Of a DNA stretch of 64,000 nt, positions 1 to 64,000 are shown piece by piece. The first letter of the stretch is position 1; the number at the start of each line of letters is the position of its first letter. The position numbers were made by a program, and so were the translations under genes. Below the pieces are notes generated by a model. It saw nothing but the letters and a program-made list of their open reading frames with translations. It was not told the DNA's origin and did not search any database. The DNA comes from Akkermansia muciniphila (GTDB lineage Bacteria; Verrucomicrobiota; Verrucomicrobiia; Limisphaerales; UBA9464), in contig CAMDGV010000011.1 of the NCBI GenBank assembly GCA_945898055.1, positions 668 through 64,667 of the forward strand. The letters are read 5' to 3'.

Positions 1-23
1 CGGTCGTTACCTGTCGGCGCAGG

Positions 24-55
24 AAAAAGGGCGACCTCCGATTCGGAAGCCGCCC
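24..55 (-). terminator. Rho-independent terminator downstream of gap
   Basis: On the minus strand GGGCGGCTTCCGA / TCGGAGGTCGCCC can form a 13-bp stem (two G-U pairs) followed by TTTTT (plus-strand AAAAA at 24-28). It lies about 40 nt after the gap stop. Confidence 0.7.
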
Positions 56-92
56 TGTGGATTGCAGAGAAATTGACCTGAGGTTGTTCGGA

Positions 93-1154
<1,062 letters not shown>

Positions 1155-1331
1155 TTAATCAGATTCCGTTTTCGGAAAAGGGACTCTACTGGCAAGCAAC
1201 TCTGGGTCAACGGGGATTTAAGCTAGGCCTAAGGAAACCTGGGCGAGGGGAGTCTAACGCGGAGTCGACGCGTCTCTTTGACCTCGTTTTGTACGCTGGT
1301 GAGGAGGTTATTTATGGCTAAACGCCCCTTT

Positions 1332-4300
1332 TTAAGGAACAGACGGTGTAATGAGTCTGTAAAGGCGAGTGGACGTAAGACTCTCAGAAACTGGAACTGA
1401 GATTTCCCGAAGAGGGCCTGAGGGTATCTGGGAGATCGACATCCAAGGCTCCCCGAGAGCCCCAGTTGAAAGGATCGAGTAGCTGCGTCCAACGGTCGCC
1501 GTAAAGTGCAGGAGGAGTCCGTTGCCCGTTGCCCGTTCTGCATTCAAACGGAAGGCACTGCTAGCATCCGAAGGCCTAGTTCCACTCCGAAATTCATCGA
1601 GGTTACTTATTCCATCACCATCGGTATCGATTAATGCATCTGTCGTGTTTTCTGGATTTAACCCATTGGCTCTTTCCCAATCGTCCGGCAGGCCATCCGC
1701 ATCGGCGTCGAGAGTCAGAAATCGATTGAATAATCCAGGGCTTGGGTCGAGTTGGGTGATGAGGGTAGCCCCATCTGGGAACCGTCCGGTCGATGTGGCA
1801 CCTGACTGTTTAAAAAAGTCGATTGAATCAGCAATTCTACCGGATGGAGTAATGAGTTGAAGCGTTTCACCGAGTGAATTAAGTCGAAAGCTAAGCTTGG
1901 TCCCTAGCGCATTTGCCTCGCTCCCGTTTAGTCGAAATTTAGAAAAACCAAAGCCGTCGATAAAATTAAGTGGGCCGATCGGATTATTGGTACTACCGCG
2001 CATGGAAGGGTCGTCTGTCAGTATCCAGTGAGTTAGGTTTACGGGCAGAGCTTCGGCGTTAAAGAGTTCGATAAATTCGTCGGAACTTCCTCCCGTTGAC
2101 TTCCATTCGTTGAGGGTGAGAGAGGAGCCAAGACCGAGAGGAGCGGGATCGGAATTCGCTGTCCCCGGAGTGTTTGTAGCGGAGAGAAACCAGTTGGGAT
2201 GGAGGCGGATCAGAGAGCGATTAGTGATTTGTTGACCGTAGTCTAGGCGGTCGATGAGTCGACCGAGAGTGTCGAAGAGTGAAAGTACCGCACCGTGATC
2301 GGGTAGGGGTATTGGCACAACAAGGGAGCTTTGATCGGCATTCAAGTGGGTTGGAATAGCACCGCAGAAAATGAGTGCCCGCTCGCGAGGCGCGAGTCTT
2401 CGGCCGCTCCCCAGGGGAAGGCGTATTGGAGGCGAATCGGGGGCATTCACTTCGAGTCGACAGTCGCTTAAGCTAATCGGTTGCGTGGAGACATTTTCGA
2501 CCTCCACCCAGTCAGGTGTCGTCCGAGCGGCTACTTCGACCAAACGAAGTGACATTCCCAGTTCAGTGGGTCGATTACTGGTGCCAGGTGTCTCGCTTAA
2601 AAACAAGGATTGGAAGGGGCCAGTGTCATCGGGTAGTCGAGCAAGGACTGTCCCAGTGAGTTGTGCAGAGTATTGGATCCGATTAATCTCGGCGGCGGTA
2701 GGGTCGAGTAATGAGAGAATTCCACCGGAGGCTGGAAGAGGAAAATGGAGTTGATTGGCTCCGACGGGGTTGTCTGTTGCGAAAACTAAGAAGCCGTTCG
2801 GGCCGATAAAAAGTGGAGATTCGATTCGAGAGAGGGCGTTGGTTATTTGAAAGGCCCACCCTTCTAGGCCTATGGGCAAGTCACTGGAATTGTGAAGTTC
2901 AATCCAGTCGGGTCCCTTTTCGGGATTACAGACAAATTCATTGATAGCGAGGGCGGTAGAAGGGCCGAAATGAAGGACGGGTTCATTGGCCGACGATGGC
3001 GTTGGTCGACCGAGAGTCCAAATCCCAGTGTCAGCGCGGCCGAGAGTAAATCCCTCAGGAATTTCGGCATACGAAACAAGGTCGACCCGATTCGTAGAAG
3101 CATCGAAGAGAGCGAGCGCTTCCCCAGAGCGATTGAGACGAAAGGGGGCGCGGAGAAGGCCCTCATTAGTCGAGAGAGTGCTGTGAACGCGGAGGAAGGC
3201 ACCGGGAGCGAGTTGGGTTTTATTGGGAAATACAAATTGGCGAGGGTTGGTATCATCGCTTAGAGACCATTGAGCCAAAGAGAGGGAGGTGCTTCCGACG
3301 TTGCGAAGTTCAACCCAATCGGCGGAACCGTTGGATTGGATTTCGTTGAGTTGCACGCTGAGTGGTATGGGAGAGGCATTAGGAGCACCGGGACTGCCAC
3401 CATTGGGACCGGCTTGCCAGTTTGCGGGATCATTTGGATCGGCATCGAGTCGATTATTTTCAAGAGAAGAACCTCCACCATCAGCGGCGGTTGGCCAGTG
3501 AATTGAGTCCCCATAGTGCGTCGAGGCGATTACTTGACCGGCGCGATCGAGGAGGGAGATCTGTTCACCCCCATTCGACAGAGAACCCTCAAACCAGCCG
3601 TTAACGGTTCGATTTGGATAACGATTTAAAAAGGCATTCGTCCGAGAACGATTGGCGAGAAGAAGAAGCTGAGTTGGCTGCAAGAGGGGGGTTAGGGAAG
3701 GAAAGCGGTAGGTGATGCCATTAAACTGAAATCCGGAGAGATCAAGAGGAATAGCCCCAGTATTTTTGAGTTCGATGAATTCATAGGCATCTCCGCCCGG
3801 AGGGTGGTACATAATTTCGCTAAAGCGGATTGGTAGGCCTATTTGAGCCGGAGTGAAGGTAGCCTCGGTCAGTGCGCTCCAATTGGTTCCATTCAGTGAA
3901 CGAGCACGAATGCGAACGGGTTCTGTGAGAGCCAACGCGCGAGAGAAACGACGGGCCTCAGGGACGGTATTCGTTGAGGTGAAAGCCATGCGGGGATCGG
4001 AACCGTTGGTGGTGAACCAAATGGGGCCGACGCGATTAGTCAAAGTGAGTAAAAAACCCGAAGGAACACGCCCGCCGAAGGTGTTCATTACGGGAGCATT
4101 CGAAGAGGCAAGGAATCCGGCCCTTTGGAAGGCCGCCATCAACGGAGTTCGGCGACCAGAAATCCAAGGGGTAATTATATCACGATAACCAGAAATAGAG
4201 GGAGCGAGGCGGGCTTTAAGGGCTCCATAAAGAAGTCGAATTCGCGCATCAGTGAGGGGGCCTTCATTGAAAAAGGCACGATGAATACGATCGGCAAAGT

Positions 4301-7181
4301 GGAGGCGGAATTCGTATGATTTTTTAAGAGAATTAAAGAGCGATTGATAGTCGGCGGTTCCCCAGGGAGGACTGGTCGTGGAGAGAGTGTTGGCGATGGT
4401 GTCGTAGTTGACGGGATGCGATTCGAAGGAGAATTCAGCGTCCCAAGGATAAAAACGGAAACGGCTACCAGCCACTCGTTCGCGTGCGGCACGAGTATTG
4501 TTATGAGGCCAATCGTCGTTATCTGCCCAAATATGGGGGAGCAAGTAGTCGATAAAGTTCTCTAAATCCATGCGTGAAGCCACGTCGAGATAGTTAGCCG
4601 TCGAGGTCAGATCCCGACGACTGGCAGTACGCAGGGCATTCCACGCAACCGCATCGCCTCCCAGCAAAAGATTGCCGGCGCCGATGACATCCCAAAGTTC
4701 GCCCCCACCGTGGTAGGCTTTAAGGAAGTCTTCATTGACCCGTTCGGCTGGGTTGTAGATTCCCTTGTACGCACCATTGAGGAAGACATGGACAAAGGTG
4801 CCATGGCACGCGGTGATCCCAATGCTATCGCAGAGACTTCGAACGAACTCATCTTTCAGCAGAGGATTGGTGTTATCGTTCATTCCCGCCCGAAGATGGA
4901 TGGTGTCAAAGGAGTCGATTTGGGTGCCCGGAAAGAGGGGGATTTCGAGTCGTCCTTGGCCGTATTCGCCACGGAAATAAAGACGGAAGGAGTACTTATT
5001 TTCTGGAGGATTCGAGGCTCGGTAATTGTAGAGGCCGCGAATGTAATCACCACCGGCGATCCTCAATCCGGCATCCGTTTGAAAACCACCGTTATCTTCC
5101 GGACGAATCCATTCCACGGAGACAGGCCGTTCCCAAGCGATGCCGTGGAAAGCTGTATTCCGCGGGTTGTATTCCATAATACCCGTCTTTCCGTAGAGAT
5201 GATTGCTGGCAGTGACTAAGGAAACGACAGGGAGAAGACGTCGGGTGGAGGGGAGATTAAAGAGGTAGGTCTGAGTTTGGATGCGGGAAGGTAGTTTATT
5301 AGGAGCAAACGCGGCTACGCGAAGTGCCCGAGTGGCATTGAGTAGAATTGAATTTGTATAAATAAACCCATTGGTAGCCGATGGGGGACTCCCATTGGTG
5401 GTGTAACGAAGAGTTGCATCGGGCGTGGGGCTGCTGAGCGATAATCGGAAAGGGGAGGCGAAGAAGCCTCGTTCAACACTAAAACGGACTTCACCGCTTT
5501 TGCCTTCGAGAACAGAGGTTCCATTGGCGGAATTTGGGCTAGGTTTAGTGAGAAAGTGGTTGGTCGACTGCTGCCCGGTTAGGACTCGACCGTAGCTAAA
5601 GTTCGGTGATTGCTCAGGAAAATCGAACTGATCCAGAGCGATTCGAGGTAATTCCGGCCCGAGTAACCGAAGACGCCCGCCGTTCGGATTGAGTTTGAAA
5701 GAAGTGTGTGGCCGAAGATTAAAGCCATTGCCAGGTCGATCCTTGCCGGAAGCAAAGACCACCGCGAAGCCACCTGCGGGCAAGGTCAGGGCAGGGAACA
5801 CCCAAGCCTCATCGAATTTGTCATTGGGACTGAGAGCCCAACCTTCCAAAGAAATGGGAATGCCGCCTTGATTATGGACTTCAATCCAATCCTCTAAATC
5901 GGTGTCTTCATCCCGCAACCCTCCCAAATTTTCAGCGAGGATTTCATTGATCACCACCGCGGCCCGCGGTGGATTACGGACGAGGGTGTAGCTCCAAGGG
6001 AGACCGTTAAAGGGTTTTGGATTTACGGTGTCCGAAACGATACCTGTCGTCGGGGGCCAACTTAAAATGGCAACTCCAGGAGGAGTGGGGTTGAAGAAAA
6101 AATGGTAAGGACCCGCGCCAACGCCGATGACCCGCAGGGCGGGTGAGCCATTGAGGAGAAGATCTTTGGCCTCCAGGCCGGTGATCGGTTGATTAAACAG
6201 AACTTCGATTTCTGAGAGATGCCCGAGGACGAGGTCCGGTACAGGAAATCGAGAAATCAGCAAGGGAGCAGAACTATCGATGAGATCGTAGTTCCAAGCA
6301 GAACCGGCGGCGGCGGCATCAAAGCGAAGGGTCGGTTGAGAAAGATCGGTGATGTTATGGAGAGCGCCCCATGTGACGGTGACCGCACCAAAGGGGGGTT
6401 GTGGGAAGGTAAAAGTGTAGATGGAACCGCTGCCCGTCACGGCAGTGGCAGGAGAGCCAGAAACGAGGAAATGGCGAGCGAGAACCCCGACAACTGGTCG
6501 GTTAAATTGAACCGTAATTGAGGTCAGATTAGTAAGAGGATCGGGAGGTGGTGAGTAGGAGAGAATGGACGGGGGGTTGCTGAAATGTTCAGTGGCGACA
6601 AGTTCAGCATCGAAGACGCTATCGCTACTGCCCAGAGCACTATTAAAGAGAAGGATGCTGAGAGTATTAGTGCCGGCGACCAGATAGGAAGTGGCGTTGG
6701 GCAGCGGGTACTCAACAACATCACCAAACTCGAGTGTCGTGGTTGCGAGAGCGGAATGGGTCGCCGCGAGATCAGATTCAGGAGCATTAACGGTCAGAAC
6801 CCGGTGCCCATTGATCCAGACCGCAAGACCGTCGTCAAATTGAGTTCGCAAGCTTAGTGCGCTCAGTTTTGAGGGGGAGAGACTGAGGAAAGTGCGCCGC
6901 AGGAAGACCGTGCTGTAGGCGTTTTGCATATCAGTAAGTTCCGTGCCTCGGCCAGAAAAAGTAGCTTCACCATAGTGGAATGGAGCGACACTCACGGACC
7001 AACTCGCGTCATTAAAACCACTTTGACGCCAAGCGTCAGCCGCCTCCGGTGTGGGGTGGGTTATGCCACGAAAAAAGCGCCAAGAGCTGTTGAGCGGAAA
7101 AATCGAGTTCGCTTGAAGTTCAAGGGTCAGAAGTAGAGTCAAGAGACTACTGCGGAGTAAGAAATTGAGACCGTGGAGCAT
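1332..7181 (-). CDS. Giant secreted CotH-domain protein with multiple lamin-tail-domain (LTD) modules and a C-terminal thrombospondin-type-3-like acidic repeat
   Basis: 1949 aa with an N-terminal signal-like segment (LLLTLELQANS). At least six LTD-like modules are present (INEILAENLGGLRDEDTDLEDWIEVHNQG, YEFIELKNTG, ADWVELRNVG, PDWIELHNSS, PDWVEVENVS, DEFIELFNAE). CotH-type motifs are YSFRLYFRGEYGQGRLEIPLFPG and FVHVFLNGAYKGIYNPAER. The C-terminus has DADADGLPDDWE...DTDGDGISNLDEF. Confidence 0.8.
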   Translation of the reverse strand: MLHGLNFLLRSSLLTLLLTLELQANSIFPLNSSWRFFRGITHPTPEAADAWRQSGFNDASWSVSVAPFHYGEATFSGRGTELTDMQNAYSTVFLRRTFLSLSPSKLSALSLRTQFDDGLAVWINGHRVLTVNAPESDLAATHSALATTTLEFGDVVEYPLPNATSYLVAGTNTLSILLFNSALGSSDSVFDAELVATEHFSNPPSILSYSPPPDPLTNLTSITVQFNRPVVGVLARHFLVSGSPATAVTGSGSIYTFTFPQPPFGAVTVTWGALHNITDLSQPTLRFDAAAAGSAWNYDLIDSSAPLLISRFPVPDLVLGHLSEIEVLFNQPITGLEAKDLLLNGSPALRVIGVGAGPYHFFFNPTPPGVAILSWPPTTGIVSDTVNPKPFNGLPWSYTLVRNPPRAAVVINEILAENLGGLRDEDTDLEDWIEVHNQGGIPISLEGWALSPNDKFDEAWVFPALTLPAGGFAVVFASGKDRPGNGFNLRPHTSFKLNPNGGRLRLLGPELPRIALDQFDFPEQSPNFSYGRVLTGQQSTNHFLTKPSPNSANGTSVLEGKSGEVRFSVERGFFASPFRLSLSSPTPDATLRYTTNGSPPSATNGFIYTNSILLNATRALRVAAFAPNKLPSRIQTQTYLFNLPSTRRLLPVVSLVTASNHLYGKTGIMEYNPRNTAFHGIAWERPVSVEWIRPEDNGGFQTDAGLRIAGGDYIRGLYNYRASNPPENKYSFRLYFRGEYGQGRLEIPLFPGTQIDSFDTIHLRAGMNDNTNPLLKDEFVRSLCDSIGITACHGTFVHVFLNGAYKGIYNPAERVNEDFLKAYHGGGELWDVIGAGNLLLGGDAVAWNALRTASRRDLTSTANYLDVASRMDLENFIDYLLPHIWADNDDWPHNNTRAARERVAGSRFRFYPWDAEFSFESHPVNYDTIANTLSTTSPPWGTADYQSLFNSLKKSYEFRLHFADRIHRAFFNEGPLTDARIRLLYGALKARLAPSISGYRDIITPWISGRRTPLMAAFQRAGFLASSNAPVMNTFGGRVPSGFLLTLTNRVGPIWFTTNGSDPRMAFTSTNTVPEARRFSRALALTEPVRIRARSLNGTNWSALTEATFTPAQIGLPIRFSEIMYHPPGGDAYEFIELKNTGAIPLDLSGFQFNGITYRFPSLTPLLQPTQLLLLANRSRTNAFLNRYPNRTVNGWFEGSLSNGGEQISLLDRAGQVIASTHYGDSIHWPTAADGGGSSLENNRLDADPNDPANWQAGPNGGSPGAPNASPIPLSVQLNEIQSNGSADWVELRNVGSTSLSLAQWSLSDDTNPRQFVFPNKTQLAPGAFLRVHSTLSTNEGLLRAPFRLNRSGEALALFDASTNRVDLVSYAEIPEGFTLGRADTGIWTLGRPTPSSANEPVLHFGPSTALAINEFVCNPEKGPDWIELHNSSDLPIGLEGWAFQITNALSRIESPLFIGPNGFLVFATDNPVGANQLHFPLPASGGILSLLDPTAAEINRIQYSAQLTGTVLARLPDDTGPFQSLFLSETPGTSNRPTELGMSLRLVEVAARTTPDWVEVENVSTQPISLSDCRLEVNAPDSPPIRLPLGSGRRLAPRERALIFCGAIPTHLNADQSSLVVPIPLPDHGAVLSLFDTLGRLIDRLDYGQQITNRSLIRLHPNWFLSATNTPGTANSDPAPLGLGSSLTLNEWKSTGGSSDEFIELFNAEALPVNLTHWILTDDPSMRGSTNNPIGPLNFIDGFGFSKFRLNGSEANALGTKLSFRLNSLGETLQLITPSGRIADSIDFFKQSGATSTGRFPDGATLITQLDPSPGLFNRFLTLDADADGLPDDWERANGLNPENTTDALIDTDGDGISNLDEFRSGTRPSDASSAFRLNAERATGNGLLLHFTATVGRSYSILSTGALGEPWMSISQIPSGPLREISVPVSESLTSTRLYRLITPSVP

Positions 7182-7329
7182 GGAAAGGGCGGAGGAGTGT
7201 CGGTTGATCGACGGGCGTTAAACGCTGACTCATTAGAATATAATCCAGTAAACCCGATAAAATGGATTGAAATTTACAGGAGAAATTTCGACGAAGAGGG
7301 CAATGAGTCGCTCGGTTAGAGTGCCGTTC

Positions 7330-8694
7330 TTAGAGTAACTCTCGGATTGGATGAGTACCGCCTTCGACGAGGTAATGAGGGCGACCATTGGCATCCGTGA
7401 CAGTTGCGGTGTTCACATCGATTCCCAGATTGTGGTAGAGGGTGGCAAAAACCTCAGGGAAAGTGACTGGGCGAGTCTCGACTTCTCCACCAAGGCGATC
7501 TGTGGAACCGATGACTTGACCGCAGGGCATGCCTCCTCCCGCCATCAAGGCCATGGCGACACGCGGCCAATGATCGCGGCCCGCTTGCGAGTTAATTTGA
7601 GGTGTACGCCCGAATTCGCCCCAGACCAGCACTGTAACATCTTTGTCGAGGCCTCTTTGGTGAAGGTCTTCGACAAGAGCCGTGATGGCTTGGTCAAAAA
7701 TAGGAAAATCTTCCCGTTCACGGGAGAAAATGTCGTTGCCGGGTCCACCGTGCCAATCCCACTTGCTGTAGTTAACCGTCACCACCCGAGCTCCGGCTTC
7801 CACCAAACGACGCGCGGCGAGAAAACTTTGAGGGACTCTCGGCGCCCCGTTATCGTCGATGCGCTTCACCGTGTCGCCGGTGCCATAGCGGGCCAGCACA
7901 CGTGGATCTTCTTTGGAGAGATCAAGAGCGTCAGCAAGCTTAGACGAAGTGAGAACGCCCATGGCCTGTTGGCTGAAGGCGTCCATGCCGGCCATCATCC
8001 CAGAGGCATCGGTATCACGGCGGAACCGATCTAGGCTAGACAAGAGGCGGGCGCGGTCGCTGAGACGATCGTAAGTAATTCCCTGCAAGGTAAGATCGCC
8101 ACCTTGAGGACCTAGTGGGCGAAATCCTGAATTGGCCATCCCCAACATTCCTGGCCCCGGCTCATTATAGGGACCATGAGTGCATTCGTAACAAAGACTT
8201 ACAAAAGGCGGGGTGGCTGTATTTACGCCGCCCTTCAGTTTATTTACCACGCTACCGAACTGAGGCCAACCGCCGGGCGGCGCGATCTCAGAAAGCGAGC
8301 GACCCGTAAAGCATTGGGAGGCGTCATGATCACTTTGCGCTCCAACTAGGGAACGGATGAGCACAAACTTATCCATCATCCGAGCCATACGAGGGAAGAG
8401 TTCGCAGATTTCTATGCCGGCTACGTTTGTTCCAATGGGTTTATGTGGTCCTGCAATTTCACTAGGCGCGTTGGGCTTCAGATCAAACATATCTTGATGC
8501 GGCGGGCCTCCGACCAAGTAAATAAGGATGACCGACTTATGCGAAGTCCGAAGGCCTGCCTGCGCTTCCAGAGCCAAAAGTGTGGGTAAAGAAAGGCCAG
8601 CAGCTCCCAAGCCGCCGATCTTCAAAAAATTGCGTCGCGAAACTCCATCACAAAAGGGGTGACTTCGGTCGTTCGGTGCAAGAATTCGTAACAT
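7330..8694 (-). CDS. DUF1501 domain protein (sulfatase-fold, Tat-signal)
   Basis: Twin-arginine signal SRRNFLKIGGLGAAG. Overall composition and the C-terminal GRDHW motif are typical of the PVC DUF1501 family. 454 aa. Confidence 0.88.
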   Translation of the reverse strand: MLRILAPNDRSHPFCDGVSRRNFLKIGGLGAAGLSLPTLLALEAQAGLRTSHKSVILIYLVGGPPHQDMFDLKPNAPSEIAGPHKPIGTNVAGIEICELFPRMARMMDKFVLIRSLVGAQSDHDASQCFTGRSLSEIAPPGGWPQFGSVVNKLKGGVNTATPPFVSLCYECTHGPYNEPGPGMLGMANSGFRPLGPQGGDLTLQGITYDRLSDRARLLSSLDRFRRDTDASGMMAGMDAFSQQAMGVLTSSKLADALDLSKEDPRVLARYGTGDTVKRIDDNGAPRVPQSFLAARRLVEAGARVVTVNYSKWDWHGGPGNDIFSREREDFPIFDQAITALVEDLHQRGLDKDVTVLVWGEFGRTPQINSQAGRDHWPRVAMALMAGGGMPCGQVIGSTDRLGGEVETRPVTFPEVFATLYHNLGIDVNTATVTDANGRPHYLVEGGTHPIRELL

Positions 8695-8876
8695 GAGCTG
8701 GGGGTAACCAATTCTAGATTAAAAATAGCGAGGAGGGTTATTGTTTTCAACAGTTGCTCGGGAAAGGTCAAATGTCGACTCCCATTTGGTTTAACGCCCA
8801 TCGGGCCGTTCAGGTTTGCCAAGCTCAGTCTGAACAACGCGGGCTTGGCTAGGGGTGGGTTTTTGCGCATGAAATT

Positions 8877-9290
8877 TCATCGGGCGACTCGACGTGTAAC
8901 GAGACGGATCGCCTTCCAGGGATCGAACTGATTCTCTTCAGTCCAGTCCCTGGAAGTGGCTTCGCGCGTGGCCCGGCCCCTGGACCAGACCTGCTTGAAG
9001 GCCTTGGAAAGACGCCGAAAGATCCCCAAGACACAAGCCGTGTTGGGTTGTCGCACTCGGCTTTCATCCTCGCGCTGGGTTATGTCCAATTGGTAGGAAT
9101 TTGCTTTTTGAGGCGGAGTTTAAGAAGCCGATGATTGGCTCTCTGCAGAACGCGGCGCATTTCAGCCAAATTGGATTCTACAGCGTTGAGTTTCTCGAAG
9201 TGGGACTTTGAGCGTGCGTCGATGATCTGGGCCAGGGTGGTCTAATCGGTTCCAGGTAGCCCGAAGAAGATGCGAGACTAGATGCGGTCG
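8877..9290 (-). pseudogene. Decayed rarA/mgsA-like AAA+ ATPase fragment
   Basis: The minus-strand reading gives IFFGLPGTD*TTLAQIIDARSKSHFEKLNAVESNLAEMRRVLQRA, a Walker A (GPPGTGKTTLA) region broken by a stop. After a frame change it gives VLGIFRRLSKAFKQ (compare ILFIDEIHRFNKAQQD) and TEENQFDPWKAIRLVTR (compare TTENPSFELNSALLSR). The segment is GC-rich relative to its flanks. Confidence 0.55.
9094..9118 (+). repeat. Island-boundary repeat, copy A
   Basis: TAGGAATTTGCTTTTTGAGGCGGAG matches the plus-orientation core of copies B-F (ATAGGAAATTGCTTTTTGACGTGGAG). Confidence 0.6.
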
Positions 9291-9293
9291 ACA

Positions 9294-9962
9294 TCAATGG
9301 CGCGGCGGAGCAGGAGACCCGGGGCCAGAAGATGCCGCCGGCCAGCCTAGGGTGGCACGAGCCCGCTGCACCACGCCAAAGAAGCGTTCCCGCAGGTCGG
9401 CAAAATTGTCCGTGGTTTCGAAATAAATCGGTGCGCTCTGGGCCGTGTGGATAAAATCACTTGGCAGGATCTTATCGGCAAAACGGATCTTCAAACACCA
9501 GCCCTTCAACCTATTTTGATCGCCAGTGCCGTGCTTGACGTGGGGATCGAAGTAAAGCTCCGTGCCCACGGCGTCGCCCAACCATTACAATGAGCGGAGT
9601 TTGAGGCCACTGTTGTCGAGGCGACCCAGCAGCAACTTGTAGCTCCCCGCCCGGGTATCGTCGGGGACGATCTCGATGATTTCGAAGCCGTAGTAGACCC
9701 GAAGTTGCTGGTGTTCCTCATCGTGGTAGACGGTGAGCAGGGGATTGCGCTGATCGGCGCCGAGGATCAATTGACCGGAGGGCGGCAGGGGTGCCGAGCG
9801 GGCTGATTTCGACGCCAAATGGCGATCCGAAGCGGCAGTCTGAATCGAAATCACCGGCTCGGTCGGTGCCACCAGCGGGGGGTGGCACCGCAGCGACCAG
9901 CCCGGGAAACAAGTCGCTACTTTCGTCGTCTGGCATTCGTCACGGTAAGTCTGCCTACGCAA
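9294..9962 (-). pseudogene. Unknown-function reading frame interrupted by an in-frame TAA
   Basis: ORFs 9585..9962 and 9294..9581 are in the same frame and are separated only by the TAA at 9585-9587 (reverse complement). The continuous reading is ...GRLDNSGLKLRSL*WLGDAVGTELYFDPHVKHG... I do not recognise the family. The segment is GC-rich. Confidence 0.4.
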
Positions 9963-10226
9963 AAATCGCTCAAAGCTCAGGGATTTGAACTCGCATCTGA
10001 TTCCTAGGCTTTACCCCCATTCTTCTGAGATCTGAGGTTGAGTGAGTTCAGATTAAATCGGCAAAATGAGCAAACGCTTCGGGAATGGAAACGACTCGAG
10101 ATCACAATCGTAGGCGTTCAAACCGGGTAAAGACCCCTGCCTTTTGATTTCGATCACTCGTAACTGAGCCAATCAGAGGGCAGAACCAGAGTTGTTCTCT
10201 GACCTAACTCAGGCCAACATCCGTCT

Positions 10227-11237
10227 ATGGAGTCCAATTGGAAACCACTGAACCGCCCTAGACGTCTTCGCCAAACGCAGGCTCTTCGTGACCTAAATCG
10301 AGAAGTTCGACTCAATCCCTCCGATCTCATCGCTCCTCTCTTCGTGACCCTTGGCGACAACCCTCCCGAACCCGTCGCCTCGATGCCGGGGGTCTTTCGA
10401 CTTTCTATGGATGATCTTCTCCGAGAATGCCGTGAACTTGCCGGATTGGGGATCCGCGGCGTCGCTTTATTTCCGGTCATTCCTCCGGCCCTAAAAACTC
10501 CCAATGGCTCAGAAGCTTTAAATCCAAAGGGATTTATTCTACAGGTCATTCGAGCCGTCAAAGATGCTGTGCCTGAATTGGTGGTCTTTACGGATATAGC
10601 CTTAGACCCGTACACAACTCATGGTCATGACGGCGTTTTGAATAGCCAAGGGACTGATGTGGACAACGACAGTACCGTAGAGATTTTACGTCAACAGGCG
10701 GTACTTCATGCTTCGGCTGGCGCAGATTTTGTCGCTCCCAGCGATATGATGGATGGTCGGGTGAAAGCGATTCGGTTAGCCTTGGACGCCGCCGGATTTG
10801 TCAATACAGGAATTCTTGCCTACAGCGCCAAATTTGCCTCAGCTTACTATGGACCTTTCCGCGAAGCCGTGGGCAGCGCTCAGGCAGCGGGCACCCGTAA
10901 ACTTGATAAGCGAACCTATCAACTCGACCCTGCCAATCCGCGTGCGGCCATTGCTGATGCCCTTCTAGACGAACACGAAGGTGCAGATGCCCTCATGGTT
11001 AAACCAGCTGGCCCTTATTTAGATATTCTAGCCTCCCTCCGACGGGAGACTCTCCTTCCCCTTGCCGCTTATCAGGTGAGTGGCGAATACGCCCAAATCC
11101 ACGCAGCAGCCCGCGCCGGGTGGCTTGATCTCGAAGCAACCCGCAACGAAAGCCTACTAGCCATCAAACGTGCTGGAGCCGATTGGATCCTGACTTACTT
11201 TGCCCGCGATATGGCCCTTGCCCTCCGGCAGCACTGA
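10227..11237 (+). CDS. hemB: Porphobilinogen synthase (delta-aminolevulinate dehydratase)
   Basis: RPRRLRQTQALRDLNREVRLNPSDLIAPLFV N-terminus. Active-site regions are SDMMDGRV and MVKPAGPYLDI. 336 aa. Confidence 0.95.
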   Translation: MESNWKPLNRPRRLRQTQALRDLNREVRLNPSDLIAPLFVTLGDNPPEPVASMPGVFRLSMDDLLRECRELAGLGIRGVALFPVIPPALKTPNGSEALNPKGFILQVIRAVKDAVPELVVFTDIALDPYTTHGHDGVLNSQGTDVDNDSTVEILRQQAVLHASAGADFVAPSDMMDGRVKAIRLALDAAGFVNTGILAYSAKFASAYYGPFREAVGSAQAAGTRKLDKRTYQLDPANPRAAIADALLDEHEGADALMVKPAGPYLDILASLRRETLLPLAAYQVSGEYAQIHAAARAGWLDLEATRNESLLAIKRAGADWILTYFARDMALALRQH

Positions 11238-11249
11238 TTCGGAGATTAC

Positions 11250-11300
11250 TCAAAAGAAAAACGGTATCGGGAAATTCTTTTCACGATACCGTTCTCTTCT
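11250..11300. terminator. Bidirectional hairpin terminator between convergent hemB and the FKBP gene
   Basis: Perfect 10-bp stem AACGGTATCG (11260-11269) / CGATACCGTT (11284-11293) with a 14-nt loop. A T-rich run follows on the minus strand (TTTCTTTTGA) and CTCTTCTTC follows on the plus strand. Confidence 0.65.
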
Positions 11301-11318
11301 TCAGAACTTTTTCGATGA

Positions 11319-12293
11319 CTATTTTGGAGCGGCAGGGCTCTTCTTCGGGGCCTTAGCTTCTTGCTGAAGCCGTTCGGCATCGGAAGCTTTGATTACTTCG
11401 ATTTTTGCCCCTTTCTTTAAATCCTCGGCACTCGGCACTCTGATAATATCACTCGTCACCACTGGGCTGGGAGCCGCAGGGGGCGGAGGACGAATGCCGA
11501 CTAATTCTACTTCGAATACGAGCGCTGAACTAGGAGCGATCTTGGGCGGTGACCCGTTCATTCCGTAGGCTAGTTCAGAGGGAATCGCCAGCTTGTACTT
11601 AGATCCTACAGGCATCAACTGGAGCGCCTCAGTCCAACCCCGAATGACTCGAGTCACCCCGAAGGATGCCGGTTCGCCTCGGGAATAAGAACTATCAAAT
11701 TCTGTTCCATCAATGAGTGTACCGCGATAATGAACCTGAACGGTGTCATTGGTGGTTGGCTTGGCACCGGTACCTTCCTTCATAACCTGATATTGAAGTC
11801 CACTGGCGGTTACCTTAACCCCTTCCTTCTTTTTATTTTCAGCTAAGTAAGCTTCACCAGCGGTCTTCGCTTTCTCGCCATCAACCTTGCGTTTCTCTTC
11901 CATCTTCTTCCGGATTTCTCCACTATAATTTCGGAGAATAACGTTGGCCTCGCCGTCGGTAATTATCGTTGTCTTACCTCGGAGGGCTTCAGAAAAAGCT
12001 CGGATTACGACCTCCGTGTCATTCTCGTACTGACCACGAAGAAGCTGACGTTTAAGATCCCCGGCGAGCAAAACACCCATCGCATAGCTGTTCTTTTCGA
12101 GATCGGAAGCAAACTTTCCTGCCCCCGGATCAACCGCGGCAGGTGCAACGACTGAGCTAGCCGCCGCTTTTTTAGCCGCCGTTGGATTAGCCACGGGAAT
12201 AGGAGTCGCCTTGGGACTCTGGGCCAGTGCAACACTAGAAAAAAATCCAGTGGCAAGGATAAATGATACGAACGCAGAGGATACTGGTTTCAT
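11319..12293 (-). CDS. FKBP-type peptidyl-prolyl cis-trans isomerase (FkpA/Mip-like, secreted)
   Basis: Signal peptide is present. The C-terminal FKBP domain reads VQVHYRGTLIDGTEFDSSYSRGEPASFGVTRVIRGWTEALQLMPVGSKYKLAIPSELAYG. Confidence 0.9.
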   Translation of the reverse strand: MKPVSSAFVSFILATGFFSSVALAQSPKATPIPVANPTAAKKAAASSVVAPAAVDPGAGKFASDLEKNSYAMGVLLAGDLKRQLLRGQYENDTEVVIRAFSEALRGKTTIITDGEANVILRNYSGEIRKKMEEKRKVDGEKAKTAGEAYLAENKKKEGVKVTASGLQYQVMKEGTGAKPTTNDTVQVHYRGTLIDGTEFDSSYSRGEPASFGVTRVIRGWTEALQLMPVGSKYKLAIPSELAYGMNGSPPKIAPSSALVFEVELVGIRPPPPAAPSPVVTSDIIRVPSAEDLKKGAKIEVIKASDAERLQQEAKAPKKSPAAPK

Positions 12294-12631
12294 TGGAAGT
12301 TCTTAATTCTCTCTAATATCGGAGCTTCTCTACGGGCGCTGCCGTATGGAATTTTCAAACTTAAAGAGAAGATTCGGTCAAAGTCGAGCCTTGGAAAAAA
12401 AAACGACTTAAAAAGAGCGTCACCCTAAAAGAGGGCAGCCTTTCAAGGAACCTCCGGAGTTCGCACCGACCTGCCATCGGCTCGTCTCTTTGTCATTCGC
12501 TGAACATGAACCGATTGTTCCATCTTGAGCTCTGAAAGCGGCTGCCCCCTAGGATTGAGTAGCCAAGGGAGGCTCGCCGAATTCAGATCTAGGGCGCTCT
12601 TCTCCCTAAAAGTAGTCTTTAACTGCAAAGG

Positions 12632-14167
12632 TTAGGCTGAGGCCACTAATTGCCGGTGCAAAGCAAAGGACGGTCTAAGCGAGCGGGAGAGAGAATTTTG
12701 GAGGTTCTGCAAGTGAACATAAACCTCGGCCTTCGTCGCATCAGGTTCGGCAATTTCAGATCGGTTTACCGCCACAAATCGATCGGTAATTTCCGACATT
12801 GTCACGGATTCACCTCGATCAATACGCCAACTCCACAACGCTTGGAGCGCAGCCCCATAAGCCGCCCCTTCACTGACTTTTAAGGTGACCACCTCAACCT
12901 GAAAAATGTCCGCCATAATCTGACGCCATAGCTTGGATTGGGCTCCCCCACCGGTCGCTCGAACCTGCTTTGCTGACACTCCAAGGGCCGCGAGTCGGCG
13001 CAATCCGTAGTTCATTCCCAAGGTCACCCCTTCCATGGTCGCTCGGGCAAAACAAGGCGCGTTGAATGTCTTGGGTCGAACACCGAAAAAGACCCCAGTT
13101 CCGTCGGGGACATTCGGGGTTCGTTCACCTTCTAAATACGGGAGTAAAAGTAAGCCGTTAGAACCGGGTGGTGCCTTACTGGCCGCCTTTTCAAAGCCAG
13201 CATGATCAAGTCCGAAATCGCTGCGAACCATCTCGGTGGCGACGGTTACATTCATCGTGCAAAGCAAAGGCAACCAATGATTGGTCGAATCACAGAAAGC
13301 GGCAATCTCACCGTCGGGATCAGTTACCGGTTTATTGGCGCAGGCGTAAATGGTTCCACTTGTCCCAAAACTAGCGGTTACCACCCCTTCACGGGTATTT
13401 CCGGTCCCAATGGCTCCCATCATATTGTCGCCACCGCCAGCACTGATCACAACGCCAGAAGACAGGCCCAACTGCTGGGCAGTCGCAACCGAAAGACGTC
13501 CAGCTGGACGATCACTGGGTGATAACGCTGGAAGTTTTCCTGCCAGATCCGGATCAATAGCCGCCACTGCTGCCGCGCACCACTGTCGACGTCGGACATC
13601 CATCAGGGCGGTTCCCGAGGCGTCGCCCCATTCCATAAATCGTTCGCCGGTCAGCCAGAAATTCAGGTAATCGTGGGGCAATAGAACGGTGGCTAGCCGC
13701 CGATAATTCTCGGGTTCATTCTTCTTTAACCAGAGAATTTTAGGGGCGGTAAACCCCGGTAGCACCGCATTTCCAAGGGCTTTTAAGGTTTTCTTGGCAC
13801 CGCCCAAGGCTGAAGTAATCTCAGCGCACTCCTCCGATGTTACGGTGTCGCACCAAAGTTTAGCGGGGCGTATCACTGCCCCGGCAGCATCCAAAGGCAC
13901 AAAGCCATGTTGCTGCCCGCTGACCCCCATCGCCACGACTTCGGATCCCGATGCGCCTGCCTCCTTTAAAGCACCCCGAATAGCCCGGGTCGAAGCGGTA
14001 ATCCATTGAGCTGGATGTTGTTCTTTGGCGCCTGCCGGTAAATCCGGAATCAAGTCGTGTCGGCCGGTGCCTTGTCCGAGCACTTTTCCTGTAATCGCAT
14101 CGACCACTAACGCTTTGGTAGATTGGGTTCCGGAATCAATTCCGATGAGTAATGTCCGCTTGGCCAT
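12632..14167 (-). CDS. xylB: Xylulokinase / FGGY-family carbohydrate kinase
   Basis: GIDSGTQSTKALVVD N-terminal motif, GGGDNMMGAIGTG, and the C-terminal ATGGGAQSKLWRQIMADIF. Confidence 0.85.
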   Translation of the reverse strand: MAKRTLLIGIDSGTQSTKALVVDAITGKVLGQGTGRHDLIPDLPAGAKEQHPAQWITASTRAIRGALKEAGASGSEVVAMGVSGQQHGFVPLDAAGAVIRPAKLWCDTVTSEECAEITSALGGAKKTLKALGNAVLPGFTAPKILWLKKNEPENYRRLATVLLPHDYLNFWLTGERFMEWGDASGTALMDVRRRQWCAAAVAAIDPDLAGKLPALSPSDRPAGRLSVATAQQLGLSSGVVISAGGGDNMMGAIGTGNTREGVVTASFGTSGTIYACANKPVTDPDGEIAAFCDSTNHWLPLLCTMNVTVATEMVRSDFGLDHAGFEKAASKAPPGSNGLLLLPYLEGERTPNVPDGTGVFFGVRPKTFNAPCFARATMEGVTLGMNYGLRRLAALGVSAKQVRATGGGAQSKLWRQIMADIFQVEVVTLKVSEGAAYGAALQALWSWRIDRGESVTMSEITDRFVAVNRSEIAEPDATKAEVYVHLQNLQNSLSRSLRPSFALHRQLVASA

Positions 14168-14411
14168 AATGAAATTGATCTTGAAAGAATCACATTCAAT
14201 CTGTCCAGAGTCATCGATAAATCACGGTCGCTTAATCGAGTGAAATTGATCGCTGGTGCCCAAAAACCTTGCCCGCTGGGGGCCGAAAGGGTCGCTGAGC
14301 AGTCCCCGTGGACCTCACTAAAACCCGCCTTGTCTGCGATTAGATCTACGGGGAGTTACAGAGTTGAGTTAACTTCTCGACCCAGTGCCCACGTCTCGTA
14401 TTCTCTCTTAA

Positions 14412-15062
14412 ATGATCCTCCGCTCGATTTTAATTTACGTCCTCTTGATTGTTGGGTTCCAAGGCGCCTCTGCCGAAACCCTTAAACTAAGTCTAACTCA
14501 CTTTACTGATACCAACGGGAAGGAACCCGCCGGTGGCTGGAGCACCGATTCAGATGGGGCCCTTCACCTCAAAGGCAAAGGAGGGAATTTGATTAGTAAA
14601 CTCAATTGCACCAACTTCATTCTTGAATGGGAATGGAAGGTCGCTGCGGGTGCCAACAACGGCATTAAATATTGGGTCACCAATGTCGACGGCAAGGGAG
14701 ATTGGCTGGGGATCGAGTACCAGATGATTGATGACGACAAGCATCCGGACGGACTGCGCGGCGGATCTCACACCACGGCTTCTTTCTACGACATTCAAGA
14801 GCCTGAACCGGGTAAACCCGTTCGACCGGCAGGTGAGTGGAATAGCAGTCGGATTGTCGTCAAGAACGGCCGACTCGAGCACTGGCTTAACGGCAAACGG
14901 GTGGGCAAAGCTGATACGAACTCCGAAGACTGGAAACGCCGGGTCGCGGCTAGCAAGTTCAAAAATAAATCGGGATTCGCGTCTGGAGCAGGTCGTATCA
15001 TGCTCACCGATCACCAAGATGAAACGTGGTTCCGTTCTCTGCGATTGACCTTAACTCAGTAA
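14412..15062 (+). CDS. DUF1080 (3-keto-disaccharide hydrolase-like) secreted protein
   Basis: Signal peptide MILRSILIYVLLIVGFQGASA. Family-typical segments are NFILEWEWKV, NNGIKYW, EYQMIDDDKHPDG, PAGEWNSSRIVVKNGRLEHWLNG and IMLTDHQDETWFRSLRL. Confidence 0.85.
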   Translation: MILRSILIYVLLIVGFQGASAETLKLSLTHFTDTNGKEPAGGWSTDSDGALHLKGKGGNLISKLNCTNFILEWEWKVAAGANNGIKYWVTNVDGKGDWLGIEYQMIDDDKHPDGLRGGSHTTASFYDIQEPEPGKPVRPAGEWNSSRIVVKNGRLEHWLNGKRVGKADTNSEDWKRRVAASKFKNKSGFASGAGRIMLTDHQDETWFRSLRLTLTQ

Positions 15063-15256
15063 CTGCGCGCCTTTATCTCTCAAGAAACTGGGTAATGCCC
15101 GATTTCGATGGTGCGGTGCGTGACAACCAAAGTCACCCACCTTCAAAACTTTTGCCTTTTACCGCTTTTTATCCCCGCGGTTTAATTTAACAACGGCGAG
15201 CTTTAACCTCAGGGTTATCATTTGAGATTAAAGCGCCGGCTTTCCGGTGGAAGGCC

Positions 15257-16033
15257 TTAAAGGGTAAGTCGGGCAGTGACTTCCTTAGCCACCGCTGTAT
15301 AGGCGGCCGCTCCTGCACTATAGGGGTCATAACTCGTAATCGGTTTGCCGTGACTGGGGGCCTCGGCGAGGCGGGTAGATCGAGGGATGACTGCGGTGAA
15401 AACAGTTTCACCAAAATGTTGGCGAACTTCTGCCACGACGCTTTGGCAGAGCTTGGTTCGACCGTCGAACATGGTCATGAGAACACCCAAAATAGAGAGA
15501 GTCGGATTGATGCCTCCATCCCGAAGTTGATTGAGAATCCGAGTAATCATAGCAATGCCCTCGAGAGCATAGTATTCGCACTGGAGTGGGATCAGCAATT
15601 GGTCGGCAGCAGCAAAACAATTGAGAGTGAGGATGCCAAGAGACGGTGGGCAGTCGATGATGATGATTTTAAAGCGCCCGGAATCACGGATCGGCTGTAG
15701 AGTGCTCTTGAGTCGTAGCAGGTAGTTTTCAGAACGTGCCAGTTCAATTTCGGCACCGCAAAGGTCGACCTCGCTGCCGATCAAGAAAAGATTAGGAGTG
15801 GATGTCGATCGAATCCTCTCTTCCAGAGTGCCTTCACCTAAAAGGGGTCGGTAGACGCTGCCGCCCTCCAGTTTATCCAATCCCACGCCGCTGGTGGCAT
15901 TGGCTTGGGAATCCATATCAATAAGCAGGACAGGAAATCCCAGACCTGCGAGGCACGCAGATAAATTAACGCTGGTGGTGGTCTTTCCCACACCTCCCTT
16001 TTGGTTGGCAATGGCGATGACAGGCGACGGCAT
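15257..16033 (-). CDS. ParA/Soj-family partition ATPase (no adjacent parB)
   Basis: Deviant Walker A IAIANQKGGVGKTTTSVNL. I prefer the ATG at 16031-16033 over the TTG-initiated extension to 16084 in the ORF track. Confidence 0.88.
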   Translation of the reverse strand: MPSPVIAIANQKGGVGKTTTSVNLSACLAGLGFPVLLIDMDSQANATSGVGLDKLEGGSVYRPLLGEGTLEERIRSTSTPNLFLIGSEVDLCGAEIELARSENYLLRLKSTLQPIRDSGRFKIIIIDCPPSLGILTLNCFAAADQLLIPLQCEYYALEGIAMITRILNQLRDGGINPTLSILGVLMTMFDGRTKLCQSVVAEVRQHFGETVFTAVIPRSTRLAEAPSHGKPITSYDPYSAGAAAYTAVAKEVTARLTL

Positions 16034-16074
16034 AGGTCGAGGATCAGGGAGGGGAGGCCTCCGTGCAAAGCTAA

Positions 16075-16623
<549 letters not shown>

Positions 16624-16626
<3 letters not shown>

Positions 16627-16665
16627 TTATTGATAGGAAATTGCTTTTTTGACGTGGAGGGAAAA
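16624..16665 (+). repeat. Island-boundary repeat, copy B (left end of island; inverted partner of copy C)
   Basis: TAATTATTGATAGGAAATTGCTTTTTTGACGTGGAGGGAAAA. Its first three bases are the coaD TAA stop. Confidence 0.8.
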
Positions 16666-16749
16666 AAAGAAACTATTTGGACGATTGCACGCTTAGCCTC
16701 GACGCTCCTCGCCGAAATGCCCTAACTAGGCACCCTCAGTCGCAGTGAA

Positions 16750-16990
16750 GCCGGCCTGAGCGGCCTCGCGCCCTACAACCGGGACAGCGGCGTGCACAGC
16801 GGACGCCGCACCCCTACGGTGGCTGCCCGCAAGTGCGCCGGGTGCTCTCGATGGAGGCCCTCGGCGCGGCCGCTTTAACCCGATTCTGAAAACGTTTTAC
16901 GACCGGCTCGTAGCCGACGTCAAAGCCAAGAAAATCGCCCTCATCGCCTTCATGCGCCTCCTAAAGAACCCAAAATTTAAGTTCGCCTGA
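16750..16990 (+). mobile_element. IS110-family transposase C-terminal remnant (frameshifted, no N-terminal catalytic part)
   Basis: Reads AGLSGLAPYNRDSGVHSGRR..., then after a frame change RFNPILKTFYDRLVADVKAKKIALIAFMRLL. This matches the conserved IS110 C-terminal pattern LAGLAPFNRDSG...NPVLKAFYQRL...GKPKKVALVACMRKLL. The segment is very GC-rich. Confidence 0.65.
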
Positions 16991-17037
16991 AAGACCGTTG
17001 CTGGCCCACTGGACCCAAGGTCTGACGACCGCCTTCA

Positions 17038-17078
17038 TTTTCCCTCCACGTCAAAAAGCAATTTTCTACTAATAATTA
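17038..17078 (-). repeat. Island-boundary repeat, copy C
   Basis: TTTTCCCTCCACGTCAAAAAGCAATTTTCTACTAATAATTA. Its reverse complement matches copy B over about 41 nt, with a few substitutions and one T-run length difference. Confidence 0.8.
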
Positions 17079-17233
17079 GAATGGTTAAAGGAATGCGCGC
17101 GTGTTAAGAAAACACTCCGAATTTTTCCACCCGTGTCCGGCTGTTGAAGAATAGCCTGCGCAGGGATGGCGAAACCTGCAACCTACTTGAATCCGGTCTC
17201 GAAATTTATCCGCCACTCATTACATACTTACCC

Positions 17234-18700
17234 ATGAATCTCCGGCGTGACCTCCCAGCCTCCCTTGTCGTCTTCCTCGTCGCTGTGCCGTTGTCCCTCG
17301 GCATCGCCTTTGCCTCTGGGGCACCGATCATCGCGGGTCTGATCGGTGCGATGGTGGGCGGGATTGTTACAGGACTGCTTGCTGGGTCACCGCTTCAAGT
17401 TTCGGGTCCAGCGGCCGGCCTGACCGTCGTCGTGGCGGGGTTGGTCGCTCAATTTGGCTGGGAGACGATGTGTTTGATCACGGCTTGTGCGGGGGTGATT
17501 CAGCTTTTGTTGGGTTGGTTCAAGGTGGCACGCGGGGCTCTGATCATTGCGCCGGCCGTCGTGCATGGCATGCTGGCGGGCATCGGCATCTCCATCGCGC
17601 TGGCGCAGATTCATGTGGTGCTCGGCGGTTTGCCGCAGAGTTCACCGGTGGTGAATCTACTCGGTATTCCGAAGCAGCTCGGTCTGGTGAATACGCAGGC
17701 GGCGATTCTTGGTTTGCTGACCATCGCCATCCTTATCATTTGGAAGAAACTTCCCTTCAAAGCCATCCCAGGACCGCTGGTGGCGGTGGTGGCTGGTACG
17801 GTATTGTCCATCTTGATGAAAATGGACGTGAAGCGTGTGGATCTACCGGAGACCTTCGAGTTGACCAAACTAACACCGCCGGAGCATTGGGGGCCGTTTA
17901 TAACCGCGGTCCTGACGGTGGCGATCATCGCGAGCATCGAGTCCCTGCTCTGTGCGGTGGCCACGGACAAGTTGCACAGCGGTGTACGTTCGGATTTGGA
18001 CAAAGAATTGCGGGCGCAAGGCGCGGGAAATCTCGTCTCCGGCCTTCTCGGCGGCCTGCCGATCACGGGTGTGATCGTGCGATCCTCGGCAAACATCATC
18101 GCGGGTGGTGTGAGCCGTTGGTCGGCCATTATCCATGGCGTGTGGATTCTGCTTTTCGTGCTGTTTGCCCGCAACGTGATCGAATCCATCCCGCTGGCCG
18201 TGCTGGCTGGCCTGCTGGTGCATGTCGGTATCAACTTGGTGAATCTCCATCACATCAAAGAGCTGACGAAGCACAATGAGATCCTCATCTACTGGGCCAC
18301 GGTGCTCGGTGTGACCTGTGCGAATCTCCTCGCGGGTGTCGGCATCGGTGTGGGCCTCAGCGTTTTCTTCCTGCTGCGTCGTCTTTCAAACACCGACGTA
18401 AAAATGGCGCAACGTGACGGAAAATGGCAGGTGAAGATCGGAGGCACGCTCACGTTTGCCTCCGTGCCAAGGCTGAACGCCGAACTCTCGAAAATCCCCG
18501 CCGGTCACCCTGTCGAGATCGATCTCGCGGTCGATTTCATCGACCATGCGGCCTTTGAATCGATACACGGATGGCGTCAAAATCACGAAAAGACCGGTGG
18601 CCCTGTCGAGATCGATGAAACGCACGAGCAATGGTACAAGCCCGCCCAAGCGGGCACGCCACGCCAAGGAAAGTCTCTGCCAGCGGCAGCTAAAACCTGA
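17234..18700 (+). CDS. SulP-family anion transporter with C-terminal STAS domain (candidate bicarbonate transporter)
   Basis: N-terminus LVAVPLSLGIAFASGAP, many TM segments, and a C-terminal STAS-like segment KWQVKIGGTLTFASVPRLNAEL...VEIDLAVDFIDHAAFESI. The ATG at 17234 is preferred over the TTG at 17144. Confidence 0.88.
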   Translation: MNLRRDLPASLVVFLVAVPLSLGIAFASGAPIIAGLIGAMVGGIVTGLLAGSPLQVSGPAAGLTVVVAGLVAQFGWETMCLITACAGVIQLLLGWFKVARGALIIAPAVVHGMLAGIGISIALAQIHVVLGGLPQSSPVVNLLGIPKQLGLVNTQAAILGLLTIAILIIWKKLPFKAIPGPLVAVVAGTVLSILMKMDVKRVDLPETFELTKLTPPEHWGPFITAVLTVAIIASIESLLCAVATDKLHSGVRSDLDKELRAQGAGNLVSGLLGGLPITGVIVRSSANIIAGGVSRWSAIIHGVWILLFVLFARNVIESIPLAVLAGLLVHVGINLVNLHHIKELTKHNEILIYWATVLGVTCANLLAGVGIGVGLSVFFLLRRLSNTDVKMAQRDGKWQVKIGGTLTFASVPRLNAELSKIPAGHPVEIDLAVDFIDHAAFESIHGWRQNHEKTGGPVEIDETHEQWYKPAQAGTPRQGKSLPAAAKT

Positions 18701-18706
18701 TTTAAC

Positions 18707-21700
18707 ATGTCTGACGCGGACCAGCACCTTACCCATCAGATTCAGCATGCCGCGCATCTGCTACCGGCGCAGGGGCCAATCGGGGTGTTCATCCATCACA
18801 ACACGCTGCATGCCTTTGAAGATCAGACTTTTGATGAAGCGGTACGCACGGGGTCAAAGGTGTTTGGATGTCAGCCGTATCTTTCGGAGGATCGCTACCG
18901 CGAGGAACTGACGCGCGGGCGCATCCGCTTTGATGAACTGCGCGCGGTTTTGGAGCGTGATCTGGGTGAAATGGCGACAGTGAGCGTGCATGGCCTTTCA
19001 CGGCGGCTCGATCTGCGGTTGGCCATGCTGCAGCATCCGTTGCGCAGCGGCGACGGCCGTGAGCTTGACTGGTTCATGGCGGAAACGGACGCGCTGCTGA
19101 AGGCTCGACGCGATGTCTCCGAGGTTGAGAGGCGGCGTTTAATTACTGAGACACGACATTGGGTCATGCGCAGATTGCGCGGATCTCTGCCTGATGTAGA
19201 GCGGCCCGCATGGATTAAAGATCTGTTTCTACGCTTCAAAGAAACACGCATTGAGGACTGGCATGATGAACGTTGGGAGGCTTTCACGATGTCGGCGCTC
19301 TGGGAGGTTTGTCGGGAAGGGGTACGCCTCGCGGGTGAACATACACCAGCAGCGAAGCCGCTGATCCGTCATCGTGATCTGCTGAATGCTCACGGAGGCA
19401 TGGACAGCGATTTGCTAGTGAATGACGTGCTCATCCGCTTTTGCGCCTCCTTCCTCGATCAAGGCATCGCTCACTGGGCGCTACCGGAGCGTGATGCAGG
19501 CTTTTATGCGTCGTTTTGCTCGCTGCATAGCCAAGGGGACATCACTTCGGCGTGGTGGATGACAGGTGTGCGCCGCGAGATGCAGCGATTGCAAAGTGAG
19601 AAGGTCAGCGCCCTCGAGTGCCTGCATGAGTCGTTGGCTGCACTGGGCGTGAAGACGGATGAAGTCGAAGATTTCCTCTCGGCCACGCTCCTGGCCCTGC
19701 GTGGCTGGGGTGGCATGATCTGGCATGTGGAGCAGCGTGCAGACCGCGTGCATCATGCGGTGCCAGAAGGCACGTTGATCGACTTTTTGGCTGTACGGCT
19801 TTTGTTGGAGCGGTTCGCCGTTCCGGCGGCAGCGGGCAGTTCCATGGGTTACAAAGGCCCGCTCACTGAAATGCGCGAACAATTGGCCGCCCAGATCCCG
19901 TCCGCCCAGCCGAACTGTGATAAGCAACGTGCCTTTCTCGTGTTTCAGTTAGCGCAAGTGCTCGGCTGGACGCCCGCTCAGTTGTTTCATCTTACGCTGG
20001 ACTCGTGGGTGGAGTTGTTTGATGAAATCGAAGGCTTCACCGAGTTGGATCGACGCCGGGTGTTTCATCTGGCCTACGAGCATCGTTTCCGCGTGCAGAC
20101 GATGGATGCGCTGGCTTCACGCAGTGGGCGCAGCGTCAAACCCAAGGAGCGTCCGTCGTTTCAGGCGGTGTTTTGTATCGACGAACGTGAAGAGTCGATC
20201 CGCAGGCATGTCGAGGAGGTCGCGCCGACCGCAGAAACCTTTGGCGCAGCGGGTTTCTTTGGAGTGGTGATGTACTATCGCGGTGCAGCAGCAGCGGACT
20301 TCGTGCCACTGTGTCCAGTCGTGGTGCGGCCGCAGCATTGGGTGTCTGAGGTTGTGGATCGTCGTCTGCTCGATGAAGAAAAGCGCCGCAGCGGCGCACG
20401 CCGTCGTCTGGGCATGGCGCTGACGAGTTTTCACGGCGGCAGTCGTCGCATCGTGAGTGGTGCGTTCTTATCCGCGACGATCGGCTTGCTCGCTACGGTG
20501 CCGCTCGTCGCGCGCGTGGTTTTCCCGCGACTCACCGCCCGGTTTCGAGGTTTCTTCGGCAGCTTCATCGCGCCGTCACCCGTTACCCGGCTCAAACTAG
20601 AGCGCAGTTGCGAGAAGGCATCCCACGCAGATGAGGCGCACGGTTTCTTGCCGCAAGAAATGATCAACATCGCCGAGCGCATCCTGCGTGACATCGGCCT
20701 CACCAGCGGTTTTGCCCGCGTGGTGTTCGTCTTTGGTCACGGCTCCACCAGTATGAATAATCCCCACGAGTCGGCGCATGACTGTGGGGCCTGCGGCGGT
20801 GGCGTGGGTGGGCCAAATGCGCGTGCCATTGCTGAGATGCTCAATGATCCGCGCATTCATACAGCCTTAAAGCCGCGCGGCATCCAGATCCCCGCAGACA
20901 CCGTTTTCATCGGTGGTCTGCACAATACCGCGAACGACAACCTCACCTTCTCCGACGTGGATCGCGTGCCGCAGACGCATCAGTTCGAGTTTGAAGTGGC
21001 GTGCAAAGCCATGAACGAGGCGGTGGAGCGGAATGCGCACGAGCGTGCCCGCCGCTTCGGCTCCGCATCACTCGGACTCACGCAAACCGCAGCGAAGCGC
21101 CACATGGAGGGCCGGTCCGAAGATTTATCTCAAGTGCGGCCCGAGTGGGGCCACGCGACGAACGCCATCTGCATCGTTGGTCGTCGTGAAAAGACGCGCG
21201 GGCTGTTCCTCGACCGCCGCGCCTTCCTCGTGTCTTACGATCCGGAGCAAGATGATGCGGAGACGGCGATCCTGGCCCGCATCCTCGGTGCGGTGGTGCC
21301 GGTGTGCAGCGGCATCAATCTGGAATACTATTTCTCCTATGTGGACTCACCCGGCTGGGGCAGCGGGTCGAAGCTGCCGCACAACATCACCGGCCTGCTC
21401 GGCGTCATGGATGGTGCCATGAGTGACCTGCGCACGGGGTTGCCCTGGCAGATGGTCGAGATTCACGAGCCGGTGCGATTGCTCTTCGTCATCGAAACGA
21501 ATGCTGCGGCCTTTTTGGCGATCATGGAGAAGAACGCTGCGATCAAAACGATGGTGACCAAGTTGTGGGTGCAGGTCGCGCTGATGGATCCAGCCACTGG
21601 AGCGCTCAGCCTGTATCAAAATGGTCAGTTCGAGCCCTATCAAAGCCACGCGGGTCCGCTACCGGTCGCTGCGTCATCCAAGGAATGGTACACCGGTTGG

Positions 21701-21742
21701 AGAGAGCATCTGGAGTTCGCTGAAATCAAAGCCGCCGCGTGA
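18707..21742 (+). CDS. dabA: DabA / DUF2309 family protein (inorganic-carbon pump, beta-CA-like subunit)
   Basis: N-terminal LLPAQGPIGVFIHHNTLHAFE. CIDERE supplies Cys490 and Asp492. GHGSTSMNNPHESAHDCGACGG supplies His678 and Cys693. This is the family's Cys/Asp/His/Cys zinc-site pattern. 1011 aa. Confidence 0.88.
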   Translation: MSDADQHLTHQIQHAAHLLPAQGPIGVFIHHNTLHAFEDQTFDEAVRTGSKVFGCQPYLSEDRYREELTRGRIRFDELRAVLERDLGEMATVSVHGLSRRLDLRLAMLQHPLRSGDGRELDWFMAETDALLKARRDVSEVERRRLITETRHWVMRRLRGSLPDVERPAWIKDLFLRFKETRIEDWHDERWEAFTMSALWEVCREGVRLAGEHTPAAKPLIRHRDLLNAHGGMDSDLLVNDVLIRFCASFLDQGIAHWALPERDAGFYASFCSLHSQGDITSAWWMTGVRREMQRLQSEKVSALECLHESLAALGVKTDEVEDFLSATLLALRGWGGMIWHVEQRADRVHHAVPEGTLIDFLAVRLLLERFAVPAAAGSSMGYKGPLTEMREQLAAQIPSAQPNCDKQRAFLVFQLAQVLGWTPAQLFHLTLDSWVELFDEIEGFTELDRRRVFHLAYEHRFRVQTMDALASRSGRSVKPKERPSFQAVFCIDEREESIRRHVEEVAPTAETFGAAGFFGVVMYYRGAAAADFVPLCPVVVRPQHWVSEVVDRRLLDEEKRRSGARRRLGMALTSFHGGSRRIVSGAFLSATIGLLATVPLVARVVFPRLTARFRGFFGSFIAPSPVTRLKLERSCEKASHADEAHGFLPQEMINIAERILRDIGLTSGFARVVFVFGHGSTSMNNPHESAHDCGACGGGVGGPNARAIAEMLNDPRIHTALKPRGIQIPADTVFIGGLHNTANDNLTFSDVDRVPQTHQFEFEVACKAMNEAVERNAHERARRFGSASLGLTQTAAKRHMEGRSEDLSQVRPEWGHATNAICIVGRREKTRGLFLDRRAFLVSYDPEQDDAETAILARILGAVVPVCSGINLEYYFSYVDSPGWGSGSKLPHNITGLLGVMDGAMSDLRTGLPWQMVEIHEPVRLLFVIETNAAAFLAIMEKNAAIKTMVTKLWVQVALMDPATGALSLYQNGQFEPYQSHAGPLPVAASSKEWYTGWREHLEFAEIKAAA

Positions 21743-23106
21743 CCATGCCTGTCCTCGAATCCTTTCTCTCCACACTCGGGCTACTCATCGTCGCCGCACC
21801 CGTGCTGCTGCTCGCCGTGTTCTTTGGTACCTTTTTGACCCAGCGGCGACTCCAAGAGGCCACCATTGGCACCCTAGTCCAAGGCAGCATCGGCTTCAGC
21901 CTACTGTCCGCCGTGGGGGCGGCTGCCACCATGCTATGGCACCGCGTGGCGCAGCACCCCATCGAGCTGGGAGATTGGGTGATCACGCCGCACTATCATT
22001 TGAGTTTCGAGTTCGTTCTCGATCTGCTCTCACTCTCTTATGTGATGCTCACGCTCGTCTTGTGTGCCGTGATCGCGGCTTTCTCCACGCGCTACCTGCA
22101 TCATGAGCGTGGCTACAATCGCTTCTTCGTACTGTTTGCTCTCTTCCTACTTGGGATGGTCACAGCATCGCTGTCGGACACGGTGGAAACGCTGTTTGCA
22201 GGCTGGGAAATGGTGGGGCTATCCTCCGTGTTGCTCATCGCATTCTTCCAAGAGCGGCCCGCGCCGCCGCGCAATGGTCTGCGGGTGTGGGTGGTCTATC
22301 GCATCTGCGACGTGGCGCTGCTACTTGCTGCCATCTTGATGCATGAAATCAACGGTGCGGGTGATTTCGACCATCTCGTGGGCAAAAGCGCCTGGCCTGC
22401 ACACGATCCGCTGCTCATCGGTCCGCACTTCACCATGCTGGGAGTCCTCTTCATCATTGCCGCAGCGGGTAAATCTGCCCTGGTGCCTTTCTCCGGTTGG
22501 CTGCCGCGTGCCATGGAGGGCCCGACGCCTTCAAGTGCGGTGTTTTATGGGGCACTCAGCGTGCATCTCGGCGCGTTTTTGCTGCTGCGCGTGAGTCCGG
22601 TCCTGGACAGCTCCATCTGGCTACAAGTCGCTGTCGTGGTGCTCGGCTCTACGACGTCTGCCTTTGCCTATCTCGCCGGTCGCGTGCAGACGGACATCAA
22701 ATCCGCACTCGCCTTTGCCTCACTGACTCAAGTCGGACTCATCATTTCCGAAATCGGCCTCGGCTTTCGCTACCTCGCGCTCTTGCATCTACTCGGCCAT
22801 GCCTGCCTGCGCACGCTGCAATTCCTGCGCGCACCCAGCTTGCTGCACGATCATCACCAACTCGAAAACGCCATTGGCAGTCGGCCGCGTGAGGAAGGCG
22901 TGATGTGGGAGCAACGCTTGTCGCCGAAGATGCAGCTCTGGCTTTACCGCTTCTCACTGGAGCGCGGCTATCTCGACACCCTGCTCGAAAAATTCGTCGC
23001 ACGTCCGTTTGTCGCGCTGTTTCGCGGCTTAGACGAGTTGGAGACAAAATGGGCTAAACTGCTTGATGGCGAGTCCAAGGCGAAGGAGGCGCCGCGAGAC
23101 CAATGA
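21739..23106 (+). CDS. dabB: NuoL/MrpA-type proton-conducting antiporter-like subunit (DabB-like)
   Basis: Canonical PF00361-type segment FSGWLPRAMEGPTPSSAVFYGALSVHLGAFLLLRV and about 12 TM segments. The GTG start overlaps the dabA stop (GTGA at 21739-21742). An in-frame ATG at 21745 is an alternative start. Confidence 0.85.
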   Translation: MTMPVLESFLSTLGLLIVAAPVLLLAVFFGTFLTQRRLQEATIGTLVQGSIGFSLLSAVGAAATMLWHRVAQHPIELGDWVITPHYHLSFEFVLDLLSLSYVMLTLVLCAVIAAFSTRYLHHERGYNRFFVLFALFLLGMVTASLSDTVETLFAGWEMVGLSSVLLIAFFQERPAPPRNGLRVWVVYRICDVALLLAAILMHEINGAGDFDHLVGKSAWPAHDPLLIGPHFTMLGVLFIIAAAGKSALVPFSGWLPRAMEGPTPSSAVFYGALSVHLGAFLLLRVSPVLDSSIWLQVAVVVLGSTTSAFAYLAGRVQTDIKSALAFASLTQVGLIISEIGLGFRYLALLHLLGHACLRTLQFLRAPSLLHDHHQLENAIGSRPREEGVMWEQRLSPKMQLWLYRFSLERGYLDTLLEKFVARPFVALFRGLDELETKWAKLLDGESKAKEAPRDQ

Positions 23107-24428
23107 TCGATTTTTCTTGGCTCGGAGTCACTTTACTCTTGCCACTGCTCGGGGCGGTGGTCGCGGTGTTCCTCAAAGTGCCCGCTGTGGCCATGCGGGT
23201 GAGTTTGGGCTTCTTCGCTGGCACTCTGATCACGGCTACAGCGGCCAATCTGACCTTTGCAGGCCCGAAGCTCGCGTGGCTGAACCATTTCGCTGTCGAT
23301 GATCTCGCCGCGCCGATGCTGCCTGTGTTGGCGCTGCTGCATCTGCTCACGCTGCTTGGCACGGCAAAGTCGCGCGTGTCGCCGATGTTCTGTGTTCGTC
23401 TATTGATCGCGGCATTCGTCAGTCTCGCGGCTGTGACATGTCAGACGCCGGCCATACTCATTGCGCTGCTGGTGCTCGGCGTGCTGGTGCCGCTGTGGGA
23501 TCTGATGAGCCGCGGCCAACCCGTGCGCGGTTACTTGATCCATATGAGCTTCTTTGTCGCGCTGCTCGTGACTGGTTGGCAGTTTGTAGGTCAAGACATC
23601 GGCTATGGCCTGCTACTGATCGCGCTGCTGCTGCGCGGCGGCATCGTGCCACTGCATGGCTGGCTACCCACGCTTTTTCAAGGTGCTGCGTATGGTACGG
23701 CGATGGTCTTTGTGCTGCCGCTGATGGAGGTACTGGCCGCGCTGCGACTGCTACTACCCTCCACGCCCGAGTGGATGCTGAATGCAGCCGGCGTCGTGTG
23801 CCTGATCACAGCTGTGTACGGCGGCGGCATGGCCATCGTGCAAAATGAGGTGCGGAAGTTCTTTGCTCATCTCTGCCTCAGTCAGACTGCGCTGGTGATG
23901 TTCGCCGTGATGCTGCACACCTCAAACGGCCTCACCGCTGCGCTGTGTTTGTGGATTTCCTCCTCGCTGGCTCTCGCAGGTCTCGCCTTCTCGGTGCGTG
24001 CGTTGGAAGCCCGCTTCGGCCCGCTCTCATTGCGAGAATTTCACGGCTTCTACGAGCAGGTGCCCGGCTTGGCGATCTGCTTTCTGATGACCGGACTCGC
24101 CAGCGTAGGGTTTCCAGGGACCATCGGCTTTGTGCCGATGGAGCTGCTCATCAGCGGCAGCGTCGAGCAGGGACTCGGGGTCAGCCTCACCTTAGCTATC
24201 GCCGCCATGCTCAACGGCGTCGCCATCATGCGTGCCTACTTCGCGCTCTTCACTGGCAAACGTCCCACGACCTCCGTCTCGCTGCAAAAGACACCGATGG
24301 AACGTGCTGGCATCATCCTCATCGCGCTGATCGTTTTTCTCGGCGGATGGTTCTCACCCGGCATGGTGGCGTCACGCCATCACACGGCTGATCGGTTGCT
24401 GGACCGGGTGCTTGTGGAGACGCGATGA
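23103..24428 (+). CDS. Second, divergent antiporter-like (NuoM/N/MrpD-type) membrane subunit
   Basis: Polytopic membrane protein with an ATGA overlap onto the preceding gene (23103-23106). The homologous segment HGWLPTLFQGAAYGTAMVFVLPLMEVLAAL keeps the WLP framework but lacks the PTPxSA core. Confidence 0.7.
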   Translation: MIDFSWLGVTLLLPLLGAVVAVFLKVPAVAMRVSLGFFAGTLITATAANLTFAGPKLAWLNHFAVDDLAAPMLPVLALLHLLTLLGTAKSRVSPMFCVRLLIAAFVSLAAVTCQTPAILIALLVLGVLVPLWDLMSRGQPVRGYLIHMSFFVALLVTGWQFVGQDIGYGLLLIALLLRGGIVPLHGWLPTLFQGAAYGTAMVFVLPLMEVLAALRLLLPSTPEWMLNAAGVVCLITAVYGGGMAIVQNEVRKFFAHLCLSQTALVMFAVMLHTSNGLTAALCLWISSSLALAGLAFSVRALEARFGPLSLREFHGFYEQVPGLAICFLMTGLASVGFPGTIGFVPMELLISGSVEQGLGVSLTLAIAAMLNGVAIMRAYFALFTGKRPTTSVSLQKTPMERAGIILIALIVFLGGWFSPGMVASRHHTADRLLDRVLVETR

Positions 24429-24431
24429 GGC

Positions 24432-24710
24432 ATGCCCCCTGGCCCGGTTGCATTATCTCCCCTCAAGGGAATGGGTTTTCGAGAGGTGAAGATGGTTCTT
24501 GAGAGCAAGTCCATCACGCCTCCTCACAAAGTAATGTCGCATCCTGCCGAGCCCGCCTTCGTTCATCCGATTACAGCCTCGGTGGTTGGCTACCTTCCGT
24601 ATCCGCCGAAGCGCAAGAAGCCGCTCGCGAGTGATCTGCGGATCGCGGAAAAGGCCAAGAAGCCTGCGATCTTCACGCTCGACAATCTCCGCCGCGATGC
24701 GCTCGACTGA
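24432..24710 (+). CDS. Hypothetical 92-aa ORF directly after the dab operon
   Basis: It starts 3 nt after the preceding stop and has no recognisable motif. The opposite strand is also open over this stretch, as expected in GC-rich DNA, so coding status is uncertain. Confidence 0.2.
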   Translation: MPPGPVALSPLKGMGFREVKMVLESKSITPPHKVMSHPAEPAFVHPITASVVGYLPYPPKRKKPLASDLRIAEKAKKPAIFTLDNLRRDALD

Positions 24711-25119
24711 TCGATCACCGGCCTTATCGCAGTGCCGCTGACGGTGGGGATCTGCCTCAGGTCGGAGGATTCGATCGAGACAGGTTTGATGACGGTGCTG
24801 TTCGCCTTTGTGGCAGTTTCATCACGTCCTTATTCCGTCGAGGAAACTACGTCGTCGTCCCCGGAGTCGCCGATGGACTAGCGCCCGTGCTGGCGATAAG
24901 CGTGCATAAATTTGGCATGGAGAACAGGCCGCTTCTGATCTTCCTCACCTCGCTATCACAAGCTGTCGGGTGGAAGTTTAACCTCCAGCCCCCCCAAAAA
25001 AACTCAGACACTAAAAGCTAGATCGCCACAAAAACTAATCGCCGGGCGCATTGACAGCTTATCTTCGAGGAAAGTAAAGTGTTAGGGCAGTAGTACAAAG
25101 CCCCATTTGCCTTTCTTGG

Positions 25120-25146
25120 CTCCACGTTAAAGCGATTTCCTATCAA
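25120..25146 (-). repeat. Island-boundary repeat, copy F
   Basis: CTCCACGTTAAAGCGATTTCCTATCAA matches the core of copies C, D and E. Confidence 0.65.
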
Positions 25147-25543
25147 TGACTTTATTCACACTTGTCGGTTTTTGGAATCAGCTCAGGAGACGTCGAGGCT
25201 CATCCCAACCCGGACTCGATGGGTCCAGTCGGCACCAGCCTGCTTCGGCGGCGATCAAGCAGGCACCCCGCTTCTCGCCCGTGGCCATCGTCCGGATGAC
25301 CTACCTAGGCCTAGGTGTGTGTTTTGCATTTTTTTTCGCAAACGGGTGGAACCAACGCAAACCCGAGGGAACCTGGTTTCCACGGGGCATTTCCGATACG
25401 ATTCAGCTGCTACAACTACGGGGTGGCGAACACGTTGGGAAATCTGATAGGATTTGACGACTTCACTCCTTCAGACGTTTCGAGAGCAATGAATGACGCA
25501 GCCAAATATATGACAAGTGAGACTGTTTCGCCTTCGCTTTTCG

Positions 25544-25585
25544 CCTCCACGTAAGGGCAATTTCCTATGAACCAATTTCCTATCA
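25544..25585 (-). repeat. Island-boundary repeat, copy E, plus a partial duplicate of its inner end
   Basis: CCTCCACGTAAGGGCAATTTCCTATGAACCAATTTCCTATCA. CAATTTCCTAT occurs twice, at 25558-25568 and 25573-25583. The glycosyltransferase ATG (25567-25569) overlaps the end of the repeat. Confidence 0.65.
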
Positions 25586-28500
25586 GTTGTTCAGTTACCG
25601 AACTCGGACTCCCCGTCCGCTGGTTGGCACCGATCTTCAACCCCAGCGGGTATGCCAGCGAGGCCATCAACTTCGTGCTGCCGTTGGAAAATCGCTGCAC
25701 CTTGGGAATCAATCATAAAACTAACGTCTATTCTGAGGGCTTCACCCGAGGCCTGCCGTCCGCTGACCGCGAGGCGCTCTTTCGGATGCGCGACCGGTTT
25801 GAAGGAATGAGTGGCGGCATTGTCGTCTTCCACAATCCGGCCGGCGGCTTCATCCGCCTTCCTGATGCCGACTACAGCATCGGCCGCACAATGTTCGAGA
25901 CCGATCGCATCGCACCCGAATGGGTTGCCGCCTGCAACCGGATGGATGAGGTGTGGGTACCCTCGCAGTTCAATCTTGAGACCTTTGCCGCCAGCGGAGT
26001 CGAACGTTCGAAATTGGTGGTGATTCCAGGTGCGGTGGATTCGGAGTTTTTCGATCCGGCCCGGCATACGGTCTACCCGTTGCCCAGCAAGGCCCGGTTC
26101 AATTTTCTGTCGATTTTCGAGTGGTCCTCCCGCAAGGGCTGGGACGTGTTGTTGGCTGCTTATTTGCGGGAGTTCTCGGCCGAGGACGACGTGTGCCTGT
26201 GGCTGCGCACCTACTTGTTCTCTAAGCCCGACGGGGATCCGACCGAGGCGATCTGGCAACGGATCCGGGCGTTCACCGCATCGTTGGGTTTGGAGGGTAA
26301 AAATCTGCCCCGGATCGAACTCATTGCCGATCAGGTGCCTAGCGCGCAATTGCCGGGGTTATACTTGGCCTGCGACTGCTACGTGGCTCCAAGTCGGGGC
26401 GAGGGCTGGGGACGCCCGCAACACGAGGCCATGCTTATGGAGCGGCCGGTCATTGCCACCAACTGGAGTGCCAACACCGAGTTCATGTCCGAGAAGACCA
26501 GCTACTTGCTGAACTATGAAGTGGTCGAAGCGCGCGGTCTCGAACCCGAGCTCTGGCACTACAAGGGGCACCGCTGGGCCAATCCTTCCGAGACCCACTT
26601 GCGATCGCTGATGCGCCGGGTGTTCACCCATCCGGAGGAAGCCCGCGTCAAGGGCCAGGCGGCCCGCCAACACATGGCCCGCCACTACAGCCGGGAGGCC
26701 GTGGCTGACCAGGTGACGCACCGGTTGCAAGTAATCGAGCGCTCGTTGCTCTCACCGCAATTGCCACCGGCACGGGCAATCGATCTCCATGGATCGGACG
26801 CGACGAACTCCCCCATGTCAGCAGGACCTAACGCAAGGCCTAACGCCACCCTCACCGTGTCACTGGAAGGATCCTTCCTCGACCTAGGTTCTCTCTCGCA
26901 TGTGAATCGCTCTCTGATCCGGGGCCTCAACCAAGAGCCCCGGTTCCGAGCTGTCGCCGTCTCGACAGACACCACGACGGCCAATCCCAATTCCCCGGAT
27001 CTGAAGGGTTGGTCTCAGCGAGTGCAGAAGCGCTCCCCCTCGGACACCGCGATCACCCTACGTCACGACTGGCCGCCGAACTGGCGTCGCCCGGAATACG
27101 GGGCATGGGTACTGATCCAGCCTTGGGAATTCGGATCCATCCCTGCCGAGTGGGCGACCGAAGCCCTGAATGTAGATGAGATCTGGTGCCCCAGCCGCTA
27201 CGTCCGGAGTTTGTACCTGCAGGCGGGTATCCCGAGGGAAAAACTCCGGGTGCTGCCCAACGGCTACAATCCCGCGATTCACCATCCCGGAGCCGCACCC
27301 ACGCCCATCGCCACGAGCAAGCGCTTCAAGTTCCTCTTCGTCGGCGGAACCATCGCTCGCAATGGATCAGACCTGTTGTTGGAGACTTACCTGAAAACCT
27401 TCCGCCGTTCCGACGACGTGTGCTTGGTGATCAAGGACTTCGGCGGCAAATTGGCCTACCGGGGGCAGACCTTGTCCGAGCGAATCCAAGCGGCTCAGAC
27501 CGACCCAGCAGCACCGGAGATCGTGTATTTCGATCAGGAGTTGTCCGAGCACGACCGGGCCGGGCTCTACACCGCCTGCGACTGCCTGGTGCACCCTTAC
27601 CGCGGCGAGAGCTTTGGACTCTCGGTGCTTGAGGCGATGGCCTGCGCGCTGCCCGTGATTTGCACCGGGGGCGGTTCCACCGACGATTTCGCTACCGATG
27701 AGTTCGTTCATCGCATCCCGGCCACTCGGGAATTTGTCGGCAACGAAGTGGACGGTCTGAAACTGGACCATCGAGGCTGGTGGTTGACCCCAGATCCGGA
27801 TGCTTTGGGCCTAGCCCTCCGCGCAGCCGTAGAACAAGCACCGCAGTGGAGGCAACGAGCCCACCTAGGCTCCGAGCATGTGGCCGCCCATTGGACCTGG
27901 AAAAACGCCGCACAAACCGCCGCCCGTTTTGCTTGGGAGTTGGTGGCCCGCCGCACAGCCCAGATGGAAGAGAAGGCTCGCCTCGCGCGATCGAAGCGTC
28001 CGTTGACCTTGCCCGAGGTTTCCTTCCAGGGAGATCTGCTAGCCGCCAGAAAGGCCTTCCAAACGAAGAACATCCCGGACGCTTGGCGACTGGCCTGCAC
28101 TGCCATTGAAGAGCGTCCCTTCCACCCAGAAGGATGGGTCTTCTTGAGCGAGGTGGCTGTCAGCGCGGGTCATCGGGCCCTAGCCCGCCGTTGCGCCCAG
28201 AAGGCCGTCGCTCTGGCACCCAACTGGAAGCCAGCTCTGCGGCAACTCTCCAGCATTACCAGTGGGGCCGACAAACCCACGGTCGAATTGAGCGCCCCCC
28301 CGTTGCGCGAAGGTTTGGCGCCACGCCTGTCGGTCTGCCTCATTGCCAAGAACGAGGAACGTTTCCTCGACGGCTGCCTCCAATCGATCCGCGGCTTGGC
28401 CGATCAACTCATTCTGGTGGACACCGGATCCACGGATCGAACCGTGGAAATCGCCCGCAACCACGGGGCCGAAGTCCATTTCCGAGCTTGGGACCACGAC

Positions 28501-29937
28501 TTCAGTGCCGCCCGCAATGCCGCCCTGCTGCACGCCCGCGGCGACTGGGTCTTGATCCTGGATGCCGACGAAGAAGTCTCCCCGGCGCAACACGTAGCGC
28601 TGCGTGCGCTCCTGACTCGACCCAACGCGATCGCTTACCGGTTGCCCCTGGTGGACGTCGGTCGCGAAAGTGACGGCGTCAGCCAGGTGCTCCGCCTGTT
28701 CCGCAACGCGCCGCAGCAGTTCTACGTAAGCCGGATCCAAGAAAAGGTGCACACCAGCCTCGAACTGAACCGTGAGAAGTGGAGGATGGAGAACCTCTTC
28801 GGTGACGCACAACTCATCCATTATGGCTCCCAAGCCGAAGTCATGAAGAGTCGGGACAAGGTCCAGCGGAACCTCCGCCTCTTAGAACAAGCCAACGAGG
28901 AACACCCCAACGACGTCAACCTGCTCATGAACCTCGGACTGGAACTTTGGCGATCCGGTCAACACTTCCACGGCATTGGGTACTACCAGCAATCCTACAC
29001 GGCCATGCTGGAGCAACCCTACGCCCAGACACTCCCGGAGTTGAGGGAAGTCCTGCTCACCCAGTACGCTTCGCTCCTGTTGAGCCTCCAACTCTACAAA
29101 GACGTCATCACCCTCTTCCAAGACCAAGCCCTTGCGCCCAAGGCCCGCACGGCCTCGCAGCACTTCATGATGGGGTTGGCTTATTCCGCACTTCAGAACT
29201 GGGAGCCCTGCGTGACCCATTTTCAGCAATGCCTGAAATTGCGGAACCAACCAGCACTCACTCCTATCCATCAGGACATTCGAAGTGCAACCCCGGCCCA
29301 CTGCATGGCTCATGCCCTGCGAAAGCTCGGGCGCAAGGTCGAGGCTAAGAATGCTTATGAACAAGCCCTTCACGACGACCCTCTCAATGAATCGGCGCGG
29401 GTAGAGTTCGCAGTTTTCGAGGCAGAGGAGGGCCAGATTGTTTCAGCCCTCACCCTGCTGCACGCGGGCATCCAGCAGAACCCTATGCAGGCCAAGGTCT
29501 GGGAGGCGGGTGGAGCCCTTTCGCTCCGCCAACGCGACACCCTGGAGTTCGCTCTAGACTGGAGCGGCGAGGCCCTCAAGCACCTGCCCGACCACGCCAC
29601 CTTGCAGCGGCAGCGGGCGGAGGTCCTCTTGCTGAACGGGCAGGCCCACGAGGCCCTACCACTCTGGAGCGAGATGTCACGGTCCAACGATGCGGACAGT
29701 TCCTCCGGCCTCATCCTCTGCCGCCTGTTCGCAGGCGAGTCGCAGTCGGCCGTGCCGCCGGACCGCGAAATGGCCATCAGCCAAGATCTAATCCGGAGAT
29801 ACCGACAGGCGGTGGAAATGGGCCTCGACGCTTGGGTCCACGCCTTGCACCAGCGGGTCGATACTCTTCGTCAGACACTGCCCTCGGCTGCTCGCTTCAT
29901 TGATTTGGTGGTCGCCGAGTCCGGCCCAGAAAAGTGA
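25567..29937 (+). CDS. Multidomain glycosyltransferase: GT4-like, GT4-like, GT2-like, then C-terminal TPR region
   Basis: First GT4 signature: [30 protein letters not shown]. Second GT4 signature: [32 protein letters not shown]2 signature: [21 protein letters not shown]...[10 protein letters not shown]...ILDADEEV. A long TPR-like helical repeat region follows. 1456 aa. Confidence 0.85.
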
Positions 29938-29993
29938 TCAGCCAAATTGCCTATGAAACCCCTAAATCCGCCCTGCCTCCGGCTTCTTTCCCA

Positions 29994-30030
29994 TTTCTCT
30001 CCGCGTCAAAAAGTAATTTCCTATTAATTT
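29994..30030 (-). repeat. Island-boundary repeat, copy D (right end of island)
   Basis: TTTCTCTCCGCGTCAAAAAGTAATTTCCTATTAATTT. The HAD gene stop (reverse-complement TAA at 30024-30026) lies inside it. A partial inner-end-like copy CAAATTGCCTATGAAACC lies at 29943-29960. Confidence 0.75.
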
Positions 30031-30809
30031 GATAACAAAAGGCGGGGAATCCAAGTTTCCATCGCAGTGTAGTCGGACACGCTAAACTCGGCTCCAGCGG
30101 CCATAAGGCGAATTTCTTTGGAGGTATCCAGCCGACCTGAATGCCACACTTCTTCATCAGCCGCCACGGCGATCGCCCGACCACCCGCTGCGACCGTTTC
30201 TACAATTTCAGTGACCCCATCCCCAAAGGCAATCACTTGGGTGATCGGATTGAGTCGGTATTCTTGTATAATCGAACGAATGGCAGTGCGCTTGTGAAAG
30301 GCGGTGTCGGTGAGCGAGAGCGGTCCATGAATACGTTCAGCGAAGAAGTCGCGTAGGCCCAAAATATCGACTTCCTCAGAGACGAACGGACGGGGTGTAC
30401 CGCTAATAATATGAAGAGCGACCCCAGCACCGCGCAGTCGGGTTAAAAATTGGCGTCCACCTAAGACCATGAAGTGATCAGCAGAGTGTAATCCTGAGCG
30501 GATAGAATCGGTTCGCTCTTGAATCACTCGACCGAGTCGAGCCTGAAAATCAGCCTGAAACGCCTCGGGAGTCCTCGGTGAGCCACCTCGTTCTTGGATC
30601 CAATCAGCGAGTCGTTGCATCTGATGAATGCTGGGGCGCCCGTTGAGAGCCCAGATCTCATTATGGGCAAGATCGGTTCGAGTTTGTTCTGTTTCACTCG
30701 GTAGAGCCGGCAAGAATTCCATCCACTGCTTGAGCATCACTTCGCCCCAACCTGCACGAATGAAAGAAAGTGTCCCGTCCCAATCGAAAAGGGCGTGAAT
30801 TTGGTTCAT
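30024..30809 (-). CDS. HAD-superfamily hydrolase
   Basis: DxDxT motif in MNQIHALFDWDGTL and a late FGDG motif. The ATG at 30807-30809 is preferred; the ORF-track extension to 30968 would overlap the upstream gene. Confidence 0.8.
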   Translation of the reverse strand: MNQIHALFDWDGTLSFIRAGWGEVMLKQWMEFLPALPSETEQTRTDLAHNEIWALNGRPSIHQMQRLADWIQERGGSPRTPEAFQADFQARLGRVIQERTDSIRSGLHSADHFMVLGGRQFLTRLRGAGVALHIISGTPRPFVSEEVDILGLRDFFAERIHGPLSLTDTAFHKRTAIRSIIQEYRLNPITQVIAFGDGVTEIVETVAAGGRAIAVAADEEVWHSGRLDTSKEIRLMAAGAEFSVSDYTAMETWIPRLLLSN

Positions 30810-30816
30810 AACTGGA

Positions 30817-31851
30817 TCAAAGGGTGACTGGCAGTCCGGTCCGAATGGACTCTTCCTCGGCTTCACAGACAGCCACCGCGGCGGCTCCCTCTTCCGCAGT
30901 GACAACGGAAGGAGGTCGACCCGCGAGGATCGACTCGGTGAAGTGACGCAATTGCCCAACATACCCATCGGTGCCGTTGACTGGGATGACTTGGGCCGGA
31001 GCCCCTTCGACGAAGAGTTTTAAAGTGTCAGTTCCACGAGAAATATCGTAGTCCAAAGTGGCTCGTTCGAAGACAACGGTATAAGCCATGTTAAAGCCGA
31101 AACCAGGGGTCATAGCCCAGCTTCCCTCGGCGCTGACAACGGCTCCACCTTCGACATCGAAGAGGGAGACTAAATGATCAATGCCACCGCTGACCCGAGT
31201 GTGGCCACGGGAAACCACCCGAGACGGTGGGCCGAAGCAGTGGCGAATGAAGTCGACATCATGGATATGAAGATCGAGAAGTGCCCCCCCAGAATCGGCG
31301 GCATTCAGGAAGTGGCTGTGGCCCCAACCGGGTGCTTGAGCGACCCGTCGGAAGCGCGCACTGAGGACGCGACCGTAGGTATTGGCCGTGATAGTTGTTT
31401 TTAGCAAGGCCCATTCCGGCCAGAAGCGGAGACACATTGCTGGCATAAGAAAGACACCATGGGCAGCGGCTTGAGCAGCGGCAGCCGCCAATTGGCGACC
31501 CTCGATAGCGGTGCGAGCCATTGGCTTTTCGACCAAGACATGTTTACCCGCTTTGAGCGCAGCGAGAGCGAATTGAAGATGAGTTTTAGTAGGAGTCGTG
31601 ATGTCGACGACTTGAATCAAAGGATCAGCGAGGAGTTCGTCGACAGTGCGATAAGCGCGAATCTGGGACATATCTAATTTCAGCCCATTAGGATCTCCGA
31701 CATTGCCTCCGACAGCGGAGAGATCCCCATCAAGGTTGCGTCCGCTTGGATTACAGAGCGCCCCGACGGAGGCGTTAGGCACGGAGGCGAGTGCCTTAAT
31801 ATGAGTTGCGGCCATGAAGCCAAGACCGAGGAAACCAAATTGAAGCGGCAT
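30817..31851 (-). CDS. Gfo/Idh/MocA-family NAD(P)-dependent oxidoreductase
   Basis: Rossmann N-terminus FGFLGLGFMAATHIKAL and a VLVEKPMA motif. The internal ATG at 31851 is preferred. Confidence 0.88.
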   Translation of the reverse strand: MPLQFGFLGLGFMAATHIKALASVPNASVGALCNPSGRNLDGDLSAVGGNVGDPNGLKLDMSQIRAYRTVDELLADPLIQVVDITTPTKTHLQFALAALKAGKHVLVEKPMARTAIEGRQLAAAAAQAAAHGVFLMPAMCLRFWPEWALLKTTITANTYGRVLSARFRRVAQAPGWGHSHFLNAADSGGALLDLHIHDVDFIRHCFGPPSRVVSRGHTRVSGGIDHLVSLFDVEGGAVVSAEGSWAMTPGFGFNMAYTVVFERATLDYDISRGTDTLKLFVEGAPAQVIPVNGTDGYVGQLRHFTESILAGRPPSVVTAEEGAAAVAVCEAEEESIRTGLPVTL

Positions 31852-32119
31852 GACCAAGGTTAGGCGGGAAGAGGGAACAGTTGAAAACAAACAATGTATT
31901 TTCGGTTAATAAACGTTTTTTCGAGTTAAGTAACGGATGAATAAAAAACCAGTTTTCAGGCTAGTTTCGATCTTTTTTGGTCTATTCCACGCCCGTTTAC
32001 CGAGTCAAATTAGGTTTGAGTTGGGTGCCGGAGCGGCAACCCGTTTCCTGAGCGTCTTGTAAAAATAGAAATTCTTGAATCCCCATCCCTTTGATTTTCC
32101 GCTAAGGTCGTCGGCAACA

Positions 32120-34012
32120 ATGTTGACAGTTTCCAACGTTTCGAAGGGCTACGGGGGCCGAACCCTGTTTGAAGATGCGTCACTCCAATTTAATCGTACC
32201 GATCGACTGGGCTTAGTCGGGCCAAATGGCGCCGGCAAGTCTACGCTGTTCAAGTTGATTCTCCGGCAGGAGGAACCCGACCAAGGATTGGTGACTTTCC
32301 AGCGAGGAATCACCGTGGGGTTTCTGCCTCAAGAAAGTGCTCCGATTGGCGAGGAGACCGTTCTTGAATTAGCCACAAATTTTCAGGATCCCGGTACCGT
32401 TTCTGACGACTATTATTTTTACGCCGACGGCCCTGCCATCGCAAAGGCGAAGCGGTTATTGAAGGGGTTGGCCTTTCGGGAGACAGACTATGACCGACCC
32501 GCCCGAGAATTATCTGGAGGTTGGGTGATGCGAGCTCACTTGGCACGATTGCTCGTGCAAGAGCCCGACATCCTGATGTTAGATGAACCAACGAACCATC
32601 TAGATCTGGAGACATTGCTGTGGTTTCAAGGGTATTTGCGTAATTATGCGGGAGCCATCTTGGTGATTTCACATGACCGCGAGTTTTTGAATCAGTTGGT
32701 GACTGGGATCGTGGAGATTCGGAATGAGCGACTGTATCGGTATGTCGGGAATTATGATGTCTTTTTAGAACAGCGAGAAGCTCAGCAAGAACAGCAATTA
32801 GCCGCCTTCAAGAATCAGCAGCGTGAGATTGGTCGTCTGATGGATTTCGTGAATAAGTTTCGGGCTAAAGCCTCCACGGCGACGCGGGCCCAAGCGAAGC
32901 TCAAGCAAATTGACCGAATGGATCGGGTGAACTCACCGGAGCAAGCGTCATCGACGGTTGACTTTGCCTTCCCGCAACCCGAGCAGAGTGGGCAACGAGT
33001 TCTCACCTTAAGGAAAGTCGACTTCGCTTACGGCGAGAATGTCATTTACCAGCGGTTAGAATTTGAAGCGCAGCGCGGTGATCGCACGGTGTTGGTGGGG
33101 CCGAACGGTTCAGGGAAATCGACCCTACTTAAACTCCTTGCCGGAGTGATCACCCATCAGGCAGGCGAACGCGACTTAGGGTTGCGCGTGAAGGTGGGCT
33201 ATTTCTCCCAATACCGAACTGAAATGCTTCAAGCCCATCGATCCGTACTTGAAGAGGCATCGGATACACCGGCGCGCGTTACTGAATTGTATATTCGATC
33301 CCTTTTGGGCTGCTTTCTTTTCCGTGACGACGATGTTTTTAAAAAGGTGTCAGTACTGAGCGGGGGAGAAAAGACGCGGTTGGCGTTGGTCAAGCTCTTA
33401 CTGGATCCGCCAAATATGTTGTTAATGGATGAGCCAACCACCCATTTAGACATCGCAAGTATCGACGCCTTAGTTGCGGCCTTGAGCGAGTTTATTGGAA
33501 CTTTGGTTTTCATTAGTCACGATGTGTATTTCATTCGCTCGATTGCGACCAAAGTACTGCATATCAATGCCGGTGTCTTGACGCCTTACGCTGGGGACTA
33601 CGATTATTATTTGGAGAAAACCAAGGCTTTATCGGCCCGCGTGGCCTTGACTTCGGCCACCCCAGGAAAGGGTTTAAGTAACGGCCGACCAGAGACCAAA
33701 GGTGGACGATCTGAGGCGAGACCTAATCCTCAAGTTTCCGGTAAGGACCGACGTCAAGAAGGTTCCGATGCGCGTAAAGCTTTGAGTGTGCAGAAGCAGA
33801 AGGTTTCTCAATTGGAAACCATGGTGGCTGCTTTGGAAGGGAAGCAGAATGATTTGGCCAATGAATTAGAGAAGCCAACGACTTATACGACCCCTGGGCG
33901 CGCTTTGACTTTGAATCAGGAGATACGCGCTGTGTCGCATGATTTGGCGCGTACGACCGCTGACTGGGAATTGGCTGCCACCCGACTGGCTCAATTGGAG
34001 GCAGAAATCTAG
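32120..34012 (+). CDS. ABC-F family ATPase (two ABC cassettes, C-terminal coiled coil)
   Basis: Walker A motifs GPNGAGKST and GPNGSGKST. Signature motifs LSGGW and LSGGEK. It has an inter-domain linker, no TM domain, and a charged C-terminal tail. The ATG at 32120 is preferred over the TTG at 32075. Confidence 0.9.
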   Translation: MLTVSNVSKGYGGRTLFEDASLQFNRTDRLGLVGPNGAGKSTLFKLILRQEEPDQGLVTFQRGITVGFLPQESAPIGEETVLELATNFQDPGTVSDDYYFYADGPAIAKAKRLLKGLAFRETDYDRPARELSGGWVMRAHLARLLVQEPDILMLDEPTNHLDLETLLWFQGYLRNYAGAILVISHDREFLNQLVTGIVEIRNERLYRYVGNYDVFLEQREAQQEQQLAAFKNQQREIGRLMDFVNKFRAKASTATRAQAKLKQIDRMDRVNSPEQASSTVDFAFPQPEQSGQRVLTLRKVDFAYGENVIYQRLEFEAQRGDRTVLVGPNGSGKSTLLKLLAGVITHQAGERDLGLRVKVGYFSQYRTEMLQAHRSVLEEASDTPARVTELYIRSLLGCFLFRDDDVFKKVSVLSGGEKTRLALVKLLLDPPNMLLMDEPTTHLDIASIDALVAALSEFIGTLVFISHDVYFIRSIATKVLHINAGVLTPYAGDYDYYLEKTKALSARVALTSATPGKGLSNGRPETKGGRSEARPNPQVSGKDRRQEGSDARKALSVQKQKVSQLETMVAALEGKQNDLANELEKPTTYTTPGRALTLNQEIRAVSHDLARTTADWELAATRLAQLEAEI

Positions 34013-34292
34013 AACTCTCCAACACCGGAGCGCCCCTAAAGACGGCATGGGTAAAGGGAGAGGCGTTTTTCGAAGTTTGCTACCTTTTGGTACTGGATTT
34101 CGAGAGGCCGCAAAATGCCACTCTGACTCTGCTCTTTGAAGGCTACCTTAACCTATTTATCGACATGCTAAACGCCTTGATCCGTGCTGTTAGTGATTTT
34201 TTGGAATCCTGGATTGAGCCACTCAATGGGCTGTGCTCCATCGATTGTTTTGGCGATCGAGGGAGAGCAGTCGTTTGGCAGATCGTGCGCCC

Positions 34293-35327
34293 ATGAGAAT
34301 CATCAGTCCCCGTTCTCGGTCGGAGAGTCAGCGATTAGGCCTCGTTTGGGGTTCGCTAATTGGCGATGCCTTAGCGATGCCAGTCCATTGGTATTATGAC
34401 CGTGTTGCCTTGCGGCGGGATTATGGTTTTGTCCAAAATTATATGCTGCCGCAGAGTCCTCATCCGGACAGTATTCTTTGGCGTTCGACGTACACTCCAT
34501 TGAATGAACGCGGGTCCATTTTGCATGGGCAGGCAAAATATTGGGGGCAGAAAGGGGTTCATTATCATCAGTTTTTGCACGCGGGCGAAAACACCTTGAA
34601 TCTGCAATTAGTGAAGGTTTTAGTGGACTCGCTGATTGCGTGCGATGGATATAATTCAGCGGACTATTTGCGGCGGTATATTGATTTTATGCTGACCCCA
34701 GGACGCCACAACGACACCTACATTGAGGAGTGTCACCGAAACTTTTTTACTGCCTATGCGCGGGGGGTAAAACCAGAAAAGTGTGGAGGGGTTGACGTCC
34801 ACATAGGGGGACTTGCCCCTGTGGGTGTGCTTTGCAGTTTTCTGTCGAATCACCCCAAAGCCCTAAGCGCCGCAGTACAAGAGCATCTTCAACTGACCCA
34901 TCGGAGTCCTGAGGTCCTGAAGGCGGCGGGGGCCTTAGTCCAAATTATAAATTCAGTATTGGCTGGAGGCGACCTGCGTGAAGCCATTTTTGAATATGGC
35001 AGCGATTGGTTTTCAAAACGGAAAGCGGAGCAATGGTCTCGTGAATCGGATGAAGTTGTCATTGGGCAACGGGTAAGTTCCGCCTGTTATATCGACGATG
35101 CTTTTCCTGCCTCGCTCTTTCTAGCCTGGAAGTATGCCACTGACTTTGAAGCTGGGATCGTAGCTAACGCTAATGTGGGTGGGGATAATTGTCATCGGGG
35201 TGCAGTGGTGGGTGCCTTACTCGGTGTCTCAATGGGGATTGATGGAGTTCCTGCTCGATTTTATGAAGGATTGCAAGGTGCTAAAATTCTTGAAAACCAA
35301 CTTCAGCAATGGCCTGTTAGGTTCTAA
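34293..35327 (+). CDS. ADP-ribosylglycohydrolase-family protein
   Basis: N-terminal LIGDALAMPVHWYYD and C-terminal GGDNCHRGAVVGALLG, which are the family metal-site regions. The ATG at 34293 is preferred. Confidence 0.85.
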   Translation: MRIISPRSRSESQRLGLVWGSLIGDALAMPVHWYYDRVALRRDYGFVQNYMLPQSPHPDSILWRSTYTPLNERGSILHGQAKYWGQKGVHYHQFLHAGENTLNLQLVKVLVDSLIACDGYNSADYLRRYIDFMLTPGRHNDTYIEECHRNFFTAYARGVKPEKCGGVDVHIGGLAPVGVLCSFLSNHPKALSAAVQEHLQLTHRSPEVLKAAGALVQIINSVLAGGDLREAIFEYGSDWFSKRKAEQWSRESDEVVIGQRVSSACYIDDAFPASLFLAWKYATDFEAGIVANANVGGDNCHRGAVVGALLGVSMGIDGVPARFYEGLQGAKILENQLQQWPVRF

Positions 35328-35387
35328 TCTCTGTTTCCCATTTTTTACCCAGTTGCCTTTCACTGTTCGAGTACCACTGTAAGGTTC

Positions 35388-36542
35388 ATGATGAACGAAT
35401 TAAGTGCGCGCGTCTTTCCAGAGTTCAGTCTGTCACGTTTGCTGAAAACAGTTTTTGAACCGAAGCAGGGTCAGCGAATCGGTATTTTTATCGACCTTCT
35501 AGACCCTCGGGATATCACTAACTTTGCCTTTTTGAAGGATCCTGCCCTGACCATTCAAGGGCACGCTTATCGAGACTTTTATCTGGGATTGAAGCACGGA
35601 GTAATGGAGGAGTTGGGTTTAATTGGCGGCAATCTTTTTGCCTATCAGATCACCGGCGGCAGTAATCTAGATCTGCCAGAGACGGCTTGGACGCCAGACG
35701 GTCTAAAGGTCAACCTGTTGAGCGATGTTTATCCGCAGTTCGACCTTATTCTGTGTATTTCGACCTTTTCAGCCACGGCACCTCTGACCGCTTTTGCTAA
35801 GCAGTTTGGATTTCGAGGGGCGACATTGCATGGAGTGAACCCAGTTATTCTCAGCACCGGCTTATCCGTAGACTACAATGAAGTCAGTCGACAGGCGGAG
35901 AAGTTGCGACGTTTGATGACCGGAGCCGATTCCTTTGAAATCGATTTTGAAGGTTCAGGGTTTAAAACCACCCTTAAATTGAACTGCAATCGGCAGGAGG
36001 CCCAGAAAAGTCATGGACTCTGCCGAGGCGACAAACCCGACGTGGCCAATTTGCCTGCGGGCGAAGTTTATTTTGTTCCAACAGGTGCGGAGGGTCAGTT
36101 TCCGCGAGTCTACGAGGATGGGACAGTGGGCCTTCTTCAGGTGACAGGCGGGCGGATTTTCCGAGCGACTTTTCTTTCGGGTAATTCGTCGACAATTGAC
36201 GCGCAGAACCTTTTGTTAAGTACAGATCCGGCGACCGGTGAACTGGGTGAGTTGGGATTTGGTACCCAAGATTTGCCCGCATCAGGTCGAGATATTCAGG
36301 ATGAAAAAATTCTTGGAACACTGCATATAGCTACGGGTCGCAGCGATCACTTGGGGGGGCATTTAACTCCGCAAATGTTCAAGGTGGCAAAGAATGCGAC
36401 TCACAATGACATTTTGTTTTCATCCACAAAAACACCGTGCGTGCGTGTTCCCCAAGTGCGGATGTTTCGCGATGGGAAAATGGAGGTGGTAATTGAGAAT
36501 TATCGACCTGCTGTTTATCTCGAACAGGCCCTTAGTTTGTGA
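35388..36542 (+). CDS. Hypothetical protein with peptidase-M29 (AmpS/aminopeptidase T)-like motifs
   Basis: NLPAGEVYFVPTG, GELGELGFGTQ, EKILGTLHIATGRSDHLGG and ATHNDILF resemble the M29 metal-binding segments. This is motif-level similarity only. Confidence 0.5.
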   Translation: MMNELSARVFPEFSLSRLLKTVFEPKQGQRIGIFIDLLDPRDITNFAFLKDPALTIQGHAYRDFYLGLKHGVMEELGLIGGNLFAYQITGGSNLDLPETAWTPDGLKVNLLSDVYPQFDLILCISTFSATAPLTAFAKQFGFRGATLHGVNPVILSTGLSVDYNEVSRQAEKLRRLMTGADSFEIDFEGSGFKTTLKLNCNRQEAQKSHGLCRGDKPDVANLPAGEVYFVPTGAEGQFPRVYEDGTVGLLQVTGGRIFRATFLSGNSSTIDAQNLLLSTDPATGELGELGFGTQDLPASGRDIQDEKILGTLHIATGRSDHLGGHLTPQMFKVAKNATHNDILFSSTKTPCVRVPQVRMFRDGKMEVVIENYRPAVYLEQALSL

Positions 36543-37330
36543 GCCCACTCTCCTTTTACGAGACAGAACGGGCTGTTTCCGAGTACCTTCTTTTCCATTA
36601 TGGGGCGTCGACTGAAACGATGCCTTGGAGTTTTGGACCGATCGCGGCGCTGGAATATCCAGCGCGCTGTGTTTCTGAGTGCTTAGATATTGAGCGACTT
36701 CCTTTGAATCCGCGGGCACTGGACTTGGGCTGCGCTGTAGGAAGATCTACTTTCGAGTTGGCGCGGCATTGCCAGGAAGTCGTTGGAATCGACTTTTCGG
36801 AGCGGTTCATCGAAGTCGCGGGTCGTTTAAAAGATCAAGGTTCATTGGCTTACGAGTACGCTGAGGAAGGTCTTCTGAGATCGACCGCTCTAGCTACGGT
36901 ACCGCCCGAGATTGACCGAATGCGGGTACGGTTTGAACACGGTGATGCCCAAGCATTAAGGCCAGATCTAGGGCAGTTCGACGTAGTTTTGTTGGCTAAT
37001 TTGTTGGATCGACTGCCTGACCCGAGAGCATTCTTGCAAGTGTTACCTTCCCTGATTCGAAGAGGAGGACAGTTAATTTGCGCGACCCCTTGTACTTGGC
37101 TCGAAGAATACACCCCGGTATCGAACTGGCTGGGGGGATTTGTTCATCAAGGCCACTCGGTGACAACCCTTGCCACCCTCGAATTCACCTTGGGACCCTC
37201 GTTTAGTCGAGTCCGGACGCTGGACCTCCCGTTTAGCATTCGCGAGCATCGGCGAAAGTTCCAGTGGAGCGTCGCCCAATCCACGGTTTGGATTCGGAAG
37301 GACAGTGAGGCGAGTCCTGTTGGGTGCTGA
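36539..37330 (+). CDS. Class I SAM-dependent methyltransferase (resembles the OvoA C-terminal / putative 4-mercaptohistidine N1-methyltransferase family)
   Basis: SAM motif ALDLGCAVGRST. The N-terminal FYETERAVSEYLLFHYG is as I recall for the stand-alone OvoA-C-terminal-like family. The GTG start overlaps the upstream stop (GTGA at 36539-36542). Confidence 0.7.
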   Translation: MSPLSFYETERAVSEYLLFHYGASTETMPWSFGPIAALEYPARCVSECLDIERLPLNPRALDLGCAVGRSTFELARHCQEVVGIDFSERFIEVAGRLKDQGSLAYEYAEEGLLRSTALATVPPEIDRMRVRFEHGDAQALRPDLGQFDVVLLANLLDRLPDPRAFLQVLPSLIRRGGQLICATPCTWLEEYTPVSNWLGGFVHQGHSVTTLATLEFTLGPSFSRVRTLDLPFSIREHRRKFQWSVAQSTVWIRKDSEASPVGC

Positions 37331-37358
37331 TTTCATTTAATGAACGAAGCCGAAGGAA

Positions 37359-37402
37359 GGGCGATCCGCTTTTAGTGGACGGAGTCGCCCCATTTTCATT
37401 TT
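37359..37402 (+). terminator. Possible intrinsic terminator after the methyltransferase
   Basis: GGGCGATCCG ... CGGAGTCGCCC forms an imperfect stem with one bulge, followed by CATTTTCATTTT. Confidence 0.4.
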
Positions 37403-37552
37403 GGTATTTGCTTGGATGCTCAATAGCGTGATTGAGGAATTAGGCGCGGCCAATTATCTCGTCAGTTTATTAGGTGATCGATTGCCCGCTCGTGGGTTGC
37501 CCGCTCTAGTCTTTCTTTTGGGTTAAGACAGTAGGGTTGTTAGGGGAGAAAA

Positions 37553-38245
37553 TTGCCACTCGCCACTTGGCGTCAAGAGGCCTTGGAGACTAGTATCGCC
37601 TCTGTGTCAGGTACTCTTTTTTTTATTGCCATGCTCGGCGCTTATTTTCTTGGTTCGATCCCCACCGGTTTTCTGATGGCACGCTGGATGCAGGTAGATA
37701 TCACCCGGGTGGGCAGCGGGAATATTGGAGCGACCAATGTGTTTCGCATTTTGGGTAAAGGCCCGGGTGCATTGGTCCTTTTCGTCGATTTAGCGAAGGG
37801 CTTTGTGGCCGTTTGGGCGCTTCCGATTTTGCTCATTGAATTGACTCGAGTCGGCTCACCTTGGTTATCAGAAGGAGCGGCGATCGGTGTCGTTTTGGGT
37901 CACAACTACACCTGTTGGCTCAGGTTTAAAGGGGGTAAGGGGATTGCCACTTCAGCGGGCGCTTTGGCTGCCCTAATACCGGGACCCTTTCTGATCGTTT
38001 TTATTACTTGGCTTCTGGTGTTTGGGCTTAGCCGTTATGTTTCGTTGGCATCGATCGCCGCCGCCTTAGCTCTTCCCATTGCCACAGTGCTGAGTCTGCA
38101 GGGAGAGATGTCCTTGCCATTGGTCGGTTTGACCACAGTGCTTTCTGCTTTGGCTATCTGGCGGCATGTTCCCAATATTCGACGTCTTATCGCTGGAACG
38201 GAGAGCCGGGTGGGAGCGGGTCACAAGGCGGAGACCGTTCGATGA
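37553..38245 (+). CDS. plsY: Glycerol-3-phosphate acyltransferase PlsY
   Basis: AYFLGSIPTGFL and GSGNIGATNVFRILG motifs. A TTG start is needed to retain the first TM helix. Confidence 0.9.
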   Translation: MPLATWRQEALETSIASVSGTLFFIAMLGAYFLGSIPTGFLMARWMQVDITRVGSGNIGATNVFRILGKGPGALVLFVDLAKGFVAVWALPILLIELTRVGSPWLSEGAAIGVVLGHNYTCWLRFKGGKGIATSAGALAALIPGPFLIVFITWLLVFGLSRYVSLASIAAALALPIATVLSLQGEMSLPLVGLTTVLSALAIWRHVPNIRRLIAGTESRVGAGHKAETVR

Positions 38246-39222
38246 TTGTCGGTATTCTGGGAGCCGGCGCTTGGGGAACAGCGTTGGCCCTGACACTCCA
38301 CAAGAACGGGCATAAAATTATTCTCTGGGGACATAATTCAGAGCATTTGGAGGCGATAAAGACCCAAGGTGTCAATGATCGGTATTTGGCATCGGTGGCG
38401 CTGCCGGAGGGGTGGATTTACGAACACGAACTCGCTGCGACAATTAGGCAGTCTGACTTTATTATTGTAGCGGTTCCCTCCAAAGCACTCCGCGAGACGG
38501 CGCGCCGTTTGATTGGATTTGCCGGGGTGGTGGTGAGTGTGACCAAGGGAATAGAGGCAAGCACCGGGTTGACGATGACTGGCATTCTAACGGAGGAGGC
38601 TCCAGGAGTTCGCATTGCCGCCTTATCTGGGCCTTCGCTTGCTTTAGAGGTGGCTCGTGGAATTCCCACGGCCGTCGTTGTGGCGAGTCGTGACGAATCG
38701 ATTTCGATTCAGGTGCAGGCTCTCTTTCATCGCCCCTCCTTTCGAGTTTATCGAAGTTCTGATTTAATCGGAATCGAACTAGGTGGCGCGCTCAAGAATG
38801 TGATCGCCATTGCGGCTGGGGTCTGTGACGGGTTGGGTTACGGGGATAACGCAAAAGCGGCACTGATTACCCGAGGAGAGGCAGAAATGCGTCGCTTGGG
38901 TGTGGCCTGCGGTGCGCGGCCTGAAACCTTTTCCGGTTTGGGGGGCTTGGGAGATTTGGTTGTGACCTGTTTTTCTAACTTGAGTCGGAATCGAGCCTTT
39001 GGAGAGAAAGTCGGCCGTGGTGGTAACATCGTCGAGATATTAGCGACAACTGTCTCCGCGGTAGAAGGGTATCCGACCACGCGATCTGCGCATCAACTAG
39101 CGGCACAGTTGCGAGTAGAGGCTCCGATTATTTCGGCGGTGCATGCCATGTTGTATGAAGGCAAGAATGTACAGCAAGCCGTGCAGGATTTACTCAGTCG
39201 AGATTCTAAGGTTGAAGATTAA
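38242..39222 (+). CDS. gpsA: NAD(P)H-dependent glycerol-3-phosphate dehydrogenase
   Basis: GAGAWGTALA Rossmann motif and GALKNVIAIAAG. ATGA overlap with the plsY stop. Confidence 0.93.
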   Translation: MIVGILGAGAWGTALALTLHKNGHKIILWGHNSEHLEAIKTQGVNDRYLASVALPEGWIYEHELAATIRQSDFIIVAVPSKALRETARRLIGFAGVVVSVTKGIEASTGLTMTGILTEEAPGVRIAALSGPSLALEVARGIPTAVVVASRDESISIQVQALFHRPSFRVYRSSDLIGIELGGALKNVIAIAAGVCDGLGYGDNAKAALITRGEAEMRRLGVACGARPETFSGLGGLGDLVVTCFSNLSRNRAFGEKVGRGGNIVEILATTVSAVEGYPTTRSAHQLAAQLRVEAPIISAVHAMLYEGKNVQQAVQDLLSRDSKVED

Positions 39223-39241
39223 GCCTTACTTAAGCCTTACT
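39220..39241. repeat. 11-bp perfect tandem duplication (TAAGCCTTACT x2)
   Basis: Read directly. The first copy starts with the gpsA stop codon, and the repeat fills most of the 24-nt gap to the convergent M16 gene. Confidence 0.85.
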
Positions 39242-39246
39242 GCGCA

Positions 39247-40746
39247 TCATCGATCTGGGTCTGAAGTCTTCGAGGGCAGGGGTTGAAGAGTGACTGGATC
39301 GCGTAGGGGCAGATCTCGAATACCGCCTTTGTAGAGGGATTCTAATTTAACCGGATGATCGGGATGCGTTTTGAGAATCTCTTCCTTTTTCCCTACCACT
39401 AGGAGGGTGACGCGGTCTGGGTGGAGATGTTTGACCGCGGCTTCCTGGACCTCGGCGGTGGTCACCGACTCAAGTCTTTGGGAGTAGGTTTTCCAAAAGT
39501 TGGGGTTCTTTTTAAAACGCCCAGTGAATTCTTCTCGAGCGAACAACGCCGCTACTTTGCCTTGGGTATTGAAGTTTTCTGAGAACGTATCGATGAACGA
39601 GCGCTTGGCTGTTCGCAGTTCCTCTTCGGTAACAGGTTTATCGATCATACGTTGCATTTCTTCGAGAACAATACTTGAAGCATAAGCGACCGTACGGCTC
39701 TTACTTTGAAAACCAGCGCGGAAGGTCGATGGGAACCAAGTGCCGCCAGGAAAGGAACTACCCGCTGAATAAGCCAAGCCTTCATCACTGCGGACCCGAT
39801 TCATAATGCGGGCCGTGAACCCACCCCCTCCGAGGATGTCGTTCATGATTTGAATCGCAGGATACGATGGGTCATCTCGCATCACCCCAGGCAGTAGGAT
39901 GGAGACACGACCTTGAGGGACATCTTTATCGACGACGTAGACACCGGGAGCTGCGGGATGAAGAACCGCTGGAATGGGAGGCGGTAATTCGCCTTGGAAC
40001 GGCCACTTTTCAAAGAGTGACTCGAGTTGTGCAGTCATCGCAGTGCGATCAAAATCTCCACTGACCGCGAGGGTAAAGTTCGCCGGATGAAACCACCTAT
40101 GGTGGAAGGTTAGAAGTTCCTGACGGGTGATGGCAGTGATGCTAGATCCGGTTGGATACCGAGCCGCCCAGAAGTCAGGCCCATGAGCCAAGGCCGCCAT
40201 TTCTCGGGCTTCAATATCGGCCGAATCATCATTGCGTTGTTTCAATCCCTGCAGTGTTTGTTGGCGTCGCAATTCTAATTTATCCTCTTGAAACCGTGGG
40301 CGACTGAGGACATCGCGGAGGATTCTGAGTCCTTCGAGAAGATCCTTCGAAAGAAGATTGAGCGAGACAGTACCCGAATCAGCACCAATGCCAGCAGAGA
40401 GCGAGGCTGCGAGGAAAGCGAGTCGTTCTTCGAGGACGTCGGCGGAGACCTCTTCTGTACCGCCGTGCACGAGCAAAGTCCCGAGCATCGAAGCCAGACC
40501 TTGGCGATCGACGGGATCGAGGTAACTGCCGACTCGAACGGTCACCTGTACTGTGACAAGAGGGAGTTCGCGATCTGGGATGATATAGGCGACCGGTCCT
40601 GATTTGAGCTGAGTGCGATGAAGAGAGGGATCTGGTGGTTGATAGCGCAGTTCGGGAAACGCCAGTTTTTCGGGTCGATCGGGGATAGCCGCAGGCGCAA
40701 GGCAAGCGGCGACCGTGAGTAAAACGAGCGAAGTGCGGATCAACAT
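39247..40746 (-). CDS. M16 (pitrilysin) family protein, probably non-catalytic
   Basis: Signal peptide and M16 N- and C-domain architecture. The position of the HxxEH zinc motif reads GLASMLGTLLVHGGT, with no HxxEH. Confidence 0.8.
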   Translation of the reverse strand: MLIRTSLVLLTVAACLAPAAIPDRPEKLAFPELRYQPPDPSLHRTQLKSGPVAYIIPDRELPLVTVQVTVRVGSYLDPVDRQGLASMLGTLLVHGGTEEVSADVLEERLAFLAASLSAGIGADSGTVSLNLLSKDLLEGLRILRDVLSRPRFQEDKLELRRQQTLQGLKQRNDDSADIEAREMAALAHGPDFWAARYPTGSSITAITRQELLTFHHRWFHPANFTLAVSGDFDRTAMTAQLESLFEKWPFQGELPPPIPAVLHPAAPGVYVVDKDVPQGRVSILLPGVMRDDPSYPAIQIMNDILGGGGFTARIMNRVRSDEGLAYSAGSSFPGGTWFPSTFRAGFQSKSRTVAYASSIVLEEMQRMIDKPVTEEELRTAKRSFIDTFSENFNTQGKVAALFAREEFTGRFKKNPNFWKTYSQRLESVTTAEVQEAAVKHLHPDRVTLLVVGKKEEILKTHPDHPVKLESLYKGGIRDLPLRDPVTLQPLPSKTSDPDR

Positions 40747-40819
40747 GGGGAGACTCTCTGGTTAACCGGCCTTCCCTGCAAGTCCGGTGGTGGGGCAACA
40801 CCACCGGAAAGTAATTTTT

Positions 40820-43800
40820 TTAGAAGCCAGGCAAGGAATTCAGATTTGGATCGGCCTTGGCTTGTTTGCGAAGATCGAGGGCTTTGGGATCCTTAGCCAA
40901 TCGAGCATCGCTGAGCGCCATCGCTTTTTTAAGAGTGGTGATGGCTATTTCCGGATGACCTCCAATGATCTGGAAAGAAGCGAGATCAAACCAAGTCTCT
41001 GGTTGGGATGGTTCGACCGTTGAGTAACGCTCCAAAGCGGATTCCGCTTTGTCGAGACGACCTATTTGTCGATACGCCTCGACCAGAGATCGCAGGTATT
41101 CGGGTCGAGTTGTGGTATTGGTCAGCAGCACTTCCAGGGCCGCGGTGGCTTCATTGCTTTGGCCGGCAGAGAAATAAGTCGAGGCAAGTGCGAAGACTGA
41201 TTTGGCGTCGGCATTGGGGCCCGATGCTTTCTTTTTCAGGGCGGCAGTGGCACTGGGTGACGAGGACTGTTGATAGGATTTGAGTTGGTTCACCAAGCTC
41301 TGAATTCCTTGGTTATCGGCGTCAAAAATTTCGCAAGTGCTCGCTACTAGGACGGCATCATCATAACGCCCGAGAGTGGCGAGGAGTTGAGCGTAGTTGA
41401 AGACTGTTTCAGGGCTATAAGGGCAGAAAGCAAAGGCCTGTTTCAGAGCGAATTCGGCTTCACGAATCATGCGTTGTTGGACGATCGGGTTAGTGGTGGT
41501 ATTGATCCGCCAAGTGTAGACGGATTTACCGATCGCATTGCGAAGTTTGGAGAAGGCCTTCTGGGAATTATCATCACGGACAAAGGTAGGATCGCCTTGA
41601 AATCCGGTCAGATCCCGTTGCTGATAGGTCTTGAGCGCCCATTTGCAGATGTCGGCGATGGGGGTCTCGTAGGTGATCCAATTGCCGATGAACCGTTCCG
41701 AGTATTGACTCCAGTAGTCGTGATCGCGTTGGACCATTTCCTCAGTGATTTCGGGCACGGGATTCCGTTCAATTTTGAGGATGATGCCGTAGGGCACTAG
41801 GTGGGGATACATCCAATCGAGCGGAAAGGATTCTTCGATGTAGAATTCATGAGTGGGGTTCTTATCGAAGATGACCTTAGTGAGGAGTCCGTTGATCTGC
41901 ATGACTGCGACTTGTCCAGAGACTGAGACCCGACCATCGGACATGACGTTGACTTGTTCGCCCGGTTTGAGGTTGTTGGGGTAGCGTTTGGAGGCGTCTT
42001 GGACGTACTCAGTAAAACTACGGGAGGCGTCATCTGGACTGGCTGAGAGAATTTCTAGGTCCGGATAAAGGCCTCCAAGAGATTGGCTAAAGAGGCCGGG
42101 GTACGATTCCTCGAGGAGGAGTCGATTAAGCCGGACACGATTTGGCGATAAATTCTGAAGAGCAAAAGATCGCACATGATTACTGAGCTTTATTTGGGCA
42201 AAACGTTGAGGATCTTCGGCGAGGGACGGGCCTCGAAGCAGTTGATTAAGAGCGGTCGCCATCGTCTCCGGGGTGGTAGCGGACCCGGTCTGTGATTTTA
42301 GAAAAACAGAAAGAGGATCTGTTGCGGTTGCCAGACGAGATTGAAAGGCTTTGAAATCCTTAAAATGGTCCGCTTTAAAGAGCGATTCACCGGTCCGCCG
42401 TTTTTCTTCGATAGCAGTTCCAAGGCCTTGGATAGCGCGGTCGAGCGGACTGAAAAGTGAAGCCACAAAATTAGTCCGCCCTCGAGATTCCGCCTTCCGA
42501 TCGTTCAGCATTCCATGGAAGAAAGGCTTATCATATTGGTATTGTTCTGATCGATTGTAGTGAGCGCGGATGTAGTCGAGATAGGTATTATCTGCGAGCG
42601 CATTTTGGGTGATAATATAGACATCACGACGGTCGAATCCTGGGTCGAGTCGATCCTTGGGAGGCGTAAAGGATTCAGCGAAAATCATATAAGTCGGGCA
42701 AAAACGTCCAGGATCCGTACCGCCATAAAGGACTGCATGAGCTGCCATCGGCGGGTAGAGAGGTTTTCCCGCTTTGTCTTTGGGGGCCTTACCATGGCCG
42801 GCATCACGACCCGGTTCGAACATATCGTGACCGAACCAATATCCGAACAAATGACCGCGTTGTTCATTATCGCCCCAGTGAGAGAGAATGGAATCAAATG
42901 GAATGAGGACAAAGAGAGCGAGAATGGGGGCAAGGGAGATGGATCGTCGGTGGATGATGATCCAGAGAGTGAAGGCGACCGACAAGATGAGGCTAAGCAA
43001 ACCGGCCACCCTCAGGATGGTAAACATCGTTTCGTTATAAATGCTGATGACCTCATAAAGATTGAAGGCGCAAGCAATCGTACCGCCGAGGAGTAAAAAC
43101 CGGCGGAAATCTCCATTCTGATATTGAGTTACTAAGATCGCACTGATGAGGGCGAGTCCATAACCCACGGCGAGGGCCACGATGGTATGAGATGAGGTGA
43201 AGAAGACTTTGACCAATTCTTTGGCAGAGCGATCGACACCCGGATTGAGGAGGATCAGTAGAAGGACAGCGAGGCAAAGATAAATAGCGGATAATCCAAC
43301 CAACCAAGCACGTTCACGCTGCCGCATTTTCTGAATGAAAGCGAAGGGAACAAGACCAATGAGAAGATTTGCCCAGTTAAACTCTTCACGAGCGCCCTGC
43401 GCGTACATCCAGAGTTGTTTGAAAAGAAGGGTTGGATCGGTGCTAGGATTTGTTTTTTCGTATTGTCCCCGAGTGAAGGCATGAATGAAGCCTTCCCATG
43501 TCCGAGGGTAACCCCAGTTCATCGGAGGGTTAGAGGCACCTGCCACCGGCATATAAAGGTAAAAAGCGGCGCCAACTGTGAAGGCGAGTCCAGCAATTAA
43601 AACGACATGAAGTTGGTTACCGAGAGCTCGGGTCTGGGTGGCTAGAACGGCGGTAACGAGTGCCGAACTCAGGCCTACAAGATTAAAGATAACAAACAGA
43701 GGCGCATTTTCTTGGAAAGTTTTGATGACCCCCATGGCGTGGAGAATCAAAAGGAAGCCCCAGATTATAGTGTTACCCAAAAAGAAGTCCCGCCCGAGTC

Positions 43801-44518
43801 GTTTGTCAGCTGCGGCGATGGCGACTTCGAGACCCATGGCAGCCACAATGAGGGTCTGATGATTACAGAGGCAAAGGCCGAAGAGAAAGAAAGCCCAGTG
43901 AAGGAAGCGCCGTTTTTCGGGTGCGTACATCCACTTTAAGAGCAGACAAAAAAGAGCAACAAGATTGAGAACTGCCAGCGTGTAAACTTCGACAATGACA
44001 CCTTGGCTCCAGATAAAGCCGTTGAAGCCAAGAAGGCAACCGCCCACCCAAGCTGAAACTAAAGAGATGGCGGCTTCGGTCCGACGTTCGATGCCTTTGA
44101 AGAGGTCAATTCCCTCAAGGATTAGGCTTGAACCACGAGAGATAAGCAGAGCGGTAAGTCCGGCCGAGAGTGCAGCGGCGACGGCCGACGAGACGGCAAC
44201 CCGCCAAGCGATATTGGAAAAGGGAAGCAATTGGGTGAAGAGCCAAGAATAAACAGTCCAGACGGGGTATCCGGGCGGATGCGGAATTCCGGCGTACATT
44301 GAACCGACGGCTAGTTCACCTGAATCTTCCAGAGTGAGGTTGGGTGCAACGGTGTAGAGATAACCGGCCAGAACGAACACGGTAACCAAGAGAAAACTGA
44401 ACCAGTCCGTTGGGCGGAAGAGTCGTTGGGCTTCAATGACGAGTCCTTTTGAAGAGGCCGGTTTGGAGACGGAATCAGGGTGTTTACCGAGGGAAGGTCG
44501 GGTCGTTGAGTTTTCCAT
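40820..44518 (-). CDS. DUF2723 (TMEM260-like, GT-C fold) membrane protein with C-terminal TPR domain
   Basis: LYTVAPNLTLEDSGELAVGSMYAGIPHPPGYPVW family signature, many TM helices, and a C-terminal TPR region. 1232 aa. Confidence 0.85.
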   Translation of the reverse strand: MENSTTRPSLGKHPDSVSKPASSKGLVIEAQRLFRPTDWFSFLLVTVFVLAGYLYTVAPNLTLEDSGELAVGSMYAGIPHPPGYPVWTVYSWLFTQLLPFSNIAWRVAVSSAVAAALSAGLTALLISRGSSLILEGIDLFKGIERRTEAAISLVSAWVGGCLLGFNGFIWSQGVIVEVYTLAVLNLVALFCLLLKWMYAPEKRRFLHWAFFLFGLCLCNHQTLIVAAMGLEVAIAAADKRLGRDFFLGNTIIWGFLLILHAMGVIKTFQENAPLFVIFNLVGLSSALVTAVLATQTRALGNQLHVVLIAGLAFTVGAAFYLYMPVAGASNPPMNWGYPRTWEGFIHAFTRGQYEKTNPSTDPTLLFKQLWMYAQGAREEFNWANLLIGLVPFAFIQKMRQRERAWLVGLSAIYLCLAVLLLILLNPGVDRSAKELVKVFFTSSHTIVALAVGYGLALISAILVTQYQNGDFRRFLLLGGTIACAFNLYEVISIYNETMFTILRVAGLLSLILSVAFTLWIIIHRRSISLAPILALFVLIPFDSILSHWGDNEQRGHLFGYWFGHDMFEPGRDAGHGKAPKDKAGKPLYPPMAAHAVLYGGTDPGRFCPTYMIFAESFTPPKDRLDPGFDRRDVYIITQNALADNTYLDYIRAHYNRSEQYQYDKPFFHGMLNDRKAESRGRTNFVASLFSPLDRAIQGLGTAIEEKRRTGESLFKADHFKDFKAFQSRLATATDPLSVFLKSQTGSATTPETMATALNQLLRGPSLAEDPQRFAQIKLSNHVRSFALQNLSPNRVRLNRLLLEESYPGLFSQSLGGLYPDLEILSASPDDASRSFTEYVQDASKRYPNNLKPGEQVNVMSDGRVSVSGQVAVMQINGLLTKVIFDKNPTHEFYIEESFPLDWMYPHLVPYGIILKIERNPVPEITEEMVQRDHDYWSQYSERFIGNWITYETPIADICKWALKTYQQRDLTGFQGDPTFVRDDNSQKAFSKLRNAIGKSVYTWRINTTTNPIVQQRMIREAEFALKQAFAFCPYSPETVFNYAQLLATLGRYDDAVLVASTCEIFDADNQGIQSLVNQLKSYQQSSSPSATAALKKKASGPNADAKSVFALASTYFSAGQSNEATAALEVLLTNTTTRPEYLRSLVEAYRQIGRLDKAESALERYSTVEPSQPETWFDLASFQIIGGHPEIAITTLKKAMALSDARLAKDPKALDLRKQAKADPNLNSLPGF

Positions 44519-44584
44519 TGGGTGAATTGGGTGAAGTGAGCGGAGGTTAAAAGAGAAAAGAAGTAAAGGAGATGCAGCTACGGA

Positions 44585-44929
44585 TCAGTCGATAAAAAGA
44601 TCATTGGTGGCTGTCCCTGTTAGTCCGGAGTGGGGTGCAAAGCGGGTGGCGCTGACTTGGTTCATCAGGCTATGATTCCTGTCGGATTTGATGGCCGCAA
44701 AAAGAAATAAATTTGTTGGGACGGCCCGACTTAAGTCTGGAGGAGTCAAGGTCGTTGGCAATAGTGCAGCTGCAAGAAGACACGCGGCACTCAGACCCGG
44801 GGTAAACCAACCTAGGCTGGCGGACTGTCCATCGGTCTCTTGCTGTTTATTGAACAATCTCTGCCTCAGAGCGGGGGAAGGTTGGCGAAGCGACCAGTGG
44901 GATAATGGATTTACAGTCGTCGGTCTCAT
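44585..44929 (-). CDS. Possible anti-sigma factor (single TM)
   Basis: It lies immediately downstream of the ECF sigma gene and overlaps it. It has one hydrophobic segment (LSAACLLAAALLP). The call rests on position only and the start is uncertain. Confidence 0.35.
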   Translation of the reverse strand: MRPTTVNPLSHWSLRQPSPALRQRLFNKQQETDGQSASLGWFTPGLSAACLLAAALLPTTLTPPDLSRAVPTNLFLFAAIKSDRNHSLMNQVSATRFAPHSGLTGTATNDLFID

Positions 44930-45413
44930 AAGTGGAGTCGTGGAGTACGTTCTTTAGTTTCTGCAAGCCGTAGCGATAACGGCCAGCCGCAGTGTGAGGC
45001 GAAATAGAGAGAAGTGCCGCGATTTCCTGAAAGGTTAGATCATTCCAAAATTTAAGAACAATCACTTCGCGCTGATCGTTCGGTAACTGTTGTAGACAGT
45101 CCATGGCTCGTCCTTCCCGAGGATCATCAGGAGAGGTTCTTTCAAACCAAGAGATCGCTTCAAATTCCCGAGTAATGCGGCGCCAGAGGGAGATTTTTTG
45201 TTTAAGAGCTCTATTTCGAAAAGCAGTAACCAGATAGTTTTGAGGGCGATCGGGTGCCGTAGGCCGAATTACCAACGACCGGAATACTTCATGCAGGACA
45301 TCCTCAGATTCGGCATGAGACAGGCCGAGAGCCCGACCGTAGACAAGCAAGGCAGCAGCCTGCGCGTCGTAGAGCGCCTCACACCAATGAGGTAGATCGT
45401 CGATTTCGTTCAC
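44847..45413 (-). CDS. ECF-type sigma-70 family RNA polymerase sigma factor
   Basis: Region 2 (DVLHEVF...YLVTAFRN) and region 4 (LPNDQREVIVLKFWNDLTFQEIAALLSISPHTAAGRYRYGLQKLK). Confidence 0.88.
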   Translation of the reverse strand: MNEIDDLPHWCEALYDAQAAALLVYGRALGLSHAESEDVLHEVFRSLVIRPTAPDRPQNYLVTAFRNRALKQKISLWRRITREFEAISWFERTSPDDPREGRAMDCLQQLPNDQREVIVLKFWNDLTFQEIAALLSISPHTAAGRYRYGLQKLKNVLHDSTYETDDCKSIIPLVASPTFPRSEAEIVQ

Positions 45414-45738
45414 TGTCTATGTTGAAAGACCCGCTTGCTGCGGGATTTGTATAGTGATGGAGACATTTGATAGGAAAAAGAGAAGAATCAAACGGACTGC
45501 TGAGCTGCCTCCGAGGAGGGAACCCAGCGACCGCGGAAAGCCAATCCCGAATCCGCCCCTCGTCCCAAGCAAGTCGAGCTACACATTTCCCTGCGGGTTG
45601 AGTATTGGGCGATCAGATTGACGGACGGGGGGTGATTGGAGCGAAGCAGTAGGGGATCAATATCATCCGTATCGGGTTGTAAAAATCCCTCGATGCTCCA
45701 AATCCGATCACGGCATTTTTATCAAGAACGAGTGGATT

Positions 45739-46851
45739 TTAAAGGGCGGCGACGATGGCAGCGCCCATTTCGCGAGTGCCAACTCGGCGGGCGGAAGTAT
45801 CCGAAGGGGAGTGAATATCGCCGGTACGAAGTCCAGCATCAATGACTTTGCCCACTGCTTTATCGATAGCATCGGCGGCCGTGTTCAGGCCGAAGCTATA
45901 GCGCAGCATCAGTGCAACCGAGAGGATTTGGGCGATTGGGTTAGCAAGGTCTTTGCCAGCGATGTCCGGGGCGGTACCACCCGCGGGCTCAAAGAAACCA
46001 AAAGTTTGATTGGCAGTCGTCGCGCCGAGACTGGCGCTGGGGAGCATACCCAAGGACCCAGCGAGGGCTGCCGCTTCGTCACTTAGAATATCTCCAAACA
46101 TATTCTCACAGAGAAGTACGTCGAACTGGGTGGGCCGCAACATGAGTTGCATTGCTGCGTTATCGACAAACATATGATCCAGCGCGATATCGGTATAGCC
46201 CTGGCCGACCCGACTGACGACTTCACGCCAGAGAATGCCGTTTTCGAGGACATTCGCTTTATCAATGCTGGTCAGTTTCTTGCGTCGCAGTTGCGCCGCC
46301 TTAAATCCGACGTGGGCAATGCGTTCGATTTCGCTGGTGGTGTACACCATCGTATCAGTGGCGCGCTGCTGCCCGTTCCCGAGGTCTTCGGTTTTCTTAG
46401 GTTGCCCGAAGTACATGCCGCCAGTGAGTTCGCGAACGACGAGGATATCGATCCCGTCGCCTTGACGTTCGGGTCGGAGAGGGCAGGCATGGGCCAAAGC
46501 CTTAGGGAGTTGAACAGGCCGAAGATTCGCGAAGAGACCAAATTCCTTGCGAATGCGAAGAAGTGCGGCGCGTTCAGGTCGTTGATCCTTGGGAATCGTC
46601 GGATCGCGGTCGGGCAATCCAACCGAGCCAAACAGAATGGAATCGGACCTTCGGCACAGCTCCAGGGTGTCGTCGGGTAACGCCTTTCCGGCGGCATCAA
46701 TACCGGCCCAACCCACTGGTGCTTCAGTGATATTAAAGACGATGTGGAATTTTTGCCCGACAGCGCGTAGGACGGTGAGAGCTTCACGCATTACTTCGGG
46801 TCCGATGCCGTCACCCGCGAGTGCGGCAATCTGATAGGTCTTGGAACTCAT
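45739..46851 (-). CDS. leuB: 3-isopropylmalate dehydrogenase
   Basis: IAALAGDGIGPEVM, NLRP, VRELTGGMYFG and MFGDILSDEAA motifs. The ATG at 46849-46851 is preferred over the ORF-track start. Confidence 0.93.
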   Translation of the reverse strand: MSSKTYQIAALAGDGIGPEVMREALTVLRAVGQKFHIVFNITEAPVGWAGIDAAGKALPDDTLELCRRSDSILFGSVGLPDRDPTIPKDQRPERAALLRIRKEFGLFANLRPVQLPKALAHACPLRPERQGDGIDILVVRELTGGMYFGQPKKTEDLGNGQQRATDTMVYTTSEIERIAHVGFKAAQLRRKKLTSIDKANVLENGILWREVVSRVGQGYTDIALDHMFVDNAAMQLMLRPTQFDVLLCENMFGDILSDEAAALAGSLGMLPSASLGATTANQTFGFFEPAGGTAPDIAGKDLANPIAQILSVALMLRYSFGLNTAADAIDKAVGKVIDAGLRTGDIHSPSDTSARRVGTREMGAAIVAAL

Positions 46852-46935
46852 GTGCGGACAGGAGTGTGCGAGGCCTTCGACGACAGGAAAGCCGTTTCTG
46901 CAAACAAGTTGAGAGGACACCGCTTTTTCCAAGGC

Positions 46936-47886
46936 TTATTTTGTTCCCCAAGCTTTCACCAAAGCGGCAATTCGGTCGGTGTTCTTCTGTGCGCCCGCTC
47001 CGTTCAGATGCGCAACGGTGTCGGCGTAGTCGGTCAGGTTGGTGTTGACCCCGAGTCCTGCATCACTCAGCACCGGCAAGATCGATTCGACGTCGGCCAA
47101 GAATCGCCGATTAGCCTCGCGAATAATCGTGGCTTCGGAGTCGGCTCCGTAAAGCAACGGTGGAGTATAAGCGACCCGAATTCCCTTTTTTTCACACTCA
47201 CGATGAATTTCTTTGAGCCAAATTCGAGCTTCAGAGGAGAGTTTGGTTGGACCTGGGCCCGGCGAACTAACAGGGCGACGAACAGAAACTTGGTGCCATC
47301 CACCGGTTTGGATTTCCGCCGATGAATAGCGGTACCAAGGCTGTTGGAGGAGTGCCTTCCCTAGCAGCGTAAACAGGTGATAGCCGCCGGGTCGTAGGGC
47401 GAGAAGAATCTGGGACACTGGCGGCCCCTCAAACTGAAGCAACCGCTTCGGATCATCGGTGGTCATGGCGAACTGGAGACCCAGTGGTTCCCAATCCAGC
47501 GGGCCAATGAGTAGTCCTTGCTCAAAAGAAAGTAAAAGAGAGTCTCCTTGATGCGCTCGATCAATGGCGTAACGAGCGAGGAGTCGTGGCCCCATTCCAG
47601 CACCTAAACCTAAGTTAAGGGCGTCGATTCCATGACGATTACGAAGAGCCACTGGATCGAGGGAAGTCATACAACTGGAGCCAGCCACAAAGAGAATTCG
47701 CTTTGAATCTGGAAGCGTTTTTTCCCAAGCCACTTTGGATTGATGAACACGTCGAAAGAAAGTGACCTCTGGGTTGAGGTAGATCGTGTACAGTGCGCCA
47801 CTGACCCAAGTTAGGATCGCCGTTAAAATCAAGCGAACAGCGAGATTTGGGAGGCGTTTCTCAGAAGGCAAAGTAGATGAATCCAT
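46936..47886 (-). CDS. Membrane-anchored SGNH/DltD/AlgJ-like partner of the MBOAT acyltransferase
   Basis: N-terminal TM, a FVAGSSC (GxS-type) segment, and a C-terminal YADTVAHLN (DxxH-type) segment. Its start overlaps the MBOAT gene end by 26 nt. Confidence 0.5.
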   Translation of the reverse strand: MDSSTLPSEKRLPNLAVRLILTAILTWVSGALYTIYLNPEVTFFRRVHQSKVAWEKTLPDSKRILFVAGSSCMTSLDPVALRNRHGIDALNLGLGAGMGPRLLARYAIDRAHQGDSLLLSFEQGLLIGPLDWEPLGLQFAMTTDDPKRLLQFEGPPVSQILLALRPGGYHLFTLLGKALLQQPWYRYSSAEIQTGGWHQVSVRRPVSSPGPGPTKLSSEARIWLKEIHRECEKKGIRVAYTPPLLYGADSEATIIREANRRFLADVESILPVLSDAGLGVNTNLTDYADTVAHLNGAGAQKNTDRIAALVKAWGTK

Positions 47887-49261
47887 TGTTCTTTCCGGGT
47901 GCGAGCAAGAGGGTGAGGATGACCAGAAGGGTCAGAGTCCGAGGTGTGGTTAGGCAGGCGTAGGGTTGGTTGTATTTTTTCAAGGACCAAGCTTCAGCTG
48001 CGAGAGTTGCCGCTGACATCCCTAAAATCCCAATTAAAGCGACAAGATCGCCGCTGCCATAGACGGTGAGAATTTCTCGGAATTGGGTTGCCCCATAAGC
48101 GGAGGGTGTAATGAGGGTATGCAGTTTAAGAGAGAGAGTCGCTGTATCGGTTTCGTAAAAGAGGAGCCAAGAAAAGAGCACGGCAGTCAGGGTGCCGAGC
48201 CAACCCAAGGGGGCGGGGATTGGGATTGAGCGCGTCAAGCGTTGGCCGATGAGGAGTGCTGCATGGAGACATCCCCAGAGCAGAAAATTCCAACCCGCAC
48301 CGTGCCAAAGTCCCGAGACAAGAAAAACAAGTGCGACATTGAGAGCCCAAAGGCGGGTTCGGCTTCCGCCAAGCGGCAGATAAAGATAGTCGCGGAACCA
48401 ATGACTCAGAGTGACATGCCAACGTCGCCAGAATTCGGCAGGACTCGTGGAGCAATAAGGACTGAGAAAATTCATGCTTAAACGAATTCCCAGACATCGA
48501 GCGATACCGATAGCAATGAGGCTATAGCCGGCAAAGTCATAATAAATACGCAGTCCAAAGAGGATATTTGCTAACCAGATCAGCCAAGCATTTGAGGTAG
48601 CAGCGCGTTGGAAGTGTTCTGCCAAGGTGTCAGCGAGGGCACATTTAAAAAAGAGACCAAGCGCCATCCACCGAAAACCAGCGTCGATATCGGATGCGGA
48701 CCACCTCAATCGGAACGATTGGATTTGTGGGAGTAAATCGTCCCGTCTTTCGATGGGGCCTGCGACAATTTGAGGGAAAAACCCAGCGAAATTGAAGAAG
48801 TCAAAAAAGCCAGGGACGGGGTTGCGCCGAATTAGAGTGTCCACCGCAAACCCGACCAACTGGAAAGTGTAAAAAGAGATTCCGGCTGGAATCAGGGTCT
48901 GGGTTGCTGATGAAACCGGCCTACCGAAGAGGTCATGGGCGATAAAGCCAGCGTACTTATACCAAACCAAAGGTATGAACTGAAGAGGCACTAGTGCGAC
49001 GAGAATCCAATAACCTTGGGAGGCTGGACGACCAGTCCCCCAGCGGACAATTCCGTAGGTAAGTCCTGCAATAACGAAATGAATGATAAAACTGATCCAA
49101 CTCACCATACCGAGCAGGATGAGTCCGAGGAGCAAGAGAAAGACCCGGTCAAATCGACCTTCACGGAGGGCGGGATGCCGCCGAAACACCAGATGGACTG
49201 CGGCGGCGAATCCGAGGCTAACCGCTAAACATTCCCAAAATCGCAAGTCAGCAAAATTCAT
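47861..49261 (-). CDS. MBOAT-family O-acyltransferase (AlgI/DltB-like)
   Basis: FYTFQLVGFAVD, RRWHVTLSHWFRDYLYLPLGGSR and SGLWHGAGWNFLLWG motifs. The protein is polytopic. Confidence 0.9.
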   Translation of the reverse strand: MNFADLRFWECLAVSLGFAAAVHLVFRRHPALREGRFDRVFLLLLGLILLGMVSWISFIIHFVIAGLTYGIVRWGTGRPASQGYWILVALVPLQFIPLVWYKYAGFIAHDLFGRPVSSATQTLIPAGISFYTFQLVGFAVDTLIRRNPVPGFFDFFNFAGFFPQIVAGPIERRDDLLPQIQSFRLRWSASDIDAGFRWMALGLFFKCALADTLAEHFQRAATSNAWLIWLANILFGLRIYYDFAGYSLIAIGIARCLGIRLSMNFLSPYCSTSPAEFWRRWHVTLSHWFRDYLYLPLGGSRTRLWALNVALVFLVSGLWHGAGWNFLLWGCLHAALLIGQRLTRSIPIPAPLGWLGTLTAVLFSWLLFYETDTATLSLKLHTLITPSAYGATQFREILTVYGSGDLVALIGILGMSAATLAAEAWSLKKYNQPYACLTTPRTLTLLVILTLLLAPGKNNGFIYFAF

Positions 49262-49645
49262 TATCCACTCGTTCTCCTATGTCCTGATTCGCTCCGAAAA
49301 GACATTAGATTCTTAACTGCGTTGGAAAACAGAATAACCGTCAAGAGAGGCCTTTGACTGGGTCGGCAATAACTTAGAATCTGAGAGGTGACTAAAGGTC
49401 AAAAGAGTTTAAATTGGAAGGTCAAACGTCCTTGGGCGGTTGAACACCTCCTTGGTCTTTCGGCTTTGGCAGATTTTCTTATTTTTGGATGCCTGTTTTG
49501 GGTAAACTCGCATGGGAGCCATGCAGGGCTATTTTAGCCCCTTGGCCGCTCCTCCCAAGGCAACCTTCTTTTGGAGTTATATCGCCTACGAAGAGTTTGC
49601 AGGACTGGGCTTGCAACCAATTCAAAATGATGGTGTTTTGAGGCG

Positions 49646-50521
49646 ATGATTCTGCGAGGTTCTGTTAAGAAATGGTGCGAAGGAGGAGGGAAAGCGGTGT
49701 TCGCTTTATTCGCCGCAGGAGTTGTTCTTGCAGCTGAAATTATACCAGAATCTGCGCAGCCAACACCGACTTTAGCGGCAGCTTCTAATCCATACCATCG
49801 GATATCGACCCGTAATCTTTTTGGAATTCGCCCCCCGCCCCCACCGACTGCCCCGCCCGAACCGACGCCGGAACCTCCCAAGGAACGTCCCGATTTCTTT
49901 TTATCCGGATTCACTCGGATTGGCGGCAAATCAAGGGCTTTCATTGCTTATCAACCGAAAGGTAAACCGATGGAATTCCCAGAGGCACTGATGGAAGGCG
50001 TTGAAGTAGATGGCATAACTTTGTTGGGTATTGATCCTTCGCTGGATTCGGTTCAGATTCAGTACAATGGAGAACCGATTACTTTAGATTTTGAGAAAAA
50101 TGGGATGAAAGGAACCGTAGGTCCCTCCGGTGGCGCACCGGGAATACCTGCTAAACCGTCCGCCGGACAGACTGTTTTGCCCCGCATGGCCGGAGTAAAT
50201 GGAGTGAATGGAGTGAATGGAGTGGCTCCAGTATCGCCCTTGGGTGGAGCCTTACCAGGGTATCCGGGTGGGGCGACGTTAATCGGCCGGGGTGGAGTTA
50301 CGCAGGGGGGCTATAATGGGTCCCCTTCACCGGGTAATTTCAGTACAGGGGCTGGGTTACCTTCGATTCAGCTTGGAGCAACACCAGGGACTTTTGGTTC
50401 CGAAGTCCAAGCGATTCAGCCAGCGCTCGGTGACTTTGGGAGCACCATACCAGTGAATCCGAGCAGAAACCAAAGACCCATTCAGCCAGCACCTTTCCCC
50501 TTTCTGCCCGGGGGTAATTGA
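49646..50521 (+). CDS. Pro/Gly-rich membrane-anchored hypothetical protein (weak PilP/GspC-like signature)
   Basis: N-terminal TM (AVFALFAAGVVLAA), RNLFGIRPPPPP followed by a small beta-rich domain (FLSGFTRIGGKSRAFI...VDGITLLGIDP...VQIQYNGE), then a low-complexity G/P tail. Confidence 0.5.
   Translation: MILRGSVKKWCEGGGKAVFALFAAGVVLAAEIIPESAQPTPTLAAASNPYHRISTRNLFGIRPPPPPTAPPEPTPEPPKERPDFFLSGFTRIGGKSRAFIAYQPKGKPMEFPEALMEGVEVDGITLLGIDPSLDSVQIQYNGEPITLDFEKNGMKGTVGPSGGAPGIPAKPSAGQTVLPRMAGVNGVNGVNGVAPVSPLGGALPGYPGGATLIGRGGVTQGGYNGSPSPGNFSTGAGLPSIQLGATPGTFGSEVQAIQPALGDFGSTIPVNPSRNQRPIQPAPFPFLPGGN
50192..50227. repeat. 9-bp in-frame tandem repeat (GGAGTRAAT x3 plus a partial unit) encoding GVNGVNGVNGV
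   Basis: Read directly: ggagtaaat ggagtgaat ggagtgaat ggagtggct. Confidence 0.85.
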
Positions 50522-50524
50522 TTT

Positions 50525-51190
50525 TTAGGGGTTCTGTCTCGACCCAGAAGAAATAACGGCGTCGAGAAAAGCGCGGATCCTCTGGGGACACTTTAAGCCT
50601 GGAGAGGATTCCACACCGGAAGAGACATCGAGAGCGTAGGGGTGCACTTGTTGGATGGCTCTCTCAACCGACTCTGGGTTAAGTCCGCCTGCAAGCACGA
50701 TGGGGTGCCCTAATTTTTTTGCCTCGAGGGCTAGGGTCCAATCAAATTGAGCTCCCGTGCCTCCATGGGCACCGGCGACGTAAGCGTCGAGCAACCAAGC
50801 GTGAGAACTAGATCGGTAAGCGGGCAATGATTCGAGAGACGCCGCCGCGCGGACTCGGAAGGCTTGGATAACTTTCCAACACCCTCCTAGTATTTTCCCT
50901 AATTCTGGCGGCTCTTCCCCGTGGAGTTGCAGGGTATCTATCCCCGTCTGGATTGCGATGTCGCGGATAACCTCCTCACTGGCATTCACGAAAAGCCCGG
51001 TTCGTGAAATGAAGGGTGGCAGCTGTCGAATGATCTCAGCAGCCGCAGCGGGTTCAATATATCGAGGAGTTCCAGGGACGAAAACAAATCCCAGCGCATC
51101 AACCCCCGCCTCCACAGCGATGAGGGCATCGGTGAGACGGGTAATGCCGCAGATCTTGACTCGGACTCGAGTGCGAGGTGATGGGATCAT
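50525..51190 (-). CDS. trpF: Phosphoribosylanthranilate isomerase
   Basis: VKICGITRLTDALIAVEAGVDALGFVF N-terminus. Length is typical. The start shares one base with the hprK stop (TAATG). Confidence 0.9.
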   Translation of the reverse strand: MIPSPRTRVRVKICGITRLTDALIAVEAGVDALGFVFVPGTPRYIEPAAAAEIIRQLPPFISRTGLFVNASEEVIRDIAIQTGIDTLQLHGEEPPELGKILGGCWKVIQAFRVRAAASLESLPAYRSSSHAWLLDAYVAGAHGGTGAQFDWTLALEAKKLGHPIVLAGGLNPESVERAIQQVHPYALDVSSGVESSPGLKCPQRIRAFLDAVISSGSRQNP

Positions 51191-52161
51191 TAGAGGCGAG
51201 GGTTCATTTGAAGCATGAGCCGTCGCTGAAGATCCTCGGCTGGATTGACTCCATTAAGCTTCAGCTTGGTATGGAAAGCCGCCACTTCAATTAGCCGAGC
51301 GATGTCGCGTCCGGGTCGCACCGGTAGATCCATATGAGCGACCTGAAGACCCAAAAGGTCGACATAGTTCTGGTCGAGACCGAGGCGATCAATTTCGCCG
51401 GCCTTGTCCCAAGATTTAAGAGTGACAACCAGATCGACGCGCATTTCTGAACGGATAGCCGCGATACCAAAAAGAGAAGCGACATCGATAATGCCTATCC
51501 CACGGACTTCCATGAGATTCCGAGTAATGGCTTTGCCAGTGCCCACCAGCTCGCGTCCGTCTTGGATCGTGAGGCAGACAATATCATCGCAGACGAGGCT
51601 ATGACCGCGTTCGAGGAGGCCGAGAACTGCCTCGCTTTTCCCAATACCACTTTCGCCTTGAATGATGACTCCAATGCCTTGGATATCGACCATGCAACCG
51701 TGGATTTGAGTCTTAGGTGCAAATAGATTTTCTAGCGCGAGAGTTGCTAGATTGATGAACTTCATGGTGACCAGACCCGTTTGAAAAACTGGAACATTTT
51801 GTTCTTCAGCAGTCTGGATCATTTTCTTGTCAGCCTCGATATTGCGACAAAGAACGACGCAAGGGATTCGTTGACGAAAGAGTTGAGAATAGCGCTGATG
51901 CCGAGTCTCGGAAGGGAGAGAGCGAAGGTAAGATGTTTCGACATTGCCGATGACTTGGACCCGTTTTCCTGCGAAGTAGCGATGAAATCCAGCGAGGACG
52001 AGTCCAGGTCGATTGACGGTAGGCTCAAGAATCGTGCGGTTGAGTCCGCCTGCACCCGCAATCAATTGAAGACCAAGTGGAGTAGCGTGATTAGTGTAAA
52101 ATCGGTCCACCGTTACCTCGGGCAAGGGTACTGATTTAGAGGTTGAGGACGGTGTTTTCAC
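51190..52161 (-). CDS. hprK: HPr kinase/phosphorylase
   Basis: Walker A GESGIGKSE followed by LGLLERGHSLVCDDIV, and the C-terminal capping region MEVRGIGIIDV. Confidence 0.92.
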   Translation of the reverse strand: MKTPSSTSKSVPLPEVTVDRFYTNHATPLGLQLIAGAGGLNRTILEPTVNRPGLVLAGFHRYFAGKRVQVIGNVETSYLRSLPSETRHQRYSQLFRQRIPCVVLCRNIEADKKMIQTAEEQNVPVFQTGLVTMKFINLATLALENLFAPKTQIHGCMVDIQGIGVIIQGESGIGKSEAVLGLLERGHSLVCDDIVCLTIQDGRELVGTGKAITRNLMEVRGIGIIDVASLFGIAAIRSEMRVDLVVTLKSWDKAGEIDRLGLDQNYVDLLGLQVAHMDLPVRPGRDIARLIEVAAFHTKLKLNGVNPAEDLQRRLMLQMNPRL

Positions 52162-52928
52162 ATGTTGAATTCCGGACCGAGATAGATCGCTCGCGATTGC
52201 GCATCTTGAACGAGAAATTCAGCAGAACCTGAGGCAAGCACTTGACCTTGATGAATCACATAGGCGCGGTCCACCAAGCGGAGAGTTTCACGGACATTGT
52301 GGTCGGTGATTAGAATTCCGAGACCACGGTCTCGAAGGCGACGAACAATTTTTTGAACCTCGTAGACTGCAATGGGATCGATCCCAGCGAAAGGTTCGTC
52401 GAGTAAGAGTATTTGGGGGGAAGTGACCAAGGCTCGGGTGATTTCGAGTCGGCGTTTTTCACCACCGCTGAGTTGGTAGGCGTAGCTCTTGGCTAGACGC
52501 GTCAGATCGAGTTCTTCCAGCAGATAAGCGAGCCGTGTCTTACGTTCTTCCGAGGAGCCATCACAGGTCTCAAGGATCGCGAACAAATTCTGTTCGACGG
52601 TTAATTTTCTGAAGACACTGGGTTCTTGAGTGAGGTAGCCGACACCTAATCGAGCACGTCGGTGCATCGGCAGATCGGTGATATCGCGACCCTTCAGCAA
52701 AACAGTGCCCTCATCGGGTTGGACTTGCCCGACGATCATCCCAAATGAGGTGGTTTTCCCGGCACCATTGGGACCGAGCAATCCCACGACCTCTCCGGCG
52801 GCGACATGAATAGAAATGTTATTGACCACCCGTCGACCGCGATAAGCCTTTACCAGTTTAGATGCTTCGAGAAGGTAGGGTCCACCGTCGGCCGGAGTCT
52901 TTCCCAAAGTGAGAGGCGCAGCAGGCAT
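52158..52928 (-). CDS. lptB: LPS export ABC transporter ATP-binding protein
   Basis: GPNGAGKTT, LSGGEKRRLEITRAL and LLLDEPFAGIDP motifs. Its position after the lptC-like and lptA-like genes supports the call. Confidence 0.92.
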   Translation of the reverse strand: MPAAPLTLGKTPADGGPYLLEASKLVKAYRGRRVVNNISIHVAAGEVVGLLGPNGAGKTTSFGMIVGQVQPDEGTVLLKGRDITDLPMHRRARLGVGYLTQEPSVFRKLTVEQNLFAILETCDGSSEERKTRLAYLLEELDLTRLAKSYAYQLSGGEKRRLEITRALVTSPQILLLDEPFAGIDPIAVYEVQKIVRRLRDRGLGILITDHNVRETLRLVDRAYVIHQGQVLASGSAEFLVQDAQSRAIYLGPEFNM

Positions 52929-52932
52929 CGGA

Positions 52933-53496
52933 TCAACGTTTAGGCGAGGGGGAAACGCTCTGATTAAAGAGGATCGATTTCTTGAGAATATCCGACCTCA
53001 ATTCAATACGGTAGGGACCTCTGTTGCGCATACTGCGCGTCTTGAGATCATAGATAAGAGCTTCTGTGCCGATCATAGTGCCACTGGGAGTTTCAATGCG
53101 GGGATTTCCAGTGAGAATAAGAACCTCATTGGTGGCTCCATATTCGGCCTGATTACCGAAGGCACGGACAATGTTGGTGAGGCCGCCAGTCCCTTTTTGG
53201 TAGAGTTCAATTTGAACATTGCCCGTTGCGATCAGGGATTGGAGACGTCCAGCGGGTGCTCCGTTGGAGGTTGTTGTTACTGATTTATCTTGAGGCACAG
53301 TAGCGCGGAGATCGTCGCATTTGAGACTGAGTACGCCAGGGGACTCGACTCGAACATGATCCCAGAGATGGTAGGTTCCATCCTGAAACTCCAAGACGGC
53401 ATTGGTTGCGGTCAGGTGGATGTTCTCTTGAAGTTGTGCCAACGCCTTAGAGAAAAGTCCCAAGCAAGTGAAAAGTAGGGCAACGTATCGGATCAT
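52933..53496 (-). CDS. lptA: LptA/OstA-like periplasmic protein
   Basis: Signal peptide, repetitive beta-strand pattern (ILTGNPRIETPSGTMIGTEALIYDLKT), and gene order. Confidence 0.65.
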   Translation of the reverse strand: MIRYVALLFTCLGLFSKALAQLQENIHLTATNAVLEFQDGTYHLWDHVRVESPGVLSLKCDDLRATVPQDKSVTTTSNGAPAGRLQSLIATGNVQIELYQKGTGGLTNIVRAFGNQAEYGATNEVLILTGNPRIETPSGTMIGTEALIYDLKTRSMRNRGPYRIELRSDILKKSILFNQSVSPSPKR

Positions 53497-53993
53497 TTTG
53501 CGGGTGATTTAGTTTGGACAAGCGAGGACCGGATCTGAATCCGAACGTCATTGGAAACAATTAGGCGTTGGTGGGCGTTCTCGAAAATAAAACCAACCCC
53601 GGAGACGCTGAGTCCGTCGGCCTCTCGGCGGGCGGTAAACGGACCGGTTGATGAGGCATCACGCGATGAAATGTTCACTCGGCAGCGGGGTGATTCGATG
53701 ATGAAATCTTGGCGCTCGTCGGGGCGGAAAGTCTCCAAACGGAGGTTAGAAACATCCCAAGTCGAGGGTATAAGTCCACCTTGGGTTGCCTTATCAGGGA
53801 TAGCTTCTGAGGAAGAAAAGCGGACCTGAATTCGACCCGAAGGACCGTCACGGAGGCTGATGCCCCAATTACGAATGGCGCCGGTGGATGGGGCCAAGTC
53901 CGGTGGCTGGGCACCGGTAGCCAAGGCTATGAGCAGTCCTACCGCGAGAAAGGGGCTGTTCGATCGTTTCAACACAACTAGTCTTGGAACCAA
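53493..53993 (-). CDS. LptC-like membrane-anchored protein
   Basis: N-terminal anchor. It overlaps the lptA-like start by 4 nt and sits between kdsC and lptA. The call is mainly positional. Confidence 0.45.
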   Translation of the reverse strand: MVPRLVVLKRSNSPFLAVGLLIALATGAQPPDLAPSTGAIRNWGISLRDGPSGRIQVRFSSSEAIPDKATQGGLIPSTWDVSNLRLETFRPDERQDFIIESPRCRVNISSRDASSTGPFTARREADGLSVSGVGFIFENAHQRLIVSNDVRIQIRSSLVQTKSPAK

Positions 53994-54002
53994 GGTGCCC
54001 AG

Positions 54003-54536
54003 TTAGGAAGTGAATTTCGCAACAATACGATCCCAATGACCTTGAGCCTTCAGGATCAGATCGGTGACTTCACGCACGGCACCGCGTCCGCCGGGATGCT
54101 GGGAAACGAAATGGGCCAAGGCCTGTGCTTCGGAAATGGCGTCGGCCGGAACGGTGGCGAAGCCTGCCCGCTTTAAGACACCGAGGTCGACAACATCGTC
54201 GCCCATGTAATGGACGTCCTCCCACTGAAGTCCGATTTCACTGAGAAGCGCTTCGATCACTTCGACTTTGGGAGTCGCTGATTGGCGGAGAAAATCGACC
54301 TGAAGATCAGCGGCCCGCATCGAGGTGGCGTGACTCTGGCGAGCGGAGATCCATCCTACACGAATTGCGGCCTCCGACTGAAGAAGCCGAAGGCCTAAGC
54401 CATCGCGAATATGAAAGGTTTTGCTCTCAATTCCGCCTCCCATAATGACGTTAGTCTCAGTGAGAACTCCGTCGACGTCACAGAGAAAAAGCCGAACCCG
54501 TCGGGCCCTAGCGATCAGATCGTCAGTTAACAGCAT
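54003..54536 (-). CDS. kdsC: KDO 8-phosphate phosphatase (HAD IIIA)
   Basis: LFLCDVDGVLT, IRDGLGLRLL and YMGDDVVDL motifs. The internal ATG at 54536 is preferred. Confidence 0.85.
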   Translation of the reverse strand: MLLTDDLIARARRVRLFLCDVDGVLTETNVIMGGGIESKTFHIRDGLGLRLLQSEAAIRVGWISARQSHATSMRAADLQVDFLRQSATPKVEVIEALLSEIGLQWEDVHYMGDDVVDLGVLKRAGFATVPADAISEAQALAHFVSQHPGGRGAVREVTDLILKAQGHWDRIVAKFTS

Positions 54537-54737
54537 TCTGGAGATACTCCGAAATGTAGGCTCAAGGAGCAAACAGCAAAGCGCCTTGGTTTTTAGGGGC
54601 GGCGGCTCAGGTCGGACTCTACCCAAGCTGGCCAGAGGAACACGCTGAACCGCCGTTCATCCTAGGCACAATGAACTTGCCCCCTGCTGAACTTCAGTCC
54701 TCGATCGCCAAATATCAGACTCTTCCTTGTATTAACC

Positions 54738-56402
54738 TCACCGACTCGGTTCAACAATCTCGACAATTCGATCAATCAAAGGGTTTTTAATTAGCTGTGT
54801 CTTACCGCCGATCCAACGAACCTCAATGCGGTCAACTTGGGCCCGCTGCCCCAGTCCAAAGTGCGGATAAAAACCAAAATGGCTTTGATAGCCGCGGCCA
54901 CTGTGAACTTCATCGATGAGGCTTAAATCACCCGAAATGATCCGAACAGAAGCGCCAACTCCATTTCGATTGCCATGGGTTCCTTTTAACCGGATTCCCA
55001 GCCAATGATTTTTTGGTGCCGAATCGTTCCGCAGCAGAGTCGGTCCCGCGCGACTATTGTTAATGACCACATCCACATCCCCATCATTATCCAAGTCATC
55101 AAAAGCGGCCCCGCGACTGCTGCTCAAGACCCCAAGCCCATCCCCAGCACTAGCAGATATATCTGTAAACTTACCTCTACCATTATTGGCCAGAATTATA
55201 CTACGCGCAGCGTAAATGCCCGTATCATCCCATTGCGCAATATTGTCCTGCAAATGGCCGCAGGCTATAAAAATATCTCTGAATCCATCGTTGTTAAAGT
55301 CCACAAATCCATTTCCCCACTCGACCTGATTATAAGTCCCTAAACCGCCTCCGGTCCGGGCAGTCACATCGGAAAAAAGCCCCATGCCATCATTATGATA
55401 TAAAAGGGCCCACTGTTTTTGATAAGAGGTCATGTGGAAATCTAATCTCCCATCATTATCGTAATCAGCACAATCCACACCCATTGTTCCTTGACCTACT
55501 CCATTTGAGTCGTAAGCCAGTCCCGAAAGAAGACTCACCTGCTTAAAATTCCCTCGGCCATCATTTTCCCAAACAAAATTCTCCATTGAATCATTACCAA
55601 CGACAATATCGGTATCACCGTCTTGATCATAGTCAGCGCAGACCACGCCCATAGCCATTCCAGGGTGAGACGCAATTCCAGAAGTACTACTGACATCAGT
55701 AAAAGTCCCATTACCATTATTCCGAAATAAAAAAGAGGGAATCGGTCCGTAGGTTGCAGGGCCCACATAGGCTGGAAATCCGTTTACCAAGCGGGTTTGA
55801 TGTTTGTTCAGTGAGAAATTAATATAGTTTCCGACGAAAAGATCTAAATCACCATCGCCATCCATATCCAAAAAACAGGCTCCGGCACCGACATGATCAC
55901 CCACCCCAACCCCGCTTGGCTGGGTGACGTCTGAAAATGTCCCATTTCCATTATTTTTATATAGTCTATTTGAACCGTAATTATTTAAATAAATATCAAG
56001 GTGCCCATCATTATCGTAGTCGCCGATACAAACGCCGAGATTATAACCACAATTAGTTAAACCTGAAGCCCGCGTGACATCCTCAAACTTGAATCCACCC
56101 AAGTTTTTATGTAAGGCGCAGTTGGATCGTAATTTATTTGTAGATAGGCCAGGTAGCGGTGTTCCATTCAAGAACAGAATATCAATCTTGCCGTCACTAT
56201 CAAAATCAAATGTGGCAACGCCTGATGCAACTGTTTCGACAATATAGCGCCGACCTGAACTCCCGTCAGAATGAGTAAATTTAATCCCAGTCTCCGCCGT
56301 AACATTCTTAATTTGAATAGGGGATAGGTTTTCTGCAGCGAGATAAATCAGTGAATAGCATCCCGCGAGTAAAAAATTAAATGTGAAATAAAATCGAGGC
56401 AT
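54738..56402 (-). CDS. CRTAC1-family protein (FG-GAP/VCBS repeats plus ASPIC/UnbV C-terminal domain)
   Basis: Repeated DxDxDGxxD motifs (DFDSDGKIDILF, DYDNDGHLDIY, DMDGDGDLDLF, DYDQDGDTDIV). C-terminal NRNGVGASVRI...HSGRGYQS. Confidence 0.85.
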   Translation of the reverse strand: MPRFYFTFNFLLAGCYSLIYLAAENLSPIQIKNVTAETGIKFTHSDGSSGRRYIVETVASGVATFDFDSDGKIDILFLNGTPLPGLSTNKLRSNCALHKNLGGFKFEDVTRASGLTNCGYNLGVCIGDYDNDGHLDIYLNNYGSNRLYKNNGNGTFSDVTQPSGVGVGDHVGAGACFLDMDGDGDLDLFVGNYINFSLNKHQTRLVNGFPAYVGPATYGPIPSFLFRNNGNGTFTDVSSTSGIASHPGMAMGVVCADYDQDGDTDIVVGNDSMENFVWENDGRGNFKQVSLLSGLAYDSNGVGQGTMGVDCADYDNDGRLDFHMTSYQKQWALLYHNDGMGLFSDVTARTGGGLGTYNQVEWGNGFVDFNNDGFRDIFIACGHLQDNIAQWDDTGIYAARSIILANNGRGKFTDISASAGDGLGVLSSSRGAAFDDLDNDGDVDVVINNSRAGPTLLRNDSAPKNHWLGIRLKGTHGNRNGVGASVRIISGDLSLIDEVHSGRGYQSHFGFYPHFGLGQRAQVDRIEVRWIGGKTQLIKNPLIDRIVEIVEPSR

Positions 56403-56438
56403 GGAGGCTTACAAATATAAATTTCAGACAGAAGATTC

Positions 56439-58145
56439 TTATTTATTTGCAGGAATGACGCTAAAATGGGTCTGGCCTTCAGTCACTACGATTTGGCAGT
56501 TGACTGGAATTGAATGTAAAACATCCTCGGTCCCACCGATCCATTTTACGTGTAATTCAGAGATCTTTTTTCGCTGACCTAACCCAAAGTGGAGCCGTTT
56601 TCCGAAGTCACTTTGGTAACTTCTTCCACTGTGCACCTCAGCAATTTGGGTAAAGCCATCGGCCGTAATTTTAGCCCGAGCACCCACGCCGTCGCGGTTG
56701 GTCTTAGACCCAATTAACCGAATCTGAAGCCAATTATTTGTATTCTTTGAATCATTTCTAAGGAGTGTCGGTATACTTCGGGAATTAAGGATAACAGCGT
56801 CAATATCGCCGTCGTTATCTAGATCATCAAACACAGCACCACGACTGCTAAATTCCGGGGACATTCCGTCGCCACTCGAGTCGGATACATTGATAAAATT
56901 ACCTCGTCTGTTGTTTTCCAGAAGAATATTTTTTGCTCGATAATGAGTAGATGAATCAAATTTCTCAACGGAATCAATAAGGTGTCCGCATGCGATATAG
57001 ATATCTCGAAATCCGTCGTTATTAAAGTCAATAAGACCCGTGCCCCAAGTTACTTGAGGAAAAGTACCTAATCCAGCCCCAGTAGAACGTGTTACATCGT
57101 CAAAGAATTGACCGGCATGATTTTGGTAAAGTGTAGAAAATTGTCTGTGATATGTGGTAATATAAAAATCGAGCCATCCATCGTTATTCCAGTCAGCGCA
57201 GTCAATTCCCATATTTCCTTGGACATTTCCGTAGGGATCATAAGCAAGGCCCAGTAGCCCGGCATTTTCGGTAAATTTACCCTTTCCATCGTTGATAAAA
57301 ACCGAGTTGGCCCGAAGATCATTGGCGATAATGATATCTGTATCGCCGTCGTTATCAATATCTGCGGCAACGACTCCCATTCCCGATGATTTAATTAGAC
57401 CTATCCCCGATTCAAAGCTGATATCGGTAAAGGTTCCGTTGCCATTATTCTTATAGAGTCGATTTGAGGTGGGAGGATATTGGAGAGGACCTACATAGGT
57501 TTGGAATCCGTTCATAACCGAACTTTTATTTGCTTGAAGCGTAAATTGGACATAGCTGCCCGCAAAGAGATCGAGGTCTCCATCGCCGTCAATATCTAAA
57601 AAGCAGACCCCGGCGCCAACATGATCTCCGAAACCGACTCCGGCTCTTTTAGTGACGTCGGTGAAAGTTCCGTTGCCATTGTTTTGGTAAAGAATATTAG
57701 ATCCAAAGTTGCTTAAATAAATATCGAGGTCCCCATCGTTATCGTAGTCGGCGGTGCAGACACCCAAGTGGTAAGCGTTGTCTGTCAAGCCAGCTTGAAT
57801 TGTGACATCTTTGAATTTAAAAGAGCCTTGATTTTGGTAGAGAGCGTTTCTTGAGTTGGTAGTTTCTTTGGGATTTGGAGTTAGATTAGCTCCATTTAGA
57901 AAGAGGATATCAATGAGGCCATCTCCGTTAAAATCAAATGTAGCTAATCCAGAGGCGACAGTTTCGACTATAAAAAATTTACCAGAGTTTCCATCAGTGT
58001 GAGTAAATGAAATTCCACTCTGCTGCGTCCTATCTTTTAGATGAATAGAGGACGTAGAAGGAGTTGAGATTTCGGCTGACAATAAGAGGATTGGAATAAA
58101 TCCGAGGGCAATTAAGTACGTTCTAAGTTTTAACACTCGCGCCAT
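56439..58145 (-). CDS. CRTAC1-family protein, tandem paralog
   Basis: Same architecture as 54738..56402 and colinear with it (IVETVASGLATFDFNGDGLIDILFLNG ... NRDGVGARAKI...HSGRSYQS). Confidence 0.85.
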   Translation of the reverse strand: MARVLKLRTYLIALGFIPILLLSAEISTPSTSSIHLKDRTQQSGISFTHTDGNSGKFFIVETVASGLATFDFNGDGLIDILFLNGANLTPNPKETTNSRNALYQNQGSFKFKDVTIQAGLTDNAYHLGVCTADYDNDGDLDIYLSNFGSNILYQNNGNGTFTDVTKRAGVGFGDHVGAGVCFLDIDGDGDLDLFAGSYVQFTLQANKSSVMNGFQTYVGPLQYPPTSNRLYKNNGNGTFTDISFESGIGLIKSSGMGVVAADIDNDGDTDIIIANDLRANSVFINDGKGKFTENAGLLGLAYDPYGNVQGNMGIDCADWNNDGWLDFYITTYHRQFSTLYQNHAGQFFDDVTRSTGAGLGTFPQVTWGTGLIDFNNDGFRDIYIACGHLIDSVEKFDSSTHYRAKNILLENNRRGNFINVSDSSGDGMSPEFSSRGAVFDDLDNDGDIDAVILNSRSIPTLLRNDSKNTNNWLQIRLIGSKTNRDGVGARAKITADGFTQIAEVHSGRSYQSDFGKRLHFGLGQRKKISELHVKWIGGTEDVLHSIPVNCQIVVTEGQTHFSVIPANK

Positions 58146-58154
58146 AGAATAATG

Positions 58155-59534
58155 TTAGTCGTGTTTCTGGATCAGAGACTTTAGTTTTTGATAACGAGCT
58201 TCAGTCGGGTTTTTTTGTAACGCTGCGTTGATTGCATCTAGGGCGTTTTGTTTATCGCTATTTTTTGCGCAAGCCAGAGCCAGAAGGTAGAAATGGGGGC
58301 CGGTCGGATGGAGGGCAACGAGGTTCTGGAATTGGGCGATGGAGTTTGGAAATTGAGTGGGGGATTTGAGGTAGAGTTCGCCCAAGGCGCGGTAGCCTTC
58401 GGGTAAGTTAGGGGCGAGTTGTTGCACTTTTTTGAAGGAGATTTCGGCCGCGGCGAGTTGGACGGCCTTGACTTGGAATCGGCCGAGGAACAGATGGTTG
58501 AGATAGTTTGTGGGGTTCGATTGGAGAAGCGATAGAAAGGTGCTAAGACCTTCGTTGGTCTGTTGTCTCTGGAGATAAATGGATTCGAGAGCGGCTCGGT
58601 ACGAGGGCGTCGAGTCGTCGAGTTGAGCGGCTTTTAGCAGGAGGCGTGTTGCTTCGTCGAGTTGAGCGTGCGAGCGGTAGAGTTGAGCGGCACCGGCAAG
58701 GGTCCGTGCGACGGTTTCCCGGACGAAGGGAAGGCCGGTGAGGGTGTCCTTTTGACTGCTACGATCAGTGAGAGATTGGCGATCAATGCTTTCGAGACGT
58801 ATAAATTCTTTTTGATATTGGCGCCCTTCATTGGTTTGACCGAGACGCATTGATGCGGTGAAGAGCCCGAAAAAGGCTTGGGTATGGTCGGGAGTTTGTT
58901 GGGTTGCTTGGAGAAAACTGAGGCGTGCGGACGAATAATCACCGGCTTGGAGAAGCGATTGGCCCAAGAGAAAGTGACTTTGTGAGGGGGCATCTGGAAG
59001 TTGCACAGCTTGACGGAAAGTGGATTGAGCTTGAGCGGTTTTGCCGAGGTCCAGTTGGGCTTTTCCGAGGCGATTAAGAATATCAGGATCTGCTGGGCCT
59101 CGTCTAAGAGTCTCATGATAGAGTCGGATACTTTCTTCTGGATCCCCTTTTTCGTAGGCGATTCGGGCTTGAATTTCGTAAATGTCCGCTTGATTTGGAC
59201 TCAGTTCGAGGCTGCGTTTTAGGTGGACGGCGGCGTTGTCGGCTTGGCCGATATTGTAATAAGCCGAACCGAGAAGAGCATAGCTGAGAGGGTCATCAGG
59301 ATATTTCTGAATAAACTGTTTAGCGACCGCGAGAGCCTCGGATTTGAGAGCGGCAGACTCGAGTTGATAGGATGCTATATCTGAGGGGCCTTGGGGAGGA
59401 GCCGTCTCGGCTAGGTTGGAGGAAGAGTCTGTATTGGATTGGTTCTCAGCGAAGAGCGAGGGTGTGCAGAGATAGGAAAGAAGACACACGACGAAGCCCC
59501 AAAGCAGGCGGGAAAAAATTTGAGTGCAATTCAC
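58155..59534 (-). CDS. TPR-repeat protein (secreted or lipoprotein-like)
   Basis: Signal-like N-terminus and about 10 TPR-like units throughout. It heads the CRTAC1 gene pair, 10 nt upstream. Confidence 0.8.
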   Translation of the reverse strand: MNCTQIFSRLLWGFVVCLLSYLCTPSLFAENQSNTDSSSNLAETAPPQGPSDIASYQLESAALKSEALAVAKQFIQKYPDDPLSYALLGSAYYNIGQADNAAVHLKRSLELSPNQADIYEIQARIAYEKGDPEESIRLYHETLRRGPADPDILNRLGKAQLDLGKTAQAQSTFRQAVQLPDAPSQSHFLLGQSLLQAGDYSSARLSFLQATQQTPDHTQAFFGLFTASMRLGQTNEGRQYQKEFIRLESIDRQSLTDRSSQKDTLTGLPFVRETVARTLAGAAQLYRSHAQLDEATRLLLKAAQLDDSTPSYRAALESIYLQRQQTNEGLSTFLSLLQSNPTNYLNHLFLGRFQVKAVQLAAAEISFKKVQQLAPNLPEGYRALGELYLKSPTQFPNSIAQFQNLVALHPTGPHFYLLALACAKNSDKQNALDAINAALQKNPTEARYQKLKSLIQKHD

Positions 59535-59678
59535 AAGACAGATCGGCTCAAGCGCAGAGAGATTAACCTAGAAGAGCGTGTCAGGCCCTATTTTTTCTTT
59601 CACTAAAATTAAACAGCGAGCGAGCTTAATTATAAAATAACCAGTCAAAGATTGGGGTTGGCTTTAAGAATTTGAACG

Positions 59679-62600
59679 ATGAGGGTCTCGTTAATGACTC
59701 ATTTAAGGTTTTTCTGTAACGCGAAATCCCTTTTTTTGTGGGTCTTCTTATTTAGCTCCTTAGGTCTTCAAGCCCAATTGGCGGGAGTTGAGAATTTGGC
59801 TGCCGGCCAGCCGGTGGACGCTTCCGGGCCCTTGTGGACCGGCTTCGATGCGAGTGGGTTAGCCGATGGAAACCCAGCGACGTTCGCGCATCCATTGGAT
59901 GACAGCGGGTTATTAGGGTTTTATTTCGAGGTTGATTTGGGGAAGACCTATCGCTTGGAGCAGATCTTGATTCGGAATCGTGGGGACGGGTGTTGTCCGG
60001 AGCGGTTGAGTCATTATGGAGTTGAGATTTATGCCGATAATGGCGGAGAGACAGGGGCGCTAAATTGGTCGGCACTCATTCGGGCAGACGGTTCTAATTC
60101 GGGCGTAAGTGGCGTGGATAGGGTCAGTGGTGATTTGCATAAGGCTGGTACCTTTGGTGGTCGATTTATTCGGGTGGTCAATCGAGGTGGAGCGGCCTAC
60201 TCACCGCAATTAGCTGAGATTGAGGTGTACGGCGGGCAGACTCCGGTGATTCGATTGTTTGAGGCTGAGAAGGATACCCTTCGTGCAGGGGAAGGCGGGA
60301 CCCTTCGATGGGAAATAGCCAATGCAACACAGGCCTCCATGAGTTCGGGTATCGGACCCGTTGGAGTCACGCAGGGGACAGTCGCGATTCGTCCCTTAGT
60401 GACGACCCTCTATGAGCTCACTGCCAGTAATGAAGCGGGCAGCACCACGGTCCGATTGCGGGTGGGAGTGGATGTGGTTTTGGCACCGCCTCGGCTTACT
60501 GAGTTTGTGGCTGAGAACACCGCAGGACTACGAGATGAGGACGGTGAATTTTCGGACTGGATTGAGGTACAAAACACCAATGAATTTGGTTTAGAACTCG
60601 AAGGGTTTTATTTGACTGATGACGCGGCTGAACTGATTAAGTGGAGAGTGCCGAGTTTTCGGATTCCGGCGGGAGGTTTTTTTGTAATCTATGCTTCTGG
60701 GAAAGATCGGCAGAAACCGAGAAGTCAATTTCACACTAACTTTAAACTCAGTGGCGGCGGAGATTATTTGGGACTTGTTGATCGAGATGGGCGGACCGTA
60801 TTGCAGCAGTTTCCGGCAGAGTATCCAGCGACGAAGAACTACCCCGGACAAGTTCGGAATCTGAGCTATGGAATAGATTCGGGTGGGCGGGTAGGATTTA
60901 TGCGACCGCCTACGCCCTTGGGGACCAACGGAGTTACGGTACCCGGCTTTGTGGCGGACACGAAGTTTAGTCGAGACAGAGGATTTTACGACACGAACTT
61001 CACGGTAACTTTATCAACTGCGACACCTGGAGCGATGGTGCGATACACCACCAACCGGACTCTCCCCACCTCGAGTAGTGGTACGATTTATACTGGGCCC
61101 ATTGAGATCACCGGGACGACCATTTTAAGAGCAGCAGCGTTTAAGGAGGCATTAGCTTCGACCGACGTCGACACCCAGACTTACCTGTTTCCCACCAACG
61201 TAATTAACTCATCGGTGATGCGGCGATCGATCACAACGAACGTCGTCTACCAATCGCAAATGAAGGCTGGGTTATTAGAGTTGCCGAGTATTTCGTTGGT
61301 AACCACTGCGACGATTAACGGATCTATCGAGGTTAAAACGTCCTTCGAGTGGTTGAGATCGGATGGAGGCGAAAGCATTCAGGCTGACTGTGGAGTTCGA
61401 CTTTATGGGGGGGCCTACACTGATTTTGCGAAGAAAAGTTTTCGGATTTATTTCCGAAAAGAGTTCGGGATTTCGAAGCTGAAATATCCGCTTTTTGCAG
61501 GGCATGAACATGGACTCGCCGTGGCGGAAGAGTTTGATCAACTTGAGCTTCGATCCGGCTCGCACGATATGGAAATGAGGGGTTTCTATATGTCAAATAT
61601 CTGCACCGACGACACCCTATTAGAGATGGGGCGATTGAATCCGCACGGACGTTTTGTGCATTTGTATCTCAATGGAATCTATTGGGGTATTTATCATTTG
61701 CGAGAGCGTTGGGGGGCAGCGATGCATCAGCAATATTTTGGCGGATCATCGACCAACTATGAATCAATTAACGGGAATTTGAATGTTGGGGGCTGGTCAG
61801 ACGGCACCGTTTATGATGGAGACGGTTCGGTCTGGAAGAAGATCAAAAGTTTACGGAGTGACTATCAGGCGATTAAGAGTTGGTTGGATGTGCCGCAATT
61901 CACTGACTACATGATTATGTGGCTTTTTGGAGGTAGCGAAGATGAGTACCGGTGTGTTGGCCCGACGGTGCCTGGGAGTGGATTTAAGTTTTATCTCAAC
62001 GATGCGGACGGTTGGTTTTGTGTCCCAAATTACTGTGCGGCCGGTAATCGCACTGGACGCGGCGCACCCGGCAAACAGTCGGGGGATGGTCCGGGCAGTT
62101 TATTTTCGATGTTGTTGAAGCAAGGTGATCCGGACTATGTAACTTTGGTTGCGGATCGCATTCACGCGGCTCTTTTTAGCTCTGGGGCACTGACACCAGG
62201 TCGCGTTGCGGCCCGATTGACCCACCGAACAGATCAGATTGATCGCGCCTTTTTAGCTGAATCTGCGCGGTGGAATTATCTAACCCCGGCAGCGTGGTTG
62301 ACTCGGCGGAATTCTGTTTTGACATCGTGGTTACCAAATCGAACGGCAGAACTGGTGGGGCAACTCCGTTCGGCTGGAATTTATCCGTCCTTATCGGCTC
62401 CCATCTTAAGCAAACAAGGAGGAAGTGTGAACGAGGGTTTTGCTCTCCGTTTCTTGGGACCGCCGGGTGCGACGATTTGGTATACACTGGATGGGTCGGA
62501 TCCACGTTTACCGGGAGGAGCGATTGCGCCGGGTGCATTGCGGTATAGCACCGGTGGTAGCACGGAGGTACTGATACCGAGTGGTGCCAGTTGGCGTTGG

Positions 62601-64000
62601 TTTACGGATGCGGTGGGTCTCGGTGCGAGCGATATTGTGGCGGGTCACGCGAGTTGGACTGTCGCCCAGTGGAAACATCCAGACTTTGCTGATAAGAGCT
62701 GGAAGGAAGGTCGAGCGCAGTTAGGGTATGGGGAAGGAGACGAGGCATCAGTAATTCCGTTTGGGGAAGCGAACAACAAGTGGGTGACATCCTACTTTCG
62801 GCATCGGTTTACGCTGACCAATATTACTGGAATCACCGAGTTACTCTTGGGACTCAAGCGAGATGATGGAGCGATTGTGTATCTCAATGGTCAGGAAGCA
62901 GCTCGGATGTCGATGCGAGTTGGGGCGGTAATCGGTACAACTCCGGCCGAGTCGGCTGCCGACGATGGTCAGTCCTTCAGTACGATTTCGATTAGTCCTG
63001 GGCGGTTGCGTCTTGGGACAAATGTCGTCGCCGTGGAGCTTCATCAGTCGACCCCGACCACCAGCGACGCGAGCTTTGATCTCGAGTTGGGGATCACCCG
63101 AAGCGGCGCGGCGGAAGGAACCTTGGTGACCTTAAGTAAGAGTACGGCCATCAAGAGTCGCGCACAGAATGGTTCTAATTGGTCTGCGCTCAATGAGGCT
63201 TTCTTCCAGATTGGACCTGCGGCGGTGGAGGCTGGGGATATCGTGGTGAGTGAATTAGATTTTAATCCACTCGGCGAAGATGGGAGCGAGTCGTTAGTCT
63301 TGGCTAACATTTCGGAACATGCGGTTGATCTGCGAGGCGTTCGTTTCACGGAGGGGATCACTTTTGCTTTTTCAAGTTATCGCCCGATGATTCTTGCTCC
63401 AGGCCAGCGTCTTATTTTAGCCAATGACCTCTTTAAATTTCAGCAGCGGCACGGAATTGACATCCCAGTTGAAGGGGTCTTTAGAGGGAAATTAAGCAAC
63501 AAAGGAGAGCGAATCACCTTCGTGGATGCGACCGGTACACTGAGTCGTAGTTTCCATTACGAAACCAGAGCTCCTTGGCCAGAGGGGGCGGATGGAGGCG
63601 GCTTTAGTCTTGTCCTCGCGCATCTTGATTTGGGGCTCGATAACCCAAACGCGTGGCGCACGAGTGCAACGACTAACTCACTCCCCGGTCGGGTTGACGA
63701 GGTGGCTTTCGTGGGGAATCCGACCGAGGATATCGATGGAGATGGTCTACCGGCATTGCTTGAGTATGCGCTGGGCACTAGCGATAGGGATCCCGTTTCT
63801 GGGCCGAGTGCACTTCGTGGGGCCTGGATTGGAGAAAAAGATTTTGGTTTAAGCTTCAACCGAAACTTACGCACAAGGGGAGTCGTCTTGAGCGTTGAAT
63901 CCTCTTCGGATTTGCGTGGTTGGTCGGCGGCGGAATTAAAGTCGACCCAAACAACGGGTGCGGGATTAGCGGTGGAGACCTGGGGCGTCGCGGATCGAGG
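59679..64000 (+). CDS. Giant secreted protein, partial: F5/8-type-C (discoidin) domain, LTD modules and CotH domain. It is a paralog of 1332..7181 and runs off the window.
   Basis: It is not in the ORF track because no stop occurs before the window end. An in-frame TGA at 59673 precedes the ATG at 59679. I read MRVSLMTHLRFF... (signal), FYFEVDLGKTYRLEQILIRNRGDGCCPERL (discoidin-like), LTEFVAENTAGLRDEDGEFSDWIEVQNT (LTD), KKSFRIYFRKEFGISKLKYPLF and FVHLYLNGIYWGIYHLRER (CotH), and DIDGDGLPALLEY. The frame was checked at four positions. Confidence 0.8.
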   Translation, partial: MRVSLMTHLRFFCNAKSLFLWVFLFSSLGLQAQLAGVENLAAGQPVDASGPLWTGFDASGLADGNPATFAHPLDDSGLLGFYFEVDLGKTYRLEQILIRNRGDGCCPERLSHYGVEIYADNGGETGALNWSALIRADGSNSGVSGVDRVSGDLHKAGTFGGRFIRVVNRGGAAYSPQLAEIEVYGGQTPVIRLFEAEKDTLRAGEGGTLRWEIANATQASMSSGIGPVGVTQGTVAIRPLVTTLYELTASNEAGSTTVRLRVGVDVVLAPPRLTEFVAENTAGLRDEDGEFSDWIEVQNTNEFGLELEGFYLTDDAAELIKWRVPSFRIPAGGFFVIYASGKDRQKPRSQFHTNFKLSGGGDYLGLVDRDGRTVLQQFPAEYPATKNYPGQVRNLSYGIDSGGRVGFMRPPTPLGTNGVTVPGFVADTKFSRDRGFYDTNFTVTLSTATPGAMVRYTTNRTLPTSSSGTIYTGPIEITGTTILRAAAFKEALASTDVDTQTYLFPTNVINSSVMRRSITTNVVYQSQMKAGLLELPSISLVTTATINGSIEVKTSFEWLRSDGGESIQADCGVRLYGGAYTDFAKKSFRIYFRKEFGISKLKYPLFAGHEHGLAVAEEFDQLELRSGSHDMEMRGFYMSNICTDDTLLEMGRLNPHGRFVHLYLNGIYWGIYHLRERWGAAMHQQYFGGSSTNYESINGNLNVGGWSDGTVYDGDGSVWKKIKSLRSDYQAIKSWLDVPQFTDYMIMWLFGGSEDEYRCVGPTVPGSGFKFYLNDADGWFCVPNYCAAGNRTGRGAPGKQSGDGPGSLFSMLLKQGDPDYVTLVADRIHAALFSSGALTPGRVAARLTHRTDQIDRAFLAESARWNYLTPAAWLTRRNSVLTSWLPNRTAELVGQLRSAGIYPSLSAPILSKQGGSVNEGFALRFLGPPGATIWYTLDGSDPRLPGGAIAPGALRYSTGGSTEVLIPSGASWRWFTDAVGLGASDIVAGHASWTVAQWKHPDFADKSWKEGRAQLGYGEGDEASVIPFGEANNKWVTSYFRHRFTLTNITGITELLLGLKRDDGAIVYLNGQEAARMSMRVGAVIGTTPAESAADDGQSFSTISISPGRLRLGTNVVAVELHQSTPTTSDASFDLELGITRSGAAEGTLVTLSKSTAIKSRAQNGSNWSALNEAFFQIGPAAVEAGDIVVSELDFNPLGEDGSESLVLANISEHAVDLRGVRFTEGITFAFSSYRPMILAPGQRLILANDLFKFQQRHGIDIPVEGVFRGKLSNKGERITFVDATGTLSRSFHYETRAPWPEGADGGGFSLVLAHLDLGLDNPNAWRTSATTNSLPGRVDEVAFVGNPTEDIDGDGLPALLEYALGTSDRDPVSGPSALRGAWIGEKDFGLSFNRNLRTRGVVLSVESSSDLRGWSAAELKSTQTTGAGLAVETWGVADR

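Follow-up and report, generated by a model that had tools for sequence, protein, structure and literature searches.

A ~45-nt repeat at junctions of foreign DNA in a marine PVC-type bacterium, possibly the end sequence of a mobile-element family

Our analysis of a 64-kb stretch of DNA (hereafter, the window) identified six copies (A, B, C, F, E, and D) of a repeat of ~45 nt and no further ones. Base composition and two population variants link the repeat to foreign-DNA junctions. Since the copies edge foreign DNA and strain variants break at the outer end, the repeat most likely represents a mobile-element end, as opposed to a hairpin repeat, integron site, or part of an IS110 element. The more specific proposal, that it forms the termini of a family of mobile-DNA segments mobilized in trans, with an outward promoter at some ends, is put forward tentatively, at somewhat less than an even chance. 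An initial inspection of the window (the sequence-only reading) had already suggested the terminal repeat of an uncharacterized element, and the follow-up favors the same interpretation.

The consensus (CGSCTTCnTTTTCCCTCCACGTCAAAAAGCAATTTCCTATCAAT) is nonpalindromic and places two direct 10-mers, TTTCCCTCCA and TTTCCTATCA, on either side of an A-rich spacer; pairwise identity among the copies was 73-90% over 37-42 aligned bases. An nhmmer profile built from all six copies recovered each of them (E values of 3e-7 to 3e-9), and the runner-up in the 64 kb had an E value of >2, in agreement with the earlier statement that ordinary backbone contains no copies. About 30 further intergenic regions likewise lacked any copy. 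When the profile was built from B, C, and D alone, A (5.5e-5), F (4.4e-4), and E (4e-3) ranked next and the rest had E values of at least 3, and a profile from a single homologue in a different organism (L045) retrieved D, C, and B at E values of 5e-4 to 2e-3, followed by E, F, and A. All six copies had been listed with these sequences and coordinates in the sequence-only reading, whose estimate of 25-42 bp described a real repeat but understated its length. The partial copies that it noted at 25573-25585 (no mismatches) and 29943-29960 (two mismatches) represent extra boxes, AATTTCCTATSA. Four copies (C, F, E, and D) point one way and two (A and B) the other, and their clustering was tighter than expected for six random positions (P = 0.016 for a span of <=20.9 kb in 64 kb). 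DNA folds of the six copies and the L045 homologue gave z-scores of -0.16 to +1.32, with none folding better than shuffled sequence, which bears out the earlier view that the repeat is neither a REP hairpin nor an attC site.

Copies B and D, inverted, with the same polarity and their CCTAT ends outward, bound exactly a 13.4-kb island in which every gene had a GC3 of 0.68-0.74, compared with 0.47-0.58 in the backbone (Table 1). Inverted copies that bound a discrete insert with their outer ends facing outward, as expected of terminal inverted repeats (TIRs), were thus found in the B/D pair and also in the B/C pair, in which 42-nt arms lie 372 nt apart with TAATTA on each side, a palindromic, AT-rich sequence that could belong to the repeat. 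The sequence flanking the B/D pair contained no convincing target-site duplication. C and D, which are direct copies (35 nt, 86% identical), flank the whole GC-rich island, and C, F, and E lie in its interior, away from the backbone junctions; the four copies separate blocks of 8.0, 0.4, and 4.4 kb. Despite the overlap of D with its stop codon, the HAD hydrolase has a C terminus of normal length; its homologues in relatives (64-70% identity) have no copy and no conserved downstream synteny. The island contained no transposase or integrase, and the window contained no recombinase and no Y1 gene. The claim that copies mark foreign-DNA junctions held, by composition and by the two variants, but that they mark every such junction was an overstatement because no copy accompanies the low-GC block at 54.7-58.1 kb.

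Table 1. Coordinates of the repeat copies, associated modules, and neighboring elements in the window
Feature	Position	Strand	Remarks
Copy A, subtype I	9089..9130	-	Outer end CCTAC faces DUF1501 operon
Degenerate module remainder inward of A, with weak TTCGAGAAA block	9131..9334	-	Missing from both alternative alleles, L002 and L087
Unrelated IS remnant: large transposase fragments (PF21804, Transposase_29 family), residues ~5-70 and 378-457	9335..10040	-	
Candidate left end of the PF21804-family IS remnant, CTCAGATCTCAG	10025-10036		
Copy B, subtype I, left island boundary	16626..16668	-	Outer end 7 nt past coaD stop codon (16624-16626)
IS110-family transposase C-terminal remnant (PF02371) and IS right end	16690..17009	+	Separate from repeat
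Copy C, subtype I	17031..17076	+	158 nt upstream of SulP gene
Cargo 1: SulP transporter, DabA, two DabB-like genes (inorganic carbon uptake)	17077..24428	+	GC3 0.68-0.74
F module	25014..25158	+	A-rich stretch, sigma-70-like promoter, diverged leader, copy F
Copy F, subtype II	25106-25150	+	Inside F module
E module, degenerate tandem duplicate of F module	25452..25585	+	Directly 5' of giant glycosyltransferase ORF
Copy E, subtype II	25531-25575	+	Inside E module; extra box at 25574-25585
Cargo 2: 1456-aa GT4+GT2+TPR glycosyltransferase	25567..29937	+	GC3 0.74
Extra box AATTGCCTATGA	29945..29956	+	58 nt ahead of D's own box at 30015
Copy D, subtype I, right island boundary	29989..30030	+	Outer end overlaps HAD hydrolase stop codon (30024-30026)

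Natural strain variants in metagenomes placed junctions at the outer base, another feature of TIRs. In one variant (L070), identity to the window extends across the HAD gene, and divergence sets in with the first base of D's ATAGG. Two others (L087 and L089) agree with the window as far as 9082-9088, so that they part from it 6-10 nt outside the CCTAC of A. The alternative alleles had no copy at the junction and were replacements, not clean empty sites. Two further strain breakpoints (24944 and 24645-24689) lay near F but not on it, which counts against element ends. Within the population, B and C were polymorphic at 6.5-7% of sites, the same as other noncoding DNA, compared with 0.4-2% in genes. 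Together with the near-identical copies found in another population, this pattern would be expected if the ends are relics copied from a conserved source.

A larger unit that the sequence-only reading had not described was also seen in that other population, which is freshwater and planctomycete-like. F is part of a ~145-nt module consisting of a sigma-70-type promoter, a diverged leader, and the repeat, as are E and A in degenerate form. The F module, with its promoter TTGACA-18-TAAAGT at 25051-25080, shares 145 nt with the module of this unrelated population, whose near-identical copies match B at 33 of 37 positions. Between F and L045, the promoter block and the repeat were conserved blockwise and the intervening leader had diverged, and the promoter reads outward in both modules; a 23-mer of the F module, ATTGACAGCTTATCYTCGAGRAA, is exactly common to L039 and L050. 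The freshwater copy is stable among strains and sits in the 5' leader of a PSD/DUF1552 operon, with variable DNA at least 238 nt away. The L045 locus also carries a divergently oriented tyrosine recombinase gene that scores far under every NCBIfam cutoff (31 bits versus 265 for TIGR02249, the integron integrase). This gene probably once lay ~300 nt away from the module, given that the segment L045 12414-12565 is retained beside 10493 in L050. A Y1 transposase gene (L045 4230-5168) is flanked by its own, different TIRs of 19-20 bp, GGGGTCAGTTCTTGATATTG.

If the copies are element ends, a protein would bind the two direct 10-bp boxes, which lie about two helical turns apart and are joined by extra boxes at some ends, and would link the CCTAT terminus to an AT-rich stretch immediately beyond stop codons. 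A complete end is predicted to carry its sigma-70-type promoter ~50 nt inside, reading outward across the terminus into neighboring DNA. The family's own transposase or recombinase, absent from the window, probably acts in trans. In this interpretation, B and C bound a 0.45-kb MITE-like unit that later received an IS110 insertion, which then decayed, and A is an end left behind in front of the DUF1501 operon. C, F, E, and D may represent the joints of cargo blocks, added successively at an existing end or via alternative right ends. That the element transposes at all, by whatever enzyme, is likewise inferred.

No autonomous element with these ends was found in the window, the 90 loci, the GTDB representative genomes, the JGI metagenomes, or plasmids. 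The pattern CTCCRCGTN{4,7}GYRATTTCCTAT gave 16 scattered matches in the GTDB representative genomes, a set outside which the source genome falls; these are attributed to chance because nearly all have random G+C-rich spacers. Among 25 matches in the JGI metagenome scan, the true homologues comprised only nine loci from the one freshwater population, and the scan of viral contigs yielded one match. Motif-like matches were also seen in an Akkermansia MAG (two) and in L037 (one). Rfam searches of the window and related loci returned nothing at gathering and E-value thresholds, and BLAST against plasmids returned nothing meaningful. A protein search with translations of the repeat (spurious ORFs over the copies) produced 6242 word-sharing candidates, none with an E value of <=10, and a literature search on the repeat sequence brought back influenza primers alone.

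Like bacterial transposon TIRs and MITE-like or solo ends, the copies form 40- to 45-bp inverted ends around inserted DNA (B/D and B/C), with host junctions at the outer base, neutrally decaying relics, and multiple protein-binding boxes, the last being predicted here. Unlike in those systems, no cognate transposase, clear target-site duplication, or intact element was seen, and ends of the same orientation were in excess. Several of these differences weigh against element ends: no transposase or recombinase was found with these ends, both transposase remnants beside copies belong to other elements, target-site duplications are not convincing, and four ends (C, F, E, and D) have one orientation and only two (A and B) the other. 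The stable residence of the freshwater copy in its operon leader weighs in the same direction, and the conservation of promoter and repeat around a diverged leader also fits a regulatory element. ISEcp1-type elements (IS1380 family), which mobilize DNA by means of alternative right ends, resemble the repeat in organization, with an outward promoter just inside the end and cargo blocks delimited by multiple right-end-like sequences that share one orientation; no IS1380-family transposase and no 5-bp duplications were found here. REP/REPIN sequences and TIRtrons (Di Nocera et al. 2013, PMC3733652) are also short dispersed repeats, at times in inverted pairs, and occur in PVC genomes with Y1 transposases, but the present repeat has no stem-loop and the Y1 transposase of the related locus has different TIRs.

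The copies could instead be attachment sites of a tyrosine recombinase, an unlikely alternative in which one-copy circular cassettes integrated serially at a resident copy between coaD and HAD. The product would be three cassettes (SulP-DabAB, the 0.4-kb piece, and the glycosyltransferase) set in a direct array of C, F, E, and D and read from the F-module promoter, in a loose resemblance to an integron platform. The uniform direction of these four copies and the three blocks that they separate are consistent with this scenario, as are the att-type direct repeats C and D around the island, the lack of a transposase within it, the order of promoter, site, and genes in F and L045, and the recombinase gene that probably once neighbored the L045 module. 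However, B and A have the inverted orientation, dyad symmetry around a spacer is missing from the site, and no integrase is present at an end of the island. An empty attB should keep one copy, yet the junctions of L070 and L087/L089 have none; both strain breakpoints near F are off the sites, and the L045 recombinase is a single case, far below the integron integrase cutoff.

Equally unlikely is a cis-regulatory role, in which the repeat would be an operator or 5'-leader element that follows a sigma-70 promoter and serves as the binding site of a regulator recognizing direct repeats. The modules would have arrived with foreign genes from a donor in which such modules were common, and recombination promoted by short dispersed homologies would explain why junctions fall at copies. 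The exact 23-mer promoter block and repeat shared by F and L045 across a diverged leader resemble a phylogenetic footprint, and C, E, A, and the L045 copy, which is stable among strains, point at downstream operons (158, ~0, 395, and 13 nt away, respectively). The direct-repeat boxes, of which copy L031b has three at a spacing of 10-11 nt, are as for winged-helix regulators. On the other hand, B and D lack a promoter block and are directed into the 3' ends of convergent genes, no function unites the downstream genes (carbon uptake, glycosyltransferase, DUF1501, and PSD), and ~30 intergenic regions elsewhere in the window are free of copies. B and C showed no purifying selection, and two strain breakpoints that coincide exactly with outer ends would be unexpected.

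An improbable reading makes the repeat the crossover site for a new PVC cassette system, in which a recombinase encoded elsewhere would exchange operon-sized blocks at a nonpalindromic, promoter-linked set of direct 10-bp boxes, integron-like but with neither attC hairpins nor IntI. As in the integron platform (Pc, attI, and attC cassettes), a promoter reads through a nonpalindromic boxed site into gene blocks separated by copies, and a divergent tyrosine recombinase is present at one related locus. The differences are that no attC-like hairpin and no IntI were found, that the cassettes are operon-sized (4-8 kb), and that some copies are inverted. The copies showed no attC or attI hallmarks, having no dyad, no fold, and no GTTRRRY at their edges.

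IS110-family elements are known to target repeats, and the sequence-only reading had raised the possibility that this repeat is such a target. A PF02371 remnant does lie between B and C, but both of these inverted copies are complete and neither is split by the IS, whose right end (~17009, by comparison with two relatives) falls 21 nt short of the extended C copy. IS110 sequence is near only one of the six copies, the IS beside copy A comes from another family, and every contig with the remnant represents the same locus, all of which leaves this explanation very improbable. The 5' half of the IS110 element, including the noncoding, bridge-RNA-bearing left end, has been deleted, and its close relatives were found as fragments only. 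The suspicion that A, F, and E are chance matches, with only the similarity of B, C, and D being real, deserves practically no credence: the 12-mer by itself is weakly enriched (10 matches versus 5.3 expected), but leave-out profiles retrieve these three copies and nothing else, and F shares its 145 nt with another organism.

Several further identities were rejected. The B-IS110-C unit is not a multiplied MITE, as the other contigs carrying it all represent the same locus, and the repeat is not the TIR of the Y1 transposase, whose TIRs differ. The decayed segment beside A proved to be a second transposase remnant, unrelated to IS110; the TIRs of an intact relative of this PF21804-family transposase differ from the repeat, and the window keeps a 12-mer matching them at the expected place. 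A dif/Xer site is contradicted by the missing second arm and by a GC skew that keeps its sign, and sigma-54, ECF, and sigma-28 promoters within the repeat do not fit in spacing or hexamers, judged against their familiar consensus sequences.

Collectively, island boundaries were spotted from the DNA letters alone and later confirmed by strain-level variation. The 45-nt consensus, combined with the 23-nt promoter block, provides a probe for the autonomous element and for other islands in Planctomycetes and Verrucomicrobia. If the copies are indeed element ends, they would define a mobile-element family that the libraries used here fail to recognize, and they would mark how a marine PVC-type bacterium gained a SulP and DabAB carbon-uptake operon and a giant glycosyltransferase.

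Aligned in a single orientation, the six copies reported by the sequence-only reading were present at the places described in the window and shared about 45 nt (consensus CGSCTTCnTTTTCCCTCCACGTCAAAAAGCAATTTCCTATCAAT), with CCTAT (CCTAC in A) as the outer end. Spacer differences define two subtypes, I (A, B, C, D) and II (E, F), and direct 10-mers inside the repeat (TTTCCCTCCA and TTTCCTATCA) lie 23 nt apart. No copy folded better than shuffled sequence, in agreement with the earlier view that the repeat is no REP hairpin, and Rfam gave no match to it.

Coordinates of the repeat copies and associated features (window positions unless a related contig or locus, L-number, is named)
Feature	Position	Remarks
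Copy A	9089-9130	
Copy B	16626-16668	left island boundary
Copy C	17031-17076	
Copy F	25106-25150	
Copy E	25531-25575	
Copy D	29989-30030	right island boundary
Additional boxes	25574-25585; 29945-29956	
F module	25014-25158	
PF21804-family large-transposase remnant	9335-10040; L002 2310-2700; L079; L080	fragments kept differ among strains
Island genes, in order		IS110-family remnant, SulP transporter, DabA, two DabB-like genes, 1456-aa GT4+GT2+TPR glycosyltransferase
SulP + DabA/DabB-type inorganic-carbon uptake operon	17234-24428	in GC3-rich island
Deletion in IS110 pseudogene	16955-16956	24 nt, in frame, versus L003, L010, L059, L060
Second foreign-looking block	54738-58145	two adjoining FG-GAP/ASPIC genes, much lower GC (0.44), internal 1.7-kb repeats
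IS110 relatives' ends	L052 ~2436-2460; L053 ~2454-2560	GTTGCTGACCC
Weak second copy	L031 2042-2095	just beyond DUF1552 gene
JAZLFB01 element	L011 55-400; L019 2450-2820	~340 nt, non-coding
ORF beyond HAD gene	L070 6880-6988	starts MASVMVMQGRELNTSDIEGICGFLQAHPEWNRTRLS
Alternative left neighbour of F module	L063 12290-12365	membrane-protein gene
Y1 (IS200-like) transposase gene	L045 4203-5220	perfect 19-nt inverted repeats GGGTCAGTTCTTGATATTG at ends

The backbone is a PVC-type chromosome, including DUF1501, a 1949-aa LTD/CotH protein, hemB, FKBP, FGGY kinase, a ParA-like ATPase, coaD, HPr kinase, and LptC. The convergent coaD (stop at 16626) and HAD hydrolase (stop at 30024) genes are separated, stop to stop, by 13.4 kb of DNA with a foreign composition, with gene GC3 values of 0.68-0.74 versus 0.47-0.58 outside. 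Copy B starts 7 nt past the coaD stop, and D overlaps the HAD stop, with a HAD C-terminus of normal length; B and D are mutually inverted with CCTAT ends outward, and C, F, E, and D are in direct orientation. The proposal that the repeat marks junctions of foreign-looking DNA held for this island, bounded by B and D, but not for the second foreign-looking block, which carries no copy. The SulP-DabA/DabB operon appears to have been acquired horizontally, and its DabB is represented by two adjoining Proton_antipo_M genes (455 and 441 aa).

ENA/NCBI holdings include dozens of contigs with 98-99.9% identity to the window, most of them retaining the island. A 60.8-kb contig (L070) matches across the HAD gene as far as D, where the switch to unrelated DNA falls on the first base of ATAGG; this contig lacks the glycosyltransferase. 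Two contigs without A (L087, L089) agree with the window over a stretch that runs from the giant gene across the region upstream of DUF1501, and this agreement stops 6-10 nt outside A's CCTAC. L002 retains more of the PF21804-family remnant, followed by an EamA gene; therefore, 250 nt containing A are missing from both alternative alleles. F-E-glycosyltransferase-D is kept in L063 and L064 with different sequence left of 24944, and identity falls at 24645-24689 in L061 and L073. Within the population, polymorphism reached 6.5-7% of sites in B and C, 5-17% in neighbouring non-coding DNA, and 0.4-2% in genes. The start of the L070 ORF, in an allele lacking D and the glycosyltransferase, is 90 nt away from the HAD stop; the end of the contig at this point suggests a multicopy element, and Pfam found no match in its 36 residues. 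The L063 membrane-protein gene leads into tandemly repeated 12-nt units, (GCTGGCTCAAAC)n, where the contig ends.

As the sequence-only reading had considered, the repeat most likely forms the ends of a mobile-element family not identified so far, because two strain junctions fall at outer ends (L070 at D; L087 and L089 by A), inverted copies that adjoin stop codons enclose the island, and single copies decay neutrally yet copies from distant lineages are near-identical. The boxes suggest a putative protein-binding end and the module a predicted outward promoter. Neither an owner enzyme nor an intact element with the repeat was found in the window, related loci, GTDB representative genomes, JGI metagenomes, or plasmids, and no clear target duplication surrounds the inverted copies in the window. 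Serial integration at an att site accounts well for the four direct copies but leaves the inverted copies and the copy-free alternative alleles unexplained.

When GTDB representative genomes and JGI metagenomes were scanned with the pattern, most matches were chance ones with random spacers. In one freshwater planctomycete-like population (GC 0.55-0.59), nine metagenome loci have TTTTCCCCTCCACGTCAAAAAGCAATTTCCTATCAGTG 13 nt ahead of a PSCyt/PSD gene start, with a DUF1552 gene next. F and this copy are homologous across ~145 nt, having in common an A-rich stretch, a promoter block with an exact 23-mer (ATTGACAGCTTATCYTCGAGRAA), and the repeat, with a diverged leader between; a promoter scan flagged TTGACA, an 18-nt spacer, and TAAAGT/TAAATT in the two modules. 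E duplicates the module in tandem but in degenerate form, A has a weak trace, and B, C, and D are repeats without it. A regulatory leader would explain why the F and freshwater modules are conserved in blocks and why the freshwater copy is stable, but not B, D, or the junctions. The freshwater population is hypervariable from 238 nt upstream of the repeat outward, where strains have either a primase fragment together with AbiEi and a tyrosine recombinase of generic type, or a Y1 transposase with Fic, or a Y1 transposase alone. The weak L031 copy is oriented opposite to the strong copy that precedes the operon; its three boxes (TTTCTTATCAA, TTCCTATCGG, TTTCTATCAG) are spaced 10-11 nt, with a palindrome (TGGACACCAATCCGAT...ATCGGATTGGTGTCCGA) ~250 nt away. 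The element at two loci of the Akkermansia MAG JAZLFB01 begins GCTCCGCGTAAAGGTGATTTCCTATGC, similar to subtype II, and several hairpins come after this start; the resemblance could reflect either true relationship or chance.

The transposase remnants beside the copies are not owners of the repeat. The decayed ORFs beside A (209 homologues at E<=0.001 in a representative library) correspond to the N-terminus and residues ~378-457 of proteins, 780-940 aa long, that carry N-terminal winged-helix domains and PF21804 (Transposase_29), a little-known Pfam family. An intact relative carries a TIR of its own, TCAGACCTCAGTAAAACGA, and the window retains CTCAGATCTCAG at 10025-10036, where the left end is expected, so the repeat was rejected as this element's TIR. 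It was likewise rejected for the freshwater Y1 transposase, the flanks of which (GGGGTCAGTTCTTGATATTG) fit the TIRs with GGGGWSAS that Di Nocera et al. (PMC3733652) described for TIRtrons, unlike the window repeat. The position of this TIRtron varies among strains (L045, L043, L038, L050), with or without an adjacent Fic gene. The B-C interval is a PF02371 (IS110 C-terminal) pseudogene, and other contigs carrying it represent the same locus in other strains. The suggestion that the repeat is an IS110-family target is effectively excluded: comparison with two relatives places the IS right end (...GACCGTTGCTGRCCC) at ~17009, 21 nt before C. This pseudogene shows the highest polymorphism of the region, and other strains encode RKxLIxLNRLLKNP at its 24-nt indel. 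In L053, the IS110 end precedes four tandem copies of GACCCGTTCTCTCCCTTC; another relative (P0004) adjoins two Y1 transposase genes, and this IS110 group may be linked to Y1-associated repeats.

Chance similarity is effectively excluded, also for the shorter copies A, F, and E, for which it had been raised: a profile trained on B, C, and D alone recovered all three (E 5.5e-5, 4.4e-4, and 4e-3). The nhmmer profile of all six detected them at E 3e-7 to 3e-9 in the 64-kb window, with no further match below E=2; a homologous copy from another organism, used as a profile, also ranked all six as top window matches, and the copies cluster within 20.9 kb of the 64 kb (P=0.016). The boundary repeat is real and unassigned.

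Follow-up and report, generated by a model that had tools for sequence, protein, structure and literature searches.

The window that we analysed, a 64,000-nt stretch of DNA, contains between the convergent genes coaD and a HAD hydrolase gene a 13.4-kb region that carries a sulP-dabA-dabB-dabB2 cassette, a glycosyltransferase (GT) ORF, the relic of an insertion sequence (IS) and copies of a short repeat (Table 1). This region, 16.6-30.0 kb, is foreign by composition, and GC, GC3 and tetranucleotide profiles all bear out the contrast that the initial annotation had drawn. In 1-kb windows, GC was 0.566-0.625 from 17001 to 30000, with one exception (0.540 at 25001-26000), and mostly 0.50-0.55 in the flanks; the 60-nt spot counts made earlier agree with this profile and were thus representative. 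By segment, GC was 0.528 in the left flank and 0.513-0.521 in the right flank, as against 0.596 in sulP-dab, 0.613 in the GT and 0.543 in the spacer between them (24429-25566), so that ~0.9-1.1 kb of mid-island (24.4-25.6 kb) is host-like in GC. The six island genes had GC3 values of 0.667-0.740 (mean 0.705) compared with 0.387-0.585 (mean 0.512) in 32 flank genes (Mann-Whitney p = 6.6e-5). GC2 was the same in island and flanks; the shift (+0.19) is confined to GC3 and affects every island gene, including the unknown ORF. The tetranucleotide correlation with the flank background fell from ~0.87 to 0.43-0.69 in the island. As first described, every island gene lies on the + strand.

Table 1. 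Coordinates of the genes, repeats and relics at the locus (positions in the window)
Feature	Position	Strand	Basis and remarks
Relic of large DDE-type transposase	9336..9878	-	reads toward repeat A, 217 nt away
Repeat A	9088..9118	-	weaker sixth copy, outside island; nhmmer 15.9 bits
coaD	16132..16626	+	left host flank; Pfam CTP_transf_like E = 1.1e-24; L001 gene call; GC3 0.485
Repeat B	16624..16666	- (sole inverted copy)	tip toward coaD; nhmmer 36.6 bits; inverted repeats I1/I3 with C
IS110-family transposase relic	16690..17022	+	C-terminal Transposase_20 part, frameshifts, short right end
Repeat C	17038..17078	+	tip toward sulP; inverted-repeat partner of B
Foreign segment 1, sulP-dabA-dabB-dabB2	17133..24428	+	Pfam; homology; GC3 0.68-0.735
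sulP	17234-18700	+	Pfam SulP
dabA	18707-21742	+	Pfam DabA
dabB	21745-23106	+	Pfam Proton_antipo_M
dabB2	23103-24428	+	Pfam Proton_antipo_M
orf92	24432..24710	+	unknown ORF; GC3 0.667
Predicted sigma-70-like promoter, TTGACA-18-TAAAGT	25051..25080	+	points right, just inside F
Repeat F	25111..25148	+	solo copy
Segment X, including orf103 (25146-25457)	25149..25535	+	fast-evolving between strains
Repeat E	25536..25590	+	solo copy; 15-nt internal duplication of half-site
Foreign segment 2, glycosyltransferase core	25597..29988	+	ORF 25567-29937; GC3 0.74; aa/DNA homology
Repeat D	29989..30030	+	solo copy; tip overlaps HAD stop codon
HAD hydrolase	30024..30809	-	right host flank; Pfam; GC3 0.496
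Gfo/Idh/MocA	30817-31851		adjoins HAD; Pfam
Repeat, sequence form			TGATAGGAAATTGC...ACGTGGAG

On the evidence of its sequence, the 7.3-kb cassette is a DAB-type energised CO2-hydration/bicarbonate-uptake system (DabA against PF10070, E = 3.7e-240). The four-gene arrangement is conserved across no fewer than 15 MAGs of Verrucomicrobiota with higher GC, the group that holds the closest relatives of the cassette. Its best matches (L014/L015) reach 86-90% amino acid identity, and the DNA is 80.6-81.8% identical to theirs over 17133/17240-24391, the limits of homology being 17133 and 24407; these two loci share one left flank, which differs from the flanks in the window. Cassette GC is 0.62-0.69 in at least 12 relatives, as against 0.55-0.68 in its flanks there, with a gap of 0.01-0.04 at most loci. 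In contrast to these nearly matched flanks, the cassette stands here at 0.596 in a 0.52 background, and dabA has a GC3 of 0.68 versus 0.75-0.88 in relatives. With dN/dS values of 0-0.10 (against strain L105), the dab genes are maintained as functional by purifying selection. As in known DAB pumps, dabA is followed in one operon by a NuoL-like Proton_antipo_N/M subunit. Unlike in these pumps, there is a second antiporter-like subunit (441 aa, with a Proton_antipo_M match), a SulP-family transporter is fixed upstream, and the host is presumably heterotrophic. This host is a freshwater Verrucomicrobium. The small DabC of DAB1 operons has no Pfam family match (bioRxiv 10.64898/2026.05.01.722082).

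The second foreign segment had been called a giant glycosyltransferase. Its plus-strand position and its domains (GT4+GT2+TPR by Pfam) hold, but in its closest relatives the gene is much longer, and the ORF corresponds to no more than the C-terminal core of it. The 4.4-kb fragment carries a conserved core of 1,450 aa that shares 87% amino acid identity with P0084 (residues 986-2435) and P0083 (residues 1059-2513) (84-88% among relatives); the full proteins of the closest relatives have 2,435-2,513 aa, and their ~1,000-codon N-terminal part is absent here. At the DNA level, identity to L106/L107 is 86.4% over 25597-29987. This homology starts just past repeat E and stops just short of repeat D, fitting between them, in keeping with the earlier claim that repeats sit at segment edges. 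In L106/L107 the gene lies between fliD and fliS, and the 50 nt past the glycosyltransferase in the window run ~15 codons into the next gene of the donor. The fragment is joined to the inner edge of D at a GGCT(T)CTT microhomology, and repeat E provides the ATG of the ORF. Its dN/dS is 0.48, compared with the far lower values of the dab genes, and its nonsynonymous sites evolve ~10x faster than in neighbours.

The junctions with the host flanks were as initially described: the coaD stop codon (TAA, 16624-16626) is the first triplet of repeat B, at its outer edge, and the HAD stop codon lies inside D. The Gfo-HAD pair is kept in relatives L004, L006, L007 and L012. In the next relatives (63-71% amino acid identity in HAD), Gfo-HAD is present with different genes downstream of HAD, and coaD is absent. 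The flank HAD has no relative between 71% and 99% identity among 5.8 billion proteins, and the Gfo-HAD pair shares only 66-69% DNA identity with the nearest other lineages. All same-species strains (95.8-99.9% identity) showed an identical layout. No empty site was found, since the island is present in every one of these strains and the relatives that come next are too divergent. Strain-to-strain identity was 99.56% in the dab part versus 99.5-99.6% in the flanks.

We recovered the five repeat copies (B, C, F, E and D), 40-60 bp long, at the sites and in the orientations first reported. Over the 64 kb, the repeat profile detected nothing beyond these except the weaker copy A (E = 0.02 against everything searched, 2e-5 locally), which has its tip toward a DUF1501 orphan gene at 7330-8694. 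With at most one mismatch, TAGGAAATTGC gave 7 matches against 1.08 expected. The copies are mutually 75-90% identical, with two conserved blocks spaced 4 to 7 nt apart; they are not hairpins (z-scores -0.24 to +2.2) and have no dyad symmetry. The repeat is known in two species only; in another species, a degenerate copy lies exactly at the point where two strains diverge, 12-18 nt past a stop codon. B and C form an inverted pair of 42 bp each, separated by 372 nt; they are about 90% alike (86-88% complementary), and the pair is flanked on its outside by a 5-7 bp direct repeat, with AGAATAATTA before and TAATTAGAAT after it. The candidate duplication is TAATTA/AGAAT, whose exact length is ambiguous because AATT is self-complementary. 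Removal of the pair leaves coaD ending in its own TAA. Given the inverted pairing and the direct repeat outside it, B and C appear to represent a small insertion of their own, placed after the coaD stop. Consequently, the single island bounded by B and D that the initial annotation had envisaged does not stand: B pairs with C, not with D, and the true left edge of the foreign DNA lies between 17079 and 17133. Homology to a promoter/leader from another species covers repeat F and at least 90 nt upstream of it. The predicted promoter at F, the best promoter-like site in 16-31 kb, is homologous to a TTGACA-16-TATAAAT element upstream of the repeat in L102/L104 (z = 9-18), and what lies interior to F is not related to the interiors of A, C, E and D. 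In the spacer, orf92 had no homologue beside the cassette in relatives. No homologues of segment X were found, and it is probably non-coding debris.

The IS110 remnant reported earlier is genuine: its frameshift-repaired translation matched PF02371 (Transposase_20) with E = 2.3e-7 (31.5 bits, cutoff 21.3). It was 67-83% identical to P0202 in tblastn and was also found in strains L113-L115. In the DDE relic, the first ~100 aa of the protein continue in frame into residues ~384-465, and there is one stop codon. The relic matched its family HMM with E = 3e-51 and 210 relatives in phmmer (best 87% identity; tblastn 55-83%). The full-length relatives, of 730-940 aa, had marginal matches only to Transposase_29 and IS4, and the family gave no match in PLSDB or IMG/VR. 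No left-end repeat copy was found beyond the DDE relic. IS relics cover ~2% of the window, yet they adjoin the inner side of three of the six repeat copies (A, B and C). As stated initially, there was no integrase or intact transposase among the ORFs scanned; no integrase or recombinase gene was found in the 64 kb, nor any tRNA gene or Rfam family. The idea that the repeat codes for the C-terminus conserved in the transposase (PDGSGRxLRFxL) was not borne out in either of two HMM tests.

We think it somewhat more likely than not that the 13.4 kb is a patchwork built up at one permissive spot between convergent housekeeping genes, with the repeats as decayed IS ends. The stepwise or nested acquisition at one site that had been suggested holds in that there was more than one acquisition, since the dab cassette and the glycosyltransferase core differ in their nearest relatives and native contexts; it does not hold as one island or element. 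Besides these two segments, the mosaic consists of low-GC debris, namely the IS110 relic and the repeats. The repeat is most likely the terminal inverted repeat of an IS now dead in the region. B and C would terminate a non-autonomous, internally deleted derivative of 450 bp that inserted directly behind the coaD stop, duplicating 5-7 bp, with an IS110-family element nested inside it. F, E and D would be solo right ends, each with its tip cleanly joined to the DNA on its right and its inner side lost via deletion or illegitimate joining; the microhomology at the GT/D joint points to the latter. Copy A occupies what would be a right-end position, 217 nt behind the relic of a ~850-aa DDE transposase, which is the strongest candidate for the enzyme of the element itself, although this association comes from one locus. 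P0233/P0237 belong to this candidate transposase family. The outward promoter at F could drive the glycosyltransferase fragment. Repeated IS insertion may have made the site recombinogenic and tolerant, so that foreign fragments could be fixed by IS-mediated and illegitimate recombination while the IS bodies then decayed. Against the IS-end reading, a partner and a target duplication were found for B/C only, and the proposed IS was nowhere seen as an intact copy. The solo copies F, E and D share one direction, which would occur by chance in ~1 in 8 cases and fits a cassette array equally well.

The initial annotation could match the locus to no described element type, which is too strong, because IS ends combined with IS110 nesting are a described pattern. 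Known examples of IS110/IS1111 nesting are IS4321/IS5075 in the inverted repeats of the Tn21 family and IS1383 in those of IS1384. The IS110 family is one of programmable site-specific recombinases (PMC11208160), and a passage of the same article, referring to Partridge & Hall 2003 and Muller et al. 2001, describes members that target the terminal repeats of other transposons. As in such cases, the IS110 remnant here lies immediately inside one repeat; unlike them, it is a one-third relic whose insertion site is not comparable with the target consensus. B/C resembles MITE-like IS derivatives in its ~40-bp terminal inverted repeats ~450 bp apart, its short flanking duplication and the further solo copies at other junctions. 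It differs in that the parent IS is only a candidate, the DDE relic beside A, and in that the repeat is known from two species.

The unrelated interior of F also allows the repeat to be a promoter-leader module. We regard as unlikely a scheme of this kind, in which the repeat acts, natively in this lineage, as a 5' leader close to the promoter (a module for regulation or translation initiation), with foreign ORFs fixed behind its copies and the copies duplicated along with them. In another species the repeat does follow a TTGACA-16-TATAAAT promoter and precede the ATG of a PSD/PSCyt-DUF1552 operon, and F has the homologous promoter, but the promoter part is absent from C, E and D. Likewise, C, F, E and A are all directed into downstream genes and an ATG occurs within the repeat or no more than 15 nt after it in F, E and L102, E giving the glycosyltransferase start; yet B, D and the L095 copy point antisense into gene 3' ends, right at stop codons. 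The repeat is unstructured, as a leader would be. No copy was present upstream of ~35 other genes of the window or in ~100 kb from the nearest relatives, and B and C are an inverted pair, flanked by a direct repeat and enclosing an IS relic. A leader is moreover compatible with an IS end bearing an outward promoter, and hence only a partial rival.

Slightly less likely again is that the repeat is an att-like recombination site and that the array C-dab-F-X-E-GT-D arose at one site as circular DNA pieces were integrated one after another by site-specific recombination, comparable to tandem genomic islands, integron/CALIN cassette arrays or IS26-type translocatable units. Four directly oriented copies between unrelated segments, cargo on one strand and segment edges 10-20 nt or less from repeat edges would suit this, but 55 nt separate C from the left edge of the dab segment. 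The recombinase would be encoded elsewhere or lost, the 64 kb containing none, or may be an IS110-type enzyme of the relic beside C, which adjoins C at about the same inner position as the GT-D joint. Against such a site are the variable spacing of the conserved blocks and the lack of the dyad symmetry or hairpin of attC or typical core sites, and the geometry of B/C is transposition-like. Nor is the cargo gene-precise: it runs from an internal module boundary to ~15 codons into the next gene, and these imprecise ends, together with the microhomology at the joint, look like illegitimate joining. Integron/CALIN arrays, in which a nearby integrase is not required, share the single orientation and the recurring short site between segments; unlike their single promoterless ORFs, the cargo here is a four-gene operon and a gene fragment. 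IS26 translocatable-unit and ISEcp1 one-ended-capture arrays also have unrelated segments head to tail, some genes truncated, with directly oriented copies of one IS end as separators and an outward promoter at the end. In contrast to these, only 40-150 bp of each putative IS copy are left here and the transposase is absent, and the copies are true homologues, whereas ISEcp1 uses fortuitous IRR-like sequences. That nothing was acquired, and that gene-specific codon bias or expression level raised the GC of a native region, is very improbable: the island is in all same-species strains with flank-like dab identity and its genes have their closest relatives in Verrucomicrobiota, but this leaves the GC3 shift with unchanged GC2, the tetranucleotide break, a glycosyltransferase removed from between fliD and fliS together with 50 nt of a neighbour gene, IS relics at junctions and the different genes downstream of HAD in Gfo-HAD relatives.

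Under the preferred patchwork reading, the locus is an unambiguous but rather ordinary example of acquired genes, comprising a working CO2-uptake cassette and a cut-out piece of a giant sugar-transferase gene. It departs from genomic islands at hotspots between core genes in having no tRNA, integrase, conjugation or phage genes, donors from the same phylum, a gene fragment as one cargo piece and no documented empty site. It shares with them the break in GC, GC3 and tetranucleotides, the convergent housekeeping genes around it, the IS relics and short repeats at junctions, and accessory metabolic and surface-glycosylation cargo gathered in several steps from differing origins.

The initial annotation had described a GC-rich island, compositionally distinct from its flanks, between coaD and a HAD hydrolase gene. 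GC profile, tetranucleotides and codon usage each upheld this contrast. The GC content rises from ~0.52 in the flanks to 0.57-0.625 across 17-30 kb, dipping at 25-26 kb, and GC3 ranges from 0.667 to 0.740 (mean 0.705) in six island ORFs versus 0.387 to 0.585 (mean 0.512) in 32 flank genes (p = 6.6e-5). The shift is found at third codon positions, GC2 being unchanged. The tetranucleotide correlation with the flanks drops from ~0.87 outside to 0.43-0.69 in the island. As had also been proposed, all island genes lie on the + strand, each of the gene names is backed by Pfam, five copies of a repeat (B, C, F, E and D) have the reported places and orientations, the first triplet of B is the coaD stop and D contains the stop of the HAD gene. 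No integrase was present among the scanned ORFs of the window, the island borders included, and no tRNA was found at these borders. We conclude that the region is a genuine, well-delimited, multi-step horizontal acquisition in an uncultured Verrucomicrobium. Regions of this kind are already known, and its interest is moderate only.

Coordinates in the window of the features discussed in the text
Feature	Coordinates	Strand	Remark
DUF1501 gene	7330-8694		
ORF-poor stretch	8700-10200		
Repeat copy A	9088-9118		weaker copy
DDE-type transposase relic	9336-9878	-	
IS110 relic	16690-17022		between B and C
Left edge of foreign DNA	17079-17133		lies within this interval
dab cassette (sulP-dabA-dabB-dabB2)	17133-24428	+	
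Cassette DNA homology to relatives	17133/17240-24391/24407		
Two antiporter-like subunits	21745-24428	+	
Middle spacer	24429-25566		
Segment X	25149-25535		
Glycosyltransferase core	25597-29988	+	
Glycosyltransferase DNA homology to relatives	25597-29987		from a few bases past E to directly before D
Glycosyltransferase part compared with strain L105	25597-29937		
Deletion within HAD gene	30434-30584		150 bp
Paralogous FG-GAP/ASPIC-UnbV genes	54738-58145		two, adjoining
Stretch of positive GC skew	59540-64000		

A 68.8-kb lake-metagenome contig (ENA ERZ27280286) matches the window at 99.9% identity, and the locus was found again in several other samples at 95.8-99.9% identity, with the island in every one of these strains. 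The named relatives of the window proteins are Verrucomicrobiota. Outside the species, the closest relatives reach 86-90% amino acid identity for the dab genes, 84-88% for the glycosyltransferase and at most 71% for the flanking HAD protein, rates differing among proteins. At the DNA level, the Gfo-HAD pair is 66-69% identical to the nearest other lineages, and the HAD search found no homologues between 71% and 99% identity. Relatives at 63-71% amino acid identity retain Gfo-HAD, followed by a 183-189-aa gene, a TolC-like OEP and others; coaD follows in none. An empty site sought from the HAD side in 8 relatives gave no informative case, synteny downstream of HAD being lost, and the coaD side was reached solely via same-species strains, in which the island is present. 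Since the synteny downstream of HAD differs in the 63-71% relatives, the island lies at a synteny breakpoint; that it was inserted precisely between these two genes, coaD and HAD, is not proven. One same-species strain carries a deletion within the HAD gene (L011:1379-1385).

Using one genome per species, we scanned for relatives of DabA. The protein is 89-90% identical in two Verrucomicrobiaceae MAGs (L014 and L015), 71-80% in further Verrucomicrobiota and ~55% in Planctomycetota. The order sulP-dabA-dabB-dabB2 is kept as a four-gene block in at least 15 Verrucomicrobiota MAGs (loci L014-L029 and L040), and in none of these relatives does coaD, ParA, the glycosyltransferase, HAD or Gfo occur within 10 kb of the cassette. 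DNA homology is limited to the cassette and amounts to 80.6-81.8% for the best two relatives. Because L014 and L015 have a common left flank, the cassette context there is stable and different from that of the window. In every relative the cassette has a GC content of 0.62-0.69 and sits in flanks of 0.55-0.68, mostly within 0.01-0.04 of the cassette itself; here its GC content is 0.596 against a background of 0.52, and the GC3 of dabA is 0.68 versus 0.75-0.88 in the relatives. Between two strains of the window species the dab genes are 99.56% identical (flanks, 99.5-99.6%), with dN/dS of 0-0.10. The cassette thus probably came from a higher-GC verrucomicrobial lineage; it appears to have arrived before the sampled strains diverged, to be partly ameliorated and to be in use.

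DabA and DabB form an energy-coupled CO2-hydrating pump (bioRxiv 10.1101/476713; 10.64898/2026.05.01.722082). In the window, DabA (PF10070, E = 3.7e-240) is adjoined by a DabB with Proton_antipo_N and Proton_antipo_M domains, which is the gene order of a DAB pump; CO2 hydration itself is a predicted activity. Each of the antiporter-like subunits, one of 453 and one of 441 aa, matches Proton_antipo_M, and SulP is fixed upstream. Compared with DabC of DAB1 operons, which has no Pfam match, the second subunit is larger and has one. In the closest cassette relative (H5_VER2, L014:15833-22803), a second sulP directly follows the first cassette, and a second, inverted dabA/dabB set lies a few kb beyond it.

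The second large segment is a glycosyltransferase ORF of 1,456 aa. Two longer proteins, of 2,435 and 2,513 aa, match it at 87% identity over residues 986-2435 and 1059-2513, respectively, and have the same C-terminus. In these relatives (L106 and L107) the giant gene sits between fliD and fliS, from which we infer a flagellin-glycosylation locus. The DNA homology, 86.4%, ends 50 nt beyond the stop, ~15 codons inside the donor's next gene, and at the junction with D the two sequences have GGCT(T)CTT in common; at the other end, the ATG of the ORF lies within repeat E. In L106 and L107 the part homologous to the window has a GC content of 0.63, as in their genomes, and the N-terminal ~1,000 codons one of 0.49-0.50; the codon at which the homology starts is therefore a module boundary there too. 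The N-terminal domain sets of the two (L106:10001-17308 and L107:4122-11663) also differ, GT2 standing against GT29 plus a methyltransferase, and module swapping in the giant glycosyltransferases at that very codon is suggested. In remoter homologues (46-48% identity) the protein stands alone at ~1,450 aa, so that the window protein corresponds to the family core, lacking the add-on at the N-terminus. It has been excised from its native locus and is not necessarily dead. Relative to the same-species strain L105 it shows 44 non-synonymous and 29 synonymous differences (dN/dS 0.48), and its dN is ten times that of the neighbouring genes, whose dN/dS is 0-0.31, which points to relaxed or diversifying selection. 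The spacer between the two segments has a GC content of 0.543, and its non-coding parts are the most strain-divergent (94.8-97.6% identity); orf92, orf103 and segment X have no Pfam match and homologues only within the species.

What joins the segments is the repeat, whose core is CTCCACGT-N4-7-GCAATTTCCTATCA with a pyrimidine tract ahead. A profile run over the 64 kb found, besides the five island copies, only the weaker copy A, so that the repeat is known at six places in the window and at two loci of one other species. JGI metagenomes scanned for the strict core yielded nine contigs, all representing one locus of that other species (GC 0.55-0.59); the JGI matches L096 and L098 were judged probable chance, and a scan of IMG/VR gave chance matches only. 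Every copy turns its CCTATCA end toward intact neighbour DNA and its other side toward relics or joints. Elements based on hairpins (attC, REP/REPIN, IS200/IS605 ends, terminators) were rejected: no copy folds better than shuffled sequence (z-scores of DNA folding, -0.24 to +2.16), no stem spans the repeat and a terminator scan stayed at chance level. Rfam gave no match to a known RNA family.

In the other species, a TTGACA-16-TATAAAT promoter precedes the repeat, and the ATG of a PSD/PSCyt plus DUF1552 operon follows it. Homology to this promoter region (z = 9-18) covers copy F and its upstream sequence for at least 90 nt, the upstream part being shared by no other copy, and TTGACA-18-TAAAGT, linked to F, ranks first among promoter-like sites in 16-31 kb. 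Could the repeat then be purely a promoter-leader? Such a role accounts for F, E, C, A and the locus of the other species but fails on B, D and a copy in strain L095 of that species, all of which run antisense into gene 3' ends, and on B and C as an inverted pair with a duplication. It is compatible with an insertion sequence (IS) end that carries an outward promoter. Two further promoter readings were also dropped, by eye: a sigma-54 promoter, for which GG and GC are spaced by N5 instead of the consensus N10, and an ECF promoter (GGAAA-N11/12-CGT versus the consensus AAC-N16-CGT).

B and C, 42 bp long, ~90% alike and 372 nt apart, are the sole copies that bound a unit as terminal inverted repeats. 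The outer flanks, AGAATAATTA before B and TAATTAGAAT after C, contain a duplication of TAATTA (6 bp) or AGAAT (5 bp) according to where the tips are placed, its length being ambiguous and the instance single. When the unit is removed, coaD ends in its own TAA, followed by GAATGG. Given the duplication and the intact coaD, the B/C unit looks like a separate small insertion, and the true left edge of the foreign DNA is to the right of it. Between B and C lies a match to PF02371 (Transposase_20; E = 2.3e-7, 31.5 bits, after frameshift repair) consisting of ~100 C-terminal codons, the C-terminal third, spread over three frames. The N-terminal DEDD/RuvC-like domain and an intact ORF with non-coding (bridge RNA) ends are absent from it, and this IS110 sequence is a relic, not an element. 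Insertion of IS110 family members into the terminal repeats of other transposons is among the cases described (Partridge & Hall 2003; Muller et al. 2001, as cited in PMC11208160).

Copy A, for its part, is placed and oriented as the right end of a DDE-type transposase relic 217 nt away, downstream of which it lies. This relic (family HMM, E = 3e-51) has residues ~8-106 fused in frame to ~384-465. Its full-length relatives (730-940 aa, 210 matches) are hardly annotated in Pfam or NCBIfam, with only marginal matches to Transposase_29 and IS4, and seem to form an IS family in the PVC group that is poorly described. No left-end copy was found beyond the relic, no intact copy of the IS in PLSDB, IMG/VR or the 115 compared loci, and no match in a plasmid search with the 8.7-10.2 kb pseudogene. 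We also considered whether the repeat encodes the conserved C-terminus of the transposase (PDGSGRxLRFxL); an HMM of the full-length family gave no match at the repeat copies, and an HMM of the C-terminal block, run on the window in six frames, had no copy among its top matches. The adjacent DUF1501 gene has no preceding PSCyt/PSD1 partner, which is usually there, as in L004; A and the transposase relic occupy the place of this usual neighbour.

Two strains of the other species provide a junction outside the window (L095:2040-2110 and L102:5488-5560). They are ~98% identical upstream and diverge exactly after the DUF1552 stop, where L095 has a degenerate repeat copy with its tip toward the DUF1552 gene and with the unit TTTCYTATC three times in tandem. 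A convergent DUF1501 gene comes next. These strains do not include a clean filled/empty pair. The position of this copy at a gene 3' end is the same as that of B at coaD and D at HAD. The B/C pair, the IS110 relic, A beside the DDE relic and the L095/L102 junction together argue for a transposable-element end and not only a leader, and most likely the junction repeats are relics of IS ends. B and C would then be the opposite ends of one IS that has lost internal sequence and has the IS110 relic nested in it, and F, E, D and A would be solo right ends, of which F keeps the outward promoter. The intact IS would comprise a ~2.6-kb transposase gene between the inverted repeats TGATAGGAAATTGC...ACGTGGAG.

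If the repeat were instead a recombination site and the island an array of cassettes, this would account for the direct orientation of the copies and for the way segment edges fall at repeat edges. Against this, no recombinase gene was found, the repeat lacks a dyad, the cargo is not gene-precise and one joint shows microhomology. Because the three solo ends share one orientation and each directly precedes a different segment, we leave a small chance, and consider it improbable overall, that the repeat is where an undescribed capture mechanism acts, lining up unrelated fragments head to tail, each after a further copy. An RNA-guided IS110-type recombinase acting at a fixed point just internal to the terminal repeat of a different IS could, for example, do so, and each fragment would receive a ready-made start codon or promoter from its repeat copy; such a cassette array would have been built without an integron integrase. 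A true integron or CALIN was rejected, attC-type folding and, in the scanned ORFs, an integrase being absent and the cargo being a 4-gene operon plus a gene fragment, not single-ORF cassettes. The same applies to a composite transposon, since only 40-150-bp end relics exist, with no transposase ORF and without two complete IS copies, and to a single 13.4-kb transposon with ends B and D, whose flanks share no duplication (AGAAT/TAATTA versus TTTGA...), whose interior is a mosaic and whose end B is far closer to C than to D. A native origin of the region is at odds with GC3 and tetranucleotides, and equally with the displacement of the glycosyltransferase fragment and the contexts found in relatives, all of which contradict it.

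The exact breakpoints show how a freshwater Verrucomicrobium gained a complete DAB/SulP cassette, now under purifying selection, probably from a higher-GC relative. The case is relevant to how a capacity to scavenge CO2/bicarbonate is gained by heterotrophs, and across Verrucomicrobiota sulP-dabA-dabB-dabB2 travels or persists as a block. The region also offers a candidate terminal repeat for the DDE transposases of ~750-940 aa, a family that is poorly described, and a natural case of an IS110-family element lodged beside the end of another element. Current ideas are not overturned; the value is descriptive, and the annotation of PVC-group IS gains a lead.

A second atypical patch, of low GC content (0.42-0.45; GC3 0.39), coincides with the paralogous FG-GAP/ASPIC-UnbV genes; it has a tetranucleotide correlation of 0.52-0.60 and internal direct repeats (families D1-D3). 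Toward the end of the window, the GC skew is strongly positive (0.15-0.35) over a stretch with no listed ORF above 120 aa, which probably holds a very long gene running past the window end.

Follow-up and report, generated by a model that had tools for sequence, protein, structure and literature searches.

The window, the whole stretch of 64,000 nucleotides (64 kb) that was analysed, carries four plus-strand genes, sulP, dabA, a NuoL-like gene and a NuoM-like gene, which form a single tightly packed operon followed directly by a small ORF:

17234..18700, plus strand: sulP, anion transporter of the SLC26/SulP family (488 aa, STAS domain weak), candidate bicarbonate carrier
18707..21742, plus strand: dabA, a 1011-aa cytoplasmic beta-CA-like subunit
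21745..23106, plus strand: dabB-like gene of NuoL type, 453 aa (455 aa if started at GTG 21739)
23103..24428, plus strand: third-subunit gene of NuoM type, 441 aa, full-length, homologous to DabC
24432..24710, plus strand: 92-aa ORF directly 3' of the operon, with neither a Pfam match nor a hydrophobic segment

As read in the sequence, sulP runs from ATG 17234 to a TGA at 18698-18700 and is separated by 6 nt from the dabA ATG at 18707, and the NuoL-like and NuoM-like genes overlap as ATGA (23103-23106). The first-pass annotation had placed four genes here with these same two junctions, and had counted SulP and a further antiporter-like subunit among the products of the operon; the sequence and the Pfam matches agree on each point, and the families it had named (PF10070, PF00361, PF00916 and STAS) were all matched, STAS weakly. 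Its GTGA overlap between dabA and the NuoL-like gene (21739-21742) could still provide the start of the latter, but gene callers on five public contigs with the same cassette choose ATG 21745, which lies in frame 2 nt past the dabA stop and yields 453 aa. The 92-aa ORF is probably outside the system; it is annotated as a gene solely on same-species contigs, and phmmer found it adjoining the cassette in no other species (0 matches in 84 loci).

DabA matches PF10070 across profile positions 1-747 (E 3.7e-240, 799.8 bits, gathering cut-off 25), consistent with the DUF2309/DabA identity proposed at first reading. Its zinc site comprises C490, D492 (with R494), H678 and C693, the ligands originally named, which align with C351, D353, H524 and C539 of DabA2 (phmmer against 9rd0_A, E 6.5e-75); none of the four varies among 77 clade members or 47 DAB1-motif DabAs. 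A single hydrophobic hairpin at about 582-600 is a candidate “elbow”. The clade signature, D806-L807...RPEWG-H816, ends at the position of L658 in DabA2 and L825 in DabA1, a hydrophobic Leu that replaces the beta-CA Gln/His and has been published as strictly conserved. This Leu is absent from the window DabA, which instead has H816, at the Gln/His position of ordinary beta-CAs. All 77 clade genomes have His at this position, as do 139 of the 142 scorable representatives (139 of 150 representatives overall); in the DAB1-motif sequences it is Leu (47/47). The motif NNPYESALDCGACGG, strictly conserved in DAB1, is likewise not matched in the window DabA, which has the close variant NNPHESAHDCGACGG; of 77 clade DabAs, 71 have H where this motif has Tyr, and all have Y or H where it has Leu.

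The NuoL-like subunit matches PF00662 and PF00361 (E 6.5e-41), giving the PF00361 subunit co-located with dabA that defines DAB, DAC and Mps operons. Complex-I NuoL (E 3e-43) is a nearer relative of it than DabB2 (E 3e-24), and it scores 122 bits, below threshold, against the ndhF3_CO2 model. Residues E157, D191, K245, H350 and H354 are retained. The TM8 His of DabB (H260 in DabB2 and H229 in T. albus, equated with the NuoL H254 column on the basis of residue numbers and of a His that does not vary among 38 DAB1-type DabBs) is absent and replaced by Y270, with H275 five residues on; mutation of this His abolishes DAB function. Also absent is the TM11 His-His-Lys, in place of which stand H350, H354 and R358, invariant in 74 orthologues. 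E157, K245, Y270/H275, H350, H354 and R358 form a continuous titratable set that is invariant in 74-75 orthologues, and the TM5 Glu of complex I is kept in clade DabB, unlike in DAB1-type DabB. Judged from these alignments, the clade appears to depart from two rules held general for such pumps, the DabA Leu and the DabB TM8 His.

The fourth gene had been labelled “dabB2”, a name that does not hold: its product is no second DabB but a NuoM-type DabC homologue without the key channel residues. It matches PF00361 (E 1.6e-18, 67 bits) and aligns by hhalign with NuoM over 422 columns (E 1.2e-23) and, through its residues 196-417, with DabC over 210 columns (E 2.4e-7), where controls gave E 0.2-0.8. 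The AF2 model (pLDDT 88) has its best Foldseek matches in NuoM, NdhD and MrpD (TM-score 0.81-0.89). The TM5 Glu is lost, R178 replaces the TM7 Lys and the TM8 Lys is absent. DabC is needed in DAB1 and takes the place of NuoM beside NuoL (bioRxiv 10.64898/2026.05.01.722082). DabC candidates of about 250 aa have no Pfam match yet are homologous to the 441-aa subunit, and by these profile comparisons the full-length protein links DabC to NuoM. The other membrane subunits of a respiratory complex I or Mrp antiporter (NuoA/H/J/K, MrpB/C/E/F/G) are absent beside the NuoL/M-type genes; the cassette holds just two PF00361 genes, here and in relatives.

SulP matches PF00916 (E 1.9e-70) and, weakly, STAS; JGI labels its close homologues “carbonic anhydrase”. 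Its best relatives of solved structure are BicA (6ki1, 1.1e-32) and SLC26Dg (5da0, 7e-32). It falls below the NCBIfam cut-offs for the BicA equivalog (165.2 vs 880 bits) and for DauA (206 vs 614 bits), and BicA and a fumarate carrier are equally near. The substrate is unreadable from sequence, with bicarbonate a candidate. Among 53 clade DAB loci, a SulP gene adjoins 31, being on the same strand and adjacent in 26, and none lies within about 8 kb in 22. The linked genes occupy three different positions and fall into two or more SulP subtypes, suggesting that SulP was recruited more than once; homologues with 72-79% identity to the window SulP also stand alone, without DAB, in other genomes. 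A beta-carbonic anhydrase (CA) gene adjoins eight of the 53 loci, and in some relatives the operon includes a beta-CA that has no evident signal peptide (N-termini judged by eye). In one relative SulP carries a fused P-II domain; another SulP, near a Prosthecobacter cassette, carries a fused iota-CA-family domain. SulP genes in operons with CA genes serve as predictors of bicarbonate transport (PMC13147460).

The clade has 588 confirmed matches in species-representative genomes and, at 50% identity, no fewer than about 140 clusters; its hosts are mostly heterotrophic bacteria. The order dabA-NuoL-NuoM is the standard form of this large branch of the DAB family, being kept in about 70 of the 80 species genomes sampled (37-80% DabA identity), among them Verrucomicrobiota, Planctomycetota, Acidobacteriota and Sorangium; overall the order holds over 37-86% DabA identity and at least four phyla. 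The composition had at first been taken as peculiar to this locus, a view contradicted by this spread and by the published layout of DAB1, in which dabA also comes first and a third membrane subunit is present (dabA1, small TM gene, dabB1; PMC13144422). It had been allowed that the arrangement might prove to be a common, already catalogued form; common it is, but no published description of the dabA-NuoL-NuoM form was found in the accessible literature, nor any experimental study of a clade member.

Among the nearest known systems is DAB1 of Thermocrinis albus and Halothiobacillus neapolitanus (DabA1-DabB1-DabC), with which the operon shares three subunits, a long DabA (1011 aa here, 1046 aa in DabA1), dabA in first place as in H. 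neapolitanus, the related DabA motif noted above, and a third subunit homologous to DabC that likewise lacks the NuoM channel residues. In contrast to DAB1, the third subunit is 441 aa long and PF00361-positive rather than a half-size DabC of about 250 aa, DabA has His for L825 and Leu/Ile for Trp in the DW motif, and clade DabB is about 100 aa shorter (median 464 vs 563), keeps the TM5 Glu, and has Tyr for the TM8 His and Arg for the TM11 Lys. SulP linkage is also frequent in the clade, which occurs chiefly in heterotrophs. DabAs of the two groups share about 30% identity, and a midpoint-rooted NJ tree resolves the groups as reciprocally monophyletic. DAB2 (DabA2-DabB2, PDB 9RD0; Tcr_0853/0854) shares the PF10070 and PF00361 pair, identical zinc ligands, the RPEWG and GFFG motifs and the hydrophobic hairpin in DabA, but has two subunits only and an 827-aa DabA with the strictly conserved Leu658. 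By description, MpsAB of Staphylococcus aureus is similar as a DAB homologue serving a heterotroph, and differs in having two subunits and a proposed role as Na+/bicarbonate symporter. Cyanobacterial NDH-1MS (NdhF3-NdhD3-CupA) also has a NuoL-type and NuoM-type pair carrying a cytoplasmic CO2-hydrating protein; however, CupA is unrelated to DabA, and the module belongs to a redox-driven complex whose many further subunits are not encoded in the window. BicA and SulP-CA pairs or fusions offer a parallel in the genetic linkage of a SulP/SLC26 carrier with an enzyme acting on CO2/bicarbonate, but the window SulP is no BicA equivalog and its partner is a DAB complex, not a soluble CA.

We consider it reasonably probable that dabA and the NuoL-like and NuoM-like genes encode a vectorial carbonic anhydrase of DAB type with three subunits, and sulP an anion carrier that acts separately from it. 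DabA would be seated on the cytoplasmic face of the NuoL-like channel subunit (DabB), beside which the NuoM-like subunit, as a full-length DabC counterpart, would pack as NuoM does beside NuoL. CO2 diffusing into the cell would be hydrated at the buried zinc site of DabA, and ion flow through DabB would make hydration one-way, leading bicarbonate to accumulate in the cytoplasm. The NuoM-like subunit, with most channel residues lost, would probably act as a scaffold or allosteric partner. SulP from the same transcript would move bicarbonate itself, and the carboxylases of the heterotrophic Verrucomicrobium could be supplied from either dissolved-carbon species. The most likely role would be proton-gradient-driven CO2 hydration and bicarbonate transport, through which a heterotroph would obtain inorganic carbon; in heterotrophs, bicarbonate is supplied by DABs and MpsAB (10.1101/476713; PMC8567241). 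The first-pass annotation had suggested a module that combines bicarbonate transport with CO2 hydration, and this is the most economical reading given the SulP, beta-CA and P-II-domain linkage in relatives. Against a pump stands the His in place of the Leu singled out by both structural papers, and coupling in the clade may differ because Tyr occupies the TM8 His position. A co-operonic beta-CA without an evident signal peptide would also dissipate an accumulated bicarbonate pool, which counts against the pump reading, and a bicarbonate role for SulP is made less sure by its score below the BicA cut-off, by the equal nearness of BicA and a fumarate carrier, and by the occurrence of the same SulP subfamily without DAB.

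It is possible, if rather doubtful, that the clade represents a third, ancestral-like DAB class, marked by a full NuoL/NuoM pair, the complex-I Glu-Lys pair in its NuoL-type member and a beta-CA/CsoSCA-type His in the active site. In that case DAB1, with Leu and a truncated DabC, and DAB2, with Leu and only two subunits, would be derived, the coupling of ion flow to CO2 hydration would be measurably different, for example in partial reversibility or in another ion or stoichiometry, and the habitual association with SulP, at times also with a soluble beta-CA, would serve some purpose other than amassing a large bicarbonate pool. Two 2026 cryo-EM studies rest their one-way hydration models on the invariant Leu, which blocks bicarbonate stabilisation, and on the DabB channel His; their conservation samples comprised 50 DabA1 and 150 DabA2 sequences. 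A clade lacking both residues, with the rest strongly conserved, offers a natural experiment on the directionality residues, and it fills the gap in sequence between DabC and NuoM. In heterotrophs that abound in soil and water (Planctomycetota, Verrucomicrobiota, Acidobacteriota, Sorangium), DAB-type systems usually come with a SulP carrier, a testable lead on inorganic-carbon handling.

Mrp antiporters, which function in pH homeostasis, are built around a NuoL/NuoM pair, and Mrp matches were present in our searches. The operon could be a pH/ion-homeostasis module in which respiratory CO2 is captured as bicarbonate plus a proton and SulP exports or exchanges the bicarbonate, the net effect being proton retention or cytoplasmic pH regulation instead of carbon acquisition. 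The relatives' co-operonic beta-CAs would suit equilibration over accumulation, and the hosts are heterotrophs with abundant internal CO2. We nevertheless think such a module unlikely: all DAB, DAC and Mps systems tested to date raise internal inorganic carbon, those SulP relatives near CA genes whose function is known are importers, and there is no pointer to alkaline habitats.

The invariant H816, Y270 in place of a His essential in known DabB, and the TM5 Glu retained unlike in DAB1-type DabB could together indicate a mechanistically different enzyme, namely a membrane-anchored CA that is reversible, weakly coupled or Na+- instead of H+-coupled, for which the NuoL-like and NuoM-like subunits would be mainly an anchor. 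This appears quite unlikely, as the L658Q change in DabA2 created no free CA activity (PMC13144422), the NuoL-like titratable chain is unbroken, with H275 one turn past Y270, and the strictness with which both membrane genes are conserved speaks for a role beyond anchoring.

That SulP is a passenger, carrying sulfate or another anion and standing near DAB through shared regulation or mobility rather than substrate, would fit its unreadable substrate, its stand-alone homologues and the loci without a nearby SulP. We judge this very unlikely in view of the frequent same-strand adjacency with varied SulP subtypes and positions, the 6-nt gap to dabA in the window, and the CA and P-II fusions or neighbours of such SulPs in relatives.

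The cassette looks acquired in this genome because of its GC3 shift, its flanking repeats and an apparent IS110-like fragment. The boundaries are as follows:

16634..17068: left boundary, two inverted copies of a repeat of about 45 bp enclosing about 390 bp; repeat core CCACGT-N3-9-GCRATTTYCTA at 16634-16657 (minus strand) and 17046-17068 (plus strand)
25122..25567: right boundary, copies of the same repeat at 25122-25142 and 25547-25567, both plus strand

These four copies, all flanking the cassette, are the only ones in the window, where shuffles gave an expectation of 0; the innermost copies on the left (17046) and on the right (25122) form a direct repeat that brackets about 8.1 kb. Between the left repeats lies a stop-interrupted reading frame ending ...NPILKTFYDRLVADVKAKKIALIAFMRLLKNPKFKFA*, which we take to resemble the C-terminus of an IS110-family transposase. 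GC content is 57-62% over 17-30 kb and about 52% elsewhere in the window, and GC3 is 0.68-0.74 in the cassette vs 0.51, in keeping with the compositionally foreign DNA first reported; the neighbours had been described as heterotrophic in character, and they are indeed ordinary housekeeping and heterotroph genes. It is highly improbable that the operon is a composite unusual among DABs that was assembled on acquired DNA in this lineage, as first proposed from the foreign composition, flanking repeats and a layout unlike the textbook dabB-dabA pair, since the same gene order in Fimbriiglobus, Singulisphaera, Sorangium, Acidobacteriota and many others rejects uniqueness and indicates a cassette acquired ready-made, so that the acquisition part of the proposal stands.

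The locus is a genuine and common member of a variant class of the known DAB system, and the operon is best interpreted as encoding a DabA-DabB-DabC-type complex plus a co-expressed SulP. We infer complex formation, ion coupling, direction and substrate from gene content: CO2 would be hydrated vectorially by the complex at the expense of an ion gradient, the SulP would most likely move bicarbonate, and the two would jointly provide inorganic carbon to a heterotroph. The first-pass annotation had the genes right and the function broadly right. The operon consists of the following genes.

17234-18700, + strand: sulP, Pfam PF00916 (1.9e-70), with a weak STAS match
18707-21742, + strand: dabA, Pfam PF10070 (3.7e-240, 799.8 bits)
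21745 (or 21739)-23106, + strand: gene for the NuoL-type protein P3, Pfam PF00662 and PF00361 (6.5e-41)
23103-24428, + strand: gene for P4, a second PF00361 protein (Pfam 1.6e-18), the match confined to the C-terminal two thirds of the profile

The dabA score is that of the 1011-aa protein for which an HMM check against PF10070 had been proposed. As previously described, sulP and dabA lie six bases apart and the P3 and P4 genes overlap by ATGA. The GTG within the GTGA overlap reported between dabA and the P3 gene is a possible start, but the ATG located 2 bases past the dabA stop is preferred, since gene calls on public contigs of this species begin there. Membership of the P3 and P4 genes in a complex I or Mrp operon can be dismissed, as none of the other subunits are present. 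A 92-aa ORF at 24432-24710 was rejected as a component; it has no family match or hydrophobic segment and is missing from the cassettes of other species. Promoter and terminator scans returned no more sites than shuffled sequences, and the window contains no tRNA genes.

The sole solved relative of the window DabA is Halothiobacillus neapolitanus DabA2 (9rd0_A, E 6.5e-75). Alignment to this chain places C490, D492, H678 and C693 on C351, D353, H524 and C539, the published zinc-site residues of DabA2 (PMC13147460), and thus the ligands named in the first-pass annotation were correctly assigned. The single strongly hydrophobic stretch of the protein (residues 582-600) fits the DabA "elbow" or "finger" that, according to both structural papers, inserts into the membrane (bioRxiv 10.64898/2026.05.01.722082; PMC13144422). 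Both papers also stress that the bicarbonate-stabilising Gln/His of ordinary beta-CAs is replaced by Leu (bioRxiv 10.64898/2026.05.01.722082; PMC13144422). Counting in the 9rd0_A alignment, H816 of the window DabA aligns with DabA2 L658. By alignment column counts, this position is His in 77 of 77 genomes of the window's clade and Leu in 47 of 47 sequences carrying the motif of DAB1, a characterised system; among the best 150 representatives it is His in 139, Asn in three and a gap in eight. The Trp of the DAB1 motif DWxxxRPEWGL, wedged in T. albus between the DabA elbow and TM11 of DabB, is Leu or Ile in clade DabAs. Clade and DAB1-type DabAs share approximately 30% identity, versus approximately 47% within each group, and the two groups are reciprocally monophyletic in a midpoint-rooted neighbour-joining tree.

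Comparison of P3 with the DabB subunits shows further differences. Clade P3 proteins retain the complex-I Glu of TM5 (GWE), which is changed to His, Gln or Tyr in DAB1-type DabBs, and also retain the TM7 Lys. The TM8 His of DAB systems is replaced by Tyr, with a conserved His located five residues on. Function is lost when the TM8 His is mutated (H229 in T. albus, H260 in DabB2; bioRxiv 10.64898/2026.05.01.722082); we infer, rather than read from a direct DabB2 alignment, that these residues correspond to the Tyr column. The TM11 His-His-Lys of DabB is His-His-Arg in clade P3, which is approximately 100 residues shorter than known DabBs, and DabB2 scores lower against P3 than NuoL does. The His and Tyr substitutions at positions "invariant" in DAB1 and DAB2 leave real room for a different coupling mode or a homeostatic role for the system.

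DAB1 is composed of DabA, DabB and the small, essential DabC, whose helices superpose on the NuoM helices beside NuoL and which has hydrophobic residues at the NuoM proton-path positions (bioRxiv 10.64898/2026.05.01.722082; PMC13144422). DabC sequences were sourced by scanning metagenomes for the DabA1-specific motif NNPYESALDCGACGG; membrane ORFs of ~250 aa lie between dabB and dabA in these loci, and these DabC candidates have no Pfam match. In profile-profile comparisons, DabC aligned to P4-family residues 196-417 over 210 columns (probability 93%, E 2.4e-7). E-values were 0.2-0.8 when the partner was NuoM, the P3 family, SulP or a reversed alignment of P4; the direct DabC-NuoM comparison (E 0.19) was not significant. 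The P4 family in turn aligned with E. coli NuoM over 422 columns (E 1.2e-23), and an AlphaFold model of P4 (pLDDT 88, pTM 0.89) gave TM-scores of 0.81-0.89 to NuoM, NdhD and MrpD chains. These profile alignments and the model match show P4 to be a complete antiporter-like subunit bridging NuoM and DabC by sequence. The fourth gene encodes a full-length DabC homologue, the link between DabC and NuoM being apparent in sequence through full-length intermediates only. In P4, Ala, Ile or Val takes the place of the TM5 Glu and an invariant Arg that of the TM7 Lys; nothing corresponds to the TM8 Lys, and the TM12 Glu position is not conserved. The channel signature is gone from P4 as it is from DabC, so the earlier name "dabB2" is a mislabel for what is a DabC/NuoM homologue.

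Other subunit layouts were seen in metagenome contigs. In eight loci (L093, L099, L108, L114, L120, L130, L143 and L163), two tandem NuoL-like genes and one for a 435-aa NuoM-like protein precede the gene for a Leu-type DabA bearing the DAB1 motif. The NuoM-like protein matches PF00361 at ~39 bits and is a DabC homologue (E 1.2e-8); no description of this four-gene layout was found. Long NuoL-like ORFs (~770-860 aa) abut dabA in L105 (3906-6212), L117 (1592-3901) and L164 (5935-8514), where a separate DabC gene is absent, and may be DabB-DabC fusions.

The composition of the operon had been described as non-canonical, taking for a local oddity an architecture that relatives and a species scan show to be clade-wide. 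A DabA protein search returned over 120 clusters with at least 57% identity, those with names coming from Verrucomicrobiaceae, Limisphaerales, Gemmataceae, Planctomycetia and Binatia. The order sulP-dabA-PF00662/PF00361-PF00361 is found in two relatives, one with 86% identity located on a 641-kb metagenome contig and the other, with 57%, in Fimbriiglobus ruber. A one-genome-per-species scan yielded at least 588 confirmed stretches; it used two peptide patterns that are both missing from DAB1-type DabAs, and thus these matches belong to the clade. The best 80 of these, at 37-80% identity, were annotated using proteins from the window; among them are Singulisphaera, Tautonia, Roseiconus, Rhodopirellula, three Sorangium genomes, Vicinamibacterales, Blastocatellia and Bryobacterales, as well as MAGs that bear the label Prosthecobacter or Brevifollis. 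Essentially every sufficiently long locus has dabA-P3-P4 in this order on one strand, with the single exception of L045. More broadly, a search of 1.84 billion representatives clustered at 50% identity gave 4597 DabA relatives, including 2027 that fell below 1e-30. Two-PF00361 forms may already fall within the three-subunit class of Schmid et al. 2021 (J Bacteriol), who reportedly distinguish one-, two- and three-subunit DACs. Literature searches (DUF2309 with SulP, NuoM or PVC phyla; DabC; DAB3), with Schmid et al. 2021 and the final Desmarais et al. 2019 outside their scope, found no description of the variant.

A SulP gene lies within the fetched region in 31 of 53 clade loci with enough flank (ambiguous placements reassigned manually): directly downstream of P4 in 16, directly upstream of dabA, as in the window, in ten, and divergent upstream in five. 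At least two SulP subtypes (33-35% mutual identity) occur in these loci, which points to repeated recruitment. In three of the four genomes inspected, SulP homologues with 72-79% identity occur on their own, so SulP is an independent transporter under common control rather than a subunit of the complex. A DAB-dedicated SulP lineage was likewise rejected, three of four examined homologues (72-86% identity) standing alone. The window SulP is as close to BicA as to the fumarate carrier SLC26Dg and falls far under the BicA and DauA model cut-offs; its sequence does not reveal its substrate. Close SulP homologues of ~490 aa (P0448, P0450, P0458 and others) bear the JGI label "carbonic anhydrase" while carrying only PF00916, presumably a transfer from SulP-CA fusion proteins.

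Beta-CA genes (PF00484) are adjacent to or inside the DAB operon in eight clade loci.

L070, 7166-7852: beta-CA
L074, 1341-2042: beta-CA
L083, 105-809: beta-CA
L020, 6936-7679: beta-CA
L036, L037, L056 and L072: beta-CA

Two Blastocatellia contigs have the order sulP-CA-dabA-P3-P4. By eye, the beta-CA genes of the eight loci have no obvious signal peptide. Such an enzyme would be unexpected if the system builds a bicarbonate pool, and its occasional presence within the same operon also leaves real room for different coupling or homeostasis. The beta-CA genes fit a CO2/bicarbonate function, as do neighbours in two further genomes. In Roseiconus nitratireducens (L040, 14095-16200) the SulP directly after the DAB genes has a C-terminal P-II domain (PF00543, 9.4e-10), recalling the cyanobacterial SbtA/SbtB pairing. 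Prosthecobacter sp. (L214, 1-14855; GCA_034366625.1) carries sulP-dabA-P3-P4-sulP, beyond which come a sigma-54 response regulator and, a few kb from the cassette, a further two SulP genes; one of this outer pair is fused to a PF08332 (iota-CA family) domain, giving the region the look of a small inorganic-carbon island. In L016 (4778-7783) and ~20 other Planctomycetota loci, genes for a histidine kinase and an NtrC-type sigma-54 activator are transcribed divergently just upstream of dabA and may encode dedicated regulators; the window has no such pair.

The cassette looks acquired in this genome. The four operon genes have a GC3 of 0.68-0.74, versus 0.51 +/- 0.05 (maximum 0.585) in 21 other window genes. 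Across 46 other genomes, the GC difference between cassette and flanks is merely +0.01 +/- 0.02, and the DNA surrounding the 86%-identical relative is 58% GC. Repeats surround the cassette.

16619-17085 and 25113-25582: ~45-bp repeat TTTTCC-CTCCACGT-A-rich-GCAATTTCCTATCAATAAT, four copies, only around the cassette
29993-30009: weaker match, just past a large glycosyltransferase gene

Two copies lie just upstream of sulP and two ~0.7-1.1 kb downstream of the operon; no copy turned up in the fetched loci. Between the upstream copies, which are inverted, lies a stop-interrupted reading frame that we take to resemble the C-terminus of an IS110-family transposase. The glycosyltransferase gene (25567-29937) encodes a 1456-aa GT4, GT2 and TPR protein, is as GC-rich as the cassette (GC3 0.74) and, lying between repeat copies, looks like a second foreign block beside it. 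The window shares no flanking genes with the 641-kb contig or F. ruber. A search for an empty integration site via the identical CoaD protein, encoded by a neighbouring gene, returned eight public contigs, none in a pre-insertion state: each of the eight agrees with a cassette at this site, the two shortest ending before or just after sulP. Those extending far enough carry it there, so the cassette is fixed in the species. The host hemB clusters with a protein named Pedosphaera sp., and the closest named cassette genes are from Verrucomicrobiaceae and Prosthecobacter. Elsewhere the window contains housekeeping and carbohydrate genes and none for carbon fixation, 64 kb being too short to establish heterotrophy. 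It also encodes a 1949-aa protein with lamin-tail, CotH-kinase and chitobiase-C domains (1332-7181, - strand).
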